DNA from: Nitrospira sp. Ga0074138
GTDB lineage: Bacteria; Nitrospirota; Nitrospiria; Nitrospirales; Nitrospiraceae
Length of the DNA: 64,000 nt
Direction of reading: 5' to 3'
NCBI GenBank assembly: GCA_001464735.1
Contig: LNDU01000029.1
Location: forward strand, 5,573-69,572
Shown here: piece after piece, positions 1-64,000 of the stretch
Layout of the letters: each line of letters starts with the position of its first letter
How positions within the stretch are numbered: the first letter of the stretch is position 1
Translations under genes and position numbers: made by a program
The notes under the pieces: generated by a model
Database searches by the model: none
Told to the model about the DNA's origin: nothing
What the model saw: only the letters and a program-made list of their open reading frames with translations

Positions 1-1400
1 GAGAGCTTCGCCGTCGCCAAATAATGACCGATCGTATAGGGCAGGATAAAATAACCATCGGCAAGTCCTTGCATCAAGGAGCTGGCGCCGAGCCGGTTGG
101 CGCCATGATCCGCAAAATTTGCTTCTCCAATCACGAAAAGTCCCGGGATGGTACTCATAAGATTGTAATCAACCCAAAGCCCCCCCATCGTATAGTGTGG
201 CGCCGGATATATCCGCATGGGGACCTGGTAGGCGTCTTCCCCTGTGATCCGGTTATACATGTCGAAGAGGTTGCCATAGCGCTCCTGGACTACATCCTGC
301 CCCTGCCGTTCAATCACATCGGCAAAATCCAGGTACACGCCCTGACCTCCCGGGCCAACGCCATGGCCTTCGTCGCACACAGTCTTCACGGCACGGGACG
401 CGATGTCTCGTGGCGCAAGATTGCCGAAACGGGGGTACCGGCGTTCCAGAAAATAGTCGCGTTCTTCGGCGGGTATGTCGCCAGGAGGCCGGTGATCCGC
501 AGCCATCTTCGGCACCCACAACCGTCCGTCGTTGCGGAGCGATTCGGACATCAGGGTCAACTTGGCCTGGTGTTCGTCCCCCGGCGGGATCGCCGTGGGA
601 TGAATCTGCATAAAGCACGGATTCGCGAATGCGGCACCCTGTTTCCACGCCCGATACGTGGCCGTCACATTGCTGCCGCTCGCATTGGTCGACAGGTAGT
701 ACACGTTGCTGTAGCCGCCGGTCGCAAGAACCACGGCATGGGCCGTCTGGATACTCACCCGTCCCGTGACGAGATCACGCACCACGATTCCTCGGGCCTG
801 ACCGTCAATCACTATCAGATCGAGCATCTCGGTCCGAGGGTGCATCGTGACCTGTCCACGTTCAATCTGCCAGCAGAGCGCCGAATAGGCGCCCAAGAGC
901 AGTTGCTGTCCGGTCTGTCCGCGACAGTAGAACGTCCGCGAGACTTGGACACCTCCAAACGATCGGTTGGCCAACTGCCCGCCATACTCACGGGCAAAAG
1001 GAATGCCGAGCGCCACACATTGATCGATAATTTGCGCACTGACCTGGGCAAGCCGATAGACATTCGCCTCTCGCGAACGAAAGTCTCCACCCTTGATCGT
1101 GTCGTAAAACAGTCGGGCCACACTGTCCCCGTCATCCTGATAGTTTTTTGCGGCATTGATCCCGCCTTGTGCCGCAATACTGTGCGCACGTCGCGGACTG
1201 TCATGAAAACAAAAGCACTCCACCTGATAGCCGAGCTGTCCCAAGGTCGAAGCCGCACTGGCTCCCGCAAGGCCGGTGCCGACAACGATGACGGTGATGT
1301 TCCGCTTGTTATTCGGACTCACTAATTTTTCGCTGAATCGATGTCGGTCCCATTTGGTTTCCAGCGGGCCGGCAGGAATCTTCGGATCAAGTTTCATCAT
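1..1400 (-). CDS. sdhA: Succinate dehydrogenase/fumarate reductase flavoprotein subunit (runs off the left edge of the window)
   Basis: Manual reverse translation gives [47 protein letters not shown], with a GxGxxG FAD motif. The start overlaps the sdhC stop (ATGA). The 433-aa plus-strand ORF is its antisense shadow. Confidence 0.9.
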
Positions 1401-2077
1401 CCGCGTACGATCCCCAAGAAGATGGCTAGGATGATGGCGACATTGCCAAGAACGACCAACAGCGCGACCGTGGGACCAGCGGCCTTGATGAGTCGGTTGA
1501 ATGCCGCGCGTTCAAGCCCCAATGTCTGTAAACTGCTGGTGACGGCATGGTTCAGATGCAAGCCCAGCCCCAGCTGACCCATCAAGTAAAACGCCACGAT
1601 AAATGGATTCTGAAAAGCGTGGACGATCTTCCCATAAACATCACGATGTCCTTCGGTGTCGAGGCGATCGACAGAAGAGGGATCGATGACGCCGGCCGTC
1701 AGATGTAACAAGTGGAATAGGATAAAGAGTAAGAGTACAAGGCCGGAGACGGCCATGGTGCGGGACGCAAACGGTGCTTGGCGATACTCGCGGACCGCAT
1801 AGGCGACCGGGCGAGCACGACGATTTCGCAAGGTCAACTGGATCGCCAGGACGATGTGGAGTGCCGCAAGGCTCAGCAACCCGATCCGAGCGGTCCAGAG
1901 GAGGATCGGCATGTCGCGGAGCATCGCCGCATAGCCATTGAGCGCATGGGATCCTTCGAATACTTGTAGGTTCCCCAACATGTGAAAAATAACATAGATA
2001 ACGAGCCCCAGCCCGCTTAGAGCCATGACGACTTTACGGCCGACTGAGGACTGGAAATGGTTAGACTGGCGTGCCAT
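1397..2077 (-). CDS. sdhC: Succinate dehydrogenase cytochrome b558 subunit
   Basis: [20 protein letters not shown] and HLLHLT motifs; five hydrophobic helices; coupled to sdhA. Confidence 0.9.
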
Positions 2078-2203
2078 CTGCGATCATTATACACCGCTTG
2101 GATTCACGAAGACTCATGGGAACGTTGGAGAGGTGTCCTGAGGCACGACGATAAAGCGGCGTGGTGGTTCGCGCTCGTTGAGTGGTCGCAGGTACCAAAG
2201 ATG

Positions 2204-3450
2204 TTATCGAGCGCCTGACGGTCCAGACCGTGGCGTCACACGCTTAACTTGGAGCTCCAGTTGCTCGGACGGATGCATCCCTGGGACCAGCACGGCGAGC
2301 GCCATGACACAATTCCGCCCACCTTCCTTTGCAGCATAGAGCGCCTTGTCCGCTTGATCGATCAGCTCCAAAGGCGTCCGTGCTCCGAACGCGATGGCCG
2401 ACACCCCGATGCTCACCGTCAGTGTCAAACCAGACACCATTCGAAGCCGGCTGCCCGCCTCAGCCCCAACACGTATTCGCAAACGTTCCGCCAGATCCGT
2501 CGCTTCGGCCAGCGTCGTGCGAGGGAACATCAGCAGAACTCTTCTCCTCCATAGCGCCCGACCGTGTCCGTCAACCGCAACCCTGCGGAGAGACAATTGG
2601 CGACTGCTTGGATGGCTTGATCGCCGACGGCATGTCCATATCGATCATTCACACGCTTAAAGTTATCAATGTCGACCATCACACAACAGAGCTCGCTTCC
2701 GTGCTCGCGGCTCTCCGCAAACGCTTTCTCAAACAGCGCGTAGAACGCACGGCGGTTCAGACATCCGGTGAGCGGATCGCGTGAGGCCAAACGCTCCAAC
2801 TCCCCATTTTGCCGTAAAATTTCTGTCTGTGCCGACTCAAGATTTACCACGGTTCGCATCAGGGCGCTGTTGATATTCGTGAGTTGCTGGTTCGCACGCT
2901 GGAGCTCCGCTGTGCGTTCCTCGACCAAGCGACTCAACTCATGCAGCTGTCCAACAGCCTTATTCGCCAAGTCCCATTTCCAGCAGAGCGCGGTAGCGAG
3001 CTGCAAGGCTTCAATGCCGTTAAATGGCTTCTGCAGAATCAGTAACTTGTCGGTTCTCCCTATCCGTTCTCTGATTTCTCCCCAAGGCTGATCGGAATAG
3101 GCCGTGCAGACGACCACCTGAAGGCCTGCGTCGACTTTCCAGAGCTGCTCGATGGTTTCGAGCCCATCCCAGCCCGGCGGCATCCTCATATCGACGAAGG
3201 CGACGGCATACGGTCTGCCCGCATTGTTCGCAGCCTGCACCAAGTCCGATGCCACCTGTCCTTGATCCGCACAATCAACCTGGAAGGGCTCATGAGCCTG
3301 AATCAGACTGGCGTCCCCAAATAAGGCCGAACGTGCCCTTTCAAGAGCCTCCGACTCTGTGTCGAATTGAAGAATGCTCCGGAAGTCGTCATGGATCGAT
3401 GGGTTGTCGTCCACAACGAGAATGCGTCGATTGAGACTATCCGTCGACAC
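2204..3450 (-). pseudogene. REC-GGDEF diguanylate cyclase, frameshifted just after GGEEF
   Basis: ORF 2530..3450 has REC, a coiled coil, DPLTG and GRYGGEEFC*. ORF 2204..2596 continues LMFPRTT...TVSIGVS...ADKALYAAKEGGRN. The sequence reads TTC TGC TGA TG where TTC TGC CTG ATG would be in frame. Confidence 0.85.
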
Positions 3451-3478
3451 TCGTCACAGCTCCCCTATCCTCACGAGG

Positions 3479-3688
3479 CTAGCAGGTTGTTGACAAACTC
3501 TATGACGACCCAGAGATGAAGCTTCGTGTACGGTCACAGACGGAACCCAAATGGCTCGCAGGCTGTTCAGAAAGGCCGTCCAGCAAGGCCGCAGTACGCG
3601 TAGAGGCGAATCGTACTCTCCGCCGTACGTTGAGCCCCTGAGAGCGTCGCGAGAACGCCGCTGGCGGACTTTGTCAACAGCCTGCTAG
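3479..3688. mobile_element. MITE-like non-autonomous element with CTAG-bounded terminal inverted repeats
   Basis: CTAGCAGGTTGTTGACAAA (3479-3497) versus TTTGTCAACAGCCTGCTAG (3670-3688), an 18/19 inverted match. A third end-like motif GCAGGCTGTTCAGAAA lies at 3558. No coding capacity. Confidence 0.75.
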
Positions 3689-3691
3689 GCA

Positions 3692-4957
3692 TTAGACCAC
3701 CTTCGCCAACACCGTCTGGGTGGAAGGCTTTTGGAGTTGAATCGTGCACCAAAACGTCGATCCTTGCCCAAGAACACTGTCGACACCCACTATCCCCCCC
3801 ATCATGTGCGCCAGTTGCTTGACAATGGCGAGCCCAAGTCCTGTCCCACCATACTTGCGCGTAGTACTGCCGTCAGCCTGTGTAAACGGCGTAAAGAGCT
3901 TGGCTTGGACGGCGGGCTCGATACCGATGCCTGTGTCCCGCACTTTCAGACAAAACGTTGTCGTATCGACAGTATCCTCAGCGACCGCCACGTGCAGGAC
4001 GATTTCTCCTTGGGTCGTAAATTTGATGGCGTTGCCGATCAAGTTGGTCAAGATCTGCCGAATGCGCACCGGGTCACCGTCGTATTCCGGCAGGAGATTG
4101 TCAGCGAGCACGACCGTCAACCTCAGCCCCTTGCTCTCAATGGGGCCGGACAATAGTTCCAGGACATCCTTGACAAGCTGACGCAGATCGAACGCGATGC
4201 GTTCGAGCTTGAGTTTGCCTGATTCAATCCTCGAGATATCGAGGATATCATTGATGATCTGCAGCAAAGCCATTCCGGATTTGTGGAGCGTCTCGATGTA
4301 CCGGCGTTGCTTGTCGTTCAAAGGCGTCCGCAGCAAGAGTTCGCTCATCCCGAGAATACCGTTCATGGGCGTGCGGATTTCGTGGCTCACGTTGGCAAGG
4401 AATTGCGATTTCGCGACGTTGGCGGCCTCAGCCGCTTCTAACCGTTGGCGCGCCTGACGCGCCAGCCTCCACTTGGTGGTTAGGGAGGCGGCCAATTGCG
4501 AGACCTCCACGGTGGAAAATGGTTTTTGCAGAATCAGGAGACGGTCGTCGCAGCCCAGTCGGCGAATGATGTCCTCCCAGGAATGGTCAGTGTAGGCCGT
4601 GCAGATGACCGTCTGAATCTCGGGATCAACCTCCCACATACGCTCGATGGTCTCCAGCCCATCCCATCCCGGAGGCATCCGCATGTCCACAAACGCCACC
4701 GCATAAGGCCGTCCCTCTCGGCGTGCCATTTGTACGAGGGCCAGCGCGGCTTGCCCCTGATCTGCATAATCCAGTTCAAACCGCACAAGAGCCTTCTGAA
4801 AAGATTCGCCCCCGAATAACGACGCGCGTGCTTCATCCAGCCCCTGTGTCTCCGTTCCCGGTTGAAGGATTTTGCGAAAGTCCTCGTGGATCGAGAGATT
4901 ATCATCAATGACCAAGACTCGAAGATGCTGACTATGCTTGTCGGTATCCGTATTCAT
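3692..4957 (-). CDS. Hybrid REC-histidine kinase (REC-HisKA-HATPase)
   Basis: [14 protein letters not shown] receiver, [16 protein letters not shown]-box, [15 protein letters not shown] and GGTGLGL boxes. Start placed at MNTDTD after a GGGAGAG RBS. Confidence 0.9.
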
Positions 4958-4993
4958 ACAGCTCTCCCTGACTGCGCCAACAGGCAATGCTGC

Positions 4994-6883
4994 TTAGGCG
5001 GCGCGAGAACCAATGGCAGGTAACCACTGGTGGACCGCCTTCTGTATCTCTTTGAGCCCCACCGGCTTTGGCAGGAAACCGTCCATCCCGCCCGCGATGC
5101 AGGCAGTTTCGACAGTGCTCACTGCGTAACCTGACAATGCGAGAATCGTCACAGGCCTACCGTCCCCTCTCGTAAATCCTCGTCGACGAATTTCTGCTGT
5201 CGCAGTCAGTCCATCCATCTCCGGCATTTCGCAGTCCATGAGGACCAGGTCGTATGGGCGCCTCTCAAGCGCCTGAATCGCCTCTCGACCCGTACCCGCC
5301 GTATCGGCTGATTCCCCACAGAGCTCCAGCATGCGAAGAAAGACCTCTTGGTTCGTCGGATTATCTTCAGCCAAGAGGATACGCGCACGTGACCGTGGCT
5401 TGGAGGAATGGACGCCCGGGCTCCTATCTTGGTTCCTAGTGATCAATACGTCAGGCGTCGAGTGGTCATCCGCCTGCTTGCGCTCCAGCCCAGCTCTGTC
5501 GCTCGCGCTCACCTTCTCAAGACAGACCGTAAACCAAAATGTGGAACCGCTTCCTGGGGTACTGGTGAGACCGACGTCTCCACCCATCAAGGAGGCGAGT
5601 CGTTGAACAATCGCGAGTCCTAAACCCGTCCCTCCGTACCGCCTCGTCATCGATCCATCAACCTGAGCGAACGGATCGAAAATTTTCTGCTGCGCCTCCA
5701 GAGGAACACCGATTCCGGTATCGCACACCGATATTTTGAATAAGGTCTTCTCCTCGCGATCCTCGAGACGCTCAACATGAATCAGGATGCCCCCTCGTTC
5801 CGTAAATTTCATGGCATTGTTCACGAGGTTCATCAGAATCTGCCGAAGGCGCACGCCATCCCCCCGCCACACAGCAGGTAACTCGGGGTCGATCTGACAT
5901 TCTAACGTAAGCCCCTTTTGTCGCGAGGGTTCCTGGAATAGACCGGCAACATCCTGCACAGTTGCAACCAGATCAAACCCCGTGATGTGGAGGTCCATCT
6001 TGTTCTCTTCAATCTTGGACAAGTCGAGTATGTCGTTGATGATCTGAAGCAACTGCTCGCCGGAACGATGGATGGTTTGGACGAAATGACGCTGCCGGTC
6101 GTTCAACGAGGTTGAGAGAAGCAGCTCGTTCATGCCGAGCATCGCGTTCATGGGCGTACGGATCTCATGGCTCATACGGGCTAAGAACTGTGACTTGGCC
6201 TGGTTGGCCTTATCCGCCGCCACCTTGGCCTCCTTAAGGGCCTCGACCATTTTCTGTAATTCATCGTGGCGCTGTTGAAGCTCAGCCGTCCGTGCAGCCA
6301 CTTGCTGCTCGAGATGCTGGTTCGTCGCCTGGAGTTCTCGATTGCGGGCATTGACCTGTGCAACGAGACCTTCGATCTGCAGCCGGATGTCCCGTCCCAA
6401 CTCCCACTTCCTGGTCAGCGATGCAGCAATCTGTTGGACTTCAATGGAATCAAACGGTTTCCGAAGGATGAGCAACCGGTCTCTCATCTCTAGCCGTGCG
6501 GCAATCTCCGCCCACGAATGATCTGAATAGGCCGTACAGATAACCACTTGAAGCCGTCCGTCCGCCTCCCAGAGCCGTTCGATCGTTTCCAAGCCGTCCC
6601 ACCCTGGCGGCATCCTCATATCGACAAACGCCACCGCATACGGACGTCCTTCCCGGCGCGCCATCTCTACAAGGGCCAACGCCGCTTGTCCTTGATCCGC
6701 ATAATCCAGCTCGAACCGGTCCAGGGCGTCGACAAGCGGCGTATCTCCGAACAGCGTCGCCCGTGCGCGATGGAGCCCCTCTTCCTCGGGTGACGCTTCA
6801 AGGATTCTGCGAAAATCCTCATGGATGGCCCGATTGTCGTCAACAACCAAGATTCGAAGGTTTTTACTGTTGGCGCCCATCAT
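4994..6883 (-). CDS. Hybrid histidine kinase (REC-HisKA-HATPase-REC)
   Basis: N-terminal [14 protein letters not shown]-box, N/G boxes and C-terminal REC (ILLAEDN...[13 protein letters not shown]). Confidence 0.9.
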
Positions 6884-6933
6884 CCGTCATGTCCTTCTGT
6901 CTGCCAAGAGGAGGAGTATCATTACTCACAGCG

Positions 6934-7797
6934 TTAGGTCTGAGTTTCTTGTCTTCCTCCCGCCATGAACACATGCATATCATTGATGAGGGAAAGGAGA
7001 TCCTGCGCACACCGTTGGAGTGTCGTGGCATGCTCACGCTGGCCGGGACTCAGCGGACTATCCAGCAGGAGCTGCACTTTCCTGACGAGTTCATTCATTG
7101 GGGTCAGAATTTCATGGCTCATAATCGCTAGAAATTCTTCCTTCTGACGGAAGGTCGCCTCAAGATCGTCCCGAGAAAGAGCTGGCAGTATGTCCGCAGC
7201 CCGACTGACAATATTTGCTTGCAGACGCTCATTCGCGTCCCGCAACTCAGCTGTTCGCTGGCTCACGCTGAACGCGAGACTATCAATCTGCAGCTTGACG
7301 GAGCGTGCCAGATTCCATTTCTTCGTCAGAGCGTTCGCGAGTTGAACAACCTCGATGCTGTTGAAGGGTTTCATCAGGACCAGCAGCTTGTCGGTGTCTC
7401 CGATACGACGACTCACATCTTCCCATGGATGATCAGAATATGCGGAACAAATCACGATTTGGATATCAGGATCGGCATACCACAGATGCTCGATGGTCTC
7501 GAGTCCATCCCATCCCGGCGGCATCCGCATGTCCACAAATGCCACCGCATACGGATTCCCTCTCTGATAAGCATTCTGAGCCAGACCGAATCCCTCTCGT
7601 CCCTGACTCGCGAAGTCCAGCTCATAGCGAATTTGTGATGGAAGCGTTGGAACCTCTCCAAACAAGGCTGCCCGAGCTTGAGCCAATGAATCGGAATCGG
7701 CCGGCGGCATCAGGATCTTACAGAAATCCTCATGGATGTTATCGTTATCGTCGATGACGAGAACGCGCCGATTGTCGGTAGCCTGATCGCTGTTCAT
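6934..7797 (-). CDS. REC domain plus HisKA-like helix pair, no HATPase domain
   Basis: REC as in the neighbours, then FLAIMSHEILTPMN...LINDM followed shortly by the stop. Start MNSDQ overlaps the upstream stop (ATGA). Confidence 0.8.
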   Translation of the reverse strand: MNSDQATDNRRVLVIDDNDNIHEDFCKILMPPADSDSLAQARAALFGEVPTLPSQIRYELDFASQGREGFGLAQNAYQRGNPYAVAFVDMRMPPGWDGLETIEHLWYADPDIQIVICSAYSDHPWEDVSRRIGDTDKLLVLMKPFNSIEVVQLANALTKKWNLARSVKLQIDSLAFSVSQRTAELRDANERLQANIVSRAADILPALSRDDLEATFRQKEEFLAIMSHEILTPMNELVRKVQLLLDSPLSPGQREHATTLQRCAQDLLSLINDMHVFMAGGRQETQT

Positions 7798-9704
7798 GCT
7801 GCGGCTTCCACCACGACCAACGGGAGCTCCAGTGTGAACGTCGCACCACACCCCTCGCCCGCACTCTGCCCGTGCAACGTTCCGCCAAGATTTTTGGCAA
7901 CAATGGCTGCGCTATGGAGCCCAAGTCCATGACCGGCCTTTCTCGTTGTAAAGCCTTGTGCAAACAGTCGAGGGAGATGCTCCGGTTTGACCCCGATGCC
8001 GGTATCGATCACCTCAAATTGAGTAAAGCCCTTAGCTGAAAGCACTCCGATGCGCAGCGTGAGACGGCGGGTGCCCCCCGAGTGTTCCACCATGGCGTTC
8101 TTCGCGTTGGTGATCAGGTTGACCAATACCTGCAAAACTTGGTGTCGATCCGTCATCATCATAGGGACTGGACTGTATTCCCGTACGAGTTGGATGTGGT
8201 ATTTCTCCGGCTCAGGGAGCGCCATCACGGCCGCCTGTTCCATGAGATCTTCAGCGGACGCAGGCTCACGGATATTACCTGCGCGGGCAATATCTTGCTG
8301 TGACATGATCACTTGCTTGATGTGATCGACTTTCTTCACAAGCGAGTCGAGTTCACCTTGGATCGTCTGATGGCTTCCACTCAGAGACTCGGCCACCAAA
8401 CCAAGATAGGCCGGGATCTGCTTGCCCTTCGGGTCGACCGTCAAGAATTCCTGTAGATTGTCCTGATGCTCGTTGAACATCGATGCGATCCGACAGACAT
8501 CGCCCACCATCGGCTTTTTGAGCGCTTTGAGAAGCGTATCCGTCGACACATTAATGCTATTGAGGACGTTCCCGACATTATGCAGTACGCTGGACGCCAC
8601 ATCCGCCATACCCGCTTGGCGCGAGGCATTCATGAGTTGCTGGTACAGCTTTTCTTTTTCCGCCTCAGCTTTTTTCCGCTGATCCATCTCGACGTGCAAA
8701 TTCGCATTCGTGGCCTCGAGTTCCTGATTCTTCTGTACAATTTGGACACGTGATGCCTCTAATTCACTGTTCGCATCCTTGAGTTGAGAATTGGCTCGAT
8801 CCAGTTCGGTGACGTCGTGAAACGAGACGAGCGCCCCTCTGACAGTGGACCCGTCGTCTATAATCGGGACCGTATTGACGATGAATTTTCGCTGTTCCCC
8901 ATCGGAGAGATTCATAATAAGCGGGATATTGTCGAGAGACTGCCGGTCCATAATGGCCCTGGTCCACGGATACACCATGAGCGAATCCGTCGGAGTCACC
9001 GACTTCCAGGCAAGCGTCCCGAGATCGGAGCCTATCAACGATGTCACGGGCTTATTCACAGCGCGACTGAACGAATCGTTTGTGAGGATGATCCGGTCTT
9101 GCGTATCGATCATCACCACACCTTGCGTCAGGGCATCAAGCGCCGCTTTCACACGTGTCGGAACAATGCCGGAGGGATCGAGCTGACGGAGCGTGCGCTT
9201 CATGAAAAGGAGGTACCCGATGAACCCCATTACACTCACAAACGCAAGGAAGCGTATCCGTGGATCGGAAAGAAAGCGGTCTATGCCTGAGCCTTCAGAT
9301 TCGCGAAACGCCAATTGGAGCACACCCCATGGCTGTTCTCCGGAAAAGATCGGGACTTGAAGGGATTGAAGCGTCGATTGTTCACCCGGCGGCTGAACCC
9401 AAGCCTGTGCACGCGCGCCAACTTGTGCAACAATGCTGCCGTTTTTTTGAAGGAGCGCCAGTGACGAGATTTCGTGATTCCGCTTGGCCAGCGTCTCCAT
9501 GGAAAATTGAATCGTTTCAATCTGATTCCGCTCCGCTAATGCGGAGTATTGAACAGCCAGGGCTTCGGCTAAATCGCGACGATATTCGAAGACCTGACGA
9601 TCATGATTGGGCACGAGATCGACAAGTGAATAGCCGGCCAACATCACGCTGATTGTCAAGCTGACCAAGCCGAAACTGATCCACACTAAGGGGGTGACTT
9701 TCAT
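7794..9704 (-). CDS. Membrane PAS-domain sensor histidine kinase
   Basis: Two TM segments, PAS (ALDALTQGVVMID), VLHNVGNVLNSI H-box, NLITNAKNA, DTGIG and GHGLGL. Confidence 0.88.
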   Translation of the reverse strand: MKVTPLVWISFGLVSLTISVMLAGYSLVDLVPNHDRQVFEYRRDLAEALAVQYSALAERNQIETIQFSMETLAKRNHEISSLALLQKNGSIVAQVGARAQAWVQPPGEQSTLQSLQVPIFSGEQPWGVLQLAFRESEGSGIDRFLSDPRIRFLAFVSVMGFIGYLLFMKRTLRQLDPSGIVPTRVKAALDALTQGVVMIDTQDRIILTNDSFSRAVNKPVTSLIGSDLGTLAWKSVTPTDSLMVYPWTRAIMDRQSLDNIPLIMNLSDGEQRKFIVNTVPIIDDGSTVRGALVSFHDVTELDRANSQLKDANSELEASRVQIVQKNQELEATNANLHVEMDQRKKAEAEKEKLYQQLMNASRQAGMADVASSVLHNVGNVLNSINVSTDTLLKALKKPMVGDVCRIASMFNEHQDNLQEFLTVDPKGKQIPAYLGLVAESLSGSHQTIQGELDSLVKKVDHIKQVIMSQQDIARAGNIREPASAEDLMEQAAVMALPEPEKYHIQLVREYSPVPMMMTDRHQVLQVLVNLITNAKNAMVEHSGGTRRLTLRIGVLSAKGFTQFEVIDTGIGVKPEHLPRLFAQGFTTRKAGHGLGLHSAAIVAKNLGGTLHGQSAGEGCGATFTLELPLVVVEAAA

Positions 9705-9717
9705 ACCTGCGTTCCGT

Positions 9718-10945
9718 TCACCTGCCTTTTCGCTTACCGTTTGATTCGTTCCGTGATGTCTTCAGTACTCGATCCAGGCCACGAAACTGCTTCTTCTCCT
9801 GCTCATCTTCCTCACGGATCTTCCGATCGCGTTTTCGGCGGGTGAGGAGTTCGCCACCCAGTACCGGCAACGGATCAAAATGCCTCCAAGCCGGCATCGA
9901 AACGAGGAAACTCGCAACCAGAGCGCCCGCGCAGATTCCAGGCCACAAATCCAGCGGATAAGGCCATCCCCGAGAATGAGGCGACTTGCCCGATGAGCTG
10001 AGCTTTATGTTCCTACTCCTGCACGCCGCGCTCAAGATCCTCGGCCAACCTGGTCAATCGTTCGACAAGTTTGTGACCCACAGCCAGTACCTTTTTCACC
10101 GGAAGCGAAAATGGTTCCGCCGGTCGCGCTGGAGGCTCCTGGATCCCGACGGTGGGCTGCTCTACCCTGGCAAAGGTGCGATTCGGGGTCATAGTTCTCG
10201 GGAGCGGATCGTTCGTTGCGCCTACCACGGACGCTTCTTTCACCGGCACCCCCAGGGCTATCAGAACTGGAGGCTGCTGTATTGGAGGCGGAACGATACC
10301 ACCGCTGCCTCCAGACCTAGAGCCCGAACCTGAACCTGTGCCTCCAGACCCTCCTGTCCCGCCACCACCTCCGCCGCCACCACTGCCTCCACCTCCACCA
10401 CCGGGCGGTGGGATAAACGGGGCAACCGTGAATGTCCCTTCGCCGATCAGGTGGATCGCGTCGATGCCCGTCCGCCCGACGAGTACCTCCGCCATCTGCT
10501 GCACGCCGTCGCGGGCAGGATCGAGGATGATCACTTCGACGTTGGGGCTGATGCCATCGAGCAGTTGTTGGTAGTCGCGCACGCTGGGAGAGAGAAACAC
10601 GATTTCCTGACGGGCCGCTGACGTATCGTAGGCCGCCAGCGCATCGAATAAGGCTTGGTCGTTAGAGTTGAACTGTGGCTCACCTGTGGGTGCGGCAGCG
10701 GGTGGTGTGTCAGATGATGTCGCGTCATCGGCTGAGAGAGATGCTTCGGCTTGACTCTGGGCGAGTGGCTCGGTGGCAACGGTACCGAGCGTCGCCACAC
10801 CCGCCCCATCGAACATGATCCGTGGTTCGAGCGCGAACCAGGAGGCGCTGTATGTGGGAAGGGGCGGACTCCCGTATACAGAAGTCGGCCGCCGTCCGCA
10901 GGCAGGCTTCACCTCGCCCTTCTTGCGTCTCCGTAGTATTTTCAT
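9718..10945 (-). pseudogene. Collapsed giant LEPR-XLL/DUF4347 secreted adhesin-type gene
   Basis: ALEPRIMFDG motif and a DUF4347-like start (EIVFLSPSVRDYQQLL...IDAIHLIGEG) fused directly to a Gly/Pro linker. In-frame TAG at 10013-10015, then EHKAQLIGQVASFSGMALSAGFVAW, then a frameshift near 9930 into ALVASFLVSMPAWRHFDPLPVL. Confidence 0.75.
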
Positions 10946-10989
10946 GATGATAGGGAGAAGACCTCGGTTTTCGAGTTACCCAAGAATTT

Positions 10990-11005
10990 AGCAAGGCAGG
11001 TGCCA
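10990..11005 (-). promoter_or_regulatory. Sigma-54 (-24/-12) promoter
   Basis: The minus strand reads TGGCAC-CTGCC-TTGCT, matching TGGCAC-N5-TTGCW, 45 bp upstream of the adhesin gene start. Confidence 0.75.
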
Positions 11006-11643
11006 GTTGACGAAGTAAATTCCCCTTTCTTACAAGGCGCTTATACCGCGCCCTGCGGGGCAATTCATGGCGGGCAGCAGAATGTGACAAAGCATGCATT
11101 CTTGTCCGATATGTTGAAGAGAGGGGCCACCGCCAACTCCATGATTTTCCCAACAACCAGCGTGTCGATCGTGGCGCGGTGGTTTGCAGCAATGGTAGCT
11201 TGAAAATGCGCTCAGGCCAGGACATAGGCGCAACACCTGAGTTTGGGATCGGGTTTGGTTCCCGCCGCTGCACAGAAGGCTGCCACTCGCCGTTCGTGCG
11301 GTCAGACGTTCCCACCTAGCCTTGGAGACACAGCTCTGCCGTGTCTATCGACCAACGGTAAAGTTTTTACCTATCTTTGTACGAGCGTACCCACCTCTCA
11401 TGGTTTGTCATCAGTTTTTCACTTTTGGGATATTTCTCTATCATTCTGACCCACATGATCACGCAATCAGCTCGGTACGGGTTCAGCCCATGGTCGCTGA
11501 ATAACCTGCATGGGATAGGTACAACCGAGGAAACTCTGTTTTCCCTTTTTGGATATTGTATTTCTTGGTAACTTGCGTGGAACTAGGCGAGGGATCATTC
11601 CTTCTTAGTCGCGACGGGTTCATCCATCAGCAAGGAGATTCTC

Positions 11644-11967
11644 ATGAAACAAACGGGACCAACAGGGAATTCAACGGGCTCGCCTGTCCCCAACCCTTCT
11701 CAGTCGACTCAGCTGGCCGGTGCCGCTCCGACGGTCCAGTTCGATGTGTCGAACCTGCAGAGTTCGTATGCGAACGTGTGCAATGTGTCTTCAACTCGCG
11801 AAGAAGTGGTGCTGGCTTTTGGTGTGAATAATGTGTGGGAGCGCGGACAGACGAACATCCAAGTTCAGCTGACCAACCGTATTGTGCTCAATCCCTTTAC
11901 TGCAAAACGATTGGCCAACATGCTCACTTGTGTGGTGACCGAGTATGAGGCGAGATTCGGAACGTGA
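11644..11967 (+). CDS. DUF3467 family protein
   Basis: SSYANVCNVSSTREEVVLAFG...RIVLNPFTAKRL motif; GGAG RBS. Confidence 0.75.
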   Translation: MKQTGPTGNSTGSPVPNPSQSTQLAGAAPTVQFDVSNLQSSYANVCNVSSTREEVVLAFGVNNVWERGQTNIQVQLTNRIVLNPFTAKRLANMLTCVVTEYEARFGT

Positions 11968-12312
11968 CATGACGATGCTAAGTCACAAACCGATGCGGCA
12001 TGAGGTGAGTTGGCGCGTTTACCTGGATGATGATACCATCCCCCAATGGGATCTTCTACTTATACCGACACTACCTGCAGGATCACTCAAGGAACGGAGC
12101 TGACCGGCTTCACCCTTTTTGAGTTACATGGATACCATTCGCGCAGTACCCGGTGTCTCGCTTCCCATGTGGTGCCATGTCACTCGCCGAATCTTTATTT
12201 TCTTACTGGACCATTTCTGGAAAAACACAGTTGTGCCTTTTTAGATACAGTTCCATTTCAGAACTTCATACATATTGCAAAGTAATAACAGCAACTTACA
12301 ATTATTATTTGC

Positions 12313-12328
12313 AGGCATATGAATTGCT
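12313..12328 (+). promoter_or_regulatory. Probable sigma-54 promoter upstream of lpxC
   Basis: AGGCATATGAATTGCT (GG-N10-GC) in an AT-rich stretch about 55 bp before the lpxC start. Confidence 0.45.
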
Positions 12329-12382
12329 TAGCATTAAAGTGGACGACTGTGTTTAAGCATTTGTCTCTATGAGGGAGGATTT

Positions 12383-13312
12383 GTGCGTAATCAACAAACT
12401 TTGGCATCGGCAGTAACCTGTTCTGGTGTAGGACTCCATTCCGGCCAGTCGGCGTCTATTACGCTGCGGCCTGCTCCCTCTGACACCGGCGTGGTTTTTG
12501 TCAATCGCAAGACGAACGTTGATACGTATCTTTCAGCCTCCGTTAAGCATCGTGTCCCAACCGAATTGTGCACAGCCATCAGCGGCAATGGGTTCCAAGT
12601 TCAGACCATTGAGCATCTGCTCTCGGCACTCTCAGGCCTTCATGTCGACAATGTCTTCGTCGATGTATCGGCAAGCGAAGTTCCGGTCATGGATGGAAGC
12701 GCCGCGCCCTTCGTCCGGCTGATTCAATCCGTCGGTATTGTCCCCCAGAATCGGAAACAGCCGTTTCTTAAGATTATGGCACCGATCGAAGTGACCGAGG
12801 GTTCGAAGCGTGTTCGGATCGAACCGTCCCCCACCCCAAAGATCACCTACTCCATTCACTATGAACATCCCCTGATCAAGACGCAGACCTATGCCTATGA
12901 TTGCTCCGCCAGCGCGTTTGAGAATGAGATCGCCGAAGCCAGGACATTTGGGTTTCTGTACGAGGTCCAAGCCTTGTGGGCTCGCGGGCTCGGCAAAGGC
13001 GGAACCCTGGACAACACCGTTGTCCTGTCGGATGATGGGGTCATCAACGAATCCGGCCTTCGATTCGGCGATGAGTTTGTTCGCCACAAAATCCTTGATC
13101 TGATCGGTGACTTTTCTCTTATGGGGATGCCCTTCATCGGTCACATCGTCGCAGACCGGTCAGGACATGCACTCCACACGCGGTTGGTCCAGCAGATCCT
13201 GGCCCAGCCAGAGAAGTGGGTGCTTCTCAACGCAGACCCCTCAGGAGAAGGGAAGCGATCAATGGCACACGCGCTTCACCTTCATCCAGCTGTCGCACTT
13301 CAGGCTTCTTAG
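12383..13312 (+). CDS. lpxC: UDP-3-O-acyl-N-acetylglucosamine deacetylase
   Basis: QQTLASAVTCSGVGLHSG, TIEHLLSAL, EVPVMDGSA, RHKILDLIGD and SGHALH motifs. Confidence 0.95.
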   Translation: MRNQQTLASAVTCSGVGLHSGQSASITLRPAPSDTGVVFVNRKTNVDTYLSASVKHRVPTELCTAISGNGFQVQTIEHLLSALSGLHVDNVFVDVSASEVPVMDGSAAPFVRLIQSVGIVPQNRKQPFLKIMAPIEVTEGSKRVRIEPSPTPKITYSIHYEHPLIKTQTYAYDCSASAFENEIAEARTFGFLYEVQALWARGLGKGGTLDNTVVLSDDGVINESGLRFGDEFVRHKILDLIGDFSLMGMPFIGHIVADRSGHALHTRLVQQILAQPEKWVLLNADPSGEGKRSMAHALHLHPAVALQAS

Positions 13313-13394
13313 TAGTCTGCAGAGATTATTATCCGGCTGATTGCTGATCTTCTGGCAGGTCGCGCTCTTTATTCCAACACATCACAGTATGGTA

Positions 13395-13424
13395 CGCCGG
13401 GAGTGAGTGGCCTCACCCCCGGCG
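13395..13424. terminator. GC-rich hairpin between convergent lpxC and the sORF/HTH unit
   Basis: CGCCGGG-A-GTGAG-tggc-CTCAC-C-CCCGGCG stem-loop. Confidence 0.55.
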
Positions 13425-13443
13425 CATCACATTATAGCGGGGA

Positions 13444-13482
13444 TTACTTCTTCTTCTTCTTTGCTGCTTTCTTTGTCGCCAA
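13444..13482 (-). CDS. 12-aa Lys-rich micro-ORF (MATKKAAKKKKK)
   Basis: TTG GCG ACA AAG AAA GCA GCA AAG AAG AAG AAG AAG TAA, preceded by the SD-like AGGGGGGTGAG and followed by a hairpin. Confidence 0.55.
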   Translation of the reverse strand: MATKKAAKKKKK

Positions 13483-13530
13483 GAGTCTCACCCCCCTTCG
13501 CCGTATCACGTTAGGCCCGTTAACTGATCG

Positions 13531-14052
13531 CTACACCGCCTGAATCAACATATCGTCTAACGCCTCGAACGTGTTGGGACCGACTTTCCTAAACCGCTTG
13601 TCCCGCTTGAGCGACGTGGCAATCGATGTCAGCGGCGTTTTCCCTTTGATCTGCAACCCGCCTTCGATGAGGCGCTGCACCAATTCCTTCGCATGCATGG
13701 AGCGGTTTGATTCACGGAGGATCTCATAGGCTGCTTGCGGGACGCTTTTCCCAACGTACTTACTTCGGCCAAGCAAAATTTCTCGTGATTGATCGGTCAC
13801 GTCCATAACCTGTGGAGACCGAATACCCTTGGAGTCATCTGCGGGAATAATTTGGTTGGAGAGACTGGCAAGCTTGGCCTTGTCGGCCTCGACGCGGTAG
13901 AGAGTTTCAGCAAGTTCGAGATACTTCTTAATCGTCGCAATTTCATCATCCAAACGACGACGCTTCTTCTCCAGGTCCTGGAACCGACTCTTGTAGGCGT
14001 TAATCCGTTGATCTAGCCCAACGAGAATGTCTCTTAATTCCTCCACAAGCAC
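13531..14052 (-). CDS. Coiled-coil plus winged-HTH (HARE-HTH-like) protein
   Basis: N-terminal coiled coil; C-terminal AAYEILRESNRSMHAKELVQRL...TSIATSLKRDKRFRKVGPNTF. Confidence 0.65.
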   Translation of the reverse strand: MLVEELRDILVGLDQRINAYKSRFQDLEKKRRRLDDEIATIKKYLELAETLYRVEADKAKLASLSNQIIPADDSKGIRSPQVMDVTDQSREILLGRSKYVGKSVPQAAYEILRESNRSMHAKELVQRLIEGGLQIKGKTPLTSIATSLKRDKRFRKVGPNTFEALDDMLIQAV

Positions 14053-14230
14053 CTCTCGTAAAGCATGCTTGCTTTATAGCATTGCTTCTAATCTCTGTCA
14101 AGTTTCTTGATTCAAATAATATGTTCGCTCAATAAACATACTCTTGCACACATGTAACCCTTGCCTGTGCATTGTAGGGAAGGCTTGTTTCTGTGAAAAG
14201 CACCGTTACCCGCTCGATTACATACAGGGC

Positions 14231-15061
14231 ATGCTACAATCCGGCGTGCCGATTCTTCATGACCACCCGTCCCACGACATCCTGCTCGACACGGCGATTG
14301 CCGCCGGCAAAGAAGCGGGCGCCCTCCTCCGAACCTATGCGAGTTCTGGGTTCCGCATCGAGTATAAGAATCCGATCAATCTAGTGACGGACGCGGACCG
14401 TGCCGCTGAACAGTGTGTCATCGACCATATCCGGGCTCGCTTCCCCACCCATCGATTCCTGGCCGAGGAGCGTGGCCGTATTGAGGAGGTCCCGTCACCC
14501 TATCTCTGGGTGATCGACCCACTCGACGGCACCACGAATTTTGCTCACGGCTACCCCACCTACTGCGTCTCTATCGGCCTTGAGTATGAGGGGCGCTGTA
14601 TTCTTGGCGTGATTGTTGACCCCTCGCGGGACGAACTCTTCACAGCCATTAAACATCGTGGCGCGCAGTTGAACGGTCACCCCATCCACGTATCCAAGAC
14701 GGCGACACTCAACAGCAGCCTGCTGGTGACAGGCTTCGCGTACGACATCCGAGACACACCGCGCAACAACCTGGATCATTTTTCCAAGTTTGCCATGAAG
14801 GCACAGGGACTTCGGCGAACGGGTTCTGCGGCATTGGATCTCTGCTATGTGGCGGCAGGGCGCTTCGACGGGTTCTGGGAAGTCCAGCTCAATCCCTGGG
14901 ATATGGCGGCTGGATCAGTCATTGTGAAAGAAGCCGGTGGACGGCTGACCGATTTCAGCGGAAAGGATCTCTCCATCTACGGACAGGAGCTGGTCGCGAG
15001 CAATGGCCAGATCCACGAGGCGATGCTCCAGGTTCTCAAGCAAGATGCTCCACGGACATGA
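14231..15061 (+). CDS. suhB: Inositol monophosphatase family protein
   Basis: LVTDAD, LAEE, WVIDPLDGTTNFAHG, RRTGSAALDL and PWDMAAG motifs. The exact start is uncertain. Confidence 0.9.
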   Translation: MLQSGVPILHDHPSHDILLDTAIAAGKEAGALLRTYASSGFRIEYKNPINLVTDADRAAEQCVIDHIRARFPTHRFLAEERGRIEEVPSPYLWVIDPLDGTTNFAHGYPTYCVSIGLEYEGRCILGVIVDPSRDELFTAIKHRGAQLNGHPIHVSKTATLNSSLLVTGFAYDIRDTPRNNLDHFSKFAMKAQGLRRTGSAALDLCYVAAGRFDGFWEVQLNPWDMAAGSVIVKEAGGRLTDFSGKDLSIYGQELVASNGQIHEAMLQVLKQDAPRT

Positions 15062-15160
15062 ACGCACGATAGAGGTGTAGCCTCGTGAAGCTCCCCCACC
15101 AATGTACAACTCGAGTGTGGATACGGTATGCTGCAAATATCGATCAACAGGAGTCTTCGC

Positions 15161-15442
15161 ATGGCGCGTGCCGTCCCTCCACCAGAACAACCGAATAACA
15201 GTCTTTCCGGTGATCAACCCGTTGATCCAGCCTGGGACGTGGAATTGCTCCGCGTGCTCGTCAGCCGAAAAGGGATACAAGTCGAAGCCCAATGGGCGAT
15301 CCACCCTCAGCTGAAGCAGGACTTGTTGCCTGCCGAATGGCAGGAAGTGAAAGATCTCATGACACAGGTGACCGACATCGTCGGCAATCGCTTCTCCGAA
15401 GCTCTGGCGAATGTCGAGCCTATCCCTCCGGGACATGCCTGA
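15161..15442 (+). CDS. Hypothetical protein
   Basis: AGGAG RBS before the ATG at 15161; no recognised motif. Confidence 0.55.
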   Translation: MARAVPPPEQPNNSLSGDQPVDPAWDVELLRVLVSRKGIQVEAQWAIHPQLKQDLLPAEWQEVKDLMTQVTDIVGNRFSEALANVEPIPPGHA

Positions 15443-15501
15443 TCGCTTTATCGCGCGACTTCTTTCTTCTCCACATCATCGAATCACATAGGAGGTTCCT
15501 C

Positions 15502-15834
15502 ATGGACTCGTATTACCATTCGCATGATCTTGGCAAGTTTGCTGACATCGGAAAGGGCAACAAAGCACTGTGGGAGAAGTTCAAGAGCTACTACGACGCG
15601 GTGTTTGTGGAGGGCGCGTTGACGGAGCGAGAGAAGGCGCTCATTGCCCTGGCCGTCGCCCATACCGTGCAATGTCCCTACTGCATCGACGCCTACACGC
15701 AGGCGTCGCTGGAAAAGGGATCAAATGTAGAAGAAATGACCGAGGCGGTGCACGTCGCTTGCGCCATCCGCGGCGGCGCATCACTTGTCCATGGCGTCCA
15801 GATGCGGAACGTGGCGGAGAAGCTGTCGATGTAG
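15502..15834 (+). CDS. AhpD/carboxymuconolactone decarboxylase family protein (arsenosugar-associated peroxidase-like)
   Basis: GALTEREKALIALAVAHTVQCPYCIDAY with CxxC; GGAGG RBS. Confidence 0.8.
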   Translation: MDSYYHSHDLGKFADIGKGNKALWEKFKSYYDAVFVEGALTEREKALIALAVAHTVQCPYCIDAYTQASLEKGSNVEEMTEAVHVACAIRGGASLVHGVQMRNVAEKLSM

Positions 15835-15965
15835 GAGGTGAGTTGACAGGTATTTCTTAGGAGGCGCGATGACTCAACTCCATCAAGTTGAGATCAGCCA
15901 ATAAGAGCTGATTGGGATTTTTACAGTTGTCCCTGGTTCAACCGGCAAGGAGGATTCTTAATCCC

Positions 15966-16364
15966 TCATTTCAGGACTTCGTCTGGGAACAGCGCGGTGA
16001 TGAGAGATCGCGCCTCTGGTAACAACGGCTTCACCTCTTCGAGTTCCAAACCGGTGCTACCCAGAGTCGGATACCGTTCAGCCATGTAGAAGGCAGAGGC
16101 TTGTTCGCAGAGGCCACGAAACGGTCGAATCGCGTCATCATGGGCTGCAGCTTCATCAAGTAAGCTCTGAAGCGTGTGCACCTTCTTCAGCTTCCAGCCT
16201 TTCCCCAAGAGATACGCCTTGAGAAATTTCTCCAAGGCCTGTTGAAGAAAGAGCCCCGCCCCTTCGGCATCGCCATCGTCCAACATGACATGAATTCGAT
16301 GCCAGTCCTGTCGTCCGACAACCCGCCAGTCTTCAGGGTACAAAGAATCGCGGCGTGAGGTCAC
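15966..16364 (-). CDS. HEPN domain protein
   Basis: FLQQALEKFLKAYL...KKVHTLQSL...YMAERYP HEPN motif; overlaps the MNT gene by 4 bp. Confidence 0.85.
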   Translation of the reverse strand: MTSRRDSLYPEDWRVVGRQDWHRIHVMLDDGDAEGAGLFLQQALEKFLKAYLLGKGWKLKKVHTLQSLLDEAAAHDDAIRPFRGLCEQASAFYMAERYPTLGSTGLELEEVKPLLPEARSLITALFPDEVLK

Positions 16365-16693
16365 AAGTCCACCCCTGTCTCCACCACCTCCGCAATAAAT
16401 TGATCGCCGCGGGCTAACCGGGCCTGCAATTCCTGTGGGCTCAAGACAATCGGCGCCAGCGGCAACCCATAGCTGATTTCGCGCACAACGCGAAGCACCG
16501 AGGCCGAACGCTCGTAAAAACGCTCGCCGGTGTCGGCGATCACCAGCAGATCGATATCGCTATGCTCAGTGGCTGTGTCGTGTGCCATCGACCCAAAGAG
16601 GATGACACGCACAGCACCATAATTCTGGCGCAATCGATCCGCAATGGTTTTCAACCGATCCCTATCGACGGTCGTAGAAATCGACGGGGCCAT
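16361..16693 (-). CDS. Minimal nucleotidyltransferase (MNT)
   Basis: VILFGSMAHDTATEHSDIDLLVI (GS-x10-DxD); GAAGGAGG RBS. Confidence 0.85.
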   Translation of the reverse strand: MAPSISTTVDRDRLKTIADRLRQNYGAVRVILFGSMAHDTATEHSDIDLLVIADTGERFYERSASVLRVVREISYGLPLAPIVLSPQELQARLARGDQFIAEVVETGVDL

Positions 16694-16880
16694 ACTGCCT
16701 CCTTCATCTATCCAGCTGTCTTTCCTGAGCGGGCGAAACACCGAGGGCCTTAGCCAGGATGCTTCTTCAAGCCGCTAGCTGCACCTCGATCTCAGGGGTG
16801 CCCAGTCTCCCGTAGCAAGTACCTTGAGAGCATATTAGTGCGCAACAGCAAACGCCTGCAACCGGATAGCAATTTTCCAC

Positions 16881-16907
16881 TCGTCAGAGGCTCAGCGCGA
16901 ACGGATG
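16881..16907 (+). repeat. REP-like element copy at the avd breakpoint
   Basis: AGGCTCAGCGCGAACGGATG matches AGGCTCAGCACGAGCGGATG of the copy at 20484-20510. Confidence 0.6.
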
Positions 16908-17053
16908 TTGTTCGGCATGCGCGACTCGATCCGCTCTCCCAGCACAAACCGATGAGATCGTGGAAACTTGCCCAAGTGGTTGATGAGCCAGCGCAGCACA
17001 TCGTAGGCCTTGGTCACGGCCATAGGAAGGGTTCCGGCAGATTCCTCGGTCAT
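16892..17053 (-). pseudogene. avd: Truncated DGR accessory variability determinant (Avd-like four-helix bundle), N-terminal 46 aa only
   Basis: Manual translation (53 aa, below the ORF-track cutoff): MTEESAGTLPMAVTKAYDVLRWLINHLGKFPRSHRFVLGERIESRM|PNNIRSR*. KxYD-WL-KFPR-xRF-LGxRIE is the Avd N-terminal signature. The gene sits directly after an FGE/CLec gene. Confidence 0.8.
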
Positions 17054-17110
17054 GATGACCCCGGATTACAACTCGTTGATCACACAAAGAGAAGAGACGA
17101 TAACGAAGAC

Positions 17111-17138
17111 CCGGAGAAAAGGAAACAGGGTCAAAGCG
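17111..17138 (-). repeat. 28-bp element 6 bp downstream of an FGE/CLec stop codon (copy 1)
   Basis: CCGGAGAAAAGGAAACAGGGTCAAAGCG, 27/28 identical to 25359-25386, with the same distance to the stop. Confidence 0.85.
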
Positions 17139-17144
17139 TATAGA

Positions 17145-20100
17145 CTATTTTATGTCCTGGGCAAGGCGAAAACCGATGGTATTGTCTCGATCGTCAGCCA
17201 GGCCAGGCTTGTCGTAGCGCCGGGACCAGACGTTGAACTCCTTCCTCTCCCTTCTGTCATCCCAGGAACCACCCCGGATCACCCGCAAACCTTTCTTTTT
17301 GTCATACCAGTCCGCACACCATTCCCAGACATTCCCGACCATGTCATAGCACCCGTAGGGACTGACCCCAGTAGCATAATCGGTTACCGGTGTCGTATGG
17401 GAAACGCGCGCATGGGCACTATTGCATTTCCCCTTGTCGAACTCGTCTCCCCAAGGATATTCGCGTCCATCCTCCTGGCCACGAGCAGCCTTTTCCCACT
17501 CCTGCTCGGTCGGCAGGCGTTTCCCAGCCCATTTTGCATATGCCTCTGCTTCAAAGTAGCTGACTCCAACAACGGGATGATCGGCCTTGTTCCATTGAGG
17601 ATCATCCCAGTATTGAGGATCTGTGACGTTATTTGTTGTTTTCCACTTCCACCCATCATCTGACCAGTATTGCTGATCTTGATAACCACCGGCCGAGGTC
17701 ATGGTCGATCGTCTCGCGGGTTTTCCGGTCGCCATACAAGAACGGTCCCTTCGGCACTTTCACCATCTCAAAGGGAGGTTCCTGTCTGGGTGTATTTTGG
17801 CTCCGAAAGCTTGACTGACGCCCAGTTGATTCCCCTCGCGATGATTCCTCTTCTGCCGCCCTCGCGGCTTTCCCCTCTATCACCCGTGCAGGCTTCTCCT
17901 CCGGCACTATTCCATACTTCTCTATGAACCCCGACAAGGGTCGCTCTTCCGCTATTGGAGAAGGCCTTTCTTTCCTATCCTCAACCATAGGCTCGACAGT
18001 CTTAGATACTGCCGTAGGCTGATCGACTGGATTCCACATCCCTTTTTACAGAAATCCTATTAGCCGATCCATGTCTCGATGAAAATCGGGATCAGGGCGC
18101 ATGACGAGGCCATTCCGGTAAGACAACTCTTGCAGACTGGCCAGGAGCCGATCCACCAGCGGGATCGCGGCCCCGCTCACCAGCACCGGAATGATTGGAA
18201 TGTCCCGTTTGAGGGCCGATTCGACCTCAATGCGGACAAAATCCCCTGGGTCCTCGAGTCTCGACTTGCCCTTACTGCCGCGTTTTTTGATCCAATCCCG
18301 CCCGATGACTACCAGGAACACCTAGCACTTACTCACCTGCGTATCGAGATACTTCCGAAAATCAACACCAAACGGAATCGAATCGACATCCTTAAAGACG
18401 GCCCCTGCCCCAAACTCTTGACGGAGTCGGTCGTAGATCCGCCCCGTGACATCGGCACTATCCTCGCGACGATAGGAAATGAAGATCCTGCTCATACTCC
18501 TAGGCAAGTTCGAACGCACGGCGCCACGCATCACGCCAGACGGTTTCGCTTCCAGTCGCTCGGACTCTGATTCCACCTCAGCGGCTCGAGAGAGCGTCGC
18601 ACGGTTTACCGTGATGAGGTATGTCTTATTACTACCATTCGAGGCAATCACGATGATTTCTATTTCGGTACTCGATCCGGCAGGGGCTAGAGTTATGGAA
18701 CGGGCTTGCCCCGCACTAGTTCCCTGTCCATTGATCGTCATACTGGAATTGATATCTTGAAGTGTTGGAGTCACGGTGACGCTTGTAACGTTGCTACCAA
18801 CGTTCACCGTATAGGAAGTCCTGCTGGCACTAAAGGAAGGCGAGAGCCTCCCAGATGAGACGGACAAACTCTGCAAGTTATGGTTCCCGCCAAGTGCTGC
18901 CCGGGACACGTTCACCACGTAGGTCTTTTGACTGCCCTCGGATGCGGTCACCCAGATCGTCACACAGGTGGTTGTCCCAGGCCCGCTCAGTTGAATGGTT
19001 GCTTGGCCAGTGGCGCCGCCCACCCCAGCCGATACATCACCCGATATCACGGCATTCGGATCGGCCTTGGTTGCCGCTACTGTGACGCTGGTGACGGCAC
19101 TGCCGACGTTTGCCATATATTGTGTTGTGCTTGCAGTAAACACCGGGCTGATGGAACCAGGAGGCGTCACCGTCAATGCTGACAGGTTGTTATTCTCGCT
19201 AACGACAGCACGAGAGACGTTTACTGTGTAGGTCTTCTGAGTGCCATTGGGTGCGGTCACCTCAATATTAATTAAGGCATTTGACCCTGCTCCGTTCAAC
19301 GCTATGGTTCGGGGTTGTCCGGAGGTGGAGGCCTGCCCATTCACGGTGATCGTTGCGTTGGGATCCTGCCGCGTAGGCGTGACCGTGGCACTGGTCACGG
19401 TGCTTGCCACATCCACGGTATAGCTCAGTGTGTTCGCACTAAAGGCAGGAGTCAGAGTACCTGACGACACGGTTAACGCTGACAAGTTGTTGTTGCCTGA
19501 CGGGACTGCTCGGTTTACCGTGATGCGGTAGGTTTTCGAACTTCCGTTCGGAGGGGTGACAGTAATCACCGCGAGTGTGGTTGTCCCTGGTCCGTTGAGT
19601 GGAAGAGTCGCTTGGCCGGTTGCTGTTCCTGACCCAGCTGTCGCATTCCCCGACAGCACGGCATTCGAATCAGCCTTGGTTGCCGAGACATTCACGCTGG
19701 TCACCTCACTCGCCACCTTCACTGTGTAGTCCGCGGTGCTCGCAGCAAAGCTTGGAACCAAGGTGCCCGGCGACAGGGTCAACGCCGACAAGTTATTGTT
19801 CCCACTAATAAGGACAGCTTGAACCGCACCCTGCAGCGGTTTGCTCTCAGGTTCGGACGTCGGCTTCGCTGACGATGTTGGAGTGGCCTGGCTCTGCGTC
19901 ACGGGAACGCCGATGACCCCGGCCAGATCGTCAATAAATTGGTCAAAGCCGGAATGCTCCTGATCCGGTTGCCAGTCCATCAAGTGCGCGGCCTGTAGAT
20001 GCTCAAACTCCAGTGGGATCTCAACCACGTCCAGCAGCATCACGGGGAATAAGATGTTTCGCCGCAGGCCACTCCGCGATTCATTCTTCACCCAGGTACT

Positions 20101-20298
20101 TTTGACCGAGGTCTTAGTCCCCACCACAACAACGGATCTCGCGGCTTTCAGAGCTTCATGAATGACGTCATCGAAAGACTTGCCAGCAGGAATCCGCCGA
20201 TCCCACCAGACCGACCACCCCTTCCGTTCCAAGGCTCGCGCCAGGGCTTGGACGCGGCCCTTATCTTCGCTGGAATAACTGATGAAGATGTCACTCAT
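17145..20298 (-). pseudogene. TIR - 4x cadherin-like beta-sandwich - TIR - FGE-sulfatase/C-lectin protein with several lesions
   Basis: MSDIFISYSSED TIR; four NNNLSAL...TYxxxVxRA repeats; second TIR (RIFISYRREDS) with an in-frame TAG at 18322-18324; stop/frameshift near 18046; deletion-frameshift near 17695 (IDHD|SAGGYQD); RLPTEQEWEKAARG, GNVWEW and GFRLAQD at the end. Confidence 0.8.
18595..19800 (-). repeat. Four tandem ~100-aa cadherin-like beta-sandwich repeats
   Basis: Repeat heads NNNLSALTLSPG, NNNLSALTVSSG, NNNLSALTVTPPG and NHNLQSLSVSSG. Boundaries are approximate. Confidence 0.8.
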
Positions 20299-20364
20299 GG
20301 CTGGTTCTAAAACGATACGGCTTCATCTGAACGACCCACAACCGCTTGTCACAGAGGCCCGTTT

Positions 20365-20507
20365 GTGGTGAGCCAGTCGAACCATGAAGGGACTTCCGGA
20401 ACGCTACTCAGGACCAGGAAGGGCCCAAGTGTAACGATCTCACGTAAAGCTGTCTAGCAGCTGTTTTGAGGAGTGAGGCTGTGCTTCGACAGGCTCAGCA
20501 CGAGCGG
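20365..20507. repeat. Inverted pair of TTCGACAGGCTCA-type REP-like elements
   Basis: GTGGTGAGCCAGTCGAACC (20365-20383) and CTTCGACAGGCTCAGCACGAGCGG (20484-20507). Confidence 0.65.
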
Positions 20508-20511
20508 ATGG

Positions 20512-22362
20512 TTACAAATACGGATTCTCTGGAATCGCCAGCGTGAAGTATTTTCCCCGCTCTTCGTACAAGACCCGCTGTGCTGTGAGGTCGTTGAGGA
20601 TGGGCAAGAGGATTTCATCACCGCACTCAGTTCGCCCCGCCGCTGCAGATCGGATCTGCTCCACGCTCTTTGCCGACTCATTGCAAATTTCGATGACCAG
20701 CACCGCTAAGCCTTCATACCGCCGACGAGTCGGAGCCGTTGGATTCCGGCCATCGTAGACGGTCACATAGTTCGGTGCCTTCGAGTAATACAGAAACGGC
20801 CGATCCCCTGACTTATGCATCCGTTGCCAGCCCTCGATTGCAGCAACCAGCTCTTGATACAGGTGAGGATCGACTGGCCAATTGTCGAGTTCATACTCAA
20901 AATCGTAGGCGATCTTCTTCAGATCGACCTGCCGTGCGTCGTAGACATACTCATAGGCCATCCCCGGTCCCGTAATCCGGATGCCGTACTCGTGCGGCCT
21001 AGTGAAGTAGGGGCTGAAGCGCTGCAGCCAGAACTTGCCGGTCGCTTCGGGCGGCTGCAGGTGCAGCAGGGAGGGAATCAGGTCGAGCTGACGCTGATAG
21101 TCCTCATTGGTCTCGCCTGGAAATCCCAGCAAAATATTCCATGATACCATCACGTGATAGTAGAGGCTCCACTTGAGGCAGATGATGTTCTGCATCGGCG
21201 TGACGCCCTTGTCCATGGCACGCAGCTGATTGAGGCTCAAACTTTCCAGGCCCGGCTGCATGCACTTCACCCCGCCGGCGGCCAAGGTCTTGATCTGGCG
21301 TTTCTGCAGATTGCTCTTGGTTTCGATAAAGACATCCAAGTCGCAGTGATCCTCCGCCAACTTGCCGAAGAGATTGTCGATATAGGCCATGTCGATGATG
21401 TTATCGACGAGGCGAAACCGGACAGCATCGTAGCGCTGTGAGAGGTCGGCCATTTCTTGTAACACCTGCCCAGGCGCCTTGGCTCGGAACTTCATGCTCT
21501 GGGCATTGAGTCCACAAAAAGTACAGTGATGTTTCTCGCCCCACCAACAGCCACGAGAACCCTCATACAATAGGATTCGATCGAGACCTTGCGCCGTCTG
21601 CCCGAGTTCAGTAAGTAACGCATAGTAGTCGTCATAATCGGGAGGGCCGGTCTTTGCGAAATCGGAGAAGAGTGATTCATTCCGTGTGAGCTTGATCTTG
21701 TCGCCCTGACGGTACGTCACCCCATTCGGATAGTCCACTGTTTTACTGGCCAGAACCTGGCGAACGAACGGCAAGAAACTTTCTTCTCCCTCACCGACCA
21801 CCACGTGATCGATGAAGGGAAACGCCCGGAAGTACTCCAGCCCCATCTCGCCGTCGAAGTTGGCTCCACCGAAGACAATCGTCACATCTGGGTACAAGTC
21901 CTTGATGAGCTTGGCCATGGTCAGGCTCGCGACGTTCTGATCGAACGTCGAGGTAAACCCGACCAACTTATACTGTCCCCAATTGATGGCGGTGAGGGCC
22001 CAAGTGAGAAATTGCGGCGCGATGCGGGTCGCCATCTCTTCGAAGTAGCCAATCGGTTTGCTGCACTCTTGGGACAGCTGTTCAAAGACCGGCTTGAATA
22101 TGCGTGGGTACTCCGCGCGTTTCGGATTGTCTTGAAACAGGAGGAAGGAGAACAGCCACTCGCCGAAGAGCGCGCGTTTCTCACAAATGCTTTCGTGCAA
22201 TTCGACGCCGATCAGGTGGGCAAACCGGACGTTCATATGATGACAATCAACAGGAATGCCGTTGGATTTCAGGAGCGCAGAGAGCGTGCCGAGCTGAATC
22301 GAGGGATACTTGGCGTAGCTGAACGGCATGTTGACGAGCGCAACTCTCGCTTCATCGCTCAT
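20512..22362 (-). CDS. B12-binding radical SAM protein, RiPP maturation C-methyltransferase type
   Basis: VALVNMPF...PSIQLGTL N-terminus, GFTSTFDQN, GGANFDG, SRGCWWGEKHHCTFCG (CxxxxxxxCxxC variant) and QPGLESL. Confidence 0.85.
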   Translation of the reverse strand: MSDEARVALVNMPFSYAKYPSIQLGTLSALLKSNGIPVDCHHMNVRFAHLIGVELHESICEKRALFGEWLFSFLLFQDNPKRAEYPRIFKPVFEQLSQECSKPIGYFEEMATRIAPQFLTWALTAINWGQYKLVGFTSTFDQNVASLTMAKLIKDLYPDVTIVFGGANFDGEMGLEYFRAFPFIDHVVVGEGEESFLPFVRQVLASKTVDYPNGVTYRQGDKIKLTRNESLFSDFAKTGPPDYDDYYALLTELGQTAQGLDRILLYEGSRGCWWGEKHHCTFCGLNAQSMKFRAKAPGQVLQEMADLSQRYDAVRFRLVDNIIDMAYIDNLFGKLAEDHCDLDVFIETKSNLQKRQIKTLAAGGVKCMQPGLESLSLNQLRAMDKGVTPMQNIICLKWSLYYHVMVSWNILLGFPGETNEDYQRQLDLIPSLLHLQPPEATGKFWLQRFSPYFTRPHEYGIRITGPGMAYEYVYDARQVDLKKIAYDFEYELDNWPVDPHLYQELVAAIEGWQRMHKSGDRPFLYYSKAPNYVTVYDGRNPTAPTRRRYEGLAVLVIEICNESAKSVEQIRSAAAGRTECGDEILLPILNDLTAQRVLYEERGKYFTLAIPENPYL

Positions 22363-22404
22363 CTAACGCCTCTTAAGTTACGTCCATCAAATTTCGTTAC
22401 GCTG

Positions 22405-22480
22405 CCGTTCGCCCTAAGCTAGTCGAAGGGCGTGCACCTTCAAGGAATTCGTTCTTGGTTCGACAGGCTCACCACGAACG
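22405..22480. repeat. Inverted pair of REP-like elements
   Basis: CCGTTCGCCCTAAGCTAGTCGAAGGG (22405-22430) and GGTTCGACAGGCTCACCACGAACG (22457-22480). Confidence 0.7.
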
Positions 22481-22498
22481 AACCTCTGAGACTCTATG

Positions 22499-22843
22499 CT
22501 AAGCGGCCCGAAAGGGCTCAAATTCACGGTCCGCCTTGGCCGCCAGATAAAAGTCGCTCTCGGTCAGGCCGTTGATCTTGTGCGTCCAGATCTCGACCTT
22601 TACCTTGCCCCAAGCCAGATACAGATCGGGATGATGGCCTTCGGCCTCGGCCACCGCACCGACCTTGTTCACAAAAGCCAGCGGCTGAGCAAAGTCCTTG
22701 AAGGTGTACAGCCGTTCGAGATGCCCCTGTCCGTTGAGTGCCCACCCCCGGCCCAGTTCTTTGAGCAACGCCTGTGCGCGATCATTCGGCACCGGCGGCA
22801 CCCCGCCACGACAGGGAATACATTTATTGTCGGCCAAGCTCAT
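22499..22843 (-). CDS. Pterin-4-alpha-carbinolamine dehydratase
   Basis: AEAEGHHPDL...WTHKINGLTESDFYLAAKAD motif. Confidence 0.92.
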   Translation of the reverse strand: MSLADNKCIPCRGGVPPVPNDRAQALLKELGRGWALNGQGHLERLYTFKDFAQPLAFVNKVGAVAEAEGHHPDLYLAWGKVKVEIWTHKINGLTESDFYLAAKADREFEPFRAA

Positions 22844-22926
22844 AACATCCTCCTTGCGAGCAAAACGAATGAATCATTCTAAAGGGGCGTTGAGTTGAAG
22901 GGCAAGGTGGTCTCTTCGGCGAGCCC

Positions 22927-22979
22927 GTCCTGAGCCAATCGAAGGACTCAGGATAGATTTATCGACGGGCTCAGGGCGA
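22927..22979. repeat. Degenerate inverted pair of REP-like elements
   Basis: GTCCTGAGCCAATCGAAGGA and TCGACGGGCTCAGGGCGA. Confidence 0.5.
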
Positions 22980-22985
22980 TACCAT

Positions 22986-24281
22986 TCAACGTTCATTCGG
23001 AACATCCTGCACGCAGCGAAAACCTCGGCCGGTTGCGCCTTCGTCCGCCAGGGCAAACATGCGCACCTGATAATCGAGGTCGCCGACAGCATCATGAATG
23101 CCGAGAGCCTGAAGACTTCCACGAATCACCTTCCGGGTCTGGTCCTTCGGCGGCGTGGGGCTCCATCGAGCCTCTTGGTACGTGGTGGCCGTCCACTCGT
23201 ACACCTGGTCGTTCAAGATCCGGCCCTGCGCGTCATGCGCCGCTTTTTCCCACTCATCTTCCGTCGGTAGCCGCTTGCGAGCCCATCGGCAGTAGGCGAC
23301 GGCATCATGCCACGTGACGTCCTGTACTGGTCCATTGGGATCGAGCGAAGTAGATTGCTCCATCAGGTCGGGAGGAGGCGTCACGCCACTGGATTCAACA
23401 AATCGGCGGTAGCGCGCGTTCGTGACCAAGGTTTTTTCGACATACAGATCGTCCGCCAGATGCAGGGATCGCGCGGTGCCTTGAACCTCTTCCGCCCGTC
23501 CCCCGATAAAAACCTCCACCATCTTGGTCGGGATGCGTCCGGACCGAATCAGCACCATAGGCATTCCATCCACACCGATTTTCTCCTGCGGCACCATCGA
23601 GTCGCTGGCACGTGGCTCGATATGCCAGCCATTCAACGCCACCGCAAGGATCGATGCCGGCACCGCATAACCCAACCGTCCTCTGGTGTCACTCACGACA
23701 CCGATCACCTGCCCGTTCAGTAACAGTGGTCCACCGGAATGGCCTTCCTCAACCAGAGCCTGAAACGCGAGGGTCGGCCCGTTCATCCCACTAAGACTCC
23801 CCGTGGAGACAGTCCAGGGTGGTAACGTCCGTGGAAAGCCTATGAAGGTGAGCGCCTCTCCACCAACTACCTTTGTTGTCAGATCCAGCGGTAACGCCAC
23901 TACACCGTCTGGAATCGGCCCAGCCACACGCAGGGTGGCGAGCCCCTGTGGATCTCCGCCTTCAATCCCGACCACTTGAGCTACGAACGGCTGCTGGAGG
24001 TTGAGGATAAACGTCACGGTGGGTTTGGGATCTCCTTCCACCACATGCGCCGCCGTGACGATGTAGGCGGCGTCCTTGTCAACACGTACGACAAATCCCG
24101 TCCCAACCTTGGATTGCTGCCCTTCAGCCTGAGCGGTGATCTTCACCACCCCGCGTTTCAGATCGCCACTGCCCTGTGACAAGAGAAGATGTGGAAACAG
24201 GAGGGTGGACAGTAGGTAGAAAGCTACGGAGTGGAAGGCAATTCTTACGACAAGTATGCCGCTGACAGACTTTTTCAACAT
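22986..24281 (-). CDS. Exported trypsin-like serine protease fused to a shortened FGE/C-lectin domain
   Basis: N-terminal hydrophobic segment; GTGF, TAAHVV and GHSGGP trypsin motifs; RLPTEDEWEKAA and GFRCVQD. Confidence 0.8.
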   Translation of the reverse strand: MLKKSVSGILVVRIAFHSVAFYLLSTLLFPHLLLSQGSGDLKRGVVKITAQAEGQQSKVGTGFVVRVDKDAAYIVTAAHVVEGDPKPTVTFILNLQQPFVAQVVGIEGGDPQGLATLRVAGPIPDGVVALPLDLTTKVVGGEALTFIGFPRTLPPWTVSTGSLSGMNGPTLAFQALVEEGHSGGPLLLNGQVIGVVSDTRGRLGYAVPASILAVALNGWHIEPRASDSMVPQEKIGVDGMPMVLIRSGRIPTKMVEVFIGGRAEEVQGTARSLHLADDLYVEKTLVTNARYRRFVESSGVTPPPDLMEQSTSLDPNGPVQDVTWHDAVAYCRWARKRLPTEDEWEKAAHDAQGRILNDQVYEWTATTYQEARWSPTPPKDQTRKVIRGSLQALGIHDAVGDLDYQVRMFALADEGATGRGFRCVQDVPNER

Positions 24282-24287
24282 CCTGTG

Positions 24288-25343
24288 CTATTGCCGTTCC
24301 AGCGCAAAAGACCCGGCATTGCCATTATTGCAGGTCACCGTACCCTGGATAGTTTTTCCACCGTCGCCGACTTCTGAGGTAAAATCGCAAGCCACACCCT
24401 GGAAGGTCTGCGACGCGAGGCGTCCGGCGAACACATTGCCCTGCGTACGGCCTTGCATGACGCCGGCATCGCCATGATTGTCGGCATAGGTGCCGGTGAC
24501 CTGGTCGCCGTTTTGTTGATAGACCGTCTGGATGATGGATGTGCCTCCCAAGAGGGTCATGGAAAGACCCTGGTACGTTCCGGATACCAGACCTCTTGCC
24601 GTCGGCTGGACCACGACCGGTTCCGGTTCTTCTTCACTTGATCGTGGCGGAAGCTGCCTCGCTTCCTCCAAGAGCCGTACACCCCATCCCTCTAACGCAA
24701 AACGCGCCACGACGGCAGGCACCGCGGTGTTAAACTTTGCGCCCACCTGCGTCACAATGCCGACGACGCTGCCTTGGAACAGCACTGGCCCTCCCGAATT
24801 GCCTTCGTCGGCTGTACCGGAAAAGGAGAGCGCGCTCCCGCGCCGACCAGAAAGGGTGCCCGTCGTCACGGTCCACATGGAACCTTCCGCGCGTGGGAAG
24901 CCGATCAAGGTGATGGGTTCACCGCCGCTGACAGATGCCGCCTGGTCGAGGGGCAGGGCCACAAGATCGGAGGGAATCTTGCCTTCGACCAAGAGCGCAG
25001 CCAATCCAGCCGGGTTTCCTCCTTCTAGCCCCAGCACGCGAGCGCGATACGAGCGGTGCGGCGCTACGTAGAAGAACACGTTGGGATGCTGGTCGCCTTC
25101 GATGACATGTGAAGCCGTGACGATATAGACATGGTCTTCATCCAACTTCACCACCACTCCCGAGCCGACGCGATTTTTGCCATCCACCTGCGCGGTAATT
25201 TTCACGACCCCTTTTTTCACGCGGACCATGTCATTGGCCCAGAGCGCAGAGGGAAAGGCCACCGCCAGCAGAAGCAGCATGCACAAGGCCCAACTACAGC
25301 ACGCGTGAAAGGTTTCGAACGTTGACGATGCGCGATTCAGCAT
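24288..25343 (-). CDS. Exported trypsin-like serine protease with an unknown C-terminal beta domain
   Basis: Signal peptide ending ALWA; GSG, TASHVI and GNSGGP motifs; paralogous to the N-terminus of the downstream gene. Confidence 0.8.
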   Translation of the reverse strand: MLNRASSTFETFHACCSWALCMLLLLAVAFPSALWANDMVRVKKGVVKITAQVDGKNRVGSGVVVKLDEDHVYIVTASHVIEGDQHPNVFFYVAPHRSYRARVLGLEGGNPAGLAALLVEGKIPSDLVALPLDQAASVSGGEPITLIGFPRAEGSMWTVTTGTLSGRRGSALSFSGTADEGNSGGPVLFQGSVVGIVTQVGAKFNTAVPAVVARFALEGWGVRLLEEARQLPPRSSEEEPEPVVVQPTARGLVSGTYQGLSMTLLGGTSIIQTVYQQNGDQVTGTYADNHGDAGVMQGRTQGNVFAGRLASQTFQGVACDFTSEVGDGGKTIQGTVTCNNGNAGSFALERQ

Positions 25344-25358
25344 GGTGACTTTGCAGAT

Positions 25359-25386
25359 CCGGAGAAAAGGAAACAGCGTCAAAGCG
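25359..25386 (-). repeat. 28-bp element 6 bp downstream of an FGE/CLec stop codon (copy 2)
   Basis: CCGGAGAAAAGGAAACAGCGTCAAAGCG; see copy 1. Confidence 0.85.
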
Positions 25387-25392
25387 AAAAGG

Positions 25393-25803
25393 TTATTTCG
25401 GAACGTCCTGGGCGCAACGGAACCCGATAGCGGCGCCCCAGATCAACGGTGTGTCCCTGCCACGGTATGCAGACCGCAACTCTCTCGGTCCATTGAACCA
25501 GGACCCACCGCGGACGACACGATATTCCCCAGCCGAGGGTCCTTTCGGATTGCGCACCGAGCTCTTGCCATAATAGTTGCTGTCATACCAGTCCGCCACC
25601 CATTCCCACACATTGCCGGCCATATTGTAAGCACCGTAGGGACTTCTCCCGTTCTCAAGTAATCCAAAGTTGATCAGCACCCCATAGTCCATTGAATCGC
25701 GGCACCCAAAATTCGCCAATGTTTTACTGGGTTCTGCATTGCCCCAGGGATAGAGCCGCTGGTCGATTCCTCGCGCTGCCTTCTCCCACTCGGCCTCTGC
25801 GAA
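25393..25803 (-). pseudogene. C-terminal half of an FGE-sulfatase/C-lectin domain with no N-terminal half
   Basis: Begins abruptly at AEAEWEKAARG just after the TIR-TM gene stop; contains SPYGAYNMAGNVWEWVADWY and RGGSW...GFRCAQDVPK. Confidence 0.75.
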
Positions 25804-25817
25804 CACGGCGCGCACCT

Positions 25818-27362
25818 TCAACGCTTGAACTCCTTCCAAAGCCGATAGGCCCCAAGGCTGGTCGTGAACACCGCGGAGACAATCGCTACAAACACCGCGA
25901 GCCGCGCATTATGCCACAAGGCATCCAACGCGGTCAGGCTGTGGAGAATCGGAATCTCGCCTCTCTTCGTACGGACCTGTTTGACCAGCCCATAGCCGAC
26001 CACATTCATGCCTCCACCGTCAGACCGCAATGTGACGCGCTCAATCTCGAATTTGTCCAGCCGCTCTAGGCCAATGGCCTCACCCTCTTTGAGTGGCACG
26101 ATGCCGAGGTGCGGATAATTCGGGAAGCTGATCGTCCCCTGTCCGGTCAGCGCGCTGACCCGCTCGCCGGATGGATCTTGCTTGGTCAGATCCATCGTGA
26201 CCACGGGAATGCCGCTGAAGAACGACGTTGACTGGCCTGACACAAAGGTGGGCGAGAGGATCAGACCACCCGATAGGGCGGTGATTGCGATCCAGGACGC
26301 CTGCTCCGGTAATGTGATGCGATAAGTCAGCTCGTCTTGGTTCCCGAAGGGCGATGCGATGTCGCGCAGCTCCACCTGATCCGCGATCAACTTGAAGGGC
26401 TTATGAATCGACAGTGTGAGCGTGTCCTGACCCGTGACCTGAAGCGTAACTCCCTCTTTCTTTCCGCCATATATCTCTCGCGCTGCCAGCGTCACGTGTG
26501 TGCCTGGCGCCACCGCCATTGGGTCGAGATGGATGGTCTCCGATTCAGCAGCATTCAGTCCCTCGACTGTCACTCTCGGATGCCGGGTTTGATCCTTAGC
26601 CCCCAATGTGACCTTGGCGCCATCGACCTTCAAACGCTTCCAAGCTGAGGGTGGAAAGTCATCCGTCTTGACCCGATACTGCAATGGATTAGCGACCTCA
26701 ATTGTGACCGGTTCAAAGGCAAGGGTGGAGAACTTCTCGATGGCAACCGACTGCACATCGAACCCACTCAACATCGTCTTGCCTTGTTCACTCGCCGCGA
26801 CTTCGAATTCCATACGCTCTGTGGTCAGCTCCACCTGGACCCTTGCCGGAATCGACCATAGCATGAGCCCAATTGCGACGACCGCCGCCAGAATGGCTGG
26901 GGTGCTGACAAGCCAGATCGGAGGAACTCTTTTCCACCAAGGCTTCGGCCCGAACTCAATTCGCTTCGGCGGACTCTTGACGAGTCGTTCAATATCTTTG
27001 AGCAGTTGGACAAACCCTGCATGCTCGACGCCTGCGTCCCAATCCACCAACGATTGAAAGGTCCGCTGGCTGAAGCCCAACGGGATCTCGCTCTCGTTGA
27101 TCTTAATGGGGAGATACTTGTCTTGCTTCTTGGCTTCAGACGCTTCCGCTTGGACCCACTCAGACTCGACGGATTGTTCAGACCACACGACAATCGCACA
27201 TTTGGCGGTGCCAAGTTCTTGTCGGATCACCTGGTTGAACGATCCACCGGTCGGAATGTTGCGATCCCACCAGACAGACCAGCCGTGCGACTCTAACGTC
27301 TTCGCGAATCGTTCGACCCAGGGGCGATCTTTGCTGGAATAGCTGATGAAGATGTCGCTCAT
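25818..27362 (-). CDS. TIR-domain membrane protein (TIR - TM - large extracytoplasmic domain - TM)
   Basis: MSDIFISYSSKD...WWD TIR_2 domain; hydrophobic helices near aa 145-172 and aa 490-507. Confidence 0.75.
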   Translation of the reverse strand: MSDIFISYSSKDRPWVERFAKTLESHGWSVWWDRNIPTGGSFNQVIRQELGTAKCAIVVWSEQSVESEWVQAEASEAKKQDKYLPIKINESEIPLGFSQRTFQSLVDWDAGVEHAGFVQLLKDIERLVKSPPKRIEFGPKPWWKRVPPIWLVSTPAILAAVVAIGLMLWSIPARVQVELTTERMEFEVAASEQGKTMLSGFDVQSVAIEKFSTLAFEPVTIEVANPLQYRVKTDDFPPSAWKRLKVDGAKVTLGAKDQTRHPRVTVEGLNAAESETIHLDPMAVAPGTHVTLAAREIYGGKKEGVTLQVTGQDTLTLSIHKPFKLIADQVELRDIASPFGNQDELTYRITLPEQASWIAITALSGGLILSPTFVSGQSTSFFSGIPVVTMDLTKQDPSGERVSALTGQGTISFPNYPHLGIVPLKEGEAIGLERLDKFEIERVTLRSDGGGMNVVGYGLVKQVRTKRGEIPILHSLTALDALWHNARLAVFVAIVSAVFTTSLGAYRLWKEFKR

Positions 27363-27389
27363 CGGTCATGCCCGGTGGGCTGTCGTCCA

Positions 27390-28136
27390 CTACCTGGCCG
27401 TAGGCTTATGCAGAAACTGCACGGTTTGGTGCAGGGGCTGATTGGTATCGAGGAAATAACCGCCACAGACCAGAGTATACTGCCCTTCCTGTGCGCCTAC
27501 AGCATCCCATCGCACGGTGAACGGCCGGCCGCCAGGAAGCCGGCGGAACGCTTGTGTCATCAGCTCGGTTGACTCTTTCCCTCGAAGAACCTTGCAGGAG
27601 AGCCGTGCATCCCCATTTGTCTTCATCGTGAACAGATAGCCGCCGATCTTGTCGGGCGGCCGCGCGTGATAGAGGACCGCCGGCGCGATCTCTTCGTTCT
27701 CCGCGGGCGTTTCTTTCCCCAAGCGAATCAACACCCCCAACTCATACGGGTTGAGCTTTTGATCCAATTGCCGCAACACCGGCCCGGTCGGCCAGCTGTA
27801 TTCATTCACCGACTTCGTTTGCCAGCCCTTTGCCGGTTTCACCTTGTCGAGCCAATAATAGAGCCGGTAATCCTGTTCGCGAACGGTGAGATGGACTGGA
27901 GCTTGGTTTTGAAGATAGAACCCGACCCGGAGTTGATCAGGCAGTTGCGTAGAAGGCTCCTGATAGTCGGCCAGAACGGAGATGACCTCGATGTCGTAGC
28001 CGGAGACCGGTTTGGGTTTGACTCCTTCGAAGCGATCGCCACGGTTTTGATAATCCAGGTTGGCATCTGCCCAGAGCGGCAGGGACACCAGAAAGACCAC
28101 CAAGACAAGCCAGGTTGCGCGAAGCTTGAGTGCCAC
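27390..28136 (-). CDS. Secreted hypothetical protein
   Basis: Signal peptide MALKLRATWLVLVVFLVSLPLWA; ends 27 bp upstream of the TIR-TM gene. Confidence 0.7.
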   Translation of the reverse strand: MALKLRATWLVLVVFLVSLPLWADANLDYQNRGDRFEGVKPKPVSGYDIEVISVLADYQEPSTQLPDQLRVGFYLQNQAPVHLTVREQDYRLYYWLDKVKPAKGWQTKSVNEYSWPTGPVLRQLDQKLNPYELGVLIRLGKETPAENEEIAPAVLYHARPPDKIGGYLFTMKTNGDARLSCKVLRGKESTELMTQAFRRLPGGRPFTVRWDAVGAQEGQYTLVCGGYFLDTNQPLHQTVQFLHKPTAR

Positions 28137-28277
28137 AATAAGGTCCCCGGATTGCCAACCGATCTGCTACGTCGACCCGAATTCGGCGGCAGTATAGCCC
28201 AGGGGCCTACGTGAATCTAGCTATGGATGGGGCAAGCAACCGGCGTGCAGATGCGGAGATCACTGGTAGGAAACCGG

Positions 28278-29276
28278 CTAGTCAACTTCGTCCGAGGCGC
28301 CACCAGATTTCGCCAGATCGTCCATCTTGATTTTATCCGGATTGAATTTGGCTGCCGCCTGCGTCATGCGATCGAGTGCATCATCGAACGACAACGCCGG
28401 TGCATCTTTGGGACGAAACCGAATGGGATTCACCCGGGCGACAACGAAGCTCTTCAGGTAGGGGCTGGTCAGCCCTTTGGCCTTGAGGGCTTCGACTTGT
28501 TTGACGATCACGTCATCCAACGCTAAGAGGGTTTTCGCGTGCTGTTGCCGAATGCCCAATGCCGACTGCAGCGGCTTCTTCAGAAATTCCTCCACCCGCT
28601 TCAACACCGGATGATAGGCACCGCCGCTGAATCGTGGACGCTCTTCGTAACAGAGACCGAGCGTAATGAACGCCGGCTCCTCGAACTCCAGCGCGTATTG
28701 CTCTTCCGTCGCCTCGTCGAGGTGAGCCAGCTCCTTGTACATGCGGATGACTTCCAGCCCCTTCTCGCGCAGGTTATGAGCTTTCTCCGTATTCAACGCG
28801 AGGATCTGATAGGCGGCGGCAGCTTCTGGAACCACGATCGCAATGATGCTCTTCGCTCCGAGCGTCCGCATGGCCGACAGGCGATGGTTGCCATTCGGTG
28901 TCCAATACTTTGCTTGATGGTCGGGTTTTGCGATGCGCACTGCGATGATCGGATCGAGAAATCGACCGATTTTCCCGATGACCCCTTCCAACTTTCGGAC
29001 GTGCGTGTCGGAGAGATTTCGTTGATAGGGTGTCGGCTCAACCAGGTCGATCGGCAAGGCGGCCTGGACCAGCCACTGTCCCCCATATGGGTCACGATAG
29101 ACTGAGAGAACTTTCCCTCCATCCGCCTCGATCAGCTGATGCAACTCGGCCACGGCACCAGGCGGTGCAGCGGCTTGCAATTCACCGGCAGCCAGGCCAG
29201 TCGAGGCTCCAACCGGTTTCCGACGCCGTCTCGTTCCCTTGGGCAACGGGTTTCTTTTCAATTTCTTTTCAGCCAC
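28278..29276 (-). CDS. ParB/Srx N-terminal domain protein
   Basis: VEPTPYQRNL...FLDPIIAV...TPNGNHRL motif. GTG start chosen at 29276. Confidence 0.75.
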   Translation of the reverse strand: MAEKKLKRNPLPKGTRRRRKPVGASTGLAAGELQAAAPPGAVAELHQLIEADGGKVLSVYRDPYGGQWLVQAALPIDLVEPTPYQRNLSDTHVRKLEGVIGKIGRFLDPIIAVRIAKPDHQAKYWTPNGNHRLSAMRTLGAKSIIAIVVPEAAAAYQILALNTEKAHNLREKGLEVIRMYKELAHLDEATEEQYALEFEEPAFITLGLCYEERPRFSGGAYHPVLKRVEEFLKKPLQSALGIRQQHAKTLLALDDVIVKQVEALKAKGLTSPYLKSFVVARVNPIRFRPKDAPALSFDDALDRMTQAAAKFNPDKIKMDDLAKSGGASDEVD

Positions 29277-29298
29277 TGCGATATGGTAGGACAGAGCC

Positions 29299-29988
29299 AT
29301 GACAAAAGAAAGCCCTACGAGCACGATCCTTCGCATCGGACATCGAGGCGCCTGCGGACACGCACCGGAAAATACGTTGGCCTCCATTGAGCAGGCCATC
29401 GTACTCCGATGCGCCTTGACTGAAGTAGATATTCAACGAACGTCAGACGATGAGCTAGTCCTGCTGCATGACGAGCGGGTCGACCGCACAACGAACGGTC
29501 GTGGGCGCGTTGCTGACCTGACACTTTCAGATATTCGAACGCTGGATGCCGGCGGCGGCGAGAGCCCTCCGACGTTAGACGACGTGCTCAAAGCCGCGAG
29601 CGGTCGAATCGGCTTGATTTTGGAGCTGAAGACCGGGGGATCAGCTTACGATGTCTGCGCGATTGTCCGTGGCAGCGGCTTCACTCAACCTGTGATCTAT
29701 GCCTCATTCCTACAGGAAGAGCTCCAACATGTCCGACGGGCGAATCCACACGCACAGACCATGATCCTCTTTACGAGGCTGCCTGCCAATCCAGGGATCG
29801 TAGCCGTCAGGCTTCACGCCACCCACGTAGGTTTGCGCCTGGATACCGTGACCGAACCACTCGTGAATGCTCTACACAACCAAGGCCTGATCGTGTTCGC
29901 CTACACCGCCAATCAGCCTGCCCAAGTCAGCAAGATGAAGATGCTCGGCGTGGATGGGATTATCTCCGACTTTCCGGACCTTGTCTGA
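29299..29988 (+). CDS. Glycerophosphodiester phosphodiesterase
   Basis: IGHRGA..APENTLAS, EVDIQRT, HDERVDRTT, ELK and GVDGIISDFP. Confidence 0.9.
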   Translation: MTKESPTSTILRIGHRGACGHAPENTLASIEQAIVLRCALTEVDIQRTSDDELVLLHDERVDRTTNGRGRVADLTLSDIRTLDAGGGESPPTLDDVLKAASGRIGLILELKTGGSAYDVCAIVRGSGFTQPVIYASFLQEELQHVRRANPHAQTMILFTRLPANPGIVAVRLHATHVGLRLDTVTEPLVNALHNQGLIVFAYTANQPAQVSKMKMLGVDGIISDFPDLV

Positions 29989-30471
29989 AAAGCCACGCAA
30001 CCATCTACCTTGAAGAAGGCTCCTGAAATAGCACGGGCGACCTTGCACTACGGTGGGAGGTCGCCCGCGATCGGCGCTTAGGACGCCGGAATATGATGCT
30101 CTCAGTTGTTGCGGCCCAGAAGACCCACACGATACAAGTCGTCCAAGGTTTCCAGTCGGGGAAGACCTCGTCAGTTCCGGGTACCTGTGTTCCTCTTGCT
30201 TCCGAAGGGCTCTCCACTCATATGGCTCTGGCCCTCATGTATGAGGGCCATACGTGCCATTCTGGCACAGCCAGCGAAGAATCGGCTAGCAAGACCGACG
30301 AGAAACCCACCCGTGAATCGGTGGGCCTGATGGGCCAGGTGGCGTCGTGTCGTCCATTTCCACCCTCCTCTCGCGATGAACTCACCGAGAGACCTGGATG
30401 GCAGCCGCGCGGTCTACCCGATCTCTCGAACTTCCGTTACAAGATGGGCCGCACTGTCCTCACTACGCCCA

Positions 30472-30912
30472 TTAGGAGACCTTGTCAAGAGTGATCTGAC
30501 TCTTCTTGGCACCGATGCGTAACACAGAGCAGATGCCGACCAACACAAGATCTTCAAGCGGAGAATACCATCGCAAAGGCAGAGAGAAGAACACGCCGTA
30601 GCACCCACAGTTTGGAAGATCAAGGCCGCGGAACAGGGTCATGATGAGCCCCACGGCATAGAGACCGTTCAACATCAGGGCAAGAAACGCACCGGTCGGG
30701 AGCTGCCAACCGGAAAGGATCCATGCTGCCAGTACCCACTCGACTGCAATGATCATGAGCGCCACCGGCCAGAGAGACCAGCTGGGGAACAGCCTGTAGG
30801 TAACCAAGATATCGACGAACCCAGGCAGATCCAGTGATTTTCCTAAAGCTGAGGCCAGGAGCACTCCCCCGATCAACAGGCGGCAACACCATGTCACGAC
30901 GGTCCAATTCAT
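30472..30912 (-). CDS. MauE/DoxX family membrane protein
   Basis: LASALGK, four TM segments, GLDLPNCGCYG. Confidence 0.75.
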   Translation of the reverse strand: MNWTVVTWCCRLLIGGVLLASALGKSLDLPGFVDILVTYRLFPSWSLWPVALMIIAVEWVLAAWILSGWQLPTGAFLALMLNGLYAVGLIMTLFRGLDLPNCGCYGVFFSLPLRWYSPLEDLVLVGICSVLRIGAKKSQITLDKVS

Positions 30913-31041
30913 ATGGGAGACTCCCGCATAAAGAATCAGGAGGAGCGCGGTGCTTCTGCCGCACTCCTCCTTTTTTCATGCCTCACCCGTGATTGAGCAA
31001 AAATGGCTGCACGGACCAATCAATGTCGCGCTGACGCCCCG

Positions 31042-31860
31042 CTACACGATCCTAAGCTTGGTGAAATCTACACCTTCTGGTGCCGGGGGCGTCTTGAGGT
31101 TCATCTCTTCCAACGCATCAACGACACACTCAGCCACGATAAGATTGCGGTACCACTTCCGATTGGCCGGCACGACATACCACGGCGTCCGCTCGGTACT
31201 CGTGGCCGAGAGGACCTCTTCGAAGGCTTTCTGATACTCATCCCACAACTTGCGCTCCTCAAGATCGCCAGAACTCCATTTCCAGCGCTTCTCCGGATCG
31301 GCGATGCGGGCCTCCAACCGTTTTTTCTGCTCTTCCTTCGAGATATGGAGAAAGAACTTGAGCACGGTCGTGCCGTTCTCAGTCAGCAGCTCCTCGAATT
31401 CTTTGATCTGGTCCAAGCGGCACTTCGCAACTTTCTCGGACACCCATCCATGCACCCGTGTAATCAGGACGTCCTCATAATGCGATCGGTTAAAGATCCC
31501 AATGTAGCCTTTGGGAGGAACTTCGCGGTGAATGCGCCACAAAAAATCACGAGCCAATTCATCCTTGGAGGGAGCCTTGAAAGCCGCAACTTTGCAGCCC
31601 TGCGGGTTGATGCCGGACATCACGCTCTTGATGGTCCCATCCTTTCCGCTTGTATCCATCCCCTGCAGGACGATAAGAAGCGATCGAGTCGCGTTGGCAT
31701 ACAGACGCTCTTGGAGTCCATCGAGCCCGGCGATGAATTTGGCCGTTTCCGCTTTTGCCTTTTCTTTACCTTGGTCGCTCTTCTTGTACTCCCCGGTGTC
31801 GTCCGGATCGTACTGTTTCAATGAAAGCTTGGCGCCGGACTTCACACGGTACCGTTTCAT
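31042..31860 (-). CDS. ppk2: Polyphosphate kinase 2 family protein (class III-like)
   Basis: QGMDTSGKDG Walker A, FNRSHYEDV and FFLHISKEEQKKRL. Confidence 0.92.
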   Translation of the reverse strand: MKRYRVKSGAKLSLKQYDPDDTGEYKKSDQGKEKAKAETAKFIAGLDGLQERLYANATRSLLIVLQGMDTSGKDGTIKSVMSGINPQGCKVAAFKAPSKDELARDFLWRIHREVPPKGYIGIFNRSHYEDVLITRVHGWVSEKVAKCRLDQIKEFEELLTENGTTVLKFFLHISKEEQKKRLEARIADPEKRWKWSSGDLEERKLWDEYQKAFEEVLSATSTERTPWYVVPANRKWYRNLIVAECVVDALEEMNLKTPPAPEGVDFTKLRIV

Positions 31861-31967
31861 GAGTTCCTCCCTGTCTCAGCGCAGAAGACGCCCCATCGTT
31901 GGTGATTGGAGGGCACACTGCACATACCCGCGTATGTTCCTAGAATCGGATGAACCGGGTGTGGAGC

Positions 31968-32948
31968 CTATGGTTGTCTTGGAGCATCCTGGGCACAGCG
32001 GAAGCCGACATTAGGATCCTGCTCGGTCGGATCACCCTTCGTGCGAAACGAAGACCGTAGCCGATATGGCGTATTGATGTAGGATCCACCGCGCTGGACT
32101 TTGGCCGTCCCTTCGCTGGGTCCACGTGGATTGATCGCGGGACTGTTGATGAAACTGGAATAAAAATCCTCGGCGTACCAGTCCATCACCCATTCGTAGA
32201 GATTGCCGGCTAGATCCTGCACGCCGTACGGACTTTGCCCCATGTGGTGATTGCCGATGACGGACACGGTCTCCGCACCGCCTTCCTTCAACCCATAGAC
32301 CGCGTGGACTGGAGTCGGCGGATCGTTTCCCCACGGATAGGTCCGTTCATCGGTCCCGCGTGCCGCCTTTTCCCATTCAGCCTCTGCGGGTAGCCGTTTC
32401 CCCAGCCAAAGACAATAGCCCATCGCATCCATCCAGTTCACCCAACGGACAGGACGCTCGGCATGAATCACAGGCGTCTCCTTGTCCGCGAATCCCCATG
32501 GAGGTTCGCTCTGAATAGCTTCAACGTACTTGGCGAATCGTCCGTTCGTCACCTCAAATTTGTCGATGTAGAAAGCATTGAGGTAGACCCGGTGCGTAGG
32601 GGCTTCGTCTTCATCTCCTTTGTCGCTTCCCATCACAAACTCACCGGCCGACACCAAGACCATCGGTGCTCCATCTTTCCCAATCAGTTCAGGAGCGGCC
32701 GTGGACAGCACAGCCAGCTGGTGCATAGCGCCACCGTTGGTCGGCGACTTGCTCCTCTCTCCAGCTTTGTGCTCGCCATTGGCGCCGGGAAGTTTCGCCG
32801 GAATGGGAGGAAGATCAGGCTTGAGGGAAGTTGACGGGACGGACTCAGACTTCGAGGTCCGACTTTCTGTCGCCGCTGCAAGCCCTGTCTGTAGAAGGAG
32901 GGTCAGGGCACCAGTCATACACGCGGTAACAATTCGTTGGACATTCAT
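31968..32948 (-). CDS. Secreted FGE-sulfatase (SUMF1-like) domain protein
   Basis: Signal peptide; FVMGS, DKFEVTN, RLPAEAEWEKAARG, AGNLYEW and GFRCAQD. Confidence 0.85.
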   Translation of the reverse strand: MNVQRIVTACMTGALTLLLQTGLAAATESRTSKSESVPSTSLKPDLPPIPAKLPGANGEHKAGERSKSPTNGGAMHQLAVLSTAAPELIGKDGAPMVLVSAGEFVMGSDKGDEDEAPTHRVYLNAFYIDKFEVTNGRFAKYVEAIQSEPPWGFADKETPVIHAERPVRWVNWMDAMGYCLWLGKRLPAEAEWEKAARGTDERTYPWGNDPPTPVHAVYGLKEGGAETVSVIGNHHMGQSPYGVQDLAGNLYEWVMDWYAEDFYSSFINSPAINPRGPSEGTAKVQRGGSYINTPYRLRSSFRTKGDPTEQDPNVGFRCAQDAPRQP

Positions 32949-33123
32949 ACGTTGGCCTCGGCTGATACTAAGGTACCGAAAACGTAAGGCCAAAATCCAG
33001 CCCACCTCGATCTGGCTGCTCTATGGCCCGAAGCCCGACGGCGGCAGCCCGTTGAACATGATAGCCGATGATTGCGTGCGAGAGTTGCACTTACCGATCG
33101 TCCAGTGTAGCGTAGGCATCAGC

Positions 33124-33570
33124 ATGCCGGTCTCGATTGCGTTCGCCATTCAGAAGTACCTCCATCTTGGCACTTGTACCCTGCTCGTCGCGCTGTCCAT
33201 CGGCGTCTCCGGCTGTGGTGGTCCTTGGCGCGATACCTATTTCAAGAAGGGGGTCGGTCGACTGTCACAGGAGGAGATTCGAGAGCGACTAGGGCCCCCG
33301 CACACGGCCAAGACCCCGGCTCTTGGCGGGGATAGTCACTGGACCTATCGGTTCGCACTCAGCGAGCAAGACCTCACCACATTGAACGCCTCATTCGTCG
33401 CTGACGCTTCCCACTCGGTCACCAGCTTGATGGGCAAGGGGGTAGAAACCGCCAAACCCACGTTGTATTGCTATCGGTACACGTTGACGTTCGCTGAAGA
33501 CAAGACCCTGAAGAACTGGAAACGTGAGGAATGCGTTCCGGGTACCCGCGAAACACTGACCGCCAAATAG
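33124..33570 (+). CDS. Probable lipoprotein
   Basis: LSIGVSG-C lipobox-like signal. The ORF-track N-terminal extension overlaps the antisense FGE gene and was dropped. Confidence 0.6.
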   Translation: MPVSIAFAIQKYLHLGTCTLLVALSIGVSGCGGPWRDTYFKKGVGRLSQEEIRERLGPPHTAKTPALGGDSHWTYRFALSEQDLTTLNASFVADASHSVTSLMGKGVETAKPTLYCYRYTLTFAEDKTLKNWKREECVPGTRETLTAK

Positions 33571-33579
33571 AGGAGGATC

Positions 33580-34413
33580 GTGCCCCCAAGCGAGTGGTTT
33601 TCCATCGACAGCTCGGTCACACTGGATGGACTCAAGTCGCTGATTCTGTTGCTGTTCTTGATTAGCGTCAGAGCGCTGGCCGTCCGATGGATCGCCGGCA
33701 ATCCGACGCTCTCGATGGAGTCGAAACGTCGGTGGGTGGTGACGACCCGGAATTCCGTCGTCTTCGCGTTTCTTATCGGCCTGGTGATCATCTGGGCCCA
33801 TGAACTCCAGGCCTTTGCCGTGTCGCTCGTCGCGTTGGCGGCGGCAATGGTCTTGGCGACAAAAGAGCTGATCCTCTGTTGGAGCGGCGCGGCGCTGCGA
33901 GTGGGCGGCAAGGTCTATGCCGTCGGTGATCGGATTCAAATCGCCGGCCACCGCGGTGTGGTACTGGACCACGATATCTTTGCGACGAAGTTATTGGAGA
34001 TCGGTCCCGGGCAATCCGCACACTTGTACACCGGCCGGGTCGCCGTATTTCCCAATAGCCTGCTATTCACGAATGCCTTGATCAAAGAGAATCCAGACCA
34101 GGAGTATGGCCTCTATACACTCGTGGTGCCGATCAAGGCCGATGACGACTGGCAGAAGGCTGAACGCACTCTCGTGGAGGCTGCCAAGGCCGAGTGTGCG
34201 CCGTTCATGGAGGAAGCCGTCCGGCAAATGAAACTGCTGGAGCAGGCCAATCTGCTGGAAGCACCGTCACCGGAACCACGCATCACCATCCAATTACCCG
34301 ATTCCGGGAAAATCCATTTAGTACTCCGGTTCCCAGCCCCAGATCGGGGACGTTCCCGCATTGAGCAAGCCATCCTCCGTCGATATCTTATCGGAACGGC
34401 CACATCCAACTGA
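33580..34413 (+). CDS. Small-conductance mechanosensitive channel family protein
   Basis: Three TM helices, LATKELI and VGDRIQIAGHRGVV...FPNSLL. Confidence 0.85.
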   Translation: MPPSEWFSIDSSVTLDGLKSLILLLFLISVRALAVRWIAGNPTLSMESKRRWVVTTRNSVVFAFLIGLVIIWAHELQAFAVSLVALAAAMVLATKELILCWSGAALRVGGKVYAVGDRIQIAGHRGVVLDHDIFATKLLEIGPGQSAHLYTGRVAVFPNSLLFTNALIKENPDQEYGLYTLVVPIKADDDWQKAERTLVEAAKAECAPFMEEAVRQMKLLEQANLLEAPSPEPRITIQLPDSGKIHLVLRFPAPDRGRSRIEQAILRRYLIGTATSN

Positions 34414-34507
34414 CCGGCTCAGAGAGTTTCTGCCCCAATACATGAAGAGGGCTTCCTTCGTCGCCGAAGGAAGCCCTCTGATGACCTCATGCGATCAGAT
34501 GACCGTC

Positions 34508-35566
34508 TTACTTCGGAAATGACTTCGGCGCGGAGACATGTTGCCACCCTTCCCCGTTGAGCGTACGGAGAAACGCCACCAGGTCATGCTTTTCCTCATC
34601 CGTCAGCTCAAGGGGGATAACGAGATTGTCCTGGTGGGGATTCTTGACACCACCTTTGTTGTAGAAATCCACGACTTCTTCAAGCGTCTTGAAACGCCCA
34701 TCGTGCATGTACGGAGCGCTTCGCGCGATCTCCCGCAAGGTGGGGGTCTTAAATGCACCGAGTTCCTCAGCGTTCTGCGTGACCATGTATCGACCAAGAT
34801 CCACTTTATTGTCGTCCCAGCCGATGCCGAGGTTGTGAAATTTCTCGTCGGTGAAATTGAACCCGGAGTGGCACTTAGTGCAACGTGCCTTATCCCTGAA
34901 CAGGATGAGGCCCTTCTGCGCGGCTTCCGGAATGGCCCCCGCTTCCCCTCCCTGATCGAAACGGTCCGCAGGGCTGTTGCCGGACAAAACAGTGCGCTGA
35001 AAGCTGGCAATGGCCATGCCGACCCTTTCCGTCGTGATGGTGTCATCCCCGAAGACTTGCTTGAAGAGTTTCCGGTAGCCTGGGATTTTCATCATCTTCG
35101 CATTCATGACATCGTAGTTGGCAAAGCCGTGCTCGATCGGATTCGTAAACGGACCGACCGATTGAGCTTCCAATGTCGGGGCCCGGCCGTCCCAAAATTG
35201 TGTGCTGCTGAACACCCGGTTGAAGGACGCTGGTGCGCTGCGACCACCCTTCTGGCCTCGGATGCCGGCAGAGACTGGCTTGCCATCCGTGAACGCGAAT
35301 TTCGCCATATGGCAATTCGCGCAGGCGATGGTGTTGTCCTGCGACAACCGCTTGTCAAAAAACAGCAACCGGCCTAACTCGACCTTCTCCTTCGTCAACG
35401 GATTATCGGCCGGAATGACCACAGCAGTCTCTTCGAGACCGAAAGGAATCTTGAGCTTGTACTCCTCTGCTTGTGCGTCGCCGAAAGAAACTCCACACAA
35501 CAGTCCAACCACCATACACACCCACGCAGATATTGAAACCGTTAGCATTCGCCTCGTCATATTCAT
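34508..35566 (-). CDS. Di-haem cytochrome c peroxidase (CcpA/MauG family)
   Basis: CANCH and CTKCH haem motifs, LFFDKRLS, QFWDGRA and FKTPTLR..APYMHDG; signal peptide. Confidence 0.92.
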   Translation of the reverse strand: MNMTRRMLTVSISAWVCMVVGLLCGVSFGDAQAEEYKLKIPFGLEETAVVIPADNPLTKEKVELGRLLFFDKRLSQDNTIACANCHMAKFAFTDGKPVSAGIRGQKGGRSAPASFNRVFSSTQFWDGRAPTLEAQSVGPFTNPIEHGFANYDVMNAKMMKIPGYRKLFKQVFGDDTITTERVGMAIASFQRTVLSGNSPADRFDQGGEAGAIPEAAQKGLILFRDKARCTKCHSGFNFTDEKFHNLGIGWDDNKVDLGRYMVTQNAEELGAFKTPTLREIARSAPYMHDGRFKTLEEVVDFYNKGGVKNPHQDNLVIPLELTDEEKHDLVAFLRTLNGEGWQHVSAPKSFPK

Positions 35567-35694
35567 CTCCTTCCTTCTATTGGCTATCTCTGTGACTTTG
35601 GACTTCCTCAGCGAACTCCCCGCTTTATCGTTCATTCCCTCTGGATCCTTCTCAAGCGGATCGACTGTGCGCGGAAACCACTATCTCTCTCAGA

Positions 35695-36207
35695 TTATTC
35701 CAGCAGGCTCCGGAGCATCCACGCCGTCTTCTCATGCACCTGCATACGCTGAGTTAGGAGATCGATCGTCACTTGATCGGAAGCCTTTTCGGCCGTCACA
35801 AAGACTTTCCGTGCCGTTCGTACCAGCGCTTCCTGCCCTTCAACCAGTTGGAAAATCATATCTTCCGCTTTGGGCACACCCGTGGCTTCAGCGATAGATG
35901 ACAGCTTCGAAAACTGGGCGTAACTCCCCGGCGCAGGATGCCCCAGCGCCCGGATGCGTTCCGCCACCAGGTCAACCGCCAATGCCAGCTCGTTGTAGTG
36001 CTGTTCGAACATCAGGTGGAGCGTCTGAAACATCGGCCCCGTGACATTCCAATGGAAGTTATGCGTCTTGAGATAAAGGGTGTACGTATCAGCCAGCATC
36101 TTGGATAACCCTTCGGCAATCGCCTTTCGCTGAGCCGGTTCGATCCCGAGATCGATCTGCGGACCGTTGTGGGCTCTTGCCTTCGTTGAACTGCGAGTTT
36201 TCGCCAT
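35695..36207 (-). CDS. dps: DNA starvation/stationary phase protection protein
   Basis: [14 protein letters not shown]...[11 protein letters not shown] and HEKTAWML. Confidence 0.95.
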
Positions 36208-36489
36208 GGTGTCCCTCCTACGGTCCGGCCAAGTCCGGGCTTGTCATATCATGACTTGGCCTATCGTCTCAATTGGGTCCTATCGGACAAGACCACAAAT
36301 CCGATATGGCCATATTCTACCAAGAAGTCTGATTATCAACATTCACTCTGCTCTCAGGACCTCCTCCTTGATACGTCTGCGTCAGTGATCACTCGCGTGC
36401 TGGAGTGAAAGATAACCTGGTCTTTATTATTAGTCCAATTGATAATTTATTGTACCTATATAAGAATAAATTATGATAAAAGTCGATCG

Positions 36490-37413
36490 ATGACACTGAC
36501 GGAATTGCAGTACATCGTGGTCGTGGCGCAGGAACGGCATTTCGGCCGCGCTGCGGAACGAGCATTCGTGACCCAACCGGCATTGAGTCTCGCGATCAAA
36601 AAGCTGGAAGATGAATTGGGTACGATGATTTTCGAACGACGCCGGAGCCGAATCGAACTGACTCCGCTCGGCGAGCAAATCGTCCATCAAGCGCAGCGTG
36701 TACTAGAAGAAGCGGAACACATCAAACTCATCGCGGCACAAGGCAAAGATCAACTGAATGGACTGCTGCGGTTCGGGGTCATCGCCACCGTCGGGCCTTA
36801 TATCCTGCCAGATCTAATCCCGACTCTTCACAAGCGCGCGCCGGCGATGCCGCTCGAAATCGAAGAGAGCTTAACGGCCAATCTGACCGCGATGCTCAAG
36901 AACGGGAAATTAGATGTGATCATGGTGGCCCTGCCGTTTGAAGAGCTGGGCATTCACACTCAAGCCCTCTACGACGAGCCGTTCAAAGCAGTGGTCCCAG
37001 TTGGGCATCGGTGGGAGCACAAAAAGCAGATCGACGCGCGGAAACTCGACGGCGAAAAGGTGTTACTGCTTCATGCCGGGCACTGTTTTCGCCAGCAGGT
37101 GTTGAATGCTTGCCCAGAACTGAGCCGATCCGATGCGGAAGGTCTACAGGGAAATTCTCTCGAAACGATTCGCCAGATGGTCGCCTCGGGGTTAGGCGTC
37201 ACCGTGTTACCCTGCAGTGCCCTCACGAAGAAGTACGCAAATAAGCGATTGATCGCCATCGACCTGGCAAAACCGGTACCGGGGCGTCGAATCGGACTCG
37301 CGTGGCGCCGTGGGTTTACACGACCACAAGTGATCGACGTGATCCGAGACGCAATCCGTGGGCTGAAGATGCCGGGATTGAGTATGGTGCCAGGCGAACA
37401 CCGGTCGGCATGA
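36490..37413 (+). CDS. oxyR: Hydrogen peroxide-sensing LysR regulator
   Basis: MTLTELQYIV...HFGRAA HTH and GHCFRQQVLNAC (Cys pair); divergent from dps. Confidence 0.9.
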   Translation: MTLTELQYIVVVAQERHFGRAAERAFVTQPALSLAIKKLEDELGTMIFERRRSRIELTPLGEQIVHQAQRVLEEAEHIKLIAAQGKDQLNGLLRFGVIATVGPYILPDLIPTLHKRAPAMPLEIEESLTANLTAMLKNGKLDVIMVALPFEELGIHTQALYDEPFKAVVPVGHRWEHKKQIDARKLDGEKVLLLHAGHCFRQQVLNACPELSRSDAEGLQGNSLETIRQMVASGLGVTVLPCSALTKKYANKRLIAIDLAKPVPGRRIGLAWRRGFTRPQVIDVIRDAIRGLKMPGLSMVPGEHRSA

Positions 37414-37494
37414 CACCTCTCAGCGTTTCTTCTGGGCGCTTGTTGCGCCAGATGACTTTTGTTAGGATGCCGCCGACTGAGCTGAAGCACGTCT

Positions 37495-38271
37495 TTGATG
37501 AAAATCGCCACGTTCAACGTCAATTCATTGCGCAAACGCTTGTCGATCGTGCTGGAATGGCTCGATCGGCACAAACCGGATGTGCTGTGCCTTCAGGAAA
37601 CCAAAGTCCAGGATAGCGAGTTTCCCTTGCTCGCGCTGGCACCCAGCGGGTATGTAACGACTTTTCGCGGGATGAAATCCTATAACGGGGTGGCAATTCT
37701 CAGCCGAAAGAAGCCGGAAGCAGTGTTCTACGGATTCGACGATGGAGGAGACCCTGAGGACGCTCGCTTGCTGAGGGTGATCATCGATGGGATTCCCATC
37801 GTGAACACCTACGTGCCGCAGGGGTTCGAAATCGACTCGCCAAAGTATGCCTACAAGCTCGCCTGGTACGAACGACTACGGAACTATTTCAACGCACACC
37901 TTTCACCGCAGGCCCCGGCGATCTGGTGCGGAGATATGAATGTAGCCCCACGCCCCATGGACGTCCACGGTCCAGAGAAACATCTGAACCATGTCTGCTA
38001 TCACGAAGCCGCACGTAAGGCATATGAACAGACGGTGGCATGGGGATTTCAAGATGTCTTCGTGAAACTCTACCCGACACGTCAACAATATACATTCTGG
38101 GACTACCGTGCGCCGAGCTCACTTGCGGCCAACAAAGGGTGGCGTATCGATCATATGATGGCCACCGCGCCACTCGCGGATACATGCGTGAAGGCGGATG
38201 TGGACGTCGAGCCGCGGAGAGCGAAAGAACCGTCAGACCACACCTTTTTGTGGGCTGAGTTTTCGATCTGA
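37495..38271 (+). CDS. xth: Exodeoxyribonuclease III
   Basis: IATFNVNS, LQETK, YNGVAILS, GDMNVA, GWRIDH and SDH. Confidence 0.93.
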   Translation: MMKIATFNVNSLRKRLSIVLEWLDRHKPDVLCLQETKVQDSEFPLLALAPSGYVTTFRGMKSYNGVAILSRKKPEAVFYGFDDGGDPEDARLLRVIIDGIPIVNTYVPQGFEIDSPKYAYKLAWYERLRNYFNAHLSPQAPAIWCGDMNVAPRPMDVHGPEKHLNHVCYHEAARKAYEQTVAWGFQDVFVKLYPTRQQYTFWDYRAPSSLAANKGWRIDHMMATAPLADTCVKADVDVEPRRAKEPSDHTFLWAEFSI

Positions 38272-38347
38272 CCATGCGCGCGACATCCACTCCAACCATG
38301 CCGATCGATCCCGCTGTCTTGAGGCTGACTGGAATGGGACTCCCCTC

Positions 38348-38503
38348 CTAGGCCGCCTTGGCTCGCATGTGGTTGCTGCGATTCTGCTCGATCAAGGGAT
38401 CAATGATCAGCCCACAATTGAGACAGCGCAGAATAACAGTGCTGGACGAGACCGCTGGTTGACGCTCTTGGATCATCAGGCCTTTACATTTTAGACAAGT
38501 CAT
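38348..38503 (-). CDS. Small CxxC...CxxC zinc-ribbon-like protein
   Basis: MTCLKCKGLM...RCLNCG; GGAGGGAG RBS; paralogue at 45655..45900. Confidence 0.65.
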   Translation of the reverse strand: MTCLKCKGLMIQERQPAVSSSTVILRCLNCGLIIDPLIEQNRSNHMRAKAA

Positions 38504-38744
38504 GAGCTCCCTCCTGCTGAGATAAATGATGATAATCACATCACATATGCACGAGAGCTACAGTAGCATCGTGAGATTAACCCCAAGTTAACAGCCAGTT
38601 AAAAATCTCTAATGTCGAGTTCTCATTATTTGACTTTTCAGCACGTTACACTTCGTGCCTGCCGATGTGAATGTTCAACTCTCCGCGAGGAAGTCACGGA
38701 CTCAGCTGCGAAGTCCGGAATTGGAAGTGGTTTAGAAACACTCG

Positions 38745-40043
38745 ATGAAGAATCCAACACCATCCCCCGATAAAACATCCACGGCGGATGTGGCAATTAT
38801 TGGCGGAGGAGCGGCTGGCCTTGCCGCTGCCATCACAGCGAAAGAACACAGCCAAGACGCAAGGATCTACCTGCTCGATGGGGCTAGGTCATTGGGGGCC
38901 AAAATTCTGGTCTCAGGCGGAGGACGTTGCAACGTCACGCATGATGGCGTAACACCGAAGGACTTTTTTGGCAATCGGCACATCGTCCGCAACATTCTCG
39001 CGGCATTTTCCGTCGAACAGACGATCGCGTGGTTTACCTCACTCGGTGTTGAACTGAAACGCGAAGACACCGGCAAGATGTTTCCTACCACCAACAAGGC
39101 ACGCACTGTTCTTAATGCACTGCTCGCGCGTGCGCGGGATTCGGGTGTCACGGTATGCCCGGATCATCGTGTGAGCGAAGTCACTCGGTCTGAATTCGGC
39201 TTTCAAGTTGAGCATAGGTATGGCCTGCTCCATGCCGCCCGACTCATCCTCGCCACCGGTGGTCAGTCGTTGCCGAAAACAGGTAGCGATGGATTCGGGT
39301 ATCGGCTGGCCCGCTTTCTCGGCCATCAGGTAACACCGACTGTCCCCGCGTTAGTACCGCTCCTGTTGCACCGTTCCATGTTTCACACGACACTCTCAGG
39401 CCTCTCGCAGGAAGTAACGCTGACAACTCTGGTGGATGGCCGAGAAGTCGATCAACGCACTGGGAGCCTACTCTGGACCCATTTCGGAATTAGCGGCCCC
39501 GTCGTCATGGACGCCAGCCGCTTCTGGACCCTTGCAACGAATCGAGGCACGCGTGTGGATCTCTATGGCAACTTCGTGCCGGATCGATCATCTGAGGCAT
39601 TGAAGGGATGGTTTATCAGACAGACCGTTGAACATCCGAAGCGCTCGCTCGTACGAACCCTCTCGTTACTGGTCCCAGATCGCTTTGCCGAGTCACTCTG
39701 CCGTCATTGTTCTTGCGACCCGCAGCACATCGTGGCTCAGGTTGCGCGTACCAACCGAGAGCGGTTATTGAACGCTCTGACCAGGTTTCAATTTCCGATT
39801 GAGGGCGACCGCGGATGGAACTTTGCTGAAGTCACGGCCGGCGGTGTGCCCTTGGAAGAAATCGACTATCGCACGATGGAATCAAAACTGCTTCCCGGAC
39901 TCTATCTTGCCGGGGAGCTGCTGGATTGCGACGGCCGAATCGGAGGGTTCAACTTTCAATGGGCTTGGACGACTGGATGGCTGGCTGGGCGGTCAGCAAC
40001 CAAGAGTCTGTTTACGAAAAAACCATCCTCAGGAAACCCATAA
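38745..40043 (+). CDS. HI0933/YhiN family flavoprotein
   Basis: IIGGGAAGL, KILVSGGGRCNVT, LATGG.S.PKTGSDG, VTAGGV and GGFNFQWAW. Confidence 0.92.
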   Translation: MKNPTPSPDKTSTADVAIIGGGAAGLAAAITAKEHSQDARIYLLDGARSLGAKILVSGGGRCNVTHDGVTPKDFFGNRHIVRNILAAFSVEQTIAWFTSLGVELKREDTGKMFPTTNKARTVLNALLARARDSGVTVCPDHRVSEVTRSEFGFQVEHRYGLLHAARLILATGGQSLPKTGSDGFGYRLARFLGHQVTPTVPALVPLLLHRSMFHTTLSGLSQEVTLTTLVDGREVDQRTGSLLWTHFGISGPVVMDASRFWTLATNRGTRVDLYGNFVPDRSSEALKGWFIRQTVEHPKRSLVRTLSLLVPDRFAESLCRHCSCDPQHIVAQVARTNRERLLNALTRFQFPIEGDRGWNFAEVTAGGVPLEEIDYRTMESKLLPGLYLAGELLDCDGRIGGFNFQWAWTTGWLAGRSATKSLFTKKPSSGNP

Positions 40044-40094
40044 TCCCCAAGTTCGTTCACTCTTCCGTTCGCCACGGCCTTACTATTTCCAAGA

Positions 40095-40919
40095 TCACCA
40101 CACGCCTGCCTCTGCCTCCGAACAAGCCTTGGCTCTAGGAAGAGTCTGATACGAAGTTGCTCCTTCCTTCATAGACGGCTCATTGGGGGATAACATCGTC
40201 ACCTGGAGCTTTTCTTCAGCAAAGACCTCATCGTTGGTCCGCAAGACACCTTCACGATTCAACATCTTGGCAGCATTTGTGCGCGAAACGATCGGGGGAT
40301 ACTGTCTGAACTGATCCGCCGAGACATAAGGAACCTGGATGGTCACGGGACGGCGCTTAACGTAGATGAATTCGCGCAGATTGTCGTCAATAGGCGTCTT
40401 CAAGGTGACCACTACCGAGCTCTCCATGGGAAGAGTTGCAATCGAGAGGACATACAACGGCTTCACATTGGGCGGCGCCTCTTTCTGTCCAGTGACCACA
40501 AGATTTTGAGCCGTCAAGAGTTGCGTCGACTGATTAATGGCGGGAGACCGAACACCGACCTGTAAATTCGTGATGTCGCGATCCGACACATTTTCGAGCA
40601 ACAGCTTGAGGAGCACCCAGGCGTGAGGATCGGGGACTTTGGCCCGACCATTCGGCACCGATTGTTCCTCTCGACGGATGCTGCAATCAGATACCAGATT
40701 GCGTCGCTCAAAGAAATAAAGCGTATTCATCCCCTGTGGCTGAATGCCCCGTTCATACGTATAGAAGGACACGCCGACATGAATCATCGTTGGTCTGAAC
40801 CAGTTCACAACCGTCGGGAGGACAAAGGGGACAAAGGCAGCAAACAGCCCAAGAATGGCAACCTTACTGAGGAGGCTTTGTCGCCAGAACCAATTCCAGC
40901 ACTTCGTCAACCACGCCAT
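40095..40919 (-). CDS. Hypothetical membrane-anchored protein
   Basis: One N-terminal TM segment; no recognised motif. Confidence 0.55.
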   Translation of the reverse strand: MAWLTKCWNWFWRQSLLSKVAILGLFAAFVPFVLPTVVNWFRPTMIHVGVSFYTYERGIQPQGMNTLYFFERRNLVSDCSIRREEQSVPNGRAKVPDPHAWVLLKLLLENVSDRDITNLQVGVRSPAINQSTQLLTAQNLVVTGQKEAPPNVKPLYVLSIATLPMESSVVVTLKTPIDDNLREFIYVKRRPVTIQVPYVSADQFRQYPPIVSRTNAAKMLNREGVLRTNDEVFAEEKLQVTMLSPNEPSMKEGATSYQTLPRAKACSEAEAGVW

Positions 40920-41058
40920 GGAAACCTTACCCGATATTCTCGGTCTTGCATGTGCCAACCATACGCCCTTGGAGGAACTCCAGACAAGAGCAAGACTTTT
41001 CCTTGACTGTCGCCGTTCCAAGTCGCCATGCTGATCGTGAATCGGAATAAGAGGATCA

Positions 41059-41280
41059 ATGTCGGAGAAGCAGTCTCAAGAAGCTCACGAGACGGATCGG
41101 CGGATCACCATCCGCTGGAAAGGGATGCTTGCACTCAGCATCGTCTTCATTGCGCTGGGGTTCTTTGTGGAGTGGTCCCCTCCGCAGGAAGCCAGCGTAC
41201 CGAACACGTCATCTTTCCTGATCATCCTCGGTGGGCTCCTCGGTGCGGTTGGACTCCTAACTGCACTTCGGGGAGGGTAG
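41059..41280 (+). CDS. Small two-TM membrane protein
   Basis: Two hydrophobic helices in 73 aa. Confidence 0.5.
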   Translation: MSEKQSQEAHETDRRITIRWKGMLALSIVFIALGFFVEWSPPQEASVPNTSSFLIILGGLLGAVGLLTALRGG

Positions 41281-41332
41281 ATGCATATACACGGAGAGGC
41301 AGGCCCCTGCGTCTAGGGGAGATCGGATAGGA

Positions 41333-41623
41333 CTACCGACTTCCCGCCTGGGACTGAACTGCGCTCACGCCATACGGGCTGAAGAAGGCCAGCACCTTGT
41401 CACCCACCTTAAACTGGCCGCCGAGTTGGGTCTGTGGCGTGAGGTTCAGAATATGGAGCTGCCCTTTTTCGTCTCGAATAACCATCGTTCCAGGAATACC
41501 GACCGTCATCGAGACAACTTCTCCTTGAACAGGCGGAAGTGCGAGGGCGGAATTAGGTAGACTGACTAAGGTGATGGCCAGAAGTAGGAAACCGGTTAGT
41601 GCACTGTTTATAAACCGCTGCAT
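41333..41623 (-). CDS. Small secreted OB-fold-like protein
   Basis: Signal peptide ending ALA; VQGEVV...KVGDKV pattern resembling 52718..53029. Confidence 0.55.
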   Translation of the reverse strand: MQRFINSALTGFLLLAITLVSLPNSALALPPVQGEVVSMTVGIPGTMVIRDEKGQLHILNLTPQTQLGGQFKVGDKVLAFFSPYGVSAVQSQAGSR

Positions 41624-42122
41624 GGCGACATTTCCTTTTCTCATATGGTAACAGCAGTCTCTGCGGTCACATCATGATTGTCAGCTGATTGCCAGTATGG
41701 ATTTGTGGCGCTGACCGCCTTCCGTCATTGTATCAGGATGCCTGTTACCTAGGTATACGGCGGTTGAGTAAGAAGCGCGGCAGTTCGCAACACATATAAT
41801 TCCCCCTTAACCGTCGAGGTGACTCCAGATCTCACGCGATCCCACGTACGACTCTTGGTCATGCTTGTCCCCCTGCCGGTCAGTGTGACGAATCCTGGCC
41901 AAATTCACCATCGTGGCCTTTTCACTGATCCCATAGATAGAAAGTGCGCCATTCCACCTGTGTCGCCCAAAACCCAGTGACTCCCAGGTTACGTGACATG
42001 GGTTATGCACTTAGAATTAGACCCCCCTCCTTCGTGGTAGATATTTCGAGGGATGCGCTCGCTTACTCTCTCCGCTACGCTTGATCTATCAGCCTGGATG
42101 GACACAAGCGGAAGGAGCAGCC

Positions 42123-42773
42123 ATGACTAATAGGACGAATCCCGTACGACGCCATAGTCGGTTCCCGGTCAGCTGGCCAGTCCTGTATGGAAATAACGTC
42201 TTTTTCGCAGAAGGGACCGTCTTGGATTTAACCGCTCTGGGCTGGCGAGTGGTTGGATCGATGCCGGTGGTACCCGGTATGCAGTTGACCCTGCAGGTAT
42301 CCATCCCCGAACGGTCCGCACCGCTGTGTGTCTATCGTGCGACCGTGCTGTGGGTACAAGATCATGAGTTTGCGATTGAAGCCCACGAGATGGCACCGAT
42401 CGATCAAGCCTGGGTCGACGAATTTCTCCAGCACAAACTCGGGCTCATGTGGATGTCACGAACTGCCGATCATAAGCCCTCACTTCAAGCCAGAGACAAG
42501 ACACCCCATGGTGAGACCACCCTGCCACAACCTCCTGTTCCTTCCATAGAAGATATCCTGCGTCGCCTCATTGCAATTGAAACCGGTTCGGCTGATATGC
42601 CTGCCGAACCGCGGTGGGATAGTGACTCGAAGTTTCAGGAGACCGAGACACATATCCTCTGCAACCGCCGACCCAAGAAGATCTTGCGCGAAGCACACCG
42701 CATTCTTCGACGCATGGTTGCTCTCAACGCTGATCGTGTCCGAACCGGCAGAAATCTGATTGTGGGCAATTAG
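42123..42773 (+). CDS. PilZ domain protein
   Basis: RRHSRF (RxxxR) and DLTALG (D/NxSxxG-like) motifs. Confidence 0.75.
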   Translation: MTNRTNPVRRHSRFPVSWPVLYGNNVFFAEGTVLDLTALGWRVVGSMPVVPGMQLTLQVSIPERSAPLCVYRATVLWVQDHEFAIEAHEMAPIDQAWVDEFLQHKLGLMWMSRTADHKPSLQARDKTPHGETTLPQPPVPSIEDILRRLIAIETGSADMPAEPRWDSDSKFQETETHILCNRRPKKILREAHRILRRMVALNADRVRTGRNLIVGN

Positions 42774-42828
42774 CCCTTCAGGAGCAGAGACCTAACCGAC
42801 AGTACCTCAACAACCTAGTCGACGAGAA

Positions 42829-42909
42829 GGGGAAGCCCCCGGATGGCCGTCGGCTTCCCCGTGAAGAAACTCAGCGCCTCAGGGTTTGAGCGACCATCCA
42901 TTGCTTCAC
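42829..42909 (-). repeat. Relic of the repeated module: 3' end of the gene plus hairpin
   Basis: GGGGAAGCC...GGCTTCCCC hairpin followed by sequence reading VKQWMVAQTLRR* on the minus strand, matching AKEWMTAHTLKR* at 54925. Confidence 0.7.
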
Positions 42910-42959
42910 AAGCATCCGACCTCTTTACTTCTGCCTAGTGCCGCGTTGATACCTTATGC

Positions 42960-43449
42960 TTAGCTCGTCGATAGGTTCCCACAGAGACCAGGGCCATCGT
43001 CATCAATCTCACAGATAAATTTATCGTACTGGATTTGCCAGTCAAGTCGTACTTGTGAGGATTTCTCTGAATGTTGGATGGCATTGGCAATAAGCTCCTT
43101 AAAGATCGTAAATAAAGCTGGATTGGGATAGATCAGATCGAGCGACTGCGCAGTGCCTTCCGCTACACGGATTTGCCGTCTCTGGATAGCACTTCCGAAT
43201 CTCATCGAGTACTTGCATGGGCTTCGTAACAAACGGGTCACCAGCTGGCCATCCATACCCGCGATATTCCATCCCCATGCGCATCATGCTCTCGACACGG
43301 TCAAGGATAGTGGGAATGCTGGCTATCCAGCTTGTCACATGCTGGGCATGGTCAGGACTGTCGGCATGCCGAGTGACAGCTTCCGTCAACGCACGAATTG
43401 AGACGAGAGTGGAGAAAAGCTCATGCCCGAACCCGCCAAACGCACGCAC
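42960..43449 (-). pseudogene. Histidine kinase fragment (HisKA plus partial HATPase), frameshifted
   Basis: GHELFSTLVSIRAL in one frame; IFKELIANAIQHS...IDDDGPG in another. Confidence 0.6.
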
Positions 43450-44179
43450 TGATTGCGATTCGAAACAGCGTTCGGAGCTGTTTCTCGGACAACTGAACTT
43501 GATCTACGGATCTGGAGGATCTCATATAGGAACCGCTGCTGAACAATGGATCAACTTATACCGCATCCTCCATAGCTCCTAGAGAACTGGATTTTTTCAT
43601 CACCTTCCGCCTTGCTTCTTCTCTCATTCTCGAGAGTGGGACCCGCCACAAAAGCCTACCCACGCTATGAAGAGGTTGGCCAGATTCCTCACTCACACCA
43701 CCTACCAGAAGGATGGCTGCGCCCTACCAGTGTGGTGTTGGATCTTGTGACTGTTTGGGCAAGATGGACGCGTGAGGTATCGGGGTATTCGTAAGCCCTC
43801 CCAGTGGAAGGGGCGGATCGTTGATGTTCATAAAATCGCAACAAGGTACTCATCACACGGGGTCCAAAGGTGGCCCGAGCCACCCCGGTCGAAGTGGGAT
43901 CGGTATCGTCTTGGTGCTGTGCGCATTGTGGCTGATCTTGGCGCTACTAGGCTGCTCCTCAGTACGGGAGTCCGTATAGCTATCCTGCACGGGACGAAGC
44001 CCACGCCCGCACGATGGCCTAGAGTATGGAATGTCTGCGATAACCAAGCACTGGGGGCGGATGAAAACAAGGATGGAGGCCCATATCTACCCCTTCGGGG
44101 GGCTCATTAGAGATATGCGGCTTAGTCCAGCGAAGGGGGCGAGGGTAAGTCTCCGGGCTTCACTTTCGAGGCCTACGGG

Positions 44180-44827
44180 TCAGGCCGCTTCCGGTCTTGG
44201 GGCTGAACCACGGGATACGGCTGGTATCAGGCAGTTTCTCGGTCTTTTTGTCGAACCCCTTGAAGCCTCTGCCTTTGCGCTTCGCGACGAGACGGGGCTT
44301 GGAGTGCTGTGTCGGTATACTCCAAGTATATCAATCGGGAAATACCCGCCGAGGGGTGGAGAAAGCAGGGTCTTGGCAAGATTCGTCAAGGCTTCGTGTC
44401 TGGCCCGTACCGCTCGCTGAAACGCCCCGTGTTCACCGTACCGCTTAATCGAGAATTTCTTCATTCTCGCCTTACCGCCTCCGATCGGCCATTGTGCCAA
44501 CCAGTACCGCCGGGACCAGATCCGACCCTGTGACGTTTCAACGGCCTCGATTCTGGTGACCCTTGACACGCCGGAACGGTTGTTTGTCTTTCTTTTTGTG
44601 CAGAGTTCTTGCCGTGTCAACGGTCGCAGGGAGGCTAATAGAGTGTCGCGGTACACCTTGGCCGCAGTGAGGGCCTTGCGCTTCCAGCCATGGACTAAGT
44701 CTGCAAAGTGCTGATGGTAGATCCGGCCTCGTCGTTGGACGGTCACCACCCAAGCGTGTGTTCGAGACTTCGCGCTGTCAATGCGATAGATGTGCATGAT
44801 GGCCACAGGCTCCACGCCAGAGATCAC
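44180..44827 (-). CDS. AP2-domain DNA-binding protein
   Basis: AWVVTVQRRG...F...ALTAAKVYRD, NNRSGVSRV, and WLAQW...KKFSIKRYGEHGAFQRAVRAR. The start may be 44797. Confidence 0.7.
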   Translation of the reverse strand: MISGVEPVAIMHIYRIDSAKSRTHAWVVTVQRRGRIYHQHFADLVHGWKRKALTAAKVYRDTLLASLRPLTRQELCTKRKTNNRSGVSRVTRIEAVETSQGRIWSRRYWLAQWPIGGGKARMKKFSIKRYGEHGAFQRAVRARHEALTNLAKTLLSPPLGGYFPIDILGVYRHSTPSPVSSRSAKAEASRGSTKRPRNCLIPAVSRGSAPRPEAA

Positions 44828-44848
44828 GTCTCTTCCGCTGCAAGAACC

Positions 44849-45127
44849 TTACGGAAAAATTCTCTCTTCGACGGTGATGTCCCAATACTTCGACACTTGA
44901 ATGCGCTTGCCGGGATTCTGAAGGATCTTCTTAATCGCTTTCGCGTCTATGAATCGCCGCAACTCCTCACAAGACATCTGATCGGCGAAGAACTCCTCGT
45001 GCACAACCAGGAGCCAAGACAGCTTGTGATCGTCAGTGTGAAAGGTAAATGTCGGTCTGATCTTCTGATCGAACTTCACGTCTCTGAATTGCGTTTCGAG
45101 ACATGCCTGTATGGTCTGCACTTTCAT
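44849..45127 (-). CDS. Hypothetical protein
   Basis: Compact ORF in line with its neighbours. Confidence 0.5.
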   Translation of the reverse strand: MKVQTIQACLETQFRDVKFDQKIRPTFTFHTDDHKLSWLLVVHEEFFADQMSCEELRRFIDAKAIKKILQNPGKRIQVSKYWDITVEERIFP

Positions 45128-45247
45128 CGGATCAATTCCACCTGGACGACTGTTCATACCTATCTCCTTCCTGTTCCATACGTCATCTGTGAGGCTGGCC
45201 CGGGCAGAGTCGGTTTGCGGCCTCCACCACCAGCGTTGAGGGCTCGG

Positions 45248-45610
45248 CTAGTGCAGCAACTCGTATTGAACCGCGGTGAGTAAAGCAGGAAGATCCAGGG
45301 GTTTCGCAAAGGTCTGCCGAGCCCCCATGAGTCTGGCTTTCTGGAGTTCGTCTGCGGAGTGGCCGCTCATGGCGATGACCTTCACATTCAAAAACGCCCG
45401 GGTCAATTCCAACAGGACTTCCAGGCCGTTCATCTCCGGCATCTCCAGATCCGTGATGACCAGATCCACGGGCTGCGCGTGGAATCGCTCGAGGCCCTGC
45501 CGGCCATTGGGAGCCTCGCAGACCTGATACCCGGCCTCTGTCAGCACCTGGGCCAGCAGCATGCGTATGGACGCATGATCCTCAATGATCAGGATGGTGG
45601 CTACCCTCAT
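45248..45610 (-). CDS. Stand-alone response regulator receiver
   Basis: ILIIEDH, DLVITDLEMPEMNG, VIAMSG and KPLD. Confidence 0.85.
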   Translation of the reverse strand: MRVATILIIEDHASIRMLLAQVLTEAGYQVCEAPNGRQGLERFHAQPVDLVITDLEMPEMNGLEVLLELTRAFLNVKVIAMSGHSADELQKARLMGARQTFAKPLDLPALLTAVQYELLH

Positions 45611-45654
45611 CGCCTTGCCCCTTCTCACAGTAGAAGAACGCGTTGCCAGCCTCG

Positions 45655-45900
45655 TTAGGCGGCAAGCGGCTCACCTGACTCTGATTCCCATGGCAATTCA
45701 ACGGTCTCCTCAACCGTCGCGGCGTGGGGACTGACCGCGATCGGCCTCGCTTGGAGCTGACGATGGCACTGCAGAACCGCATCATCTCGATGGCCACAAT
45801 TGACGCATCGCCACGACCGGCTCCACATTTCGCCATAGCCCCCTGCCATATCGATCATCTGTTCCTCCAGCATCAACCCCTTACAGCGTGTACAGCTCAT
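45655..45900 (-). CDS. Small CxxC...CxxC zinc-ribbon-like protein
   Basis: MSCTRCKGLM...WRCVNCG. Confidence 0.65.
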   Translation of the reverse strand: MSCTRCKGLMLEEQMIDMAGGYGEMWSRSWRCVNCGHRDDAVLQCHRQLQARPIAVSPHAATVEETVELPWESESGEPLAA

Positions 45901-46179
45901 CGCAGCTCTCCCTCTGGTGATTAGTGATGGCGTCGCGTCTGAGATCAACCGTATCAGGGATGGCAGTTCAGGCTAGATGCGAACGAGGTACATCGGAAGG
46001 GGGGGTACCTAGAGTGAGGAACGAGGGATGAAATCCAGAGTCAACCTCTGGCCTGAACTAGTGGGGATTATACCGGTCTACATCCTATGTTTATCCCCAG
46101 TATGGAATCCCCTTAGGCTTTGCTAGGGTTCGAGGAGATATTACAGAGCTTGAAAGAAGCCAGACTTTTCTTTAGACGC

Positions 46180-46672
46180 AAAGGAGGACGCGACTGGGAA
46201 GGCGATACCATCGTGGGGGCTCACCACAAGGGGGCGCTGCTCACCCATGTCGAGCGCAAAAGCCTGTTTACCACCATCTCGAAACTGCCCCGTTCGACGG
46301 CGACGGCGGCTCACGCGCCACGGTGCGTCGGCTGACGCCACTGCGCGACCACGTCCATACGATCACCTACGACAACGGCAAAGAGTTTGCCAGGCACCGA
46401 CACACTGCGCACCACCTGCAGGCTCACATCTTCTTTGCCAGGCCTTATCACGCGTGGGAACGCGGGGTGAATGAGAACACAAATGGCCTGATTCGAGACT
46501 TCTTCTCAAAGGGGACGGACTTCACTACAATTCACCCGGCGACGGTGGCCAAAGTTGAACGTCTGCTCAACCGTTGGCCCAGAAAATCGCTCGGCTTTCA
46601 AACGCCCAACGAGGTCTTTCACGCGCTGGCCAGAGGCGGCTGAACGTTGTGCACTGGAGAGTTGAATCTGCG
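46180..46672 (+). mobile_element. IS30-family transposase 3' remnant with probable right end
   Basis: DWEGDTIVG, TITYDNGKEFA and PYHAWERGVNENTNGLIR..F.KGTDF (DDE motif); frameshift near 46316; TGCACTGGAGAGTTGAATC end-like sequence after the stop. Confidence 0.85.
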
Positions 46673-46677
46673 GTAGA

Positions 46678-47271
46678 TTAACTGCGGACTAAGAAGTCGA
46701 TGGGTTTGAAAGTGCCGTTGTTGGAGCCTTCAGCAGAGCAGGCGGTTAAGCCGCATACCATATCCATCTCAGCTCGGAGTGCGATGTGGTCCCCGGCCTT
46801 CGACTTAGGCACACCGACCGTCAGCATCCCCTGCGGGTCAACCGTGACGTTCATGAATATGTTGAACGTCGTTGAGATATCGGCGGCCGAGATGCCGTGC
46901 TCCTTCAGGGACAGAAAGAGGTTCTCAAAACAGCTCGGATGATGACCCTTGTGTTTGTAAAGGATCTCAAACATCTCTTGGCTGCACGGCGTCAGGAGGA
47001 AATCATGCAGGCCGACGGTATCCTCAATAATGGTGAACATGGGTTTGCTGTTGTTCGCATAGAGAATGTTGTTCGTCGTCAGGTAGATTCCGCTCGCATA
47101 GTCTAGGGAACGCCCTGATGACAGCCGGCAATTAGGATCGTGCTCATCGACTGCAAATAGATCAGCTACCTGTTCGCCAAGAGGATCAACTACCTGCAGG
47201 ATCTGTTTCCGTTTGATTTTGAATGAGCGACCATTCTGTGGCGGAATGCGGATCATCTGTGAGTAAGTCAT
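46678..47271 (-). CDS. DUF1989 / urea carboxylase-associated family protein
   Basis: VDPLGEQVADL, HDFLLTPCS, HPSCFENL, FNIFMNV and LTACSA..SN. Confidence 0.85.
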   Translation of the reverse strand: MTYSQMIRIPPQNGRSFKIKRKQILQVVDPLGEQVADLFAVDEHDPNCRLSSGRSLDYASGIYLTTNNILYANNSKPMFTIIEDTVGLHDFLLTPCSQEMFEILYKHKGHHPSCFENLFLSLKEHGISAADISTTFNIFMNVTVDPQGMLTVGVPKSKAGDHIALRAEMDMVCGLTACSAEGSNNGTFKPIDFLVRS

Positions 47272-48104
47272 CTTGTGTCATTCTTTCGTGGGTGGAAGGG
47301 GCACGTCCAATTAGCCGGGACGGCGCGTCCGGAATACTGACGTGCCTCCGAGTTTTCACCAAAGGCCTCCAGCATCGGGTTGATTGATCCCTGGAATGTC
47401 TTATCCCGGACTCGGATTGTCTGCTTCATGGTTTCAAATTTTCCGCGCGCGCGCAGGCGGTCAAACTGCTCGTGTAAGTTGAACACCATCGTGGGATACG
47501 GGCGGGTTCGAGCCTGCCGCGAGGCTTTAGGGTGCATGCCGATAACATACATCGCTCGCCCACCTATGCTGAACGAAAACCGATGGCTCCTAGGATCGGA
47601 GTCAACACTCTTGTCCCAAGAAAAGAAATTGGAATCAAGGGAGTGCATGGCCTGAAGTTGATTCCACAGGAGGTCTTCGAAATGCTGTTCTGACTGAATT
47701 GCCGGTCCATGGAACATTGCGATGAAGGTAATGAAATGGTCATCGATGCCTGGGAATTCATGGCAAAATTCGTACAGATCATGACACACGGCACGTACGG
47801 CACTGTCACCGGATAGCTCCGGGTATAAGCCGAAACGATAACTCTTTTGGCTGAATGCCGAGATCGCGCCTGTGCACGGGAAAAACTGGCCCAAGATCTG
47901 ATGTCTTAGCTGGCCATGCGCATCAGTGAGCTCTCTGTCGACGGTACGTGTAGGCGATCTGATGATTTTGTCATCCGTGAATGCCGCATAGCTTGAAAAT
48001 TTCTGGGCCACCGGATCGGCTGACAAAGGGTTCCACAGGCGATTATTGCTGCTGTCGGTTATGTGGTTTTCAGTGGACGGCATGTGAGGGAAATCTGGTT
48101 GCAT
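47268..48104 (-). CDS. YqcI/YcgG family protein (GntA/DcsA-like guanidino N-hydroxylase family)
   Basis: FFPCTGA, FEDLLWNQLQAMH, FSFSIGGRAMYVIGMHP.ASRQAR, VFNLHEQF and SEARQYSG; GGAG RBS; 4-bp overlap with the DUF1989 gene. Confidence 0.8.
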   Translation of the reverse strand: MQPDFPHMPSTENHITDSSNNRLWNPLSADPVAQKFSSYAAFTDDKIIRSPTRTVDRELTDAHGQLRHQILGQFFPCTGAISAFSQKSYRFGLYPELSGDSAVRAVCHDLYEFCHEFPGIDDHFITFIAMFHGPAIQSEQHFEDLLWNQLQAMHSLDSNFFSWDKSVDSDPRSHRFSFSIGGRAMYVIGMHPKASRQARTRPYPTMVFNLHEQFDRLRARGKFETMKQTIRVRDKTFQGSINPMLEAFGENSEARQYSGRAVPANWTCPFHPRKNDTR

Positions 48105-49178
48105 GGTGAAACTCCGTTGATATCTTGAGTCAAGCAGCAACTGCTCACTGATACCAGGATAGGCATCCTCCGTCCCGCGATTGTTTTCTAAGGGATTGTT
48201 CCGCTTCCGAACACGGCCCTGGTGACCAATCCTGTATGTCGGGTCCAAGTTGTATATGCCGGGAGTTGTCCCTCTGCAAAGACTTGTCAGCCTGCGAGTA
48301 GACTACTTGCACGTACCTAGGTTTTTGCCTGCCTCACAGGTGACTAGCTTCCGACACTCTAGGCGTAACGGCAATAGTGCGTTGGGTTAGGGGAGCCATG
48401 CTTTGGTATGCCGAAGTTATACGTGTCAACGGTACACACCCACATGATTAATTGAAGAAATTGTCCGGGACGACGGAGTCGCGGGGGGGCGGCAATCCGG
48501 AGGAATACTTTCTCAGGCTTCCCGTGCCGTTCCCTAACGGCAGAGAACACGGGAAAACAGCCAGCCAAGACCGTGGGTATTTGGGTATTATGGTTCTACT
48601 AGACGACTATGAGCGGTAAGAAGCAGGGCAGATGGTCTAACTATGAAAAGCTGTTTCAATCGCTGATGGTTGATTCGAATGAGGAATAGAGATGTTGTAG
48701 AAAACGACTTCCGTCATTATTTAACATTGGCAACCCACATCCTGTTGCAGCAGGTAATGTCCTCTCCTGAAGTGTAGCGCATCAATCCAACCGGTCTGGG
48801 GAAATCCCTCACGGGGCTATTATCCTTTTCTCATGAGTTCTCACTCCACGTGCAACACGAGCGGCATGCCAGGGCTGAGGTATTGCATTGCAAAAGAGAG
48901 CCTATCGACACATGGGTGTAGACGAACGAGGAATCTTGAGTCTGGGGCTGGCAAGGGTCAAACATTGCTGACGCTGGCATTGGTATTGGGACGACCCCCA
49001 GCACCATGAGCTGTGAAACAGGCCCGGAACACAAAGCCTATGCGAGGCCTCCATCTTTTGGTGGATATATATTGTGGTCGCTATACATTATAAAAAAATC
49101 GTTCAAGTTATATACACGCCCCCCAACTTGTCTGTGTGCCCAGTGCAAAAACTCTATGTGGAGGCTAATGGTAGCACG

Positions 49179-50129
49179 ATGGAACACATTGCCCAACCAA
49201 CAAGGACAACAGCCCTTCGAGACAAGTTGCGAGACACCTGGTTGCAGGATCTCGTCATCCACTATCGGGCCATTAAACGCCGGGTGATGCGACGGTCCGA
49301 AGGCGAGACCTTTCTGTTGCGCCGATATGCACGGATCCACGGCAAATCTCTTAACCTAACAAATCCTCAGACCTTTACGGAGAAGCTGTTCTGGCGCATG
49401 GTGACCTGGAATCGGGGAGACATGCCCTCACGGTTTCGGGAGCTGGCTGATAAGTATGCGGTGCGGGGCCATGTCGCGAGCAGAGTGGGCGAGGAATACT
49501 TAGTCAAGCTCTTATGGCACGGGGACGATCCGCGTGCGATTCCGTTTGACCGGTTGCCAGCAGAGTATGTGATCAAGCCCAGCCATGCGGCGGGGCAAGT
49601 GATCATCGTCAGAAATGAGGCGGATCGTGAAGATATCATCCGTCAAGTGTCGGGGTGGTTGGCCAGCAACTATTATTGGCATGGACGCGAAGCACAATAC
49701 TACGGGATTCCACCTCGGATTCTGATCGAGGAATGCCTGACCAATGAAGATGGAAGTCCGCCGCTCGACTATAAATTCTACTGTTTTAACGGCATGCCTG
49801 ATCAGATTATTGTGCGCAATCATACGCACGACATTCATCCAATTTTCGACACGACATGGAATCTACTTGACCTTGTCGTTTCAAAATGCACAGTACGGTC
49901 GCTGGTGCCAAAGCCGGATAATCTGAAGGAGATGCTTGCGCTCGCCGCGAGGCTGTCGGACGGGTTCGGATTCGTCCGCGTCGACTTATACAACGTCCAG
50001 GGGCGAGTCTATTTTGGTGAGCTGACTTTTACTCCTGCGGCGGGGATAATAAAATATACTCCTGAAAGTTGGGATTTGAAGCATGGGCAGAAATGGGATC
50101 TGTCCTTAGACGTGAAAGCTAGAACGTGA
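49179..50129 (+). CDS. TupA-like ATP-grasp protein
   Basis: PQTFTEKL, ADKYAVR, YVIKPSHAAG, DYKFYCFNG and RVDLY...YFGELTFTP. Start uncertain (the ORF opens at 49074). Confidence 0.8.
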   Translation: MEHIAQPTRTTALRDKLRDTWLQDLVIHYRAIKRRVMRRSEGETFLLRRYARIHGKSLNLTNPQTFTEKLFWRMVTWNRGDMPSRFRELADKYAVRGHVASRVGEEYLVKLLWHGDDPRAIPFDRLPAEYVIKPSHAAGQVIIVRNEADREDIIRQVSGWLASNYYWHGREAQYYGIPPRILIEECLTNEDGSPPLDYKFYCFNGMPDQIIVRNHTHDIHPIFDTTWNLLDLVVSKCTVRSLVPKPDNLKEMLALAARLSDGFGFVRVDLYNVQGRVYFGELTFTPAAGIIKYTPESWDLKHGQKWDLSLDVKART

Positions 50130-50189
50130 TCCAACTGGCAGGAAGCATCCTCCCCTTCACGAAAATGGCGAGGACGGTAACGCACCGGG

Positions 50190-50648
50190 ATGAGGCAAGG
50201 AGAGATCCTCAACCTGCAGTGGCAGGATGTGGATTTCATACGCGGGACGCTCATCGTGATGAAGAGCAAGAACGGCACACGCCGCACGATTCCATTGAAC
50301 AGCACGGTGTTTGCGTTGCTCGCCGCCAAGCAAGCTGCGACAGGCGCATCATCCGGGCCGGTGTTCAAAAGTCCGCTGGGTAATACCCTTCAAGTGCGGT
50401 TCTTGGTGCGAGAGTTTTGTGAGGCAAGGGATCGGGCCGGGATTCCCGATTTCCGTTTTCACGACATACGGCACACGTTTGCCACGCGACTCGTGCAACG
50501 TGGGATCGATTTGTACAAGGTCCAACGTCTCCTCGGTCACAAGACCGGGACTATGACACAGCGCTATGCCCATCATTCGCCTGAGAGTTTGAGGGACGGC
50601 GTGAACGTGCTCGATGCTTGCAAACATGCCACATCTGGCATACCATGA
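50190..50648 (+). pseudogene. Tyrosine recombinase catalytic C-terminal fragment
   Basis: GMRQGEILNL.W.DVD, FHDIRHTFATRL, LLGH and RYAH; the N-terminal domains are absent. Confidence 0.8.
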
Positions 50649-50670
50649 GATGACCTAGCCACGGAGTGCG

Positions 50671-51009
50671 ATGAAACCGGTTCATTTTGTTGGAACGTCA
50701 CGGGAGGATCTTCGCGAGCTTCCGGAGACGGTGCAGGAAACAGCCGGATTTCAGCTCTTCAAAGTCCAACAAGGCAAAGATCCGGATGATTGGAAGCCGA
50801 TAACGACGGTCGGACCTGGCGTCCAGGAACTCCGGGTTCGGGATGAGAGCGGGGCCTATCGAGTCTTCTATGTAGCGAAGTTCCAAGAAGCGGTCTATGT
50901 GCTCCATGTGTTTGAGAAACGCTCACAGAAAACAGTGAGGACTGATCTCGAGCTCGGCAAGACTCGATATGCCGATCTCCTCAGGTGGAGAAGGGAGAAA
51001 GGGCTATGA
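50671..51009 (+). CDS. RelE/HigB-type (Gp49-like) toxin
   Basis: PDDWKPITTVGPGVQELRV...YRVFYVAKF.EAVYVLHVFEKRSQKT. Confidence 0.85.
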   Translation: MKPVHFVGTSREDLRELPETVQETAGFQLFKVQQGKDPDDWKPITTVGPGVQELRVRDESGAYRVFYVAKFQEAVYVLHVFEKRSQKTVRTDLELGKTRYADLLRWRREKGL

Positions 51010-51383
51010 CACGCGCAACCGTGACGAAAGGGAGTGGAAATATCTTCCGGGATCTGGGGTTTTCGGACGAGCGATCGGCCGAACTCCTTCTCAAATGCAG
51101 TTTACTGCAAGCCCTTCAGGACACGATTCGGCGCCACGCGTGGAAGCAGGTGGAGGCGGCCACGCGCCTCGGGATCGATCAGGCCAAAGTGTCCAAGCTC
51201 CTCTCGGGACAGATCGCCGGGTTCTCGGTTGAACGTTTGGTGCATTTCCTCTCCTTACTAGGCCAAGATGTGGAAGTCACCGTGCGTCAGGCTCCGCGCG
51301 GACAGCGATACGGCACGGTCCGGTCGAAGGTCACGAGACGATCGCGTACGGTCGCGAGAGCTCGGTCGGAGAACGTATCATGA
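51006..51383 (+). CDS. XRE/HigA-type HTH antitoxin
   Basis: GSGNIFRDLG...KQVEAATRLGIDQAKVSKLLSG...FSVERL; ATGA overlap with the toxin. Confidence 0.85.
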   Translation: MTRATVTKGSGNIFRDLGFSDERSAELLLKCSLLQALQDTIRRHAWKQVEAATRLGIDQAKVSKLLSGQIAGFSVERLVHFLSLLGQDVEVTVRQAPRGQRYGTVRSKVTRRSRTVARARSENVS

Positions 51384-51699
51384 TCCACAAGGGTATGCGG
51401 GCGATTCACCCAGGAGAATTCTACTGGAAGAGTTCATGAAGCCGTCAGACCCGCCGATTAATGCCAATACTCTCGCCAAAGCCCTCGAAGTTCCGGCGAA
51501 TCGGATCACGGCCATCATCAAAGGGCAGCATGGCATCACGGGAGATACGGCGGTGAGGTTGGCGACCTTCTTCAATACAACTGCTGAATTCTGGATGAAT
51601 CTCCAGAAGACCTATGAGCTGCGGCTTGCCGAACAAGCATTGCCGGTGAGGGTCAGGAAGCATATCGAGCAACGCAGAGAAGCACTCGCGACTGCCTGA
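51380..51699 (+). pseudogene. higA: HigA addiction-module antidote with a -1 frameshift near its start
   Basis: MIHKGMRAIHPGE in one frame, then ILLEEFMKP...ALEVPANRIT...TAEFWMNLQKTYEL in another (GGAGAATT instead of GGAGAAATT). Confidence 0.75.
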
Positions 51700-51780
51700 T
51701 AAGGGGATACTCCGTTTCTGACCCGCCGCCATTTTCGCCCTACCAATTATCGTCTGTGTCATAGAATCCCTGTGAAGGAA

Positions 51781-51808
51781 GGAAGCTCCCGGAGGGCCGG
51801 AAGCTTCC
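51781..51808. terminator. Module hairpin downstream of the 81-aa gene (copy A)
   Basis: GGAAGCT-CCCGGAGGGCCGGA-AGCTTCC; related to 54884-54913 and 42829-42860. Confidence 0.6.
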
Positions 51809-51820
51809 CAATGAAGCGGC

Positions 51821-52066
51821 TCAACGCTTCAAGGCATGAGTGGCGATCCACTCTTTGGCCTCGAACGCCACATTCATCAGCGCCTCCAGATCGTTGACAC
51901 CGAACGAGGTACCGTTACGCCAGGCACCGGACTGATCCTTGAATGGGCGAAAAAAGGTGGGTGTGAAGAACGGGCGCTTCTCGCTGACATTCTCCCAGAT
52001 CGTCGCCTTGATGTTGCCAGATCGCAGAGTGGTGGCCGGTCGTTTGGATTGTACTGCTCGGTTCAT
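51821..52066 (-). CDS. 81-aa putative ssDNA-binding (PC4/YdbC-like) protein, copy A
   Basis: MNRAVQSKRPATTLRSGNIKATIWEN...FKDQSGAWRNGTSFGVNDLEAL; near-identical to copies C and D. The fold call is an inference. Confidence 0.65.
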   Translation of the reverse strand: MNRAVQSKRPATTLRSGNIKATIWENVSEKRPFFTPTFFRPFKDQSGAWRNGTSFGVNDLEALMNVAFEAKEWIATHALKR

Positions 52067-52075
52067 GCCCTCTTT

Positions 52076-52203
52076 TAGGGGTTTTACCAGTACCGGACCG
52101 ACACATAAACGCGATAGCATGCACACAGAACAGGGCAGTGGAAATATTTTGGGAGGGTAGCGGAAACGCTATCAGGAACAGAATATAAAAATTGCACTGT
52201 TCG
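52076..52203. repeat. Direct repeat of the copy-A upstream region (partner at 53296-53400)
   Basis: TAGGGGTTTT.CCAGTACCGG...GCGGAAACGCTA.CAGGAAC...TATAAAAATTGCACTGTTCG is present at both places. Confidence 0.8.
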
Positions 52204-52505
52204 ACGAAGCTCCGTCCTTGAAAAAGGGCGGGGCTTTCTTTTTGACGTTCCCCCGCCGAGTGAACCGCTTTCCTCTTGAAAATAGCTGTTTCACAAGCCT
52301 ATCGAACCGCGCCGATGAAGAAAGCAGCACGTATCGCCGTTTTAGGAGAGGTGCGAAGCGTCAGCACGCCTCACCGCAGCAACGACGTCTGCTTAGGTGG
52401 TGATGGGAAGAGGTGCCTCTTGTGCGATAGCAGAATCTAATTGGTCTACCGCCATTCGCTATCATCCGGAAGGCTGGGTTCCCCGCTGAGAACCAGAGCC
52501 GTAAG

Positions 52506-52646
52506 TTATCTGGAGCAGCCGCCCGGATGTTTGCAGAGACAAGCATTTCCCTGTTTGTCGGCGGTGCGGCATTCGTCCGAGCAGAATTCTTGTCCCGCTG
52601 GAGCGGAACATTTACACCGAGGATGCGCGCATTTATTCTCAGCCAT
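52506..52646 (-). CDS. Bacterial metallothionein
   Basis: MAENKCAHPRCKCSAPAGQEFCSDECRTADKQGNACLCKHPGGCSR: 8 Cys and 2 His in a CAH.xCxC...CSxxC...CxC.H..C pattern. Confidence 0.8.
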   Translation of the reverse strand: MAENKCAHPRCKCSAPAGQEFCSDECRTADKQGNACLCKHPGGCSR

Positions 52647-52717
52647 GATTCCCTCTCGAAGCGAGCTACTGTGAGTACGCGTCCGTACCGTGCACACGCT
52701 CTTCCCCTCCTCAGGAC

Positions 52718-53029
52718 TCAATTATCCCGCTGCAACGTCGTCGTATGGCCATTGTCGGTCACATAGGCTTTGACCATATCGCCCGCCACTACCTTATCCA
52801 GTTTGGTGCTCTTATCGACATGGATCCTATGCTGCTTCCCGTCGTTATCTTTTATCGAGTAGAACTCTCCCTCGATACTCATCAATGTCCCTTTGATCGT
52901 ATCTTTGGTCAGACGCTCTTTGATGGTGGGACTGGCTTCTTTCTCAGTCATCGCATCCGCTGCATAGGTCACACCGATTCCGAAACTTAATAGTCCCGCT
53001 ACAAGCATTGAAATTAATCCTGTTTTCAT
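52718..53029 (-). CDS. Small secreted OB-fold-like protein
   Basis: Signal peptide ending TYA; IKGTLMSIEG...VAGDMVKAYV; AGGAGG RBS. Confidence 0.65.
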   Translation of the reverse strand: MKTGLISMLVAGLLSFGIGVTYAADAMTEKEASPTIKERLTKDTIKGTLMSIEGEFYSIKDNDGKQHRIHVDKSTKLDKVVAGDMVKAYVTDNGHTTTLQRDN

Positions 53030-53288
53030 AAGGGCCTCCTTGGTTGCTGTCATCGTCGCATGGAACCACCGAATCGTGAACCGGGAAAAACCCTGGAGAG
53101 GCGCAGGCAAGCTTATTTCGTGCGGAGTCGGCTTCACGTCGGAGAAGGCAAAAGTTGAGGAACTCTTCCAGAGAGCAAGGGACGGCAGCCGCTGAGTGAT
53201 AATGTAGACACCGCGCCCGCGCCGTGCCGGTCGGAGGGCACCGTCGCTTACGCTTCAGAGCTTCCGCGACCCTGCCGAAGCTTCTGTT

Positions 53289-53400
53289 CATGTCCTAGGG
53301 GTTTTGCCAGTACCGGCTCGACATATAACGCGATAACTTGCAAACAGGATAGGGCAGCGGAAACGCTACCAGGAACGATATATAAAAATTGCACTGTTCG
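53289..53400. repeat. Module relic B: upstream region plus start codon (ATG AAC AGA) without the gene body
   Basis: Duplicate of 52064-52203. Confidence 0.75.
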
Positions 53401-53837
53401 CCAAGGAGATGAGACCATGCCTGGACCAGCAAACATCATCACCTACGTTATTCTGGGCGGGTTCGCCCTGGCTCTCATTGTGTGGGCGATGATGAATACG
53501 GGATATACACCGCCGGGTCAGTGAAAATCTTCTAAGCTCCAAGACCCGTCTGCTTCCAACTGCCGAGCTTGCCTGTTTCATAAGTGGTAAGTTATGCCAC
53601 GTCACCGTACCCTATTGTCATCCATTCCCGGCCTGGTTTCGTACGCGCTTGGTATTCTTAAGCAGATCGACGAGGCTGGATTCTAAGAGTCCCCCCGACC
53701 ACCTACCGCAGGACACTCAGCAAGAGCAATCAGCCGCAAATAGTGAGGATTCGTGATGCCAGTAGGTCATCATGGATCATGGTGTCAGGGTGTTTTGGCA
53801 CCAAGTCGGCACCAAACCATCGTCCACAATCCCCGAA

Positions 53838-54437
53838 TTAGGTATCCCACATTCTCTGTCGTGCCTCACTGACCAGATGGTTGGCCTGGGCTTGAACCGT
53901 CTGCATGCTGCCTTCTACGACGGTGAGCGATTGTTTGCACATCACTCGGTCGTTCGGTCTGATACCACTCCACCTTTGCGACTTCCTATGAGGGGGGCTC
54001 CTCCGAAGTTGATCGCGAAAATTTGTCGCCCATTTCATGCGGTCTTCGAGAGAAGCACGCAATCGGTACAGCGCCAACAGGCCTTCAACAATACTGATGA
54101 TTTTCGAGGTCGTCGTGGTTCCGTGAAGAAAACCCAGGGCGCCATGTTCTATGGCTTGCCGCACGTCAGCTACCTCCTTTCGCTCTGTCGTGACAATAAA
54201 GGGCGAGCAAGGATGGTAAAGCCGATTGAGACGGAGCAAGGAATAGCCATCGAGTGACGCAATGCGCTGAGGACAGATGACGACGTGGTAGGAGTTCAAA
54301 CGAATAGACTTCACGGCTTCTTTCAACGAAGAACAGCTATCCACCATAGCGGCTGGAAGGCATCGCTGGATTATCGCGCAGAGCGCCGGAGCAGGTTCAA
54401 TGAGCAGGATTGAGGATGACGGGGCGCAAACAGGCAT
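53838..54437 (-). CDS. Atypical receiver-domain protein
   Basis: ILLIEPAP...YHVVICP...PFIVTT...GALGFL, a REC-like fold lacking the canonical Asp residues. Confidence 0.55.
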   Translation of the reverse strand: MPVCAPSSSILLIEPAPALCAIIQRCLPAAMVDSCSSLKEAVKSIRLNSYHVVICPQRIASLDGYSLLRLNRLYHPCSPFIVTTERKEVADVRQAIEHGALGFLHGTTTTSKIISIVEGLLALYRLRASLEDRMKWATNFRDQLRRSPPHRKSQRWSGIRPNDRVMCKQSLTVVEGSMQTVQAQANHLVSEARQRMWDT

Positions 54438-54715
54438 AGAGGCCTCCTTGTCTCAGAGGGGCGGGCAAGGCCATCCATGAGACCGCAGGCAGCTGCACGA
54501 GGTGACTAGATTAATTGTCCGCCTTGGCGGAGGTATATGCAATGGGGAATACCCTAGTCAGCTCAATACAGAGCGGCGCCCGTTGATTGTGTATAGGCGG
54601 GGACAGAGAGGCATTCCCAAGATATTGACCTGCGATTGCCGAGTTCCCATAATCTCTTGAAACAACATTGCCCTAGATGGTCCTACTCCCTATGGCTCCC
54701 GAGTAGTAGGCATCT

Positions 54716-54832
54716 ATGACCACCGAAGATGATGCGGCAAGAAACTTCTACGCGTATTGTGATTTCCTTCCTTCGCCAAGCGACCCATTGCATCTTTTCA
54801 TGCTCCTGAAAGATGCTCGCAAGATTGTCTCC
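54716..54832 (+). pseudogene. C-terminal fragment of a GNAT-type toxin
   Basis: EDDAARNFYAYCDFLPSPSDPLHLFMLLKDARK resembles the C-terminus of AtaT/TacT-like toxins. Confidence 0.6.
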
Positions 54833-54924
54833 TGCGCTTCCTCATCACCCGACACCCACAATCGGAAGCACGAGAGTCGGGGAGAGAAGCCCCCGGAGGG
54901 CCGGAGGCTTCCCATAGGAACCGC

Positions 54925-55170
54925 TCAGCGCTTCAGTGTGTGAGCGGTCATCCACTCCTTCGCTTCAAACGCGACATTCATGAGCGCCTCCAGGTCGTTG
55001 AGACCGAATGAAGTGCCATTGCGCCAGGAACCGGTCTGATCCTTGAACGGCCGTGAAAAGGTCGTCGCGAAGAACGGTCCTTTCCCGCTCACATTCTGCC
55101 AGATCGTCGCTTTGATGTTCCCACATCGCAGCGTCGTTGCCGGTCGCTTGGATTGTTGGTTGGTCGCCAT
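54925..55170 (-). CDS. 81-aa putative ssDNA-binding protein, copy C
   Basis: MATNQQSKRPATTLRCGNIKATIWQN...; AGGAGG RBS; downstream hairpin at 54884-54913. Confidence 0.7.
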   Translation of the reverse strand: MATNQQSKRPATTLRCGNIKATIWQNVSGKGPFFATTFSRPFKDQTGSWRNGTSFGLNDLEALMNVAFEAKEWMTAHTLKR

Positions 55171-55371
55171 GGTGTTTCCTCCTTGTGTTGAACTGTAGGT
55201 GACTCTCTCACGGGAGGAGGAGAGGCACCGCACAGGTCACGGAGGAAACAGGAGGCAGAGGCCGGAACCGGCGGGCCGGAGAGGGACACGCAGCGGGAGT
55301 GACAGAACACTGGCGCGAGCGAGGCGCCTCGAAGGTGTAAGCCGGTCGGCCATCGCCGCTGGCGACCAGAA
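55021..55371. repeat. ~350-bp direct repeat (partner at 61179-61528) flanking the S8 protease gene
   Basis: Gene 5' half plus about 200 bp of upstream sequence align between the two sites up to GGCGACCAGAA. Confidence 0.9.
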
Positions 55372-55530
55372 ACAGCCGAAGTCCGAAAAAAGGAGTGGGG
55401 TCAAATAAACTTCGGGGCAGATCTTGTTTGGTACATCACAAACGTTGAGCTGTCCGTCCGATACAGATTGCCTTACCGAGTATGCCGCGTATGACTACCA
55501 CGGAGTGACATACTACACGGTAATTGCTGT

Positions 55531-58500
55531 TCACCGCGCTCTGGCGTCACGCTGTGCAGCAGTAAGCACCTGCACGAGCGCCGGAATATCAGAACGCCTG
55601 ACTGTGGACGGATCTCGCGATATCAGCTGTACGACCTCGCTCAAGCCCGCTTGCTTGACCTCGGTCGTCAGGTACTGACCTACAGAGTCGTCCTGCAGCG
55701 CTTGAATGAGCGCGATGCGCGCTGCGCCAGTCGGGTCGCCGCTACCTGTCAGTGTATTCAAAGCGTGCTCCATCTGCTCAGCCCGACGTTGCGAAGCTCC
55801 TCCGGACTCGATCACCCGAAACTGCGCACCGTCCGACGCCAGACCCCACCCTTCCGTTCCTTGCACCAGAACATCGTAGACGCCGGACTCCAGGCCGCGA
55901 GGCACAACAATGTCGACCGTACAGCTACGCCGATCCGTTCTCGTAACTTGGGCCTGTTTGAGTATACCGTTTCTCGCAAGCGCGACACCTCTGATATCCC
56001 CGCTGACGAGTGCGCAGTCACCTAACTGCAAAGTCGTGCGGGTTGTCTGGGTAGCGGTTCCCGATCCAACGGTGATCTGGACGACAGGCGGCACATCGAG
56101 TGCAATGGTCTGTCGTGGAAACACCACACTAAACGCCGTGACCTGAATTGTGGCGCTCGTACGTCCGGGATCAGCCCGGAACGTCTGTATGTAGCTGCCA
56201 TTGAGCTGGTCTTCGAGCACCCCGCCCGGAGTCAGTCCAGAAACCTGCACGCTGATCTGATCGGTCAAGCCCGGCCCCATATATCCGCCGGATTGATCGC
56301 GTGGCGTGAATACAAGCCTGATACCTCGTCCTCCGCCCGTCATGACCCGAATTGGTGTTGTCCGTTCATCGACCTTGGGCGGAACGTAAGCGGATGTGAC
56401 GGATTCCCTCGTGAAGAGATCACAATCCTCGGTGGTACCTTCTGTCCGGGCGGTCAATACATAATGCCCTGGGAACCGAGTTGACGGGAATATGCCGGCA
56501 TACGTTCCCAGCACCGTGGTTTCCGGAATCGCAACTCCAGGGAATGTCACCCTGGCAATCGGATCCTTATTCAATCGGCGCGTGAGTGCCATGGTCATGC
56601 GTTGTACTTGCGAGATCGGCTCGCCCGCGACCGTAGCGGGAGTCGCGTTGATTTCAGACTGCGTGATGCCGGCTGACGCCAGGACGTTGCCAAGGCTCGC
56701 GATGGGTGCATCCACTTTCGCGATCACGTTGGCACCACTGATCGGCCCGCTGGCCCCTCGTACCTGTGTCCGTACCCGGATGGGTTCGCCGAGATCGAAG
56801 ATGCCATCGGCAGATGGCTCGATAGTCGTGGCTTCAAGAATCTCGGATTCCGTGATGGCCGTCGCAGCAAAACGGATCGGAACCCCTGTCGGATTTTTGA
56901 CCCGCATCGTCCATTTGCCTGCATGCAGCTGATTGGCGCCGACGCGCAGGGGCAGGCTCACCTGGATGACCGTATAAGCTGGAGCACTGATCCGTGTAAT
57001 CGCGTCGCCAAACTGGCCGAGGTTACCATTGTGCAAGACCACCCCTTCAGGTGAGATCAGTTCTAGTGTGGGATCGAATGCCGGATTATCCCAGGTAAGA
57101 ACGAATGTGACGGTCCGGTCCGGTCCAGAGACATTGATGGGAACCTCTCTGACCTGCGAAGGAGGAACAGTATCAACAGGATCAACAATCACTTCGGCAC
57201 TAATCGCATTGGCGAGCGCATTCACAAAGAACTTGTCCAGCTCGAGTGGGGATTGTGTGACATGGAAAAATCCCTGCGCTCCCACATTGCTGAGCGCTTG
57301 CAAGAGTCCAATATCGAGACCCGACAGCCCTTCGCCTCCTTCGGTCCCAAAACCGACCGAGAAGACCTTAACGTTCTCGTTGTTGAAGCGCTGTAGAAAC
57401 GAAGCTTCAGAAGGGTTTCCACCGGCCGTCCTCATGCCATCGGAGAAAAACAGCACGACTTTCCGTCTATCCGTGCTCGTCGGAATGAGATCAAGCGCTC
57501 GTTCCAACGCAGCGCGGATATTAGTGCTTCCGTTGGCCGTCATGGCCCCAACTGCTGCTTTGGCACCAGCAATGTCGCCCGCACCGAAGGACTTCACGGA
57601 ACCCGATCCATCGCTGAAGTCGGTCGACGCAGATCCCGCGAAGCTGACCTCGCCGAGGCGGTCCCCTGCGTCGCGACGGAGCATGTCGATGAAGAGGTTG
57701 GCCGAAACCTGAAGCATTTGGAGCTTCGTCTGCGTGCCTGCGGTCACGGGTACCGACGCACTCATGCTCCCGCTCCGATCCATCACCATGACCACGTCTA
57801 TAATCCGTCCCACCTGAATAGCGAGGAGATTGACGTCGTTGTGTTCGAGCACCGCGTCGCCACTATCGGCGCGAACGAGCAGAAAGACGTCCTCCGAAAT
57901 GAGATCATCGATGGTCGCTGAGGGATTCCCCAGCAGCGCCTGAGCGTCCGCCGCGGAAATGGTCACGGTGCTGGTCCGCGTGGCTTCGGCACCGCCCGCC
58001 AGTGGGGCGAAGGCAGCGGCAGTCGTATCTGTCAATGCGACGTCATTGCCGAGTGCAAAGTCGCGCGAGAGAAACACCTGGTGAGTGAAACCCACGCCGG
58101 TGTCAACACTGCTGGTGTTCGCCACCTTCCAGTTGAACGTGATCGGTGTGCCGAACGCCGCCATTGCCACCCGATCCTGACTTGAAGGCACGAGCTCTGG
58201 CAGCGCGGGATACGGGAAGCCGACCAGGGCGAAGGATTGAGCATTTTCGCGCACGTTGAATCCGATGACGCGTGCCTTCCAGTGCCCGAACTGCGTCGGA
58301 TCATTGGGGAGGTTCACGAACACCTGTTCCACATTATTCAGGTGATCCTTCCCTGTCGCCGCAACCCAGACACCGCCCGCCGCCACCGCGTTCTGCGGAA
58401 CGTAGTCGATCGAGACCGGTCCGACTGCTTGCGGTACCGTTGGACATCCCGGAGGAGCCGTCCCTTGCGCACAGACGTACTGCCAGGTAAATGATGGGTT

Positions 58501-61038
58501 GGTGATCGGCGCAATCGAGGCCTGGACTTGAATCGCCGTGCCAGGCGGCTGGGCATTGTCCGCCAGCGGATTACCAGCCGCATCTAGTGTTGTGTGCCCG
58601 AGCCTCCAGGGATAGAAGATCGTTCCATTCGGTGCGACGAGTTCGAGATCGAGATCATTCACCAGCATCGGGCTCGTCGCCGGATTGAGCGTCGTCGCTT
58701 CAAAGTCATCCCATGCGAGGGTGACGGTGAGTGGGCCGCCCTGATTCACGACAAAGTCATATTCTCTGACAATCCCCTGGGAAATCGAACCTTGAATCAT
58801 CTGGTTCGCCTGCGCACGACCGGAGACCGTGCGGGCGTTCGTGAGCATAGCCGCCGCCGCATTGATGTTGGCGGTCCCCCACCCGGTGGCGTAGTCGGGA
58901 CCTGCCGTGGCGGCAACTTGCCCGAGACCATCGGTGCCGTTGGCCTGATTGGAATCTCCATCCATCTCCGGGCTGTTCACGCCCCGAACGTTCGCCTGCT
59001 GCACATCTGTGGCGGTCTGGATTAACAGCGCCCGTAACAGCGCCGGCAGCGGCGGGTTGGCGTCGAGGGTGGCTCCAATCGGAGCATTGTAGGTGTTTTG
59101 CCACAGCTCAAGCAGCTGAGCGACGCCACCCGTAATCGACGGCGTGGCCATCGACGTCCCGTTGCACGATACGTAGCCGTTCGTGAGATTGGTGCCATTC
59201 GCCACGCACGAACCGTCCCCGTTGGAGCCCGTGGAAATGATACTCGTGCCCAGCGCCAGGAGATCCGGTTTGATACGTCCGTCATAGGCGGGCCCAAGGC
59301 TGCTGCCTGGCGCGAGTGCCACCGCGGCAGCCCCAGCGAGGGAACTTTGATTGCCGACCACGAGGGTATTCTTGTTCTGCTTGGTGAGGGCAAAGTAGCC
59401 TGTTTGGCCGGCGATCGTGGTGGTGGAATTGAGGGTGCCGCCATTGGCTGGCCGCTGGTTGTTCGGAAGTTGGCCGTGATTGCCTGCCGACGCGACCAGC
59501 AGTCGTGGCGGAACCACGGTTCCCCCGCTCGTCGCGCCGCCGCGTATTAAGCTGTCGATGCGGCTATTTTCGGCGTCATAGTCGCCATCGAACGACCACG
59601 ACTGTGAGCGGTTGGCAACATCTAAGGAGTTCGCTTGAATCGCCGTCAGCATGTTCCCGACGTTGTCGAGGTCACCAGACGAAATCAGTCCAGCCTGTGG
59701 CGCTGATCCTCGCCATTGAAAGGCTGTGCCGCCATTGGCCGTGCCGGCCGCGTTGGTGCCATTGCTCAGGCCACCGCTTCCTGCGATCGTGCCGGCGACA
59801 TGCGTACCGTGGCTTCCGACTCCCGCTGCCGCAATCGTGGCAGCCACAGTGAGGTCGGGATGGGCGGCAATGCCTGTGTCATGCACGCCGACGGTGATGC
59901 CCAAGCCCGACGCGCCACCATAGGTAATGGTGTTCATGTTGATGGTTGCATTTTGCAACGCGTTGGAATTGATGACGGCCCGGCTGTTGTCGTTATCCGG
60001 CATCGCCGGCGCTGGGCCAGGATCAATGGACTCCACTTCGTCATAGGCGGCTAAGGTGCGCAGGCGGCTTTCTGGAAGCGTGACCCGGCGCTGCACGTCG
60101 CTGAGGTGATCGAACGACGTGGCTTCGGCGGCTAGAATCGCTTGGATACGGGCCATACTGACATCGGCAAAAAACGTCACCGTTAGGTTCAGCGCTCCCG
60201 GACTCTGGACCACCATGTTCGTGACGACATCGAGCGGCGAGGAGACGGTGTACCGTGCGTAATTTCCAACCAGAATGTTTGGCTCGATCTTATCCTCTGG
60301 GTCCAACGGAATGACGCTGGACACTAACGCGCTCGTCGCCGGATTGAATCGGCGTTCGATCCGGGCCAGGGCGTGGCGTCCAGGGAGATGTTTCAAGAGC
60401 TTGAGCCCTTCGCGCTCAAGTTGCACATTTTCCTTGCAATTGCAGGCCTTGTTGAGCGTGACAATCCCATGCAGCTGTCCCGATGGTGCCGCAGTCAGTC
60501 GTGAAAGCAGGTCAAACTGGAGCGAAGCTGAAGGCCACAGAGCGCCAGAGCGCATGGCGAGTCGCTCTCTGCGGAATAACTCGTCGCGCGCGTCATTGAC
60601 GGGAGTCGTGATCTCAAGAAGGCCTCGGGCATCTTGACTGGCAGGGTCGCGCAGGACAACCCGCCATGAAACCCCCCGCGCCAGATCATCAGGCGACACA
60701 TCGTAGGTCAGTTGCAACGGCGAAGAGCCGGTGACGTGCGCATATGGTGCAACAGGATCAGAAAGTAAGAGCCGTCTGCGCCCTTGCAACTCCATGTGGA
60801 GTTGCGAACTCGAACCGGTCCATGTAGCGACCACCACGATCTTTCCAGTGGCCGACACATTGAACTGTGTGAACGCGACGGACTGCGAGCCTGATACCCA
60901 GAAATTGTTGGACGTGGTGACGGGCTGAGTGGGCACGACTGGAAGCAAGGGCGGCGCCGTGCTACCCGGAGTCAGCGGCGCGCAGGAAGACAGTACAACG
61001 ACAAGGAATGACATGGATAAGAGCCGAAGCCAGTTCAT
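55531..61038 (-). CDS. 1835-aa lipoprotein S8 (subtilisin-like) protease with a vWA domain
   Basis: Lipobox VVLSSC; triad VHDTG / SHGTHVAG / GTSMATP; DRSGS MIDAS and FSDG vWA motifs; GGAGGTGG RBS. Confidence 0.88.
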   Translation of the reverse strand: MNWLRLLSMSFLVVVLSSCAPLTPGSTAPPLLPVVPTQPVTTSNNFWVSGSQSVAFTQFNVSATGKIVVVATWTGSSSQLHMELQGRRRLLLSDPVAPYAHVTGSSPLQLTYDVSPDDLARGVSWRVVLRDPASQDARGLLEITTPVNDARDELFRRERLAMRSGALWPSASLQFDLLSRLTAAPSGQLHGIVTLNKACNCKENVQLEREGLKLLKHLPGRHALARIERRFNPATSALVSSVIPLDPEDKIEPNILVGNYARYTVSSPLDVVTNMVVQSPGALNLTVTFFADVSMARIQAILAAEATSFDHLSDVQRRVTLPESRLRTLAAYDEVESIDPGPAPAMPDNDNSRAVINSNALQNATINMNTITYGGASGLGITVGVHDTGIAAHPDLTVAATIAAAGVGSHGTHVAGTIAGSGGLSNGTNAAGTANGGTAFQWRGSAPQAGLISSGDLDNVGNMLTAIQANSLDVANRSQSWSFDGDYDAENSRIDSLIRGGATSGGTVVPPRLLVASAGNHGQLPNNQRPANGGTLNSTTTIAGQTGYFALTKQNKNTLVVGNQSSLAGAAAVALAPGSSLGPAYDGRIKPDLLALGTSIISTGSNGDGSCVANGTNLTNGYVSCNGTSMATPSITGGVAQLLELWQNTYNAPIGATLDANPPLPALLRALLIQTATDVQQANVRGVNSPEMDGDSNQANGTDGLGQVAATAGPDYATGWGTANINAAAAMLTNARTVSGRAQANQMIQGSISQGIVREYDFVVNQGGPLTVTLAWDDFEATTLNPATSPMLVNDLDLELVAPNGTIFYPWRLGHTTLDAAGNPLADNAQPPGTAIQVQASIAPITNPSFTWQYVCAQGTAPPGCPTVPQAVGPVSIDYVPQNAVAAGGVWVAATGKDHLNNVEQVFVNLPNDPTQFGHWKARVIGFNVRENAQSFALVGFPYPALPELVPSSQDRVAMAAFGTPITFNWKVANTSSVDTGVGFTHQVFLSRDFALGNDVALTDTTAAAFAPLAGGAEATRTSTVTISAADAQALLGNPSATIDDLISEDVFLLVRADSGDAVLEHNDVNLLAIQVGRIIDVVMVMDRSGSMSASVPVTAGTQTKLQMLQVSANLFIDMLRRDAGDRLGEVSFAGSASTDFSDGSGSVKSFGAGDIAGAKAAVGAMTANGSTNIRAALERALDLIPTSTDRRKVVLFFSDGMRTAGGNPSEASFLQRFNNENVKVFSVGFGTEGGEGLSGLDIGLLQALSNVGAQGFFHVTQSPLELDKFFVNALANAISAEVIVDPVDTVPPSQVREVPINVSGPDRTVTFVLTWDNPAFDPTLELISPEGVVLHNGNLGQFGDAITRISAPAYTVIQVSLPLRVGANQLHAGKWTMRVKNPTGVPIRFAATAITESEILEATTIEPSADGIFDLGEPIRVRTQVRGASGPISGANVIAKVDAPIASLGNVLASAGITQSEINATPATVAGEPISQVQRMTMALTRRLNKDPIARVTFPGVAIPETTVLGTYAGIFPSTRFPGHYVLTARTEGTTEDCDLFTRESVTSAYVPPKVDERTTPIRVMTGGGRGIRLVFTPRDQSGGYMGPGLTDQISVQVSGLTPGGVLEDQLNGSYIQTFRADPGRTSATIQVTAFSVVFPRQTIALDVPPVVQITVGSGTATQTTRTTLQLGDCALVSGDIRGVALARNGILKQAQVTRTDRRSCTVDIVVPRGLESGVYDVLVQGTEGWGLASDGAQFRVIESGGASQRRAEQMEHALNTLTGSGDPTGAARIALIQALQDDSVGQYLTTEVKQAGLSEVVQLISRDPSTVRRSDIPALVQVLTAAQRDARAR

Positions 61039-61144
61039 GTCCACCTCCGTTATGGCCGCCTTACTAACACAGCCATCAGGGGTGGTCAATCATAATTCTA
61101 AGTTGATTTACTTACTTAAGTATTAATCATCCTGGAACGCGTAG

Positions 61145-61173
61145 CGGTTCATCCCCACTCGTGCGGGGAACAC
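61145..61173 (-). CRISPR. Solitary type I-E CRISPR repeat (no array, no cas genes in the window)
   Basis: Minus strand GTGTTCCCCGCACGAGTGGGGATGAACCG, 29 bp, matching the canonical I-E pattern GTGTTCCCCGC-n-GCGGGGATAAACCG, with stem CCCCGC-ACGA-GTGGGG. No second repeat about 32 bp away on either side. Confidence 0.8.
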
Positions 61174-61328
61174 CCGGTGCGCCATTCACCGGACTGATCC
61201 TTGAATGGCCGCGAAAAGGTCGTGGCGAAGAACGGTCCGTTCTCGCTGACATTCTGCCAGATCGTCGCCTTGATGTTGCCACATCGCAGCGTGGTCGCCG
61301 GTCGTTTGGATGAGTGGTTGGTCGCCAT
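61149..61328 (-). pseudogene. Copy D of the 81-aa gene, truncated by the CRISPR repeat
   Basis: MATNHSSKRPATTLRCGNIKATIW...FKDQSGEWR|TGCSPHEWG*; the stop lies inside the repeat. Confidence 0.8.
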
Positions 61329-61528
61329 GGTATTTCCTCCTTATGTGAAGTGAAGGTGACTCTCTCACGGAGGAAAGAGAGTCACCGTACAGTTCACAGA
61401 GGAAACAGGAGGCAGAGGCCGGAACCGGCGGACCAAAGAGGGATAAGCAGCGGGAGTGACAGTCCTACTGGCGCCAGCGGTGCGCCTCGCAGGCGTAAGC
61501 CGGTCGGCCCTGCCGGAGGCGACCAGAA
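61179..61528. repeat. Direct repeat partner of 55021-55371, including the hairpin GGTGACTCTCT-N10-AGAGAGTCACC (61355-61386)
   Basis: Direct sequence comparison. Confidence 0.9.
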
Positions 61529-61766
61529 CTATTAAACGAGACAGGGAGGCGTATGAGAGGCCTCGCCTTAAAAGTTCGAAAGAAGGGGTTTTGACAAGTG
61601 CTCGCTATTGCAACGGTTTCCCCATTATCTGCTGCAATATTGAGAGGTTAGTGCCTTCCATTGATTCCATGCGTTCCCGTCTCTTTCCTTCCTTTCCTGC
61701 AGGGTTTTGTCACAAAATTCACCACAGGGTTAGTACGTATAAAAGGTGAGGGAGTGGGTTGGTGTT

Positions 61767-61853
61767 ATGGTTTTCACCGCTCTCTTCAACGCCGCGGCTG
61801 AATTCTGGATAAATCTGAAAAAGACGTATGAACTACGCCTTGCCAACAATTGA
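61767..61853 (+). pseudogene. HigA C-terminal remnant
   Basis: LFNAAAEFWINLKKTYELRLA matches FFNTTAEFWMNLQKTYELRLA of the HigA at 51380-51699. Confidence 0.7.
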
Positions 61854-62135
61854 CCTTCCCCCGATTTCATAGACACCTGTATCCTGCATAAGGAGGAGTG
61901 TAATGAGATGAATGGCATGATCACCAAGCCCCAACGGCGATACACGGAATCCTTAAAGAAGAGGCAGTCCGTTGGTCCGTGAGTCAGGGCAGCCTGTCTC
62001 CCAGGTGGCCCGGGACCATGGCATCGTGGACCATCTGCTCTACCGTTGGCGCGGCTACAGGGGACATCTCACATCGGGGATTTGTGGATAATCAAATCCT
62101 GGCTTGAGACTCCCTTTAGAGCGTTGACCCTCGGG

Positions 62136-62408
62136 TCACTCTGTTGACGAACGTTCTGGCACAATTGTGATCTTAACCCCCAGAAGGCTTGTCCCTATGA
62201 GAAACCCGTCACAAATCACGTCCCGACCCACATATTGCTCTAACTCTACGTCGCCAAAAACGGGGCCGGTCTTTCGACGCAGAATGTAACGACCGTTGTC
62301 GGTCTCCAGGAAGACCGCTTCACGTTCGCTCTTGCTGCCTTGGGCATAGAAGCCACGCGTCACACGACCTCTGACGCCCTTCACTGGAAGAGGCTGTGAT
62401 CCATTCAT
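62136..62408 (-). CDS. Small hypothetical protein (OB-fold-like) coupled to the C25 peptidase
   Basis: Starts 9 bp after the peptidase stop; VRGRV...SKSE...VFLET pattern. Confidence 0.6.
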   Translation of the reverse strand: MNGSQPLPVKGVRGRVTRGFYAQGSKSEREAVFLETDNGRYILRRKTGPVFGDVELEQYVGRDVICDGFLIGTSLLGVKITIVPERSSTE

Positions 62409-62417
62409 AGCTCTCGG

Positions 62418-63956
62418 TCACCGCTGATGATAGATCCGGTAGCCCACAATGCGTCCGTTTATTTCTTTGGCCACCACCGCGACTCCGCGTTTAACTTTGT
62501 CGATCTGACCGTCACGTGGCGTCCCTACCGTCACGAAGTAACGGGAAGGAGACGCCCCCACTTTCCCTGCTCCGCGCTTCGGAGCTGGTGCTCCCTTTAC
62601 CGCAAAGGCAGAGAACGACTGACTGGAGTCCAGCCCCGCTTGCTTGGCGATATTGGCGAGTGCTTGCTTTGTGACCGACGATACTTTTTGTACCGGCATC
62701 CGTTGAGACGCCGTGGGCTTGGTCTTTGACAGAAAGGCTCCAACCTCTCCGAGCTTCGCGCGTCGCTCAGCTCGAAAGAATCGCTCGGCCTGGCTGGTGT
62801 CCACCCCTTTCGGCACAGTCGTCGGCGTACTCCGCAACACCGGATGCAAGCTTGGATCGCCCAGCAAACAAAACTGCGCCAGCGTCTTCAAATCAACAGG
62901 ATCCATTTGGGCGGTACCCTGCACGAACTGCTGGCGCGCCGCCAGGGCCGCGCGTCCGAGCGAGGCACCCTCTAACACATTGAGCAAGAAATACTGGCAG
63001 ATCAGATCGGCTGCGCCATTGGAGTCCGCCGGACCATAGGCGATCGTGGTGCTACCCAAATACCCGTAGGCCCCTTGTCGCAGATAGCTCTGACAAATCG
63101 GCAGATCAATCCCCAGGGTCGTCGCATCGTATAATTCTGCCCCGTAGCAACACTCTACGGCTGCTACCGTCCCATCTACAATCTTTCCCTCGGTCGCCTT
63201 GGTCGTGAGCGCGGTGGGGTAGCTCTTTCCACGCTGACCCAAGAACTCCGGCGACGCCGGGCCTCCATGACAATTGATAAAGTGCGCACGGTTCTCCAGG
63301 CGGCCATGGGTTTTGTCAGGACCGGCAGGAGGAGCGAGGAGGAGGTCGGTCGCTTGGCCAAAAATATTGTTGAGACTTAAACGGGTGGAGCCTCGCCACT
63401 CCTCAGCTGACAGCCCAAAGTAGCCAGTATAAGTGTCCGGCTCCCGGCGTTGCGCAGTGGCTGCGGTTTTCAACAGTGCTACCAGATAAGACGGCTCGGC
63501 AGCACTCACCAGATCCGGCACCCGCCCTACCACACGCGTCGGGCCGACAAATCGGGCTGGGTCTCTGGCGTACGGAGCCTCACAGGCATACGGGACATCG
63601 CCCCACGCTCGTGTATCATCGTCACCATCCGTCGGATCATACACAGGGTTATCGAGATCCTGGTGAGGGACCACATCCGGCGCGCCAAGAATCATCAGGT
63701 AATCCGGAAGCAGTGCGGTGAAGACGGCGTCGATCGCCTGCTTATTTTCACGAGGGTCCGTTGCGTTCAGGACCGGCTTGCCACCCAACTTCTTCATGGT
63801 TTTGGCATCGTCGAGGTACACGACTCGGTTTTTCATACCTCGCTTTTTGTCTGCCGCTGATAAGGCACGCATGGTCTGGCGAATCTTTGCCGTTCCTTGA
63901 CGGCCATACTTTTTCATCAAGGCGCTGCGATTGGTGACGATCACCTTGTCATCCAT
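62418..63956 (-). CDS. C25/gingipain-like (caspase-haemoglobinase fold) cysteine peptidase
   Basis: YLMILGAPDVVP, VVGRVP, HFINCHGG and VECCYG (His-Gly/Cys dyad), GYLGSTTIAYG; no signal peptide; GAGAGGGGGAG RBS. Confidence 0.75.
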   Translation of the reverse strand: MDDKVIVTNRSALMKKYGRQGTAKIRQTMRALSAADKKRGMKNRVVYLDDAKTMKKLGGKPVLNATDPRENKQAIDAVFTALLPDYLMILGAPDVVPHQDLDNPVYDPTDGDDDTRAWGDVPYACEAPYARDPARFVGPTRVVGRVPDLVSAAEPSYLVALLKTAATAQRREPDTYTGYFGLSAEEWRGSTRLSLNNIFGQATDLLLAPPAGPDKTHGRLENRAHFINCHGGPASPEFLGQRGKSYPTALTTKATEGKIVDGTVAAVECCYGAELYDATTLGIDLPICQSYLRQGAYGYLGSTTIAYGPADSNGAADLICQYFLLNVLEGASLGRAALAARQQFVQGTAQMDPVDLKTLAQFCLLGDPSLHPVLRSTPTTVPKGVDTSQAERFFRAERRAKLGEVGAFLSKTKPTASQRMPVQKVSSVTKQALANIAKQAGLDSSQSFSAFAVKGAPAPKRGAGKVGASPSRYFVTVGTPRDGQIDKVKRGVAVVAKEINGRIVGYRIYHQR

Positions 63957-64000
63957 GGTCTCCCCCTCTCTTGATGTAGATGCTACCCTTCCTCATTTCG

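Follow-up and report, generated by a model that had tools for sequence, protein, structure and literature searches.

Does a fragment of an avd gene trailing a C-lectin target gene mark a place from which a hypermutation engine has been deleted? The question is raised by a locus in the window analysed here, that is, the whole stretch of 64,000 nucleotides, which lies on contig C29 of a Nitrospira assembly of 4.1 Mb (66 contigs, 94.7% complete). The preliminary description of this DNA had taken the locus for a former DGR cassette of target, avd, template repeat (TR) and reverse transcriptase (RT) whose engine was deleted, freezing the last state of the variable region (VR). Our comparisons with congeners point to another history, and we consider it quite probable that a copied target module carrying the tip of avd was inserted at a REP-like site, that the engine, 6–8 kb away, was lost, and that the target decayed.

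The avd remnant and the gene beside it

The locus comprises the following features.

16892..17053, minus strand: avd remnant, an ORF of 53 codons
17054..17144, minus strand: spacer from target stop to avd start, with the motif CGCTTTGACCCTGTTTCCTTTTCTCCGG (17111-17138), homologous to the VR-avd spacers of the intact DGRs of G074 and G106
17145..17735, minus strand: FGE/C-lectin ORF of 196 aa (PF03781, E 5e-46, HMM positions 54-254), former VR at about 17145-17290
17656..18039, minus strand: N-terminal portion of this FGE gene, lying in a different frame and recognized by alignment with 17 homologues
18046..20298, minus strand: TIR - four cadherin-like domains - TIR part of the former target protein (Pfam TIR_2, Cadherin-like)

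The 53-codon ORF, whose ATG lies 91 nt past the stop of the FGE ORF, translates as MTEESAGTLPMAVTKAYDVLRWLINHLGKFPRSHRFVLGERIESRMPNNIRSR, containing AVTKAYDVLRWLINHLGKFPRSHRFVLGERIE. It matches the NCBIfam model of the DGR Avd protein (NF033474) with an E-value of 1.2e-7 over model positions 4-38 of 104, scoring 32 bits against a curated cut-off of 80, and Pfam bAvd (PF22296) with an E-value of 0.004 (18 bits, cut-off 40). The full four-helix bundle of about 104-107 positions, above the Avd cut-off of either model, is absent, and the stub is accordingly classed as a fragment of an Avd member and not as a member itself. Among the NCBIfam and Pfam profiles, only the Avd models matched and no rival four-helix-bundle family outscored them; the stub was thus found to descend from a DGR avd and not from a generic four-helix-bundle gene (23S rRNA IVP, TIGR02436). 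Over 52 residues it shares 79% identity (E 7e-27) with the N terminus of the full-length Avd of G035, next to which comes a DGR-type RT, and 79-86% identical to Avds adjoining DGR RTs in congeners. At the DNA level, window positions 16915-17163 correspond to the avd 5' end, spacer and VR end of G074 (79.8% identity, blastn). The avd homology covers the first ~139-144 nt of the ORF, from 17053 down to about 16910-16915, and the last codons and the stop are supplied by the junction and a REP-like repeat. By these alignments, the stub represents the opening ~46 codons of a DGR avd, about a third of that gene. Two avd/TR lineages occur in the genus, and both the stub and the spacer are of the G035/G074/G106 lineage. 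The spacer motif at 17111-17138 was found again after many FGE genes of the genus and after a second target remnant (FGE2) in the window, and it is lacking in the sequence read after the TR of G035; this post-VR motif of ~28 nt is a candidate target-recognition element in Nitrospira DGRs.

The ORF before the stub has the C-lectin/FGE fold with a C-terminal variable region that is characteristic of DGR targets. Homologues (P0001, P0007 and P0048) run uninterrupted from TIR to FGE, and close Nitrospira homologues (66% identity) consist of TIR, a linker and then MVKVPKGPFLYG...IDHDYWIDxYPVTNEKYRAFI.AGGY..., being hypervariable exactly between RGGSW and IGFRLAQD. The window copy carries an in-frame TAG (18322-18324) inside the second TIR domain, an in-frame TAA (18046-18048) in the linker, where the homologues read through into the FGE domain, and a deletion with its junction near 17697/17698, by which ~17 codons (YWIDQYPVTNEKYRAFI) were lost after ETIDHD and the frame was shifted. 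With two in-frame stops and one frameshifting deletion, the gene beside the stub is a pseudogene. The multidomain architecture with its TIR domains suggests a conflict-system or sensor protein, and TIR-containing sensor-like proteins are shown here as targets of Nitrospira DGRs.

The VR beside the stub (VR1) displayed no adenine-specific relation to any TR compared. Against the best foreign TR it differs at 12 of 31 adenine and 21 of 84 non-adenine sites, with 15 gap positions (p 0.17), and two in-frame insertions set it apart from the homologues and from any TR. In the C terminus of its protein and in its 3' DNA end, VR1 resembles the other avd/TR lineage, whereas the spacer and the stub follow the G035/G074 type. 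The DNA is similar to that of the sister genome G003 over the final ~30 nt of the FGE gene, the stub and the adjacent toxin-antitoxin (TA) pair, and again starting within the first TIR domain; the FGE bodies that lie between these similar segments are unrelated in the two genomes. The unrelated FGE body, together with a VR end of the other TR lineage, indicates that the FGE body was swapped after insertion, and therefore that the VR now beside the stub is not the one that arrived with it.

The preliminary description was accurate in pointing to an overlooked 53-aa ORF with an Avd N-terminal signature, to its start about 90 bp past the FGE stop and to an FGE/C-lectin gene of DGR-target type before the truncated avd, and the profile comparison that it had called for came out on the side of Avd, non-DGR four-helix-bundle families matching no better. 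Its idea of a frozen last variant is not supported, given the mixture of mismatches and gaps in VR1 and the three disabling lesions of the gene.

The inserted block, the empty site and the probable loss of the engine

How the stub reached its place can be read from the flanking DNA.

15966..16741, minus strand: HEPN (15966-16364) and MNT nucleotidyltransferase (16361-16741), a toxin-antitoxin pair (Pfam HEPN, NTP_transf_2; NCBIfam MntA)
16889..16906, no strand: REP-like 18-mer copy A, GGCTCAGCGCGAACGGAT, holding the stop codon of the stub, 16/18 identical to copy B
16907..20491, minus strand: inserted block of 3.6 kb, TIR - four cadherin-like - TIR - linker - FGE/CLec (VR) - spacer - avd 5' remnant, delimited by G074 synteny
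20492..20509, no strand: REP-like 18-mer copy B, GGCTCAGCACGAGCGGAT, just past the radical-SAM stop, with the same sequence as the one copy that G074 has at its empty site

At locus L047 of G074, the HEPN-MNT pair directly adjoins the radical-SAM gene, whereas these flanks lie 3.6 kb apart in the window: positions 15748-16910 (the AhpD-like end, HEPN, MNT and the region upstream of MNT) correspond to 156-1317 of L047 at 93.6% identity, and positions 20507-22372 (radical SAM) to 1332-3197 at 87%. Because the flanks are contiguous in G074 and the block is absent there, 16907-20491 can be recognized as a 3.6-kb insertion, and because it is bounded by 18-nt direct repeats, the stub can be recognized as the tip of an inserted target module. 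Copy A begins 4-8 nt after the end of the avd homology, so that the REP-like element at which the stub had been said to break off is real. The 18-mer is kin to a REP-like repeat common in the genus, a family that is also found 3' of several other satellites, and its core CCGTTCGCCCTGAG occurs 10 times in the genome at no more than one mismatch, where by our own estimate ~1.3 copies are expected by chance.

The same HEPN-MNT pair (93.6% identity) stands at the same place in G074 without the block, and seven other congeners have the AhpD-like gene directly beside radical SAM with neither TA pair nor block. G003 shares the whole arrangement of the window, including the stub and MNT-HEPN, and G001 has the stub beside the same housekeeping genes, with HigBA instead of MNT-HEPN. 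On this synteny, HEPN-MNT predates the block at this place and took the place of no engine. Insertion of the TA pair was also considered as the cause of the avd truncation and was rejected, as G074 has the same pair and no stub.

No DGR-type RT was found in the 4.1-Mb assembly: the sole RVT_1 match is a group II intron maturase of 512 aa on contig C16, and tblastn with three congener DGR RTs retrieved nothing beyond this maturase. Nor does the assembly contain a full avd, the stub being its sole Avd match, or a TR, as BLAST with ten congener TRs reached only the adenine-poor VR of FGE2 at 25404-25514. The absence of RT and TR, which had been noted for the window, thus holds for the whole assembly by profile, tblastn and BLAST searches; the suggested search of the genome for a DGR RT and for a TR differing from 17145-17290 only at adenines yielded neither, and no engine with a TR matching the VR was found elsewhere in this 94.7%-complete assembly. 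The assemblies of the sisters G001 and G003, which share the locus, likewise contain no DGR RT or full Avd. The intact DGRs of relatives often lie on short contigs or at contig ends; considering this and the 66 contigs and 94.7% completeness of the present assembly, an engine in unbinned DNA is possible.

A second, neighbouring site indicates where the engine may once have been.

24288..25382, minus strand: trypsin-like gene at the avd-RT-TR place of G074, between the target and the trypsin-FGE gene 22986-24281 (synteny map)
25355..25392, minus strand: remainder of a post-VR spacer after FGE2, about 40 nt with the same motif as 17111-17138, cut about 55-60 nt short of the expected avd start
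25393..25839, minus strand: FGE2, a second DGR target remnant, the C-terminal half of an FGE domain, with VR 25404-25514 bearing an adenine-mutagenesis signature

The VR of FGE2 differs from the TR of G074 at 19 of 33 adenine sites and at 11 of 78 other sites (Fisher p 9e-6), and its counterparts in G003 and G001 are likewise adenine-biased against that TR. Locus L047 of G074 has its TR at 5206-5316, its RT at 5424-6458 and its avd at 6462-6812, flanked on one side by the homologue of the trypsin-FGE gene 22986-24281 and on the other by a trypsin-FGE master target. This intact set lies about 6 kb away, and the syntenic place of the engine in the window is 6-8 kb from the stub; the interval that holds avd-RT-TR in G074 is occupied by the trypsin-like gene both in the window and in G003. 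Loss of the engine at the FGE2 site is the simpler reading of this three-genome synteny, as against its gain in G074, there being no outgroup that polarises the direction. An event like the one first proposed for the stub, engine loss, is likely at the neighbouring FGE2 site.

These comparisons can be combined into the following sequence of events. A copy of a target module of 3.6 kb, comprising TIR-cadherin-TIR-FGE/CLec, the VR, the 91-nt spacer and 139-144 nt of avd, was inserted at the REP-like site; the insertion, between the radical-SAM gene and the resident HEPN-MNT pair, is shown to go back to the common ancestor with the sister G003. Such satellite modules can be rewritten in trans by an engine elsewhere in the genome, as shown in two congeners and presumed here. 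The engine of this lineage most likely stood 6-8 kb off beside the trypsin-FGE target, as it still does in G074, and from the three-genome comparison it would have been lost there, with the trypsin-like gene in its place. Lacking RT, TR and full Avd, the locus would undergo no diversification at present. The target beside the stub has since had its FGE body swapped and has acquired two stops, the frameshifting deletion and the VR indels, and the second target is reduced to half a domain.

Satellite targets across Nitrospira and competing explanations

A survey of 134 genomes of the genus yielded 12 full-length Avd loci, spread over 10 of them. Where flanks are available, the intact order is FGE target with VR, a spacer of ~90-120 nt, avd, RT and TR, and intact VRs differ from their own TRs at TR adenines only (adenine/other mismatches, for example, 23/0, 23/0, 21/0 and 18/0). 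About a dozen further loci have an avd remnant just 3' of an FGE gene. One of these, in G083, shows 15 adenine and 0 other mismatches to a TR on a different contig, and a G035 satellite that has only the spacer shows 16 adenine and 1 other mismatch. A DGR-type RT is present elsewhere in the stub-bearing genomes G083, G002, G036 and G077, and none was found in G070, G073 and the present genome; the TR of G077 and its stub-linked VRs display no A-only mismatch pattern. Avd remnants alone would thus not imply a deleted engine.

The exact avd homology of the remnants ends between +66 and +193 nt from the avd start, with values of about -60, about -10 and +48 for other satellites. Four stubs have common downstream DNA and can therefore be counted as one event. 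A deletion hot spot within avd, suggested by stubs found with the HMM, which end at profile positions 34-55, was rejected in view of these exact ends; since they are widely spread, the apparent cluster is partly an ascertainment effect of the HMM. Recombination between VR and TR was rejected as a deletion mechanism as well, since it would remove avd entirely, and the sequence after the TR is not avd-like, one G083 fragment excepted.

A complete target-avd-TR-RT cassette may nevertheless be imagined on this very spot, from which a deletion starting inside avd removed RT and TR, the TA pair being there now. The order of target, spacer and avd is the same as in intact cassettes; the stub has a TA pair on its 3' side, namely MNT-HEPN in this genome and G003, HigBA in G001 and VapBC in G036, and the three complete DGRs of G106 indicate that whole cassettes multiply. 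However, HEPN-MNT is joined to radical SAM in G074 with neither stub nor target, the direct repeats bound the block with one copy at the empty site, and no syntenic relative has an RT or TR after the stub. Moreover, random deletions of whole cassettes should leave relics with the 3' half of avd and partial RTs, and the absence of any relic ending in the avd 3' half and of any partial DGR-type RT (19 genomes searched for RT) counts against local deletion, which we regard as very unlikely. What survives of the cassette first proposed is DGR debris in a genome without an engine, and the suggested comparison of syntenic loci did disclose an avd-RT-TR set in the neighbourhood in G074; an engine directly behind this stub is contradicted by the empty site and the direct repeats. 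A second alternative, that an engine in the ~5% of the genome left unassembled or unbinned still rewrites one or both VRs, draws on the remote targets of G083 and G035, where targets bearing avd remnants keep perfect register with a TR at another place in the genome, and on the tendency of relatives' DGR master loci towards short contigs; the 19/11 ratio of FGE2 against a foreign TR also falls within the range of live VRs compared with foreign TRs. Yet both targets are broken, one by three lesions and the other by reduction to half a domain, VR1 has indels and no adenine signature, and the sister assemblies lack DGR RT and full Avd as well, which makes a live remote target highly improbable.

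The codon pattern of the stubs has to be considered separately. Between this genome and G003, stub differences fall 4/4/16 by codon position (p 0.0025; dN/dS about 0.19), and third positions are favoured in all six stub pairs tested (dN/dS 0.06-0.2), values that are noisy, coming from 36-42 codons, and from which we draw no conclusion. Counted per lineage, non-synonymous and synonymous changes stand at about 1:1 in the stubs, against about 1:3-4 in full-length avd and about 3:1 under neutrality, and most stubs keep the start codon and the frame to codon ~43. Such a bias is unexpected for a long-dead fragment and calls either for gene conversion by a live avd since the split or for selection acting on the peptide. 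Retention of the remnant for a function, as a peptide of ~45 residues (helix 1, the KFPRSHRF loop and the start of helix 2) or as a cis element of satellites, would account for the third-position concentration, seen also in the orthologous G003 pair, and for the preserved start and frame. It fits poorly with the satellite in best register (G083, 15/0) having the most degraded stub, with an early stop in another stub, with G035 satellites that lack avd sequence and are still in register with the TR (16/1), with the radical changes L23P, P31T and R35W of the G003 stub at residues invariant in aligned full group-1 Avds, and with remnants ending at many different points. Gene conversion from a live avd before engine loss would explain the codon pattern without function, and selection on the peptide is the less likely cause, given the degraded G083 stub and the avd-free G035 satellites; a functional remnant is, overall, quite improbable. 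It is somewhat less improbable, though still unlikely, that avd-tipped target modules are a regular product of target recruitment in Nitrospira, the VR-bearing end of a gene being copied together with its spacer and a short, variable piece of avd, landing at REP-like sites, as the 18-nt direct repeats suggest, and keeping a remnant maintained by conversion or translated as a peptide. If this were so, the codon-periodic conservation would come either from conversion by the master avd or from a small peptide derived from Avd that has its own role.

Comparison with known systems

The DGR of Bordetella phage BPP-1, arranged as mtd-avd-TR-brt, is the reference system. As in BPP-1, avd comes after a target that has its VR at the C terminus, and the Avd N-terminal motif is recognizable in the window; in contrast to BPP-1, the TR comes after the RT in Nitrospira cassettes, and the window keeps a third of avd and nothing else. 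The literature already contains remote targets and incomplete loci that are served in trans: Wu et al. 2018 (PMC5758913) describe non-adjacent or remote DGR targets in Treponema denticola and others, and Dore et al. 2024 (PMC10907252) describe loci of Thiohalocapsa PB-PSB1 that are incomplete and diversified in trans. These systems resemble the present locus in having a VR-bearing C-lectin gene away from the RT, but they are served by an RT and TR of the same genome, whereas the window has no engine and a VR (VR1) unrelated to any TR. A term search of these two papers brought up no avd fragment trailing the target, and neither did a literature search for truncated avd.

As it stands today, the locus is a satellite target that is orphaned and decayed and still carries a remnant of avd; nothing in it is functional, and it represents no new kind of system. 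The closest known counterparts are the intact Nitrospira DGRs of G074, G106 and G035, from which it differs in that avd breaks off after ~46 codons, the assembly lacks RT and TR, and the target is a pseudogene. It agrees with them in the avd 5' end, in the 91-nt spacer with its motif and in the homologous VR end IGFR..AQD, and the AhpD-like, HEPN-MNT, radical-SAM and trypsin-FGE genes of the G074 neighbourhood are syntenic with those of the window. Taken together, the empty-site and the intact-engine relatives show that an avd fragment behind a C-lectin gene is the mark of a copied satellite target and not necessarily of a deleted engine, a reading that should be useful for annotating incomplete DGR loci in metagenome-assembled genomes. 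More generally, the window offers a clean natural case of a hypermutation system dying, which can be compared both with a relative that has the empty site and with one that has an intact engine.

The second target remnant and the probable site of the engine

In addition to the target carried by the inserted block, the window contains a second DGR target remnant, whose VR shows an adenine-biased relation to the TR of G074, the syntenic congener with an intact avd-RT-TR. This remnant is followed by a trypsin-like gene that occupies the exact position of avd-RT-TR in G074.

25355-25839: second DGR target remnant (half FGE domain, VR and a spacer of ~40 nt)
24288-25382: trypsin-like gene

For in-situ loss of an engine, the site formed by this remnant and gene is the more likely place. 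The sole reverse transcriptase of the assembly containing the window (G000) is a group II intron-type reverse transcriptase/maturase with a 512-codon open frame, located outside the window (contig C16, 4771-5517). In a congener, the partly masked locus L067 (G036, C6:820000-832000) has an 810-codon open frame with a DGR-type RT match at 53% identity.

A pyrimidine-rich motif behind the variable regions

Many VR-bearing FGE genes of the genus carry a pyrimidine-rich motif, CGCTTTGAC(C/G)CTGTTTCCTTTTCTCCGG, ~6-10 nt past the stop codon, with two copies in the window.

17111-17138: post-VR motif
25358-25385: post-VR motif

The motif is absent from the sequence read after the TR of the congener G035, and is a candidate for the recipient-marking element of these Nitrospira DGRs.

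Repeats and toxin-antitoxin pairs

The inserted block is bounded by REP-like repeats (CCGCTCGTGCTGAGCC TGTCGAAGCAC...; ...TTCATGGTTCGAC..GCTCACCACAAACGG), and several satellite targets in G035, G026, G004 and G027 are followed by the same family.

16889-16906 and 20492-20509; also 20340-20480: REP-like repeats
15966-16741 (window), 6082-6691 (L029) and 6108-6778 (L030): toxin-antitoxin pairs adjoining avd remnants

Three different pairs (MNT-HEPN, HigBA and VapBC), in different genomes, each lie directly 3' of an avd remnant of the same lineage. The MNT-HEPN pair of the window, at least, is older than the stub.

Cassettes in congeners

Short additional avd 5' fragments also occur inside or adjoining intact cassettes. 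In G002 (L027, contig C140, 4103-4183) such a fragment follows a second target gene located beyond the TR, and in G083 (L040, contig C13, 5429-5497) one is found ~230 nt past the TR itself. One Nitrospira genome, G106, has three complete DGR cassettes (contigs C47, C100 and C135), which represent both avd/TR lineages.

Follow-up and report, generated by a model that had tools for sequence, protein, structure and literature searches.

The way in which the cDNA of a diversity-generating retroelement (DGR) finds and enters its target is not yet settled (PMC12875486). In the DGR of Bordetella phage BPP-1, targeting needs the IMH plus up to 35 bp downstream, with a GC-rich hairpin/cruciform there (Guo et al. 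2011, PMC3240598). Target elements of this type, on which efficient retrohoming depends, are GC-rich inverted repeats of 7–10 bp with a 4-nt GRNA loop, placed 4–34 bp from the variable region (VR). Such a hairpin is the only known flank signal. Since it is present in only 34% of DGRs, about a third (PMC5758913), another discriminator is to be expected. The DGRs of Trichodesmium (PMC4143802), of cyanobacteria (PMC7517822), and of multicellular bacteria (PMC10907252) act on targets of the FGE/C-lectin fold, several of them remote in each genome. These targets are fused to, or lie beside, TIR and trypsin-like domains of conflict systems. The three papers postulate cis features that would serve remote targets, and the parts of their text that were searched mention no repeat array. 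A short-unit array at the VR flank was likewise not described anywhere in the literature that we searched.

The window examined here, the whole 64,000-nucleotide stretch of a Nitrospira contig, belongs to the same setting. The reverse transcriptase (RT) of its DGR lineage is 45–59% identical to members of the multi-target chromosomal C-lectin DGR clade, and the targets share the FGE/C-lectin fold, the link to conflict-system domains, and the remote placement. Unlike those systems, this genome has targets only, without RT or template repeat (TR). Like the BPP-1 element (PMC3240598), the motif described below lies within ∼35 nt 3′ of the VR, is present at VRs and absent from the TR, comes after a GC-rich, IMH-like end that the TR also has, and marks every target of its element. 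Unlike the BPP-1 element, it has neither an inverted repeat nor a GRNA loop; it is a strand-asymmetric pyrimidine tract whose proposed function is homing. In most relatives, moreover, the corresponding array precedes a hairpin and does not replace it.

Results

The sequence-only reading had reported a 28-bp element lying 6 bp past two gene ends and identical at 27 of 28 positions, and we recovered it exactly so on the minus strand. Copy 1 (17111–17138, CGCTTTGACCCTGTTTCCTTTTCTCCGG) and copy 2 (25359–25386, CGCTTTGACGCTGTTTCCTTTTCTCCGG) share the form CGCTTTGAC(C/G)CTGTTTCCTTTTCTCCGG, and each begins exactly 6 nt past a stop codon (TAG, 17145–17147; TAA, 25393–25395) that ends a C-lectin (FGE-fold) gene. 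These are the only two copies in the whole 4.1-Mb genome, and 100 shuffles gave no match. A generic intergenic repeat (REP or MITE), of the kind found after unrelated genes, was rejected on that count, both copies following C-lectin ends. The FGE genes ending at 22986 and 31968 lack the element, as had been claimed, and so do six other FGE-type ends; of the genome's ten such ends, seven show no TR-like sequence and no motif. On the sense strand the tract is pyrimidine-rich and consists of about four degenerate units of 7–9 nt (CCTTTaCgC / TTTGACCC / TGTTTCC / TTTTCTCC), and copy 1 taken with its preceding 6 nt forms four degenerate T-run/CC units immediately 3′ of the stop. The periodicity of this Nitrospira form is weak (0.58 vs. 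a threshold of 0.57). The strand asymmetry of the motif is that of a pyrimidine tract of short direct units with no inverted repeat.

Several known kinds of element were compared with the motif and rejected. A hairpin or cruciform had already been doubted in favor of a pyrimidine-rich signal, and rightly: DNA folding is no better than for shuffles (z = +0.26 and +1.18), no stem is predicted, and no inverted repeat was reported at the motif. A scan showed no consensus hexamers of a sigma-70 promoter and no stem plus T-run of an intrinsic terminator, and no Rfam covariance model matched. H-DNA was set aside because the tract is no mirror repeat (by inspection only). As to RNA-guided docking, complementarity between the flank and the 2.5-kb cassette transcript was no better than for shuffles in three genomes.

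Both gene ends had been called VR-like, which held for one of them. At the 25393 end, 114 nt (25404–25517, minus strand) align colinearly with TRs from related Nitrospira DGRs. Compared with two heterologous TRs, 19 of 33 TR-adenine positions are changed vs. 8 of 80 others (p = 3e-7), a pattern visible only against TRs from other genomes. The NNC codons to which attention had been drawn at this end (TTC, TAC, GGC, GAC, ATC, GGC, and GCC) indeed face AAC, AAA, or GAT in the related TRs. Its terminal ∼21 nt (25405–25425, GGGTTCCGTTGCGCCCAGGAC) are the IMH-like end common to these TRs; here the motif comes next, but in the TRs of G009, G280, and G270 the same IMH leads into a different flank. Judged by these alignments, the 25393 end is a former variable region (VR2) of the Nitrospira type-1 DGR lineage, the sole demonstrable one here, and its locus is a former remote DGR target. 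The C-lectin/FGE fragment that carries it (25393–25839, minus strand, 148 aa) covers Pfam profile positions 115–254 only. Relative to the syntenic gene of G290, ∼1.06 kb is missing, with the trypsin domain and the N-terminal half of the FGE domain.

The 17145 end does not behave as a VR of either a type-1 or a type-2 TR: the alignment has 15–17 gap positions and no adenine bias. Its C-lectin/FGE ORF (17145–17735, minus strand, 196 aa, profile positions 54–254) is frameshifted, the N-terminal part lying in another frame (17656–18039), and both motif-carrying genes look broken or damaged. Next to it is a truncated avd (16892–17053, minus strand, 53 codons plus stop). Residues 1–48 of this stump are 83% identical to Avd of the intact Nitrospira DGR of G009 (E = 3e-22; E = 0.004 against the bAvd profile). 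Because the truncated avd remains there, we regard locus 1 as a former cassette-adjacent target.

The stump, too short for an intact avd, is all that is left of the accessory gene. No DGR-type RT was found in the 94.7%-complete assembly, and blastn found no TR in the genome. The one RT encoded, 510 aa long, is of the group II intron type and shares 26% identity with the Nitrospira DGR RT. The genome's only 23S_rRNA_IVP Pfam match (on C39) lies in an unrelated stand-alone gene and was rejected as a DGR part, and a phage-borne copy of the type-1 cassette was rejected as well, the best IMG/VR RT being merely 45% identical. The DGR of this genome is dead. Its RT and TR have been deleted, both marked gene ends are relics, and the motif makes two conflict-system genes recognizable as fossil DGR targets.

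Related genomes show where the motif belongs. It occurs in ∼20 Nitrospira genomes 9 nt past the stop of DGR-type VRs, and nine other Nitrospira assemblies contain its core, always after ...GFRCAQD..stop. Among 301 genomes sampled from the family, all matches with 0–2 mismatches follow GFRCAQD-type ends; those with 3 mismatches are partly unrelated. The intact G009 system has the order target, motif, avd, RT (with an IGNQTSQ motif), TR, and since its TR–VR homology stops at GTGCCCA(A/G)GAC, the TR is without the motif. In G280, which also has an intact DGR, the motif stands at one adjacent and three remote VRs, and a fifth VR has a diverged copy. These VRs have 17–39 mismatches, 16–22 of them at TR adenines, and the sequence flanking the TR bears no relation to the motif. 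The tract begins at the stop codon, 18–24 nt beyond where TR–VR homology ends; the motif was accordingly rejected as part of the TR or of an IMH*, TR homology stopping ∼20 nt earlier. The suggestion that the element is IMH-adjacent and marks multiple DGR targets is borne out; the motif is specific to target ends, and the TR lacks it. Another type of Nitrospira DGR, with an RT 52% identical, carries an array of CTTTG units that shares CTTTGACCCT.

In the cassettes the motif lies ∼90 nt upstream of avd and contains TTGACC, as would be expected if the avd-RT-TR operon had its promoter or 5′ leader here, with TTGAC as the −35 element, and passive copying had carried it to remote targets. We give this reading almost no credence. 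There is no −10 element at 16–18 nt and no sigma-70-like site by scan, conservation is equal at remote VRs that precede unrelated genes or REP elements, and the arrays of other clade members are without TTGAC.

The motif is conserved beyond neutral expectation. Among orthologues in RT-less genomes it is identical at 26–27 of 28 positions, whereas identity at third codon positions in the gene beside it is 0.48–0.49, the neighboring synonymous sites are saturated, and the spacer has diverged. Across 36 distinct flanks it is as conserved as the coding IMH, up to a sharp limit after CTCC(G). These figures bear on whether the motif is a functionless passenger of an old duplication of the C-lectin 3′ end with its flank. 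The genes of the two loci are paralogous (44% aa identity) and all carriers fall within one C-lectin subfamily, as such a duplication would have it. However, the noncoding 28-mer is 96% identical between the loci, whereas the coding parts are unalignable at the DNA level, and neither the retention of the motif beside saturated sites nor its sharp 3′ edge fits a passenger, which we consider very improbable.

The motif persists in at least 12 genomes that lack a DGR RT altogether, a one-contig genome included. To explain this, one must suppose that RTs were lost recently and independently, or that the motif has a function needing no resident RT. In RT-less relatives, nearly all differences between orthologous VRs fall at TR-adenine positions, although G000 and G290 carry the same dead cassette. 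Because the motif is conserved and these VRs differ at TR adenines, the comparison points to targets that were probably served in trans after the local cassette had died. The idea of service in trans thus fits the history of the lineage; for the present genome it finds no support, neither RT nor TR having turned up in the 94.7%-complete assembly.

We then have the wider clade for comparison. Our survey covered 80 related retroelements from many phyla, with 74 VR flanks and 61 TR flanks; one set of motif counts in this work used definitions picked after inspection of the data. The pyrimidine fraction was 0.71 in VR flanks vs. 0.47 in TR flanks (p = 4e-21). Self-similarity at a period of 7–9 nt exceeded the 95th percentile of shuffles in 56 of 74 VR flanks, which are pyrimidine-rich arrays with units of ∼8 nt, vs. 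2 of 60 TR flanks. A GC hairpin lies downstream of the array in 54 of the 74 VR flanks, at a median of +47 nt. Such an array is typical of VR flanks in a large clade of cellular C-lectin-type DGRs and is missing from TR flanks. The 28-mer is the local, nearly frozen form of this short-unit array, which lies between the IMH and a GC-rich hairpin; Nitrospira has lost the hairpin or retains a vestige of it, and the array is what mainly stays conserved in the flank.

Discussion

Our preferred reading, to which we assign a probability of roughly 0.6, is that the 28-mer is the target-side flank of the Nitrospira DGR lineage and acts in homing, the system here being a relic. The array would act in cis during retrohoming, where it would distinguish the recipient VR from the donor TR and promote integration of mutagenised cDNA at the adjoining IMH. 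Its reader may be the Avd-RT-RNA complex or a host replication factor, for which it would serve as a track on the sense strand while this is exposed. Counting against this reading are the retention of the motif in RT-less genomes, the absence of complementarity to the cassette transcript, the weak periodicity of the Nitrospira form, and a gene-end position that a termination element would share. The original proposal of a homing or recognition signal therefore stands as far as target-end specificity and IMH adjacency go; from the position of the motif, its VR specificity, its absence from TRs, and its constraint we infer the rest, namely homing and recognition of the target by the array and its reader. 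Conserved across phyla and confined to VRs, such a repeat tract is a concrete candidate for the discriminator that is missing so far. The array hypothesis is directly testable in existing E. coli reconstitutions, and an array acting as discriminator would aid the prediction of remote targets and the design of programmable DGR mutagenesis.

Alternatively, the tract could be a gene-expression element at the 3′ end of the target gene, with no direct role in cDNA integration. Candidates are a Rho-loading (rut-like) site, rich in C and poor in G, and a 3′-UTR element or insulator that blocks read-through into avd-RT-TR or the next gene. A pyrimidine-rich tract on the transcribed sense strand, beginning at the stop codon, is what one would look for, and its gene-end position and its absence from the TR are equally expected of a 3′-UTR or termination element, because the TR, not being a gene end, would naturally lack it. 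Conservation of the tract in RT-less genomes and the hairpin plus T-run downstream in many clade members also agree with it. However, the ends of seven non-DGR FGE paralogues in the same genome have no tract, and near-invariant sequence is unusual for a rut site. A terminator fits poorly at locus 2, where the next ATG lies 14 nt past copy 2 and the gene looks cotranscribed, and the scan found no terminator-like site. In addition, the unit sequence of the arrays varies with RT clade rather than with host. We consider a gene-expression element unlikely.

The homing reading can also be extended to short-unit arrays in general, as an address label for DGR targets whose unit is specific to the RT clade, with CCTTT-type units in the cellular C-lectin clade and ATCTG-type units in phage relatives. 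The arrays would act while the sense strand is single-stranded as lagging-strand template, as preferred primase start sites or as a docking track for Avd-RT, so that cDNA annealed to the VR becomes sealed at the IMH into the nascent strand. Selection would then maintain labeled targets in RT-less Nitrospira because a cassette circulating in the population occasionally rewrites them. Taken as a whole, this extension appears distinctly improbable to us.

As a relic, the locus is best set beside decayed or orphan DGR loci. It resembles them in its truncated accessory gene, its missing RT and TR, and its frozen VR sequence. It differs from them in a flank that has stayed under constraint across RT-less species and in VRs that kept diversifying after cassette loss.

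Results

Two gene ends in the window share a minus-strand 28-mer, CGCTTTGAC(C/G)CTGTTTCCTTTTCTCCGG. Copy 1 (17111–17138) lies 6 nt past the stop of an ORF ending ...GFRLAQDIK (locus 1, gene end 17145), and copy 2 (25359–25386) lies 6 nt past that of an ORF ending ...GFRCAQDVPK (locus 2, gene end 25393); both ORFs are FGE-sulfatase genes (C-lectin fold). Coordinates and alignment confirm the spacing and the 27/28 identity of this noncoding element claimed by the sequence-only reading; the coding DNA of the two ends aligns only over the last ∼25 nt. A scan of the entire 4.1-Mb assembly, as that reading proposed, found just these two copies, both after C-lectin ends, and 100 shuffles gave no match. 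The FGE genes at 22986 and 31968 indeed lack the element, as do all eight other FGE-type gene ends of the genome, these two included.

Both ends had been taken to resemble variable regions (VRs) of a diversity-generating retroelement (DGR), but only the 25393 end is demonstrably one. Against the template repeats (TRs) of related genomes G280 and G009, it differs at 19/33 adenine positions common to both vs 8/80 others (p = 3e-7), and its previously noted NNC codons lie opposite AAC/AAA/GAT codons of the template. Its C-lectin ORF covers profile positions 115–254 only; syntenic G290 carries ∼1.06 kb extra, which comprises a trypsin domain plus the N-terminal FGE half. Against TRs of either Nitrospira DGR lineage (type 1, that of the motif, or type 2), the 17145 end has indels and lacks adenine bias. 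Its homology to the G290 orthologue returns only ∼30 nt short of the stop; therefore, the locus-1 C-lectin body was probably replaced, with the flank and an Avd stump retained. This stump (16892–17053), a 53-codon ORF starting ∼57 nt past copy 1, is 83% identical over its first 48 residues to Avd of an intact Nitrospira DGR, then breaks off, and a nucleotidyltransferase/HEPN gene pair follows. A frameshift (17656–17735) splits the locus-1 C-lectin gene, and upstream an in-frame TAG (18322–18324) falls within the second TIR domain of a TIR–4x cadherin-like–TIR gene; both could be real pseudogenization or MAG assembly errors. Between the loci, 54-nt REP-like inverted-repeat arms (20348–20401 and 22439–22492, 78% complementary) flank a radical-SAM gene.

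The only reverse transcriptase (RT) of this genome is of group II intron type, and the genome holds no TR-like copy; here the 28-mer marks relics. Avd stumps occur in five or more Nitrospira genomes that lack an RT (window 16892–17053; L073, 10624–10749; L049; L048; L010). All end within codons ∼37–48 and, the pair of this genome and G290 excepted, are followed by differing sequence, a pattern suggesting that avd contains a hotspot of recurrent deletion or insertion.

A 23-nt core of the motif occurs in nine other Nitrospira assemblies, preceded every time by ...GFRCAQD..stop and followed next by avd after three of the copies. In G009 the cassette runs target, motif, avd, RT (IGNQTSQ), TR; TR–VR homology stops at GTGCCCA(A/G)GAC, which leaves the motif outside the TR. 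G280 has one adjacent and at least four remote VRs, four of them with 16–22 of 17–39 mismatches on TR adenines; all precede the motif or a diverged copy, to which the TR flank bears no relation. Every match with 0–2 mismatches in a sample of 301 genomes of the family follows such C-lectin ends. Across 36 distinct flanks (MAFFT alignment), the motif is conserved as strongly as the coding IMH, the GC-rich VR end shared with the TR, and conservation stops sharply after CTCC(G).

Several remote VRs (L066, L067, L070, L011) carry a second conserved block, GGCCGCGAGATCAA, 20–25 nt past the motif; locus 1 has a degenerate TGTGTGATCAACGAG in the same place. The ∼90 nt that follow the TR (GCCTGCCCGATGGC.GGA...GTGCCGTTGGGCGTCCAG) are conserved across the three type-1 cassettes (L021, L077, L078), probably a structured spacer RNA priming cDNA synthesis. 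In a genome without DGR RT, L091 (G090:C2:917213–917318) is a TR-like copy with its adenines kept (7/33 changed, no adenine bias) and may be an orphan template repeat.

Discussion

The type-1 RT is present in only 3/20 motif-bearing genomes and the type-2 RT in 2/20 (one that also has type 1, and one further genome); neither occurs in 20 motif-less controls, and the RT-less carriers include a one-contig genome. Among the RT-less orthologues (this genome, G290 and G187), the 28-mer remains 26–27/28 identical while in the adjacent trypsin gene third codon positions are only 0.48–0.49 identical for pairs with this genome (0.74 for G290 vs G187), a sign of purifying selection. Changes between their orthologous VRs are mainly at TR adenines, e.g. 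25/33 vs 6/80 (p = 7e-13), and the Avd junction appears common to this genome and G290 by descent. Together these observations argue that locus 2 kept being rewritten after the local cassette died, from an RT and TR located elsewhere.

The motif flanks DGR targets, is specific to their VRs and is maintained by selection. An inferred role in target recognition has the best support, at a probability of about 0.6; its main rival is action in 3′-end expression or termination. Scans ruled out a sigma-70 promoter or intrinsic terminator for the 28-mer. A fold test likewise ruled out a hairpin, in keeping with its earlier description as pyrimidine-rich rather than the usual hairpin; it belongs to no Rfam family and shows no complementarity with the cassette transcript.

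BPP-1 targeting requires the IMH plus up to 35 bp downstream, hairpin included (PMC3240598). Hairpins accompany 34% of DGRs, and where IMH = IMH*, recognition has to reach further downstream (PMC5758913). How cDNA integrates is unresolved, a lagging-strand template being favored (PMC12875486), and a cyanobacterial survey merely postulated cis features of remote targets (PMC7517822). Our search of the DGR literature, of limited coverage, found no mention of repeat arrays or pyrimidine-rich flanks.

Such arrays, tracts of short pyrimidine-rich units, extend beyond Nitrospira. Searching with a profile built from four Nitrospira RTs yielded 80 relatives, 45–59% identical, from Planctomycetota, Acidobacteriota, Armatimonadota, Bacteroidota, cyanobacteria, Gammaproteobacteria and others, and automatic TR/VR pairing gave 74 VR and 61 TR flanks. 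The pyrimidine fraction of the first 40 nt is 0.71 in VR and 0.47 in TR flanks (p = 4e-21). Autocorrelation at lag 7–8 is 0.44–0.46 in VR flanks, 0.25–0.26 in TR flanks and 0.30 in shuffled VR flanks; against composition-matched shuffles, 56/74 VR but 2/60 TR flanks score above the 95th percentile. In 54/74 VR flanks a perfect GC-rich hairpin comes next (median start 47 nt), in most cases with a GNA loop, so that IMH, array, hairpin is the usual order. As an array, the Nitrospira 28-mer has weak periodicity (score 0.58 vs threshold 0.57), with the hairpin reduced or lost. The second Nitrospira DGR type has an array of CTTTG units. In phage relatives (RT ∼40% identical), ATCTG-type units, a motif defined after inspection, occur in 17/28 VR vs 0/26 TR flanks.

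VR flanks of IMG/VR phage DGRs (L175–L199) have 3–4 tandem (N)AATCTG units, then a GC hairpin whose centre is often GCGATAGC; their TR flanks do not. Outside the window, this genome holds a second DGR relic (contig C55:150044–150900): a C-lectin end, ...GFRLAQDIEP, then a pyrimidine-rich CTTTG-type flank, then an Avd stump of ∼37 codons that resembles the type-2 Nitrospira DGR.

Follow-up and report, generated by a model that had tools for sequence, protein, structure and literature searches.

The stretch examined here, part of a window of 64,000 nucleotides from contig C29 of Nitrospira sp. Ga0074138 (coordinates are those of the window unless prefixed), is the inner portion of a ~31-kb tRNA-His island. 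The region is best read as a tRNA-targeted composite genomic island, a known kind of island, and the evidence rules against an integron-like capture machine. With a probability of about 0.7, the island was formed at tRNA-His by successive, same-direction integration of Nitrospira-specific, integrase-mobilised elements, followed by erosion. The original prediction had named "stacked debris of one family of integrative elements" as one of two possibilities, and this is supported by the tRNA anchor, an intact integrase at the tRNA edge and a near-empty site in the closest relative, together with an integrase stub of a second (tRNA-Lys) family, an att-core remnant and module copies that share the orientation of the tRNA and were acquired independently of one another.

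The island extends from position 42883 to tRNA-His at ~74076 (window-equivalent), with conserved core genes on both sides; it continues past 61853, where it had been thought to end. The tRNA-His(GTG) gene (C29:79650-79726) lies at the pyrF edge both in this genome and in G015, and C29 is syntenic with contig C17 of G015 on either side of the island. Matches to the closest relative, G023 (89-95% identity), reach 42882 and resume at the 3' end of tRNA-His, G023 carrying 396 nt, with an antisense integrase remnant, where this genome has ~31 kb. Other Nitrospira hold 7-28 kb of differing cargo at this locus. The gap between the left flank and tRNA-His measures 2.4 kb in G023, 6.9 kb in G004, 17.7-21.8 kb in G019, G005, G009 and G010, 28.2 kb in G015, whereas this genome has 33.2 kb. 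Close relatives therefore either lack the island or carry something else in its place, and the gap spans 2.4 to 33 kb in the genus as a whole.

The recurring unit of the island is a module of ~490 nt overall, consisting of a ~200-nt structured leader, an 81-aa gene and a GC-rich hairpin. All five copies that had been located in the window, each on the minus strand, were recovered by nhmmer and BLAST, and a sixth lies ~3 kb beyond the window end:

42828-42910, minus strand: copy A, a relic covering module positions 417-499, with the final 37 nt of coding sequence and the hairpin at 42832-42858 (nhmmer; repeat family D3).
51776-52241, minus strand: copy B, intact, with a type-1 leader, the 81-aa coding sequence at 51821-52063 and the hairpin at 51782-51808.
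53283-53400, minus strand: copy C, a relic with the type-1 leader only (repeat family D6).
54883-55373, minus strand: copy D, intact, with a type-2 leader at 55171-55373, the 81-aa coding sequence at 54925-55170 and the hairpin at 54886-54912.
61174-61530, minus strand: copy E, truncated, module positions 8-362, the type-2 leader plus codons 1-51.
C29:72421-72575 (window-equivalent 66849-67003): copy F, module positions 345-499.

The copies share 71-88% pairwise identity across aligned lengths of 76-490 nt (BLAST E 1e-8 to 1e-115), which is far beyond chance and establishes the recurrence as real; the unit is not uniform, as had been supposed, for two distinct leader types occur. Relic A is the oldest, tRNA-distal edge of the island. 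The G023 homology ends inside it (42882), and G023 retains the same hairpin remnant. The 3' part of copy B and its downstream flank are duplicated beside tRNA-Met on contig C60, where one type-1 leader fragment is inverted relative to the neighbouring relic. On every contig with at least two protein-level module copies, all copies occupy a single strand, and in each of the seven cases examined the array points the same way as its tRNA gene (tRNA-His, tRNA-Lys or tRNA-Met). Random orientation without cargo turnover is not what is found. Integrity does not follow tRNA distance monotonically, B and D being intact and F, E and C broken. A tree of 18 long copies is star-like, and same-genome copies do not cluster on it (5 label changes versus a shuffled mean of 4.6), indicating that they were acquired independently; the copies have diverged by 15-20% and display no sign of homogenisation.

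Between and around the copies, the following features were recognised:

42960-43449, minus strand: remains of a histidine kinase, with pieces of HATPase_c in disrupted frames (Pfam E 1.8e-5 for 42960-43256; six stop codons in the joined frame).
44180-45948, minus strand: a block of an AP2-domain protein, a 102-aa protein, a response regulator and a Zn-ribbon protein (Pfam).
46323-46643, plus strand: a putative transposase fragment (weak Pfam rve match, E 0.0039, under the gathering score).
46678-48248, minus strand: a DUF1989/UAAP-like gene and a YqcI/GntA-like haem N-hydroxylase gene (NCBIfam GntA 1e-80, urea_degr_1 7.7e-34).
49074-50129, plus strand: a TupA-like ATP-grasp protein (Pfam ATPgrasp_TupA, 3.2e-41).
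50190-50648, plus strand: a C-terminal stub of a tyrosine integrase, ~143 aa (Pfam Phage_integrase, 6.6e-30).
50671-51699, plus strand: a toxin-antitoxin (TA)-type trio of Gp49 (HigB-like), HTH_37 and HTH_3 (Pfam), abutting copy B.
52506-53137, minus strand: two ORFs without a Pfam family, one Cys-rich and 71 aa long, the other of 139 aa.
53838-54437, minus strand: a 199-aa protein with a response-regulator receiver domain (Pfam Response_reg, 5.1e-10).
55531-61089, minus strand: an 1852-aa subtilase-VWA protein between copies D and E (Pfam Peptidase_S8, VWA).
61145-61173, minus strand: a lone CRISPR-like repeat of type I-E, joined directly to copy E where that copy is broken.
61561-61574, minus strand: an att-like motif, CTTTTAAGGCGAGG, 44 nt upstream of the leader of copy E.
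61785-61850, plus strand: a HigA-like (HTH_3) C-terminal relic of 22 aa upstream of copy E (tblastn 73% identity, E 1e-6; repeat family D5).
62136-63956, minus strand: cargo of the segment between copies F and E, namely an ORF of 90 aa and a protein of 512 aa, the latter weakly matching a Peptidase_C25-like domain.

TA genes had been placed beside three copies; the trio next to B and the relic next to E bear this out, and a third such neighbour was not confirmed. The 5' region of the 1852-aa subtilase-VWA gene is absent in 120 other genomes of the genus. In the metagenome contigs L044 and L046, a homologue of the 44180-45948 block (74-80% identity) comes immediately after an intact module of the E/F type; here, next to the putative transposase fragment, the module of this block has accordingly been lost.

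The integrases point to more than one integration event. An intact 545-aa enzyme (DUF6538 and Phage_integrase; C29:77972-79609) directly adjoins tRNA-His. The tyrosine-recombinase stub noticed earlier inside the island is genuine and unrelated to it. Full-length orthologues of the stub (360-377 aa, 87-92% identity) in G015, G009 and G010 lie ~80 nt from tRNA-Lys(UUU) and are convergent with it, and in G009 an HTH_17 excisionase-like gene comes after the integrase. The stub is accordingly a fragment of a tRNA-Lys-specific integrase and marks the tRNA-proximal end of a former element, while the TA-type trio marks the tRNA-distal end of the element that carries copy B; in G015 a homologous trio (85% identity) abuts the 45-nt tRNA-Lys att core instead of an integrase stub. 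In G009 (16 kb) and G010 (31 kb), tRNA-Lys forms one boundary of the island and a 45-nt repeat of its 3' part the other. The same 45-nt fragment is met again within the arrays of L011, L014, L020, L022, L024 and L025, where it invariably comprises tRNA positions 32-76 and has the orientation of the modules. Its first 14 nt are identical to the CTTTTAAGGCGAGG motif of the present island, the sole exact copy in the genome, which lies within a conserved "arm" reaching ~61760. The motif precedes modules at the identical distance in G015:C17, G003:C2 and L040, and the upstream arm of copy E aligns with the arm-plus-core repeats of L011. The 545-aa integrase, the unrelated tRNA-Lys-type stub and the 14-nt tRNA-Lys core remnant are thus remains of more than one integration event in one island. 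No direct repeat of the tRNA-His 3' end (at least 12 nt, same orientation) was found in C29, so that limits cannot be drawn for the element of the 545-aa integrase and the older layers. Since no integrase is left in the G015 and L011-type arrays, we infer accretion there from att cores alone.

These features suggest a path by which the island may have formed. Tyrosine-integrase elements would enter one after another, in a constant direction relative to the tRNA gene (tandem accretion), and the module would be a conserved backbone unit brought by each element instead of the recombination site of a dedicated capture system; copies would be co-oriented because integration is directional. In the probable order of events, the pile was then eroded via deletion, IS insertion and illegitimate recombination, which TA pairs would survive because they are addictive, and pieces without an integrase may have been mobilised in trans. 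Direct-orientation module copies and att-core repeats would allow ordinary recombination to delete, insert or swap cargo between them, leading to the cassette-like look and the differences among strains. Several strain-level indels, however, end in module fragments with only 83-85% identity over ~85 nt, a poor RecA substrate unless the events are old. The E/F crossover, the non-monotonic decay of the copies and the inverted leader fragment on C60 also count against the scheme. The tRNA-Lys-type stub and att remnant inside a tRNA-His island require a secondary event, either integration into the att core of an earlier element or recombination through a module being a candidate. ICE and CIME accretion is reportedly described in a review of IMEs.

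The cassette-like look had also suggested an "integron without attC", in which a dedicated site-specific recombinase would recognise the module, the hairpin and leader standing for attC and attI, and promoterless cassettes would be inserted serially. The island does resemble chromosomal integrons and CALINs (clusters of attC sites without an integrase) in its unrelated cargo punctuated by co-oriented repeats, in its TA pairs, which are cassettes of chromosomal integrons as well, and in its strain-variable content, and pairing in the near-perfect 11-bp stem of the hairpin is maintained via compensatory changes. However, no integron integrase was detected: the genome-wide best match to IntI (TIGR02249) reaches 84.5 bits against a cut-off of 265 and lies on another contig, none was seen in the G015 or L011 arrays, and no recombinase gene is consistently beside the arrays. 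The hairpin motif occurs at five genomic places, each the 3' end of an 81-aa gene or its relic and never alone; by motif occurrence, then, the stem belongs to the end of one gene and is not a site of the attC type. Cargo genes are found on either strand, with regulators of their own and multi-gene units among them. With these three points the assignment to integrons or CALINs was rejected. Moreover, the repeat unit is a ~490-nt expressed gene module under purifying selection rather than a 60-140-nt site, the arrays are anchored at tRNA genes, the integrases there being of the P4/lambda type, and measured indel endpoints include tRNA att cores. A dedicated platform of this kind is therefore considered very improbable; the part of the idea that stands is that module copies and fragments serve as recombination endpoints and that the intervening cargo varies among strains.

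This cargo turnover, anticipated in the original prediction, takes place at att repeats and module copies. In comparisons of L011 with L015, L014 and L024, indel endpoints fall in 195-nt arm-plus-core repeats, in module fragments or at a module end, and the replacement between L014 and L011 begins exactly at the end of a module. A HepT/MNT unit of L011, missing in G015, is flanked by a duplicated ~80-nt piece (leader ~120-153 joined to coding sequence 236-279). A "short form" of the module, with position 153 joined to 236 and the RBS and ATG removed, recurs within arrays and across genomes, and one module lineage is followed by different downstream cargo in different genomes. In the present island, copies E and F are reciprocal, circularly permuted halves of one module with an overlap of 15 nt; they share a GAATGG variant present nowhere else in the genome or loci, and the E|F joint is unbroken in seven metagenome contigs. 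The crossover falls inside the 81-aa gene, not at an att site. The CRISPR-like repeat at the broken end of E is the sole copy in the genome at up to six mismatches, and the reconstructed empty target of the F...E segment was not found among metagenome contigs.

Such endpoints, the permuted halves and the recurrent short form would also be expected if the modules acted as portable homology and the arrays were built or reshuffled mainly by homologous recombination, with a minor part for integrases, through Campbell-type insertion of module-fragment circles or unequal exchange with DNA of other strains. In outcome this would be a recombinase-independent analogue of cassette capture. It leaves unexplained the tRNA anchoring, the tRNA-adjoining integrases and the constant 45-nt tRNA-Lys cores in arrays, and the 15-20% divergence of the copies, without homogenisation, also speaks against it. 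The sharp module edges need no such process, since purifying selection alone would produce them at a dS of 0.65. As the principal process it is judged unlikely, and it complements the accretion explanation more than it excludes it.

The module itself has sharp and reproducible limits, from positions 7/8 to 496-500. Its 81-aa gene displays a dN/dS of 0.12 at a dS of 0.65, and the leader (divergence 0.158) evolves more slowly than synonymous sites; by these rates, the module is a constrained backbone unit under purifying selection. The sharp limits, the hairpins near both ends, the strand bias and two Y1_Tnp-like proteins encoded in the genome could instead suggest that the module is itself a small transposable unit without a transposase of its own, resembling a PATE or MITE and bearing subterminal hairpins. 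It would be moved in trans by a Y1/HUH or other transposase and would land preferentially in islands, in a single orientation. Yet no terminal inverted repeats, target duplications or fixed flanking target sequence were found around the module, nor an empty site for any copy, and some copies share conserved upstream arms and conserved downstream cargo across genomes. The Y1 genes lie on other contigs with no link to modules, and purifying selection on an old, diverged gene would alone produce sharp edges at this dS. Transposition of the module is consequently regarded as highly unlikely, and its role as a backbone unit of integrating elements is preferred.

The module was found only in Nitrospira. 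The small-gene family comprises at least 1260 sequence clusters, with up to 15 copies per genome; Pfam, NCBIfam and PHROG hold no family for the 81-aa protein. Three islands with the same integrase have nothing else in common except modules. A paralogue (45-50% identical) sits between Gp49/HTH_37 and DUF6908, NikA-like, relaxase, ArdC and TrbM genes in Nitrospira conjugative elements, and remote homologues on planctomycete conjugative plasmids adjoin ParB-like, ArdC, RadC and RepA genes. This linkage to relaxase and anti-restriction genes holds for the paralogue and the plasmid homologues and not for the window copies, whose elements are decayed. The AF2 model of the protein of copy D (pLDDT 88) is predicted to have four strands followed by one long helix, as in the beta-beta-beta-beta-alpha nucleic-acid-binding domains of PC4, YdbC, Whirly and PUR, and natural relatives with two tandem domains exist (P0252; predicted fold of the tandem-domain relative poor, pLDDT 48), as expected of a fold working as a dimer. 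Unlike those domains, the model has no significant Foldseek match in PDB or BFVD (PDB E-values 0.1 or worse; PUR repeats only at E 0.4-0.5, probability 0.1-0.4), and a profile search of PDB sequences returned nothing. As a guess, the 81-aa protein is probably a transfer or establishment factor of conjugative elements, possibly nucleic-acid-binding.

The leader folds strongly both as single-stranded DNA and as RNA (z ~ -4), covariation being present in 3 of 50 predicted pairs, and in module D the RBS is sequestered by the 3' hairpin of the leader in the predicted fold. Leading-region or establishment genes of conjugative plasmids and ICEs have structured single-strand (Frpo/ssi) promoters (PMC11541004). 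The likeness to them lies in the relaxase, ArdC, ParB-like and RadC neighbours of the relatives, in the conserved, strongly folding non-coding region ahead of the gene and in the uniform orientation. In contrast to Frpo, no sigma-70-type -35/-10 hexamer pair occurs in the leaders examined, and the predicted RBS sequestration looks more like translational control; the copies here also lie in decayed chromosomal islands with no demonstrable leading region. We know of no sequence similarity between the module leader and known Frpo. A bolder and quite doubtful view makes the module more than a passenger: structured leader and protein would together be a device sufficient in itself for establishment or recombination, such as a single-strand promoter or origin paired with an ssDNA-binding or annealing protein, and would let integrase-less cargo circles join any resident copy. 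If true, this would give Nitrospira a counterpart of the integron that is guided by homology and needs no recombinase, and that assembles arrays rich in TA and defence genes at tRNA hot spots.

Among described systems, the preferred accretion scheme resembles the ssrA-specific genomic islands of Dehalococcoides, tandem tRNA/tmRNA-targeted arrays made by site-specific accretion (PMC3146451). Both comprise multiple tandem islands downstream of one small-RNA gene (PMC3146451), bounded by that gene or direct repeats of its 3' end; number and cargo vary by strain, a conserved module is present in many islands, and many layers are without their own integrase. The differences are tyrosine recombinases here versus serine recombinases there, at least two tRNA specificities (His and Lys) mixed in one island, a recurring unit made up of one 81-aa gene behind a long conserved leader and not of an integration-gene cluster, and no tRNA-His repeat between layers in this genome.

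No new kind of gene-capture machinery is revealed by this island. Genetic work on Nitrospira, a key genus of nitrifiers, is difficult, and the island displays how its accessory genes are gained and lost: tRNA-His, tRNA-Lys and tRNA-Met hot spots gather integrase-driven layers, and recombination between their common parts reshuffles the cargo. It also draws attention to an abundant, unannotated small-gene family under strong purifying selection, with a leader as conserved as the gene. This family is a marker of the mobilome and probably has a role in transfer or establishment; it can help to find mobile DNA in metagenomes of nitrifiers and lends itself to biochemical work.

A repeat finder and BLAST recovered all five copies or relics of the module (leader, 81-aa gene and hairpin) named in the original prediction, every one of them on the minus strand, and a sixth lies on the same contig (LNDU01000029.1, C29) just beyond the window end. 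In a numbering that sets position 1 at window 55380, the complete unit spans 7/8 to 496-500 and comprises the leader (8-210), the 81-aa coding sequence (211-456) and a hairpin with an 11-bp GC-rich stem (469-495).

Copies and relics of the module.
42828-42910, minus strand: copy A, last 37 nt of the coding sequence and hairpin only
51776-52241, minus strand: copy B, intact, type-1 leader
53283-53400, minus strand: copy C, type-1 leader
54883-55373, minus strand: copy D, intact, type-2 leader
61174-61530, minus strand: copy E, type-2 leader, ends at codon 51 (module positions 8-362)
C29:72421-72575, just beyond the window end: copy F, module positions about 345-499

Two kinds of leader are present, the type-2 leader common to D and E differing from the type-1 leader of B and C. 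The integrase stub (a C-terminal fragment of a tyrosine integrase) and the TA-type genes adjoining B also proved real, as did a HigA-like relic upstream of E. Another hairpin, GAAGCTCCGTCCTTGAAAAAGGGCGGGGCTTT, is located at the leader's upstream edge in copy B (window 52206-52237); it has a 14-bp stem with T-runs on both sides, and its ends are similar to the module hairpin's GAAGC...GCTTC motif. A Cys-rich 71-aa ORF (CAHPRCKCS...CSDEC...CLCKHPGGC) matching no Pfam family lies at window 52506-52721 and could encode a metal-binding peptide.

The suggestion that the island is stacked debris of integrative elements was borne out by tRNA anchoring, integrases, att cores and independently arrived copies, and with a probability of roughly 0.7 the island is a composite, tRNA-anchored structure, built by tandem accretion and later eroded. 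C29 is syntenic with contig C17 of Nitrospira sp. YTPLAS72 (G015) on both island sides; synteny breaks at window ~40900 and returns at 74348 (pyrF, rpsT, holA, lptE) in window numbering continued past its end. ARAGORN found no tRNA within the window, the anchoring tRNA lying beyond its end: tRNA-His(GTG) has pyrF on one side and an intact 545-aa tyrosine integrase (DUF6538+Phage_integrase) on the other, and the same tRNA-His bounds the G015 island. The distance from the left flank to tRNA-His is 2.4 kb in G023, the closest relative, 6.9 kb in the relative G004, 17.7-21.8 kb in four genomes, 28.2 kb in G015 and 33.2 kb in the source genome, Nitrospira sp. Ga0074138. G023 (89-95% identity) aligns as far as window 42882, a point within relic A, and alignment resumes at the 3' end of tRNA-His; the 396 nt between these points contain an antisense integrase remnant followed by the hairpin remnant, so that the island proper extends from window 42883 to about 74075. 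Relic A would accordingly mark the ancestral distal edge, with the intact integrase at the tRNA-proximal edge, the arrangement predicted by a model in which new elements enter at the tRNA and displace the older layers away from it. No tRNA-His direct repeat was found inside the island, and its base composition is not distinct from that of the flanks.

Beyond the window end (C29:77972-79726 and L027:7363-8811), tRNA-His is followed by the intact 545-aa integrase gene, and past it by genes for a TIR-TPR protein (482 aa), a 362-aa protein without assigned function and a 657-aa GDSL lipase; this looks like the youngest layer of the island and is possibly still mobile. Further cargo, adjoining a putative IS30 fragment, is a pair of genes overlapping by 4 nt (window 46678-48248), which encode a YqcI/GntA-like haem N-hydroxylase (NCBIfam GntA, 1e-80) and a DUF1989/UAAP-like protein.

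A second integrase family was traced from the stub (window 50190-50648), which is unrelated to the 545-aa integrase and shares 87-92% identity with full-length integrases (360-377 aa) of four relatives (G015:C3, G009:C36, G005 and G010:C19). In G015, G009 and G010 the full-length orthologue lies ~80 nt from a complete tRNA-Lys(UUU), in convergent orientation, and in G009 it is followed by an HTH_17 excisionase-like gene. The islands of G009 (16 kb) and G010 (31 kb) terminate in a direct repeat that copies positions 32-76 of tRNA-Lys (45 nt), and the three tRNA-Lys islands have nothing in common beyond the integrase region and modules. The same 45-nt core, constant in extent and always in module orientation, recurs inside the module arrays of L011, L014, L020 (the G015 tRNA-His island), L022, L024 and L025, and a 27-nt piece of it lies near a leader relic on contig C28 of the source genome. 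The array of G003:C2 begins ~15 nt past a full tRNA-Lys, and those of G003:C134 and the source genome's C60 come after tRNA-Met. The first 14 nt of the core, CTTTTAAGGCGAGG, occur 44 nt upstream of E's leader, the sole exact copy in the source genome, within a conserved arm alignable to L011's arm+core repeats; the motif also precedes modules at equal distance in three other assemblies. The Gp49/HTH_37/HTH_3 trio next to copy B adjoins the stub (junction about 50617) instead of the core, which the G015 version (85% identical) adjoins, and from these two junctions the ancestral order on the module strand would have been module, trio, core and integrase of the next element. For tRNA-Lys-type remnants to lie within a tRNA-His island, a secondary event would be needed.

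Orientation and phylogeny agree with separate arrival. On all contigs with at least two protein-level copies the copies lie on one strand, and arrays were co-oriented with their own tRNA in 7/7 cases examined; one type-1 leader fragment on C60 is inverted. A maximum-likelihood tree of 18 long copies was star-like, with same-genome copies clustered no more than under shuffled labels, indicating that the island copies arrived separately and leading to the rejection of local tandem duplication; such arrival would be the expected outcome of directional site-specific integration.

The original prediction had also considered integron-like capture of cargo at the module, with cargo turnover between strains as a check. 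Turnover was found, and sister contigs of L011, which carries at least eight co-oriented copies or relics in 12 kb with VapBC, HigBA, HepT/MNT, DUF2726 and other genes between them, hold different cargo. Capture of this kind is nevertheless disfavoured: an integron integrase is absent, cargo genes occupy both strands, the arrays have no constant recombinase neighbour, and the hairpin, tried as a free-standing recombination site, was rejected because it is never found apart from the gene. Sharp module edges were likewise rejected as a sign of site-specific recombination, since unconstrained flanks at dS 0.65 are no longer alignable and such edges need no special mechanism. The 4.2 kb by which L011 and L015 differ are flanked by 195-nt repeats ending in the 45-nt core, the HepT/MNT unit (missing from G015) has duplicated module fragments at its borders, the replaced stretch in L014 begins at the end of a module, and a short form of the module (153 joined to 236, which eliminates the RBS and ATG) is found repeatedly, both within arrays and between them. 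Recombination at module copies occurs in addition to integrase-mediated accretion.

Copies E and F may record one such event. They overlap by 15 nt and share a GAATGG variant absent elsewhere in the genome and loci, and their order on the module strand is F, 5.8 kb, E, an arrangement that reads as a circular permutation. The simplest single event would be integration of a circle via crossover inside the 81-aa gene, the proposed circle containing a module, UDG-like, amidohydrolase, C25-like and 90-aa genes, the HigA relic and the arm. Fused to E's broken 3' end (window 61145-61173) is a solitary type I-E CRISPR-like repeat, GTGTTCCCCGCACGAGTGGGGATGAACCG, which, with up to 6 mismatches allowed, has no second copy in the 4.1-Mb assembly and would be the right half of the target where the F-to-E segment appears to have integrated. 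Modules with an intact E|F joint occur on 7 metagenome contigs, and in L044 and L046 (89% identity) an E/F-type module is followed by an AP2/RR/Zn-ribbon block that stands without a module in the window (44189-46005). A search for the empty site with the subtilase 5' flank in 120 genus genomes matched its own genome only, and the reconstructed empty target was not found in metagenome contigs.

The 81-aa gene is widespread. The source genome holds 10 protein-level matches and several leader-only relics over 8 contigs; among 41 relatives the gene is confined to the window's genus (15/25 genomes, 0-15 copies each). The protein forms at least 1260 clusters at 90% identity, all hypothetical and without a Pfam domain, the named ones nearly all labelled Nitrospira, and an exhaustive search returned 1596 representatives at E<=0.001, with many truncated or fused ORFs indicating that breakage is common. 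On the 10-kb metagenome contig L046 (JGI Ga0224505_10002780, 237-9604) four co-oriented modules are spaced at 3.2, 4.1 and 1.3 kb, showing that such arrays are common outside the source genome. An 8.8-kb contig attributed to a betaproteobacterium (L040, ENA ERZ795105 NODE_7391, labelled Nitrosomonas nitrosa) carries two modules whose protein is 90% identical to that of copy D, together with two copies of the tRNA-Lys att-like motif; this points to recent inter-phylum transfer or else to mis-binning of a Nitrospira contig.

Among intact copies dN/dS is 0.12 and leader divergence only 0.158 per site at dS 0.65, so both protein and leader are under selection. The leader is predicted to fold as two long hairpins (z about -4), the second sequestering the RBS; sequence variation among 12 leaders was too low for RNAalifold to judge covariation, and a sigma-70 promoter/terminator scan gave no promoter in leaders. 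Pairing in the hairpin after the stop codon is kept via compensatory changes, but it lacks a T-run and fails the terminator T-run rule. An Rfam scan of 40-64 kb at E<=1 gave no match. The protein had no matches in Pfam, NCBIfam or PHROGs, nor had ten remote relatives, and a PDB sequence-profile search gave none. In its AF2 model (pLDDT 88) four strands precede a single helix, and a natural tandem relative, P0252, folded as a dimer mimic, reached pLDDT 48. As Foldseek of the 81-aa model gave no significant match in PDB or BFVD, a PC4/PUR-like identity is a guess from the model.

A paralogue sharing 45-50% identity matches the module at the DNA level in how leader and hairpin are laid out. In Ca. 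N. inopinata and in related assemblies its neighbours are a Gp49/HTH_37 pair on one side and DUF6908, NikA-like, relaxase, TIR, ArdC and TrbM genes on the other, the context of an integrative conjugative element (ICE). Remote homologues (34-44% identity) adjoin ParB-like, ArdC, RadC or RepA genes on planctomycete conjugative or mobilisable plasmids. By these gene neighbourhoods, the 81-aa gene would therefore belong to the transfer/establishment region of conjugative elements. A type-II paralogue of the module on the source genome's C17 (8222-12736) lies 4 kb from tRNA-Ser(TGA), directly beside which is an integrase-like gene, suggesting a third tRNA-anchored element, probably of the ICE type known from N. 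inopinata.

Among described systems the closest parallel to this island is found in Dehalococcoides, whose tandem ssrA islands contain a recurring conserved module and direct repeats of the 3' end (PMC3146451). The backbone module in Nitrospira is new, abundant and uncharacterised, and it doubles as a recombination substrate.

Follow-up and report, generated by a model that had tools for sequence, protein, structure and literature searches.

A solitary type I-E CRISPR repeat fused to a truncated small gene in a cassette island of Nitrospira sp. Ga0074138

The window described here is a stretch of 64,000 nt from contig LNDU01000029.1 of Nitrospira sp. Ga0074138, the genome of which is a metagenome-assembled genome (MAG) of 4.11 Mb in 66 contigs, 94.7% complete. 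It includes an island of repeated modules, each made up of a leader, a small gene for an 81-aa protein and a hairpin, together with cargo genes. About ten copies or fragments of the 81-aa gene occur in the genome, and each is preceded by a conserved leader of ~200 nt and followed by a hairpin. The island also contains a truncated integrase and fragments of IS and HigA genes; genes for conjugation or of phage type were not observed in the window. The similarity of the 152-aa ORF at 50190-50648 (+) to the phage integrase family is confined to the C-terminal catalytic part, and the ORF is a truncated tyrosine recombinase within the module island. Lying between the gene for a 90-aa protein and a module leader are the 3' fragment of a HigA-like antitoxin gene (61746-61853, +) and an HTH_Tnp_1 fragment of an IS3-type transposase (61972-62091, +); at the corresponding place, locus L093 carries an intact IS3-type element (HTH_Tnp_1 and rve). 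The features discussed below are listed in Table 1.

Table 1. Features at and around the solitary repeat (window positions), and comparable lone repeats in other genomes.
Feature	Position or locus	Strand	Remarks
Intact 81-aa paralogue	54925..55170	-	Reference for the truncation point
1835-aa subtilase (Peptidase_S8) and VWA protein	55531..61038	-	Directly downstream of the module leader, hairpin gone
AT-rich upstream region and ribosome-binding site of the protease gene	61039..61122	-	Collinear with L046, L047 and L048
22 nt past the repeat	61123..61144	-	CTACGCGTTCCAGGATGATTAA in gene sense; weak alignment to relatives
Solitary type I-E repeat	61145..61173	-	GTGTTCCCCGCACGAGTGGGGATGAACCG; 7-bp stem with one G-U pair, 4-nt loop ACGA, 8-nt 3' handle ATGAACCG on the transcribed strand
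Chimeric 59-aa ORF	61149..61328	-	Codons 1-50 from the small gene; last 9 codons and stop from CCGG plus repeat
Four filler bases, CCGG in gene sense	61174..61177	-	Between the last family-homologous base and the repeat
Conserved non-coding module leader	61329..61528	-	Hairpin, AAGGAGG ribosome-binding site
Lone I-E repeats beside a 37-nt-repeat array	L010 (G046:C4), L011 (G114:C1), L013 (G127:C5), L014 (G131:C267)
Lone I-E repeats beside a 37-nt-repeat array, continued	L041 (G154:C109), L043 (G246:C8), L044 (G251:C75)

The plus strand of the 29-nt repeat reads CGGTTCATCCCCACTCGTGCGGGGAACAC, and its minus strand is the crRNA sense. A scan of 151 genomes of the same family showed that the sequence GTGTTCCCCGCGCGAGTGGGGATGAACCG is the unit of arrays with a 61-62-bp period in several genomes, which include G009 (19 units), G194, G217 and G243 of the same genus. 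The window unit is identical to this consensus at 28 of 29 positions, the one mismatch (G12 to A) falling on the first position of the loop, while the array of G091 uses the variant ATGTTCCCCACGCGAGTGGGGATGAACCG, which differs from the window unit at three positions (26/29). Immediately upstream of the G009 array are six genes of one orientation, which were assigned by Pfam to Cse2, Cas7e (CT1975), Cas5e, Cas6e, Cas1 and Cas2 (CT1978 type). Because the consensus array adjoins this Pfam-confirmed operon the repeat family is type I-E, and the direction of the operon and array fixes the crRNA sense (GTGTT...AACCG) of the window repeat as the minus strand, the strand that also encodes the small gene and the protease. 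The minus-strand RNA folds with a free energy of -12.5 kcal/mol (Table 1), and the plus-strand RNA, with an interrupted stem, at -9.5 kcal/mol. Around 2.5e-9 matches with at most one mismatch would be expected by chance in 4.1 Mb, and none was found in 100 shuffled sequences. The stretch is a genuine Nitrospira type I-E CRISPR repeat, as the initial annotation had it, and its placing of the repeat on the module strand, where the G-U-containing stem forms, agrees with both the G009 operon direction and the folding. Between 50000 and 64000 no Rfam family matched at E ≤ 1.

The repeat is present as a single copy in the 66 contigs, even with up to 8 mismatches allowed, and a second degenerate repeat or a mini-array was found neither genome-wide at that threshold nor by eye within 61 nt on either side. 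A k-mer spacing scan detected no CRISPR array of any type in the genome, and the 37-nt repeat that is common in relatives is absent here. The sole periodic match of the scan lies outside the window, at C23:17145-17564, where there are ~35 tandem copies of the 12-nt unit CACCTGAGACCN; this is a short-period tandem repeat, probably coding, and no CRISPR array. Searches of the genome for the Cas1 and Cas7e families were negative, as was that for Cas6e, which is weak when taken alone as the E. coli control gave no signal either. When the six I-E Cas proteins of G009 were compared with the genome by tblastn, nothing better than E = 0.03 was returned, and the flanks of the repeat show no similarity to the leader or trailer of the I-E arrays of relatives. 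The copy search, the spacing scan and the Cas searches therefore agree with the earlier description of a repeat with no array and no cas genes, at the level of a 94.7%-complete MAG; I-E cas genes may be present on unbinned contigs.

In the direction of transcription, the repeat forms the end of a chimeric ORF. Codons 1-50 match the 81-aa paralogues, such as the intact copy in Table 1, and homology to the family stops after codon 50 (...GEWR), 4 nt ahead of the repeat. The remaining tail, TGCSPHEWG, is derived from CCGG and the repeat, which begins ~155 nt past the start codon, and the TGA stop sits within the repeat stretch GGGGATGAACCG, so that the gene is indeed cut by the repeat and takes its stop codon from it, as first proposed. 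The four bases CCGG may be filler or a spacer remnant, or may have diverged from AACGG. On the other side of the repeat, the 22 nt that precede the upstream region of the protease gene align weakly with relatives (shuffle p about 0.04-0.06), and are intergenic DNA that has diverged or, alternatively, what is left of a spacer or trailer. A search of genome contigs with these 22 nt plus the last 8 nt of the repeat gave no matches, and the 22-nt flank does not occur among 479 I-E spacers extracted from relatives (~300 distinct, the remainder being duplicates from overlapping loci), so the suggestion that flanking DNA might match a spacer or protospacer found nothing to correspond to it in either set. 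Upstream, the leader is 86% identical to the copy at 55171-55371. The truncation deletes the invariant residues S54, F55, G56, D59, L60, A70, W73 and H77, along with two elements of the modelled fold, strand 4 and the C-terminal helix. With these eight residues, the strand and the helix lost, the chimeric ORF is most likely a dead copy, and the fold model points to a pseudogene as the most likely status of the 59-aa frame.

The 81-aa family has more than 1,200 members, nearly all of them unnamed Nitrospira proteins, with up to 21 copies per genome that are clustered at a spacing of 2-8 kb. The protein has no match in Pfam or PHROG, and no homologues of the gene were found in phages. An AlphaFold model of an intact paralogue (mean pLDDT 88.7) predicts four strands and a C-terminal helix, and none of its neighbours in the PDB had E < 0.09. 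Distant homologues sit on planctomycete plasmids, such as the conjugative plasmid pPSMK1 (NC_017081.1, 11339-11596; L092), in which the homologue lies 1.3 kb upstream of ArdC-like and RadC genes. In relatives, no 81-aa gene was found near I-E loci or near other lone repeats.

Within this gene, codons 47-51 read TGGCGCAACGG (for example, at 55018-55032 of the window), and in many copies they are flanked by the inverted hexamers GGTGCC...GGCACC. Lesions at the same codons are found in other genomes, and comprise a 7-nt duplication, two 1-nt deletions and one truncation (L083, L085, L086 and L087). Two 3'-only fragments in the present genome, at C60:1297-1389 and C29:72422-72565, also begin at codons 47-51. 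The stretch looks like a fragile or recombination-prone site, and this accounts for the position at which the gene is broken but not for the arrival of a repeat. The C29 fragment was considered as the displaced missing half of the truncated gene, as would be left by a circularly permuted element. This was rejected, since the small gene is complete at the corresponding position in L095 and L093, where the same cargo follows (UDG, amidohydrolase, C25-like peptidase and a 90-aa gene), and the fragment is accordingly a remnant of a different, upstream module; its GEWR codons are common to other family members too and are not special to it. At C60:1400-1700, outside the window and ~170 nt upstream of the other 3'-only fragment, a sequence resembling a tRNA (anticodon loop CTCATAA, of Met type, identified by eye only) suggests that another module island abuts a tRNA gene there.

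The arrangement that existed before the repeat can be read from relatives of the protease locus. Three metagenome contigs encode relatives of the protease N-terminus with 95, 94 and 89% amino acid identity. At the nucleotide level, from 61122 downward, the identity over the aligned stretch is ~94% for L046, 93% for L048 and 89% for L047. In L046 and L048, the proteases of which are 94-95% identical to that of the window, the order is a full 81-aa gene, the hairpin GGGAAGCCTCCGGCCCTCCGGGGGCTTCC, a spacer of ~60-85 nt, the AT-rich region and the protease gene. None of the three nearest relatives (L046, L047 and L048) has a CRISPR repeat at this locus. The pairing of small gene and protease predates the repeat, since L046 and L048 have the one without the other, and the repeat therefore did not mark the arrival of the protease. 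The earlier idea of a recombination scar thus stands as far as the joint itself is concerned, which lacks 187-209 bp of the relatives' arrangement, but not in its further claim that the recombination brought in the protease gene.

At this joint, the 187-209 bp are replaced by 33-55 nt, the core of which is exactly one repeat, and the missing stretch comprises the 3' third of the gene (from codon 51), the hairpin and most of the intergenic spacer. Strong DNA homology with the relatives resumes 22 nt past the repeat; a weak collinear similarity (CTnAnGCG..CCAGGA) is seen right after it, and from the alignment homology may resume directly at the repeat. Of 17 positions in TCACCCCCCTCATGCG, at the boundary in the relatives, 13 agree with the reverse complement of the repeat; the likeness does not extend beyond this core and was judged to be due to chance. 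The exact repeat variant had no match in collections of genome contigs and metagenome contigs once records of the present genome were excluded, and none of the 121 sampled congeners has DNA similar to the protease region. On these grounds the replacement is recent and private to one population. The module copy upstream of the protease in L046 points the same way, being 84.5% identical to that of the window, no closer than paralogues, while the protease is at 94%.

Among these 121 congeners, Cas7e was found in all five genomes with I-E arrays and in none of the eight (the present one included) that have only lone I-E units, one or two of them each. As for the initial proviso that the host lineage should not lack I-E systems, such systems occur in the genus (5 of 121 genomes), and the present genome itself lacks I-E cas genes. 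Many lone I-E units sit 25-40 nt from the end of an array with the 37-nt repeat GTAGCGCCCG(CTCGAAAG/TCCTTCGG)GGCGGGCGAGGATTGAAAC (Table 1). In L028 (G009:C5) a complete I-E array abuts the 37-nt-repeat array at that position, so the lone units beside such arrays are leftovers of deleted I-E loci. Nearly always exactly one unit is left beside a 37-nt-repeat array, and the sequence on its far side varies between genomes.

An example with a truncated gene, which could be fully reconstructed, is found in G199 (L045, 3527-3684; G199:C103), where a VWA gene of 229 aa is truncated past about residue 42, only 3 nt short of a lone I-E repeat. The intact pair, a 331-aa regulator-like gene followed by the VWA gene, is present in L105 (G189:C9), and L103 (G217:C4:1-13000) has this pair too, with cas3, the remainder of the I-E operon and the array lying after it. 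The G199 joint is thus the clean trace of an entire I-E locus having been deleted, and the loss of I-E loci in the genus is on record as leaving behind a truncated gene joined to a lone I-E repeat. The window locus resembles it in having a single repeat of the same family, no I-E cas genes and a truncated gene that ends a few bases before the 5' border of the repeat. It differs in that the truncated gene of G199 is the natural neighbor of cas3 in G217, from which the locus deletion can be reconstructed, whereas no relative has a CRISPR locus at the site of the window repeat, which lies inside a cassette island. By analogy, the window repeat is best read as a relic of array DNA.

We therefore favor, with a probability of roughly 0.6, an explanation in which the repeat is an orphan unit left at a deletion or recombination joint in a hypervariable cassette island. 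The identity, uniqueness and orientation of the repeat, the positions of the junctions, the absence of cas genes, the ancestral arrangement and the G199 precedent are matters of observation. The ancestor would have had the leader, an intact 81-aa gene, the hairpin, about 60-85 nt, the protease promoter and the protease, and 187-209 bp of this would have been exchanged for CCGG, one repeat and at most 22 further nt. Two routes can be envisaged, and are equally possible on present data. A CRISPR or CRISPR-cas segment may once have stood between the small gene and the protease and been lost by deletion and repeat-repeat collapse to the last unit, as in G199; this has no direct witness, as no relative has an array or cas genes at the site. 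Alternatively, a patch of array DNA may have been captured during the repair of a break at the fragile codons 47-51; this has no donor, as no array was found with the flanking 22 nt as a spacer. By either route, the small gene would have been inactivated through the loss of strand 4 and the helix; its hairpin is gone, and the protease gene now stands directly behind the module leader. The repeat would have no CRISPR partner in the present host and would do nothing in immunity. What we infer is where the repeat DNA came from, in which order the events took place, and that the repeat lacks a function. Two features count against a relic: the insert ends within 0-4 nt of the 5' border of the repeat and within 0-22 nt of its 3' border, which is tidier than usual for a random deletion, and apart from the one loop base that differs from the consensus there is no visible decay.

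A more unusual origin, in which the repeat is either a Cascade/Cas6e decoy from a module resembling a leading region or a border-exact footprint of 32-33 nt left by breakage and joining by the CRISPR integrase, is improbable taken as a whole. Lone CRISPR repeats are now routinely put forward as RNA anti-CRISPRs, and ArdC-like and RadC surroundings of the kind seen beside the distant homologues of the 81-aa gene on conjugative plasmids, which count towards such a role, are typical of anti-defense leading regions. As a decoy, the repeat would form the 3' end of an RNA that runs from the module leader through the small gene, and the repeat hairpin would bind Cas6e, which we consider unlikely; it is likewise doubtful that, in an I-E Nitrospira newly entered by the island or its parent element, abortive Cascade subcomplexes would weaken interference. 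The intact stem and handle, a sense strand that is the direction of transcription of the module, the lack of cas genes or partial repeats nearby and the I-E systems with this repeat in five of the 121 congeners are all consistent with it. Solitary repeat units that act as RNA anti-CRISPRs (Racr) were described by Camara-Wilpert et al. (2023; PMC10651486), and such units had first been listed by Faure et al. (2019, as cited in PMC10651486). They are intergenic, usually just past a promoter, are carried by viruses and plasmids, and are enriched beside acr genes; those of prophages match the CRISPR subtype of the host in 83% of cases, and Racr units can share a transcript with a protein gene (PMC10651486), a precedent for co-transcription from the module leader.

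The window repeat shares with Racr units its solitary state, with no cas genes and no second repeat, the intact hairpin, the sense orientation within a transcription unit and the mobile-element traits nearby. It differs in not being on a recognized phage or plasmid, and it lies inside an ORF rather than in an intergenic position behind a promoter; a simple scan, which may not suit Nitrospira promoters, found no sigma-70-like promoter in 54700-62200. The host lacks I-E Cas proteins, contrary to the 83% subtype match of prophage units (PMC10651486), the conserved carrier gene is destroyed by the repeat, and the fusion, which the nearest relatives lack, is not conserved beyond a single population. 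In addition, none of the ~300 distinct I-E spacers of relatives matches the genome, giving no sign of I-E targeting of the island, and the consensus repeat has no match in viral contigs. The anti-CRISPR role that was initially proposed for the repeat is therefore not supported, given the missing I-E Cas proteins, the position within an ORF, the restriction to one population and the ruined carrier gene.

The involvement of the CRISPR integrase is quite unlikely. Here, in an I-E ancestor, Cas1-Cas2 would have nicked a repeat border or joined chromosomal DNA to it, and the same or a linked step, quite unlikely again, would also have removed the leader and cas genes. In both of the resolved cases (those for which an uninterrupted relative is available, the window locus and G199) the gene-side junction is 3-4 nt from the 5' border of the repeat, and the filler and repeat together (33 nt at the window locus, 32 nt in G199) measure as much as a spacer in these arrays with a 61-62 bp period. 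No solitary repeat of the relatives retains the conserved leader end GATGAAAGAAGT. However, no more than two cases are resolved, such closeness in both would arise by chance at ~2%, and microhomology (GCA, CGG) could displace the junction as read by several bases. The target-site duplication that spacer integration produces is absent, the 3' boundary is uncertain, and there is no sign that cas genes ever stood near the locus. If true, breakage and joining driven by the integrase would reshape chromosomes and delete the cas locus itself. Should border-exact junctions turn out to be the rule, this would be a hint at a fragility of repeat borders that is connected with the loss of CRISPR-Cas loci.

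Homologous recombination through a spacer was also considered. In work from 2019 attributed to Varble and co-workers, staphylococcal phages are said to provide a case of recombination between a mobile element and a CRISPR array by way of spacer homology. Such an exchange would yield a joint of mobile-element and array DNA like that seen here, but in the window the homology of the gene stops 4 nt short of the repeat. The 32 nt before the repeat have no AAG motif at the offset required for spacer-protospacer recombination, and none of the spacers examined matches the small gene, so this origin was rejected for want of support.

Finally, metagenome assemblies are often disturbed by CRISPR arrays and the genome is a MAG of 66 contigs, but an artefact, with a real array collapsed to one repeat or unrelated contigs joined at a shared repeat, is extremely improbable, as both flanks are collinear with relatives in the same order and the junction is carried by four contigs from independent assemblies and at least three samples (an activated-carbon drinking-water-filter metagenome series and one further sample), which are identical over 574 nt around the repeat and have the same 59-aa chimeric ORF, three of the four having been built with k = 127 or 139, far above 29 nt.

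The favored explanation, an orphan unit left at a joint, places the window repeat among the orphan or solitary CRISPR repeats already known, as a fresh example in a Nitrospira from a drinking-water filter. A relic and a decoy can be separated by sequence, through the uninterrupted ancestral site, the presence of a cognate effector in the host and genus, and the conservation of the fusion, and for the window repeat all three point to a scar. It exemplifies how CRISPR DNA is retained at the joints of rearrangements within variable islands of nitrifying Nitrospira.
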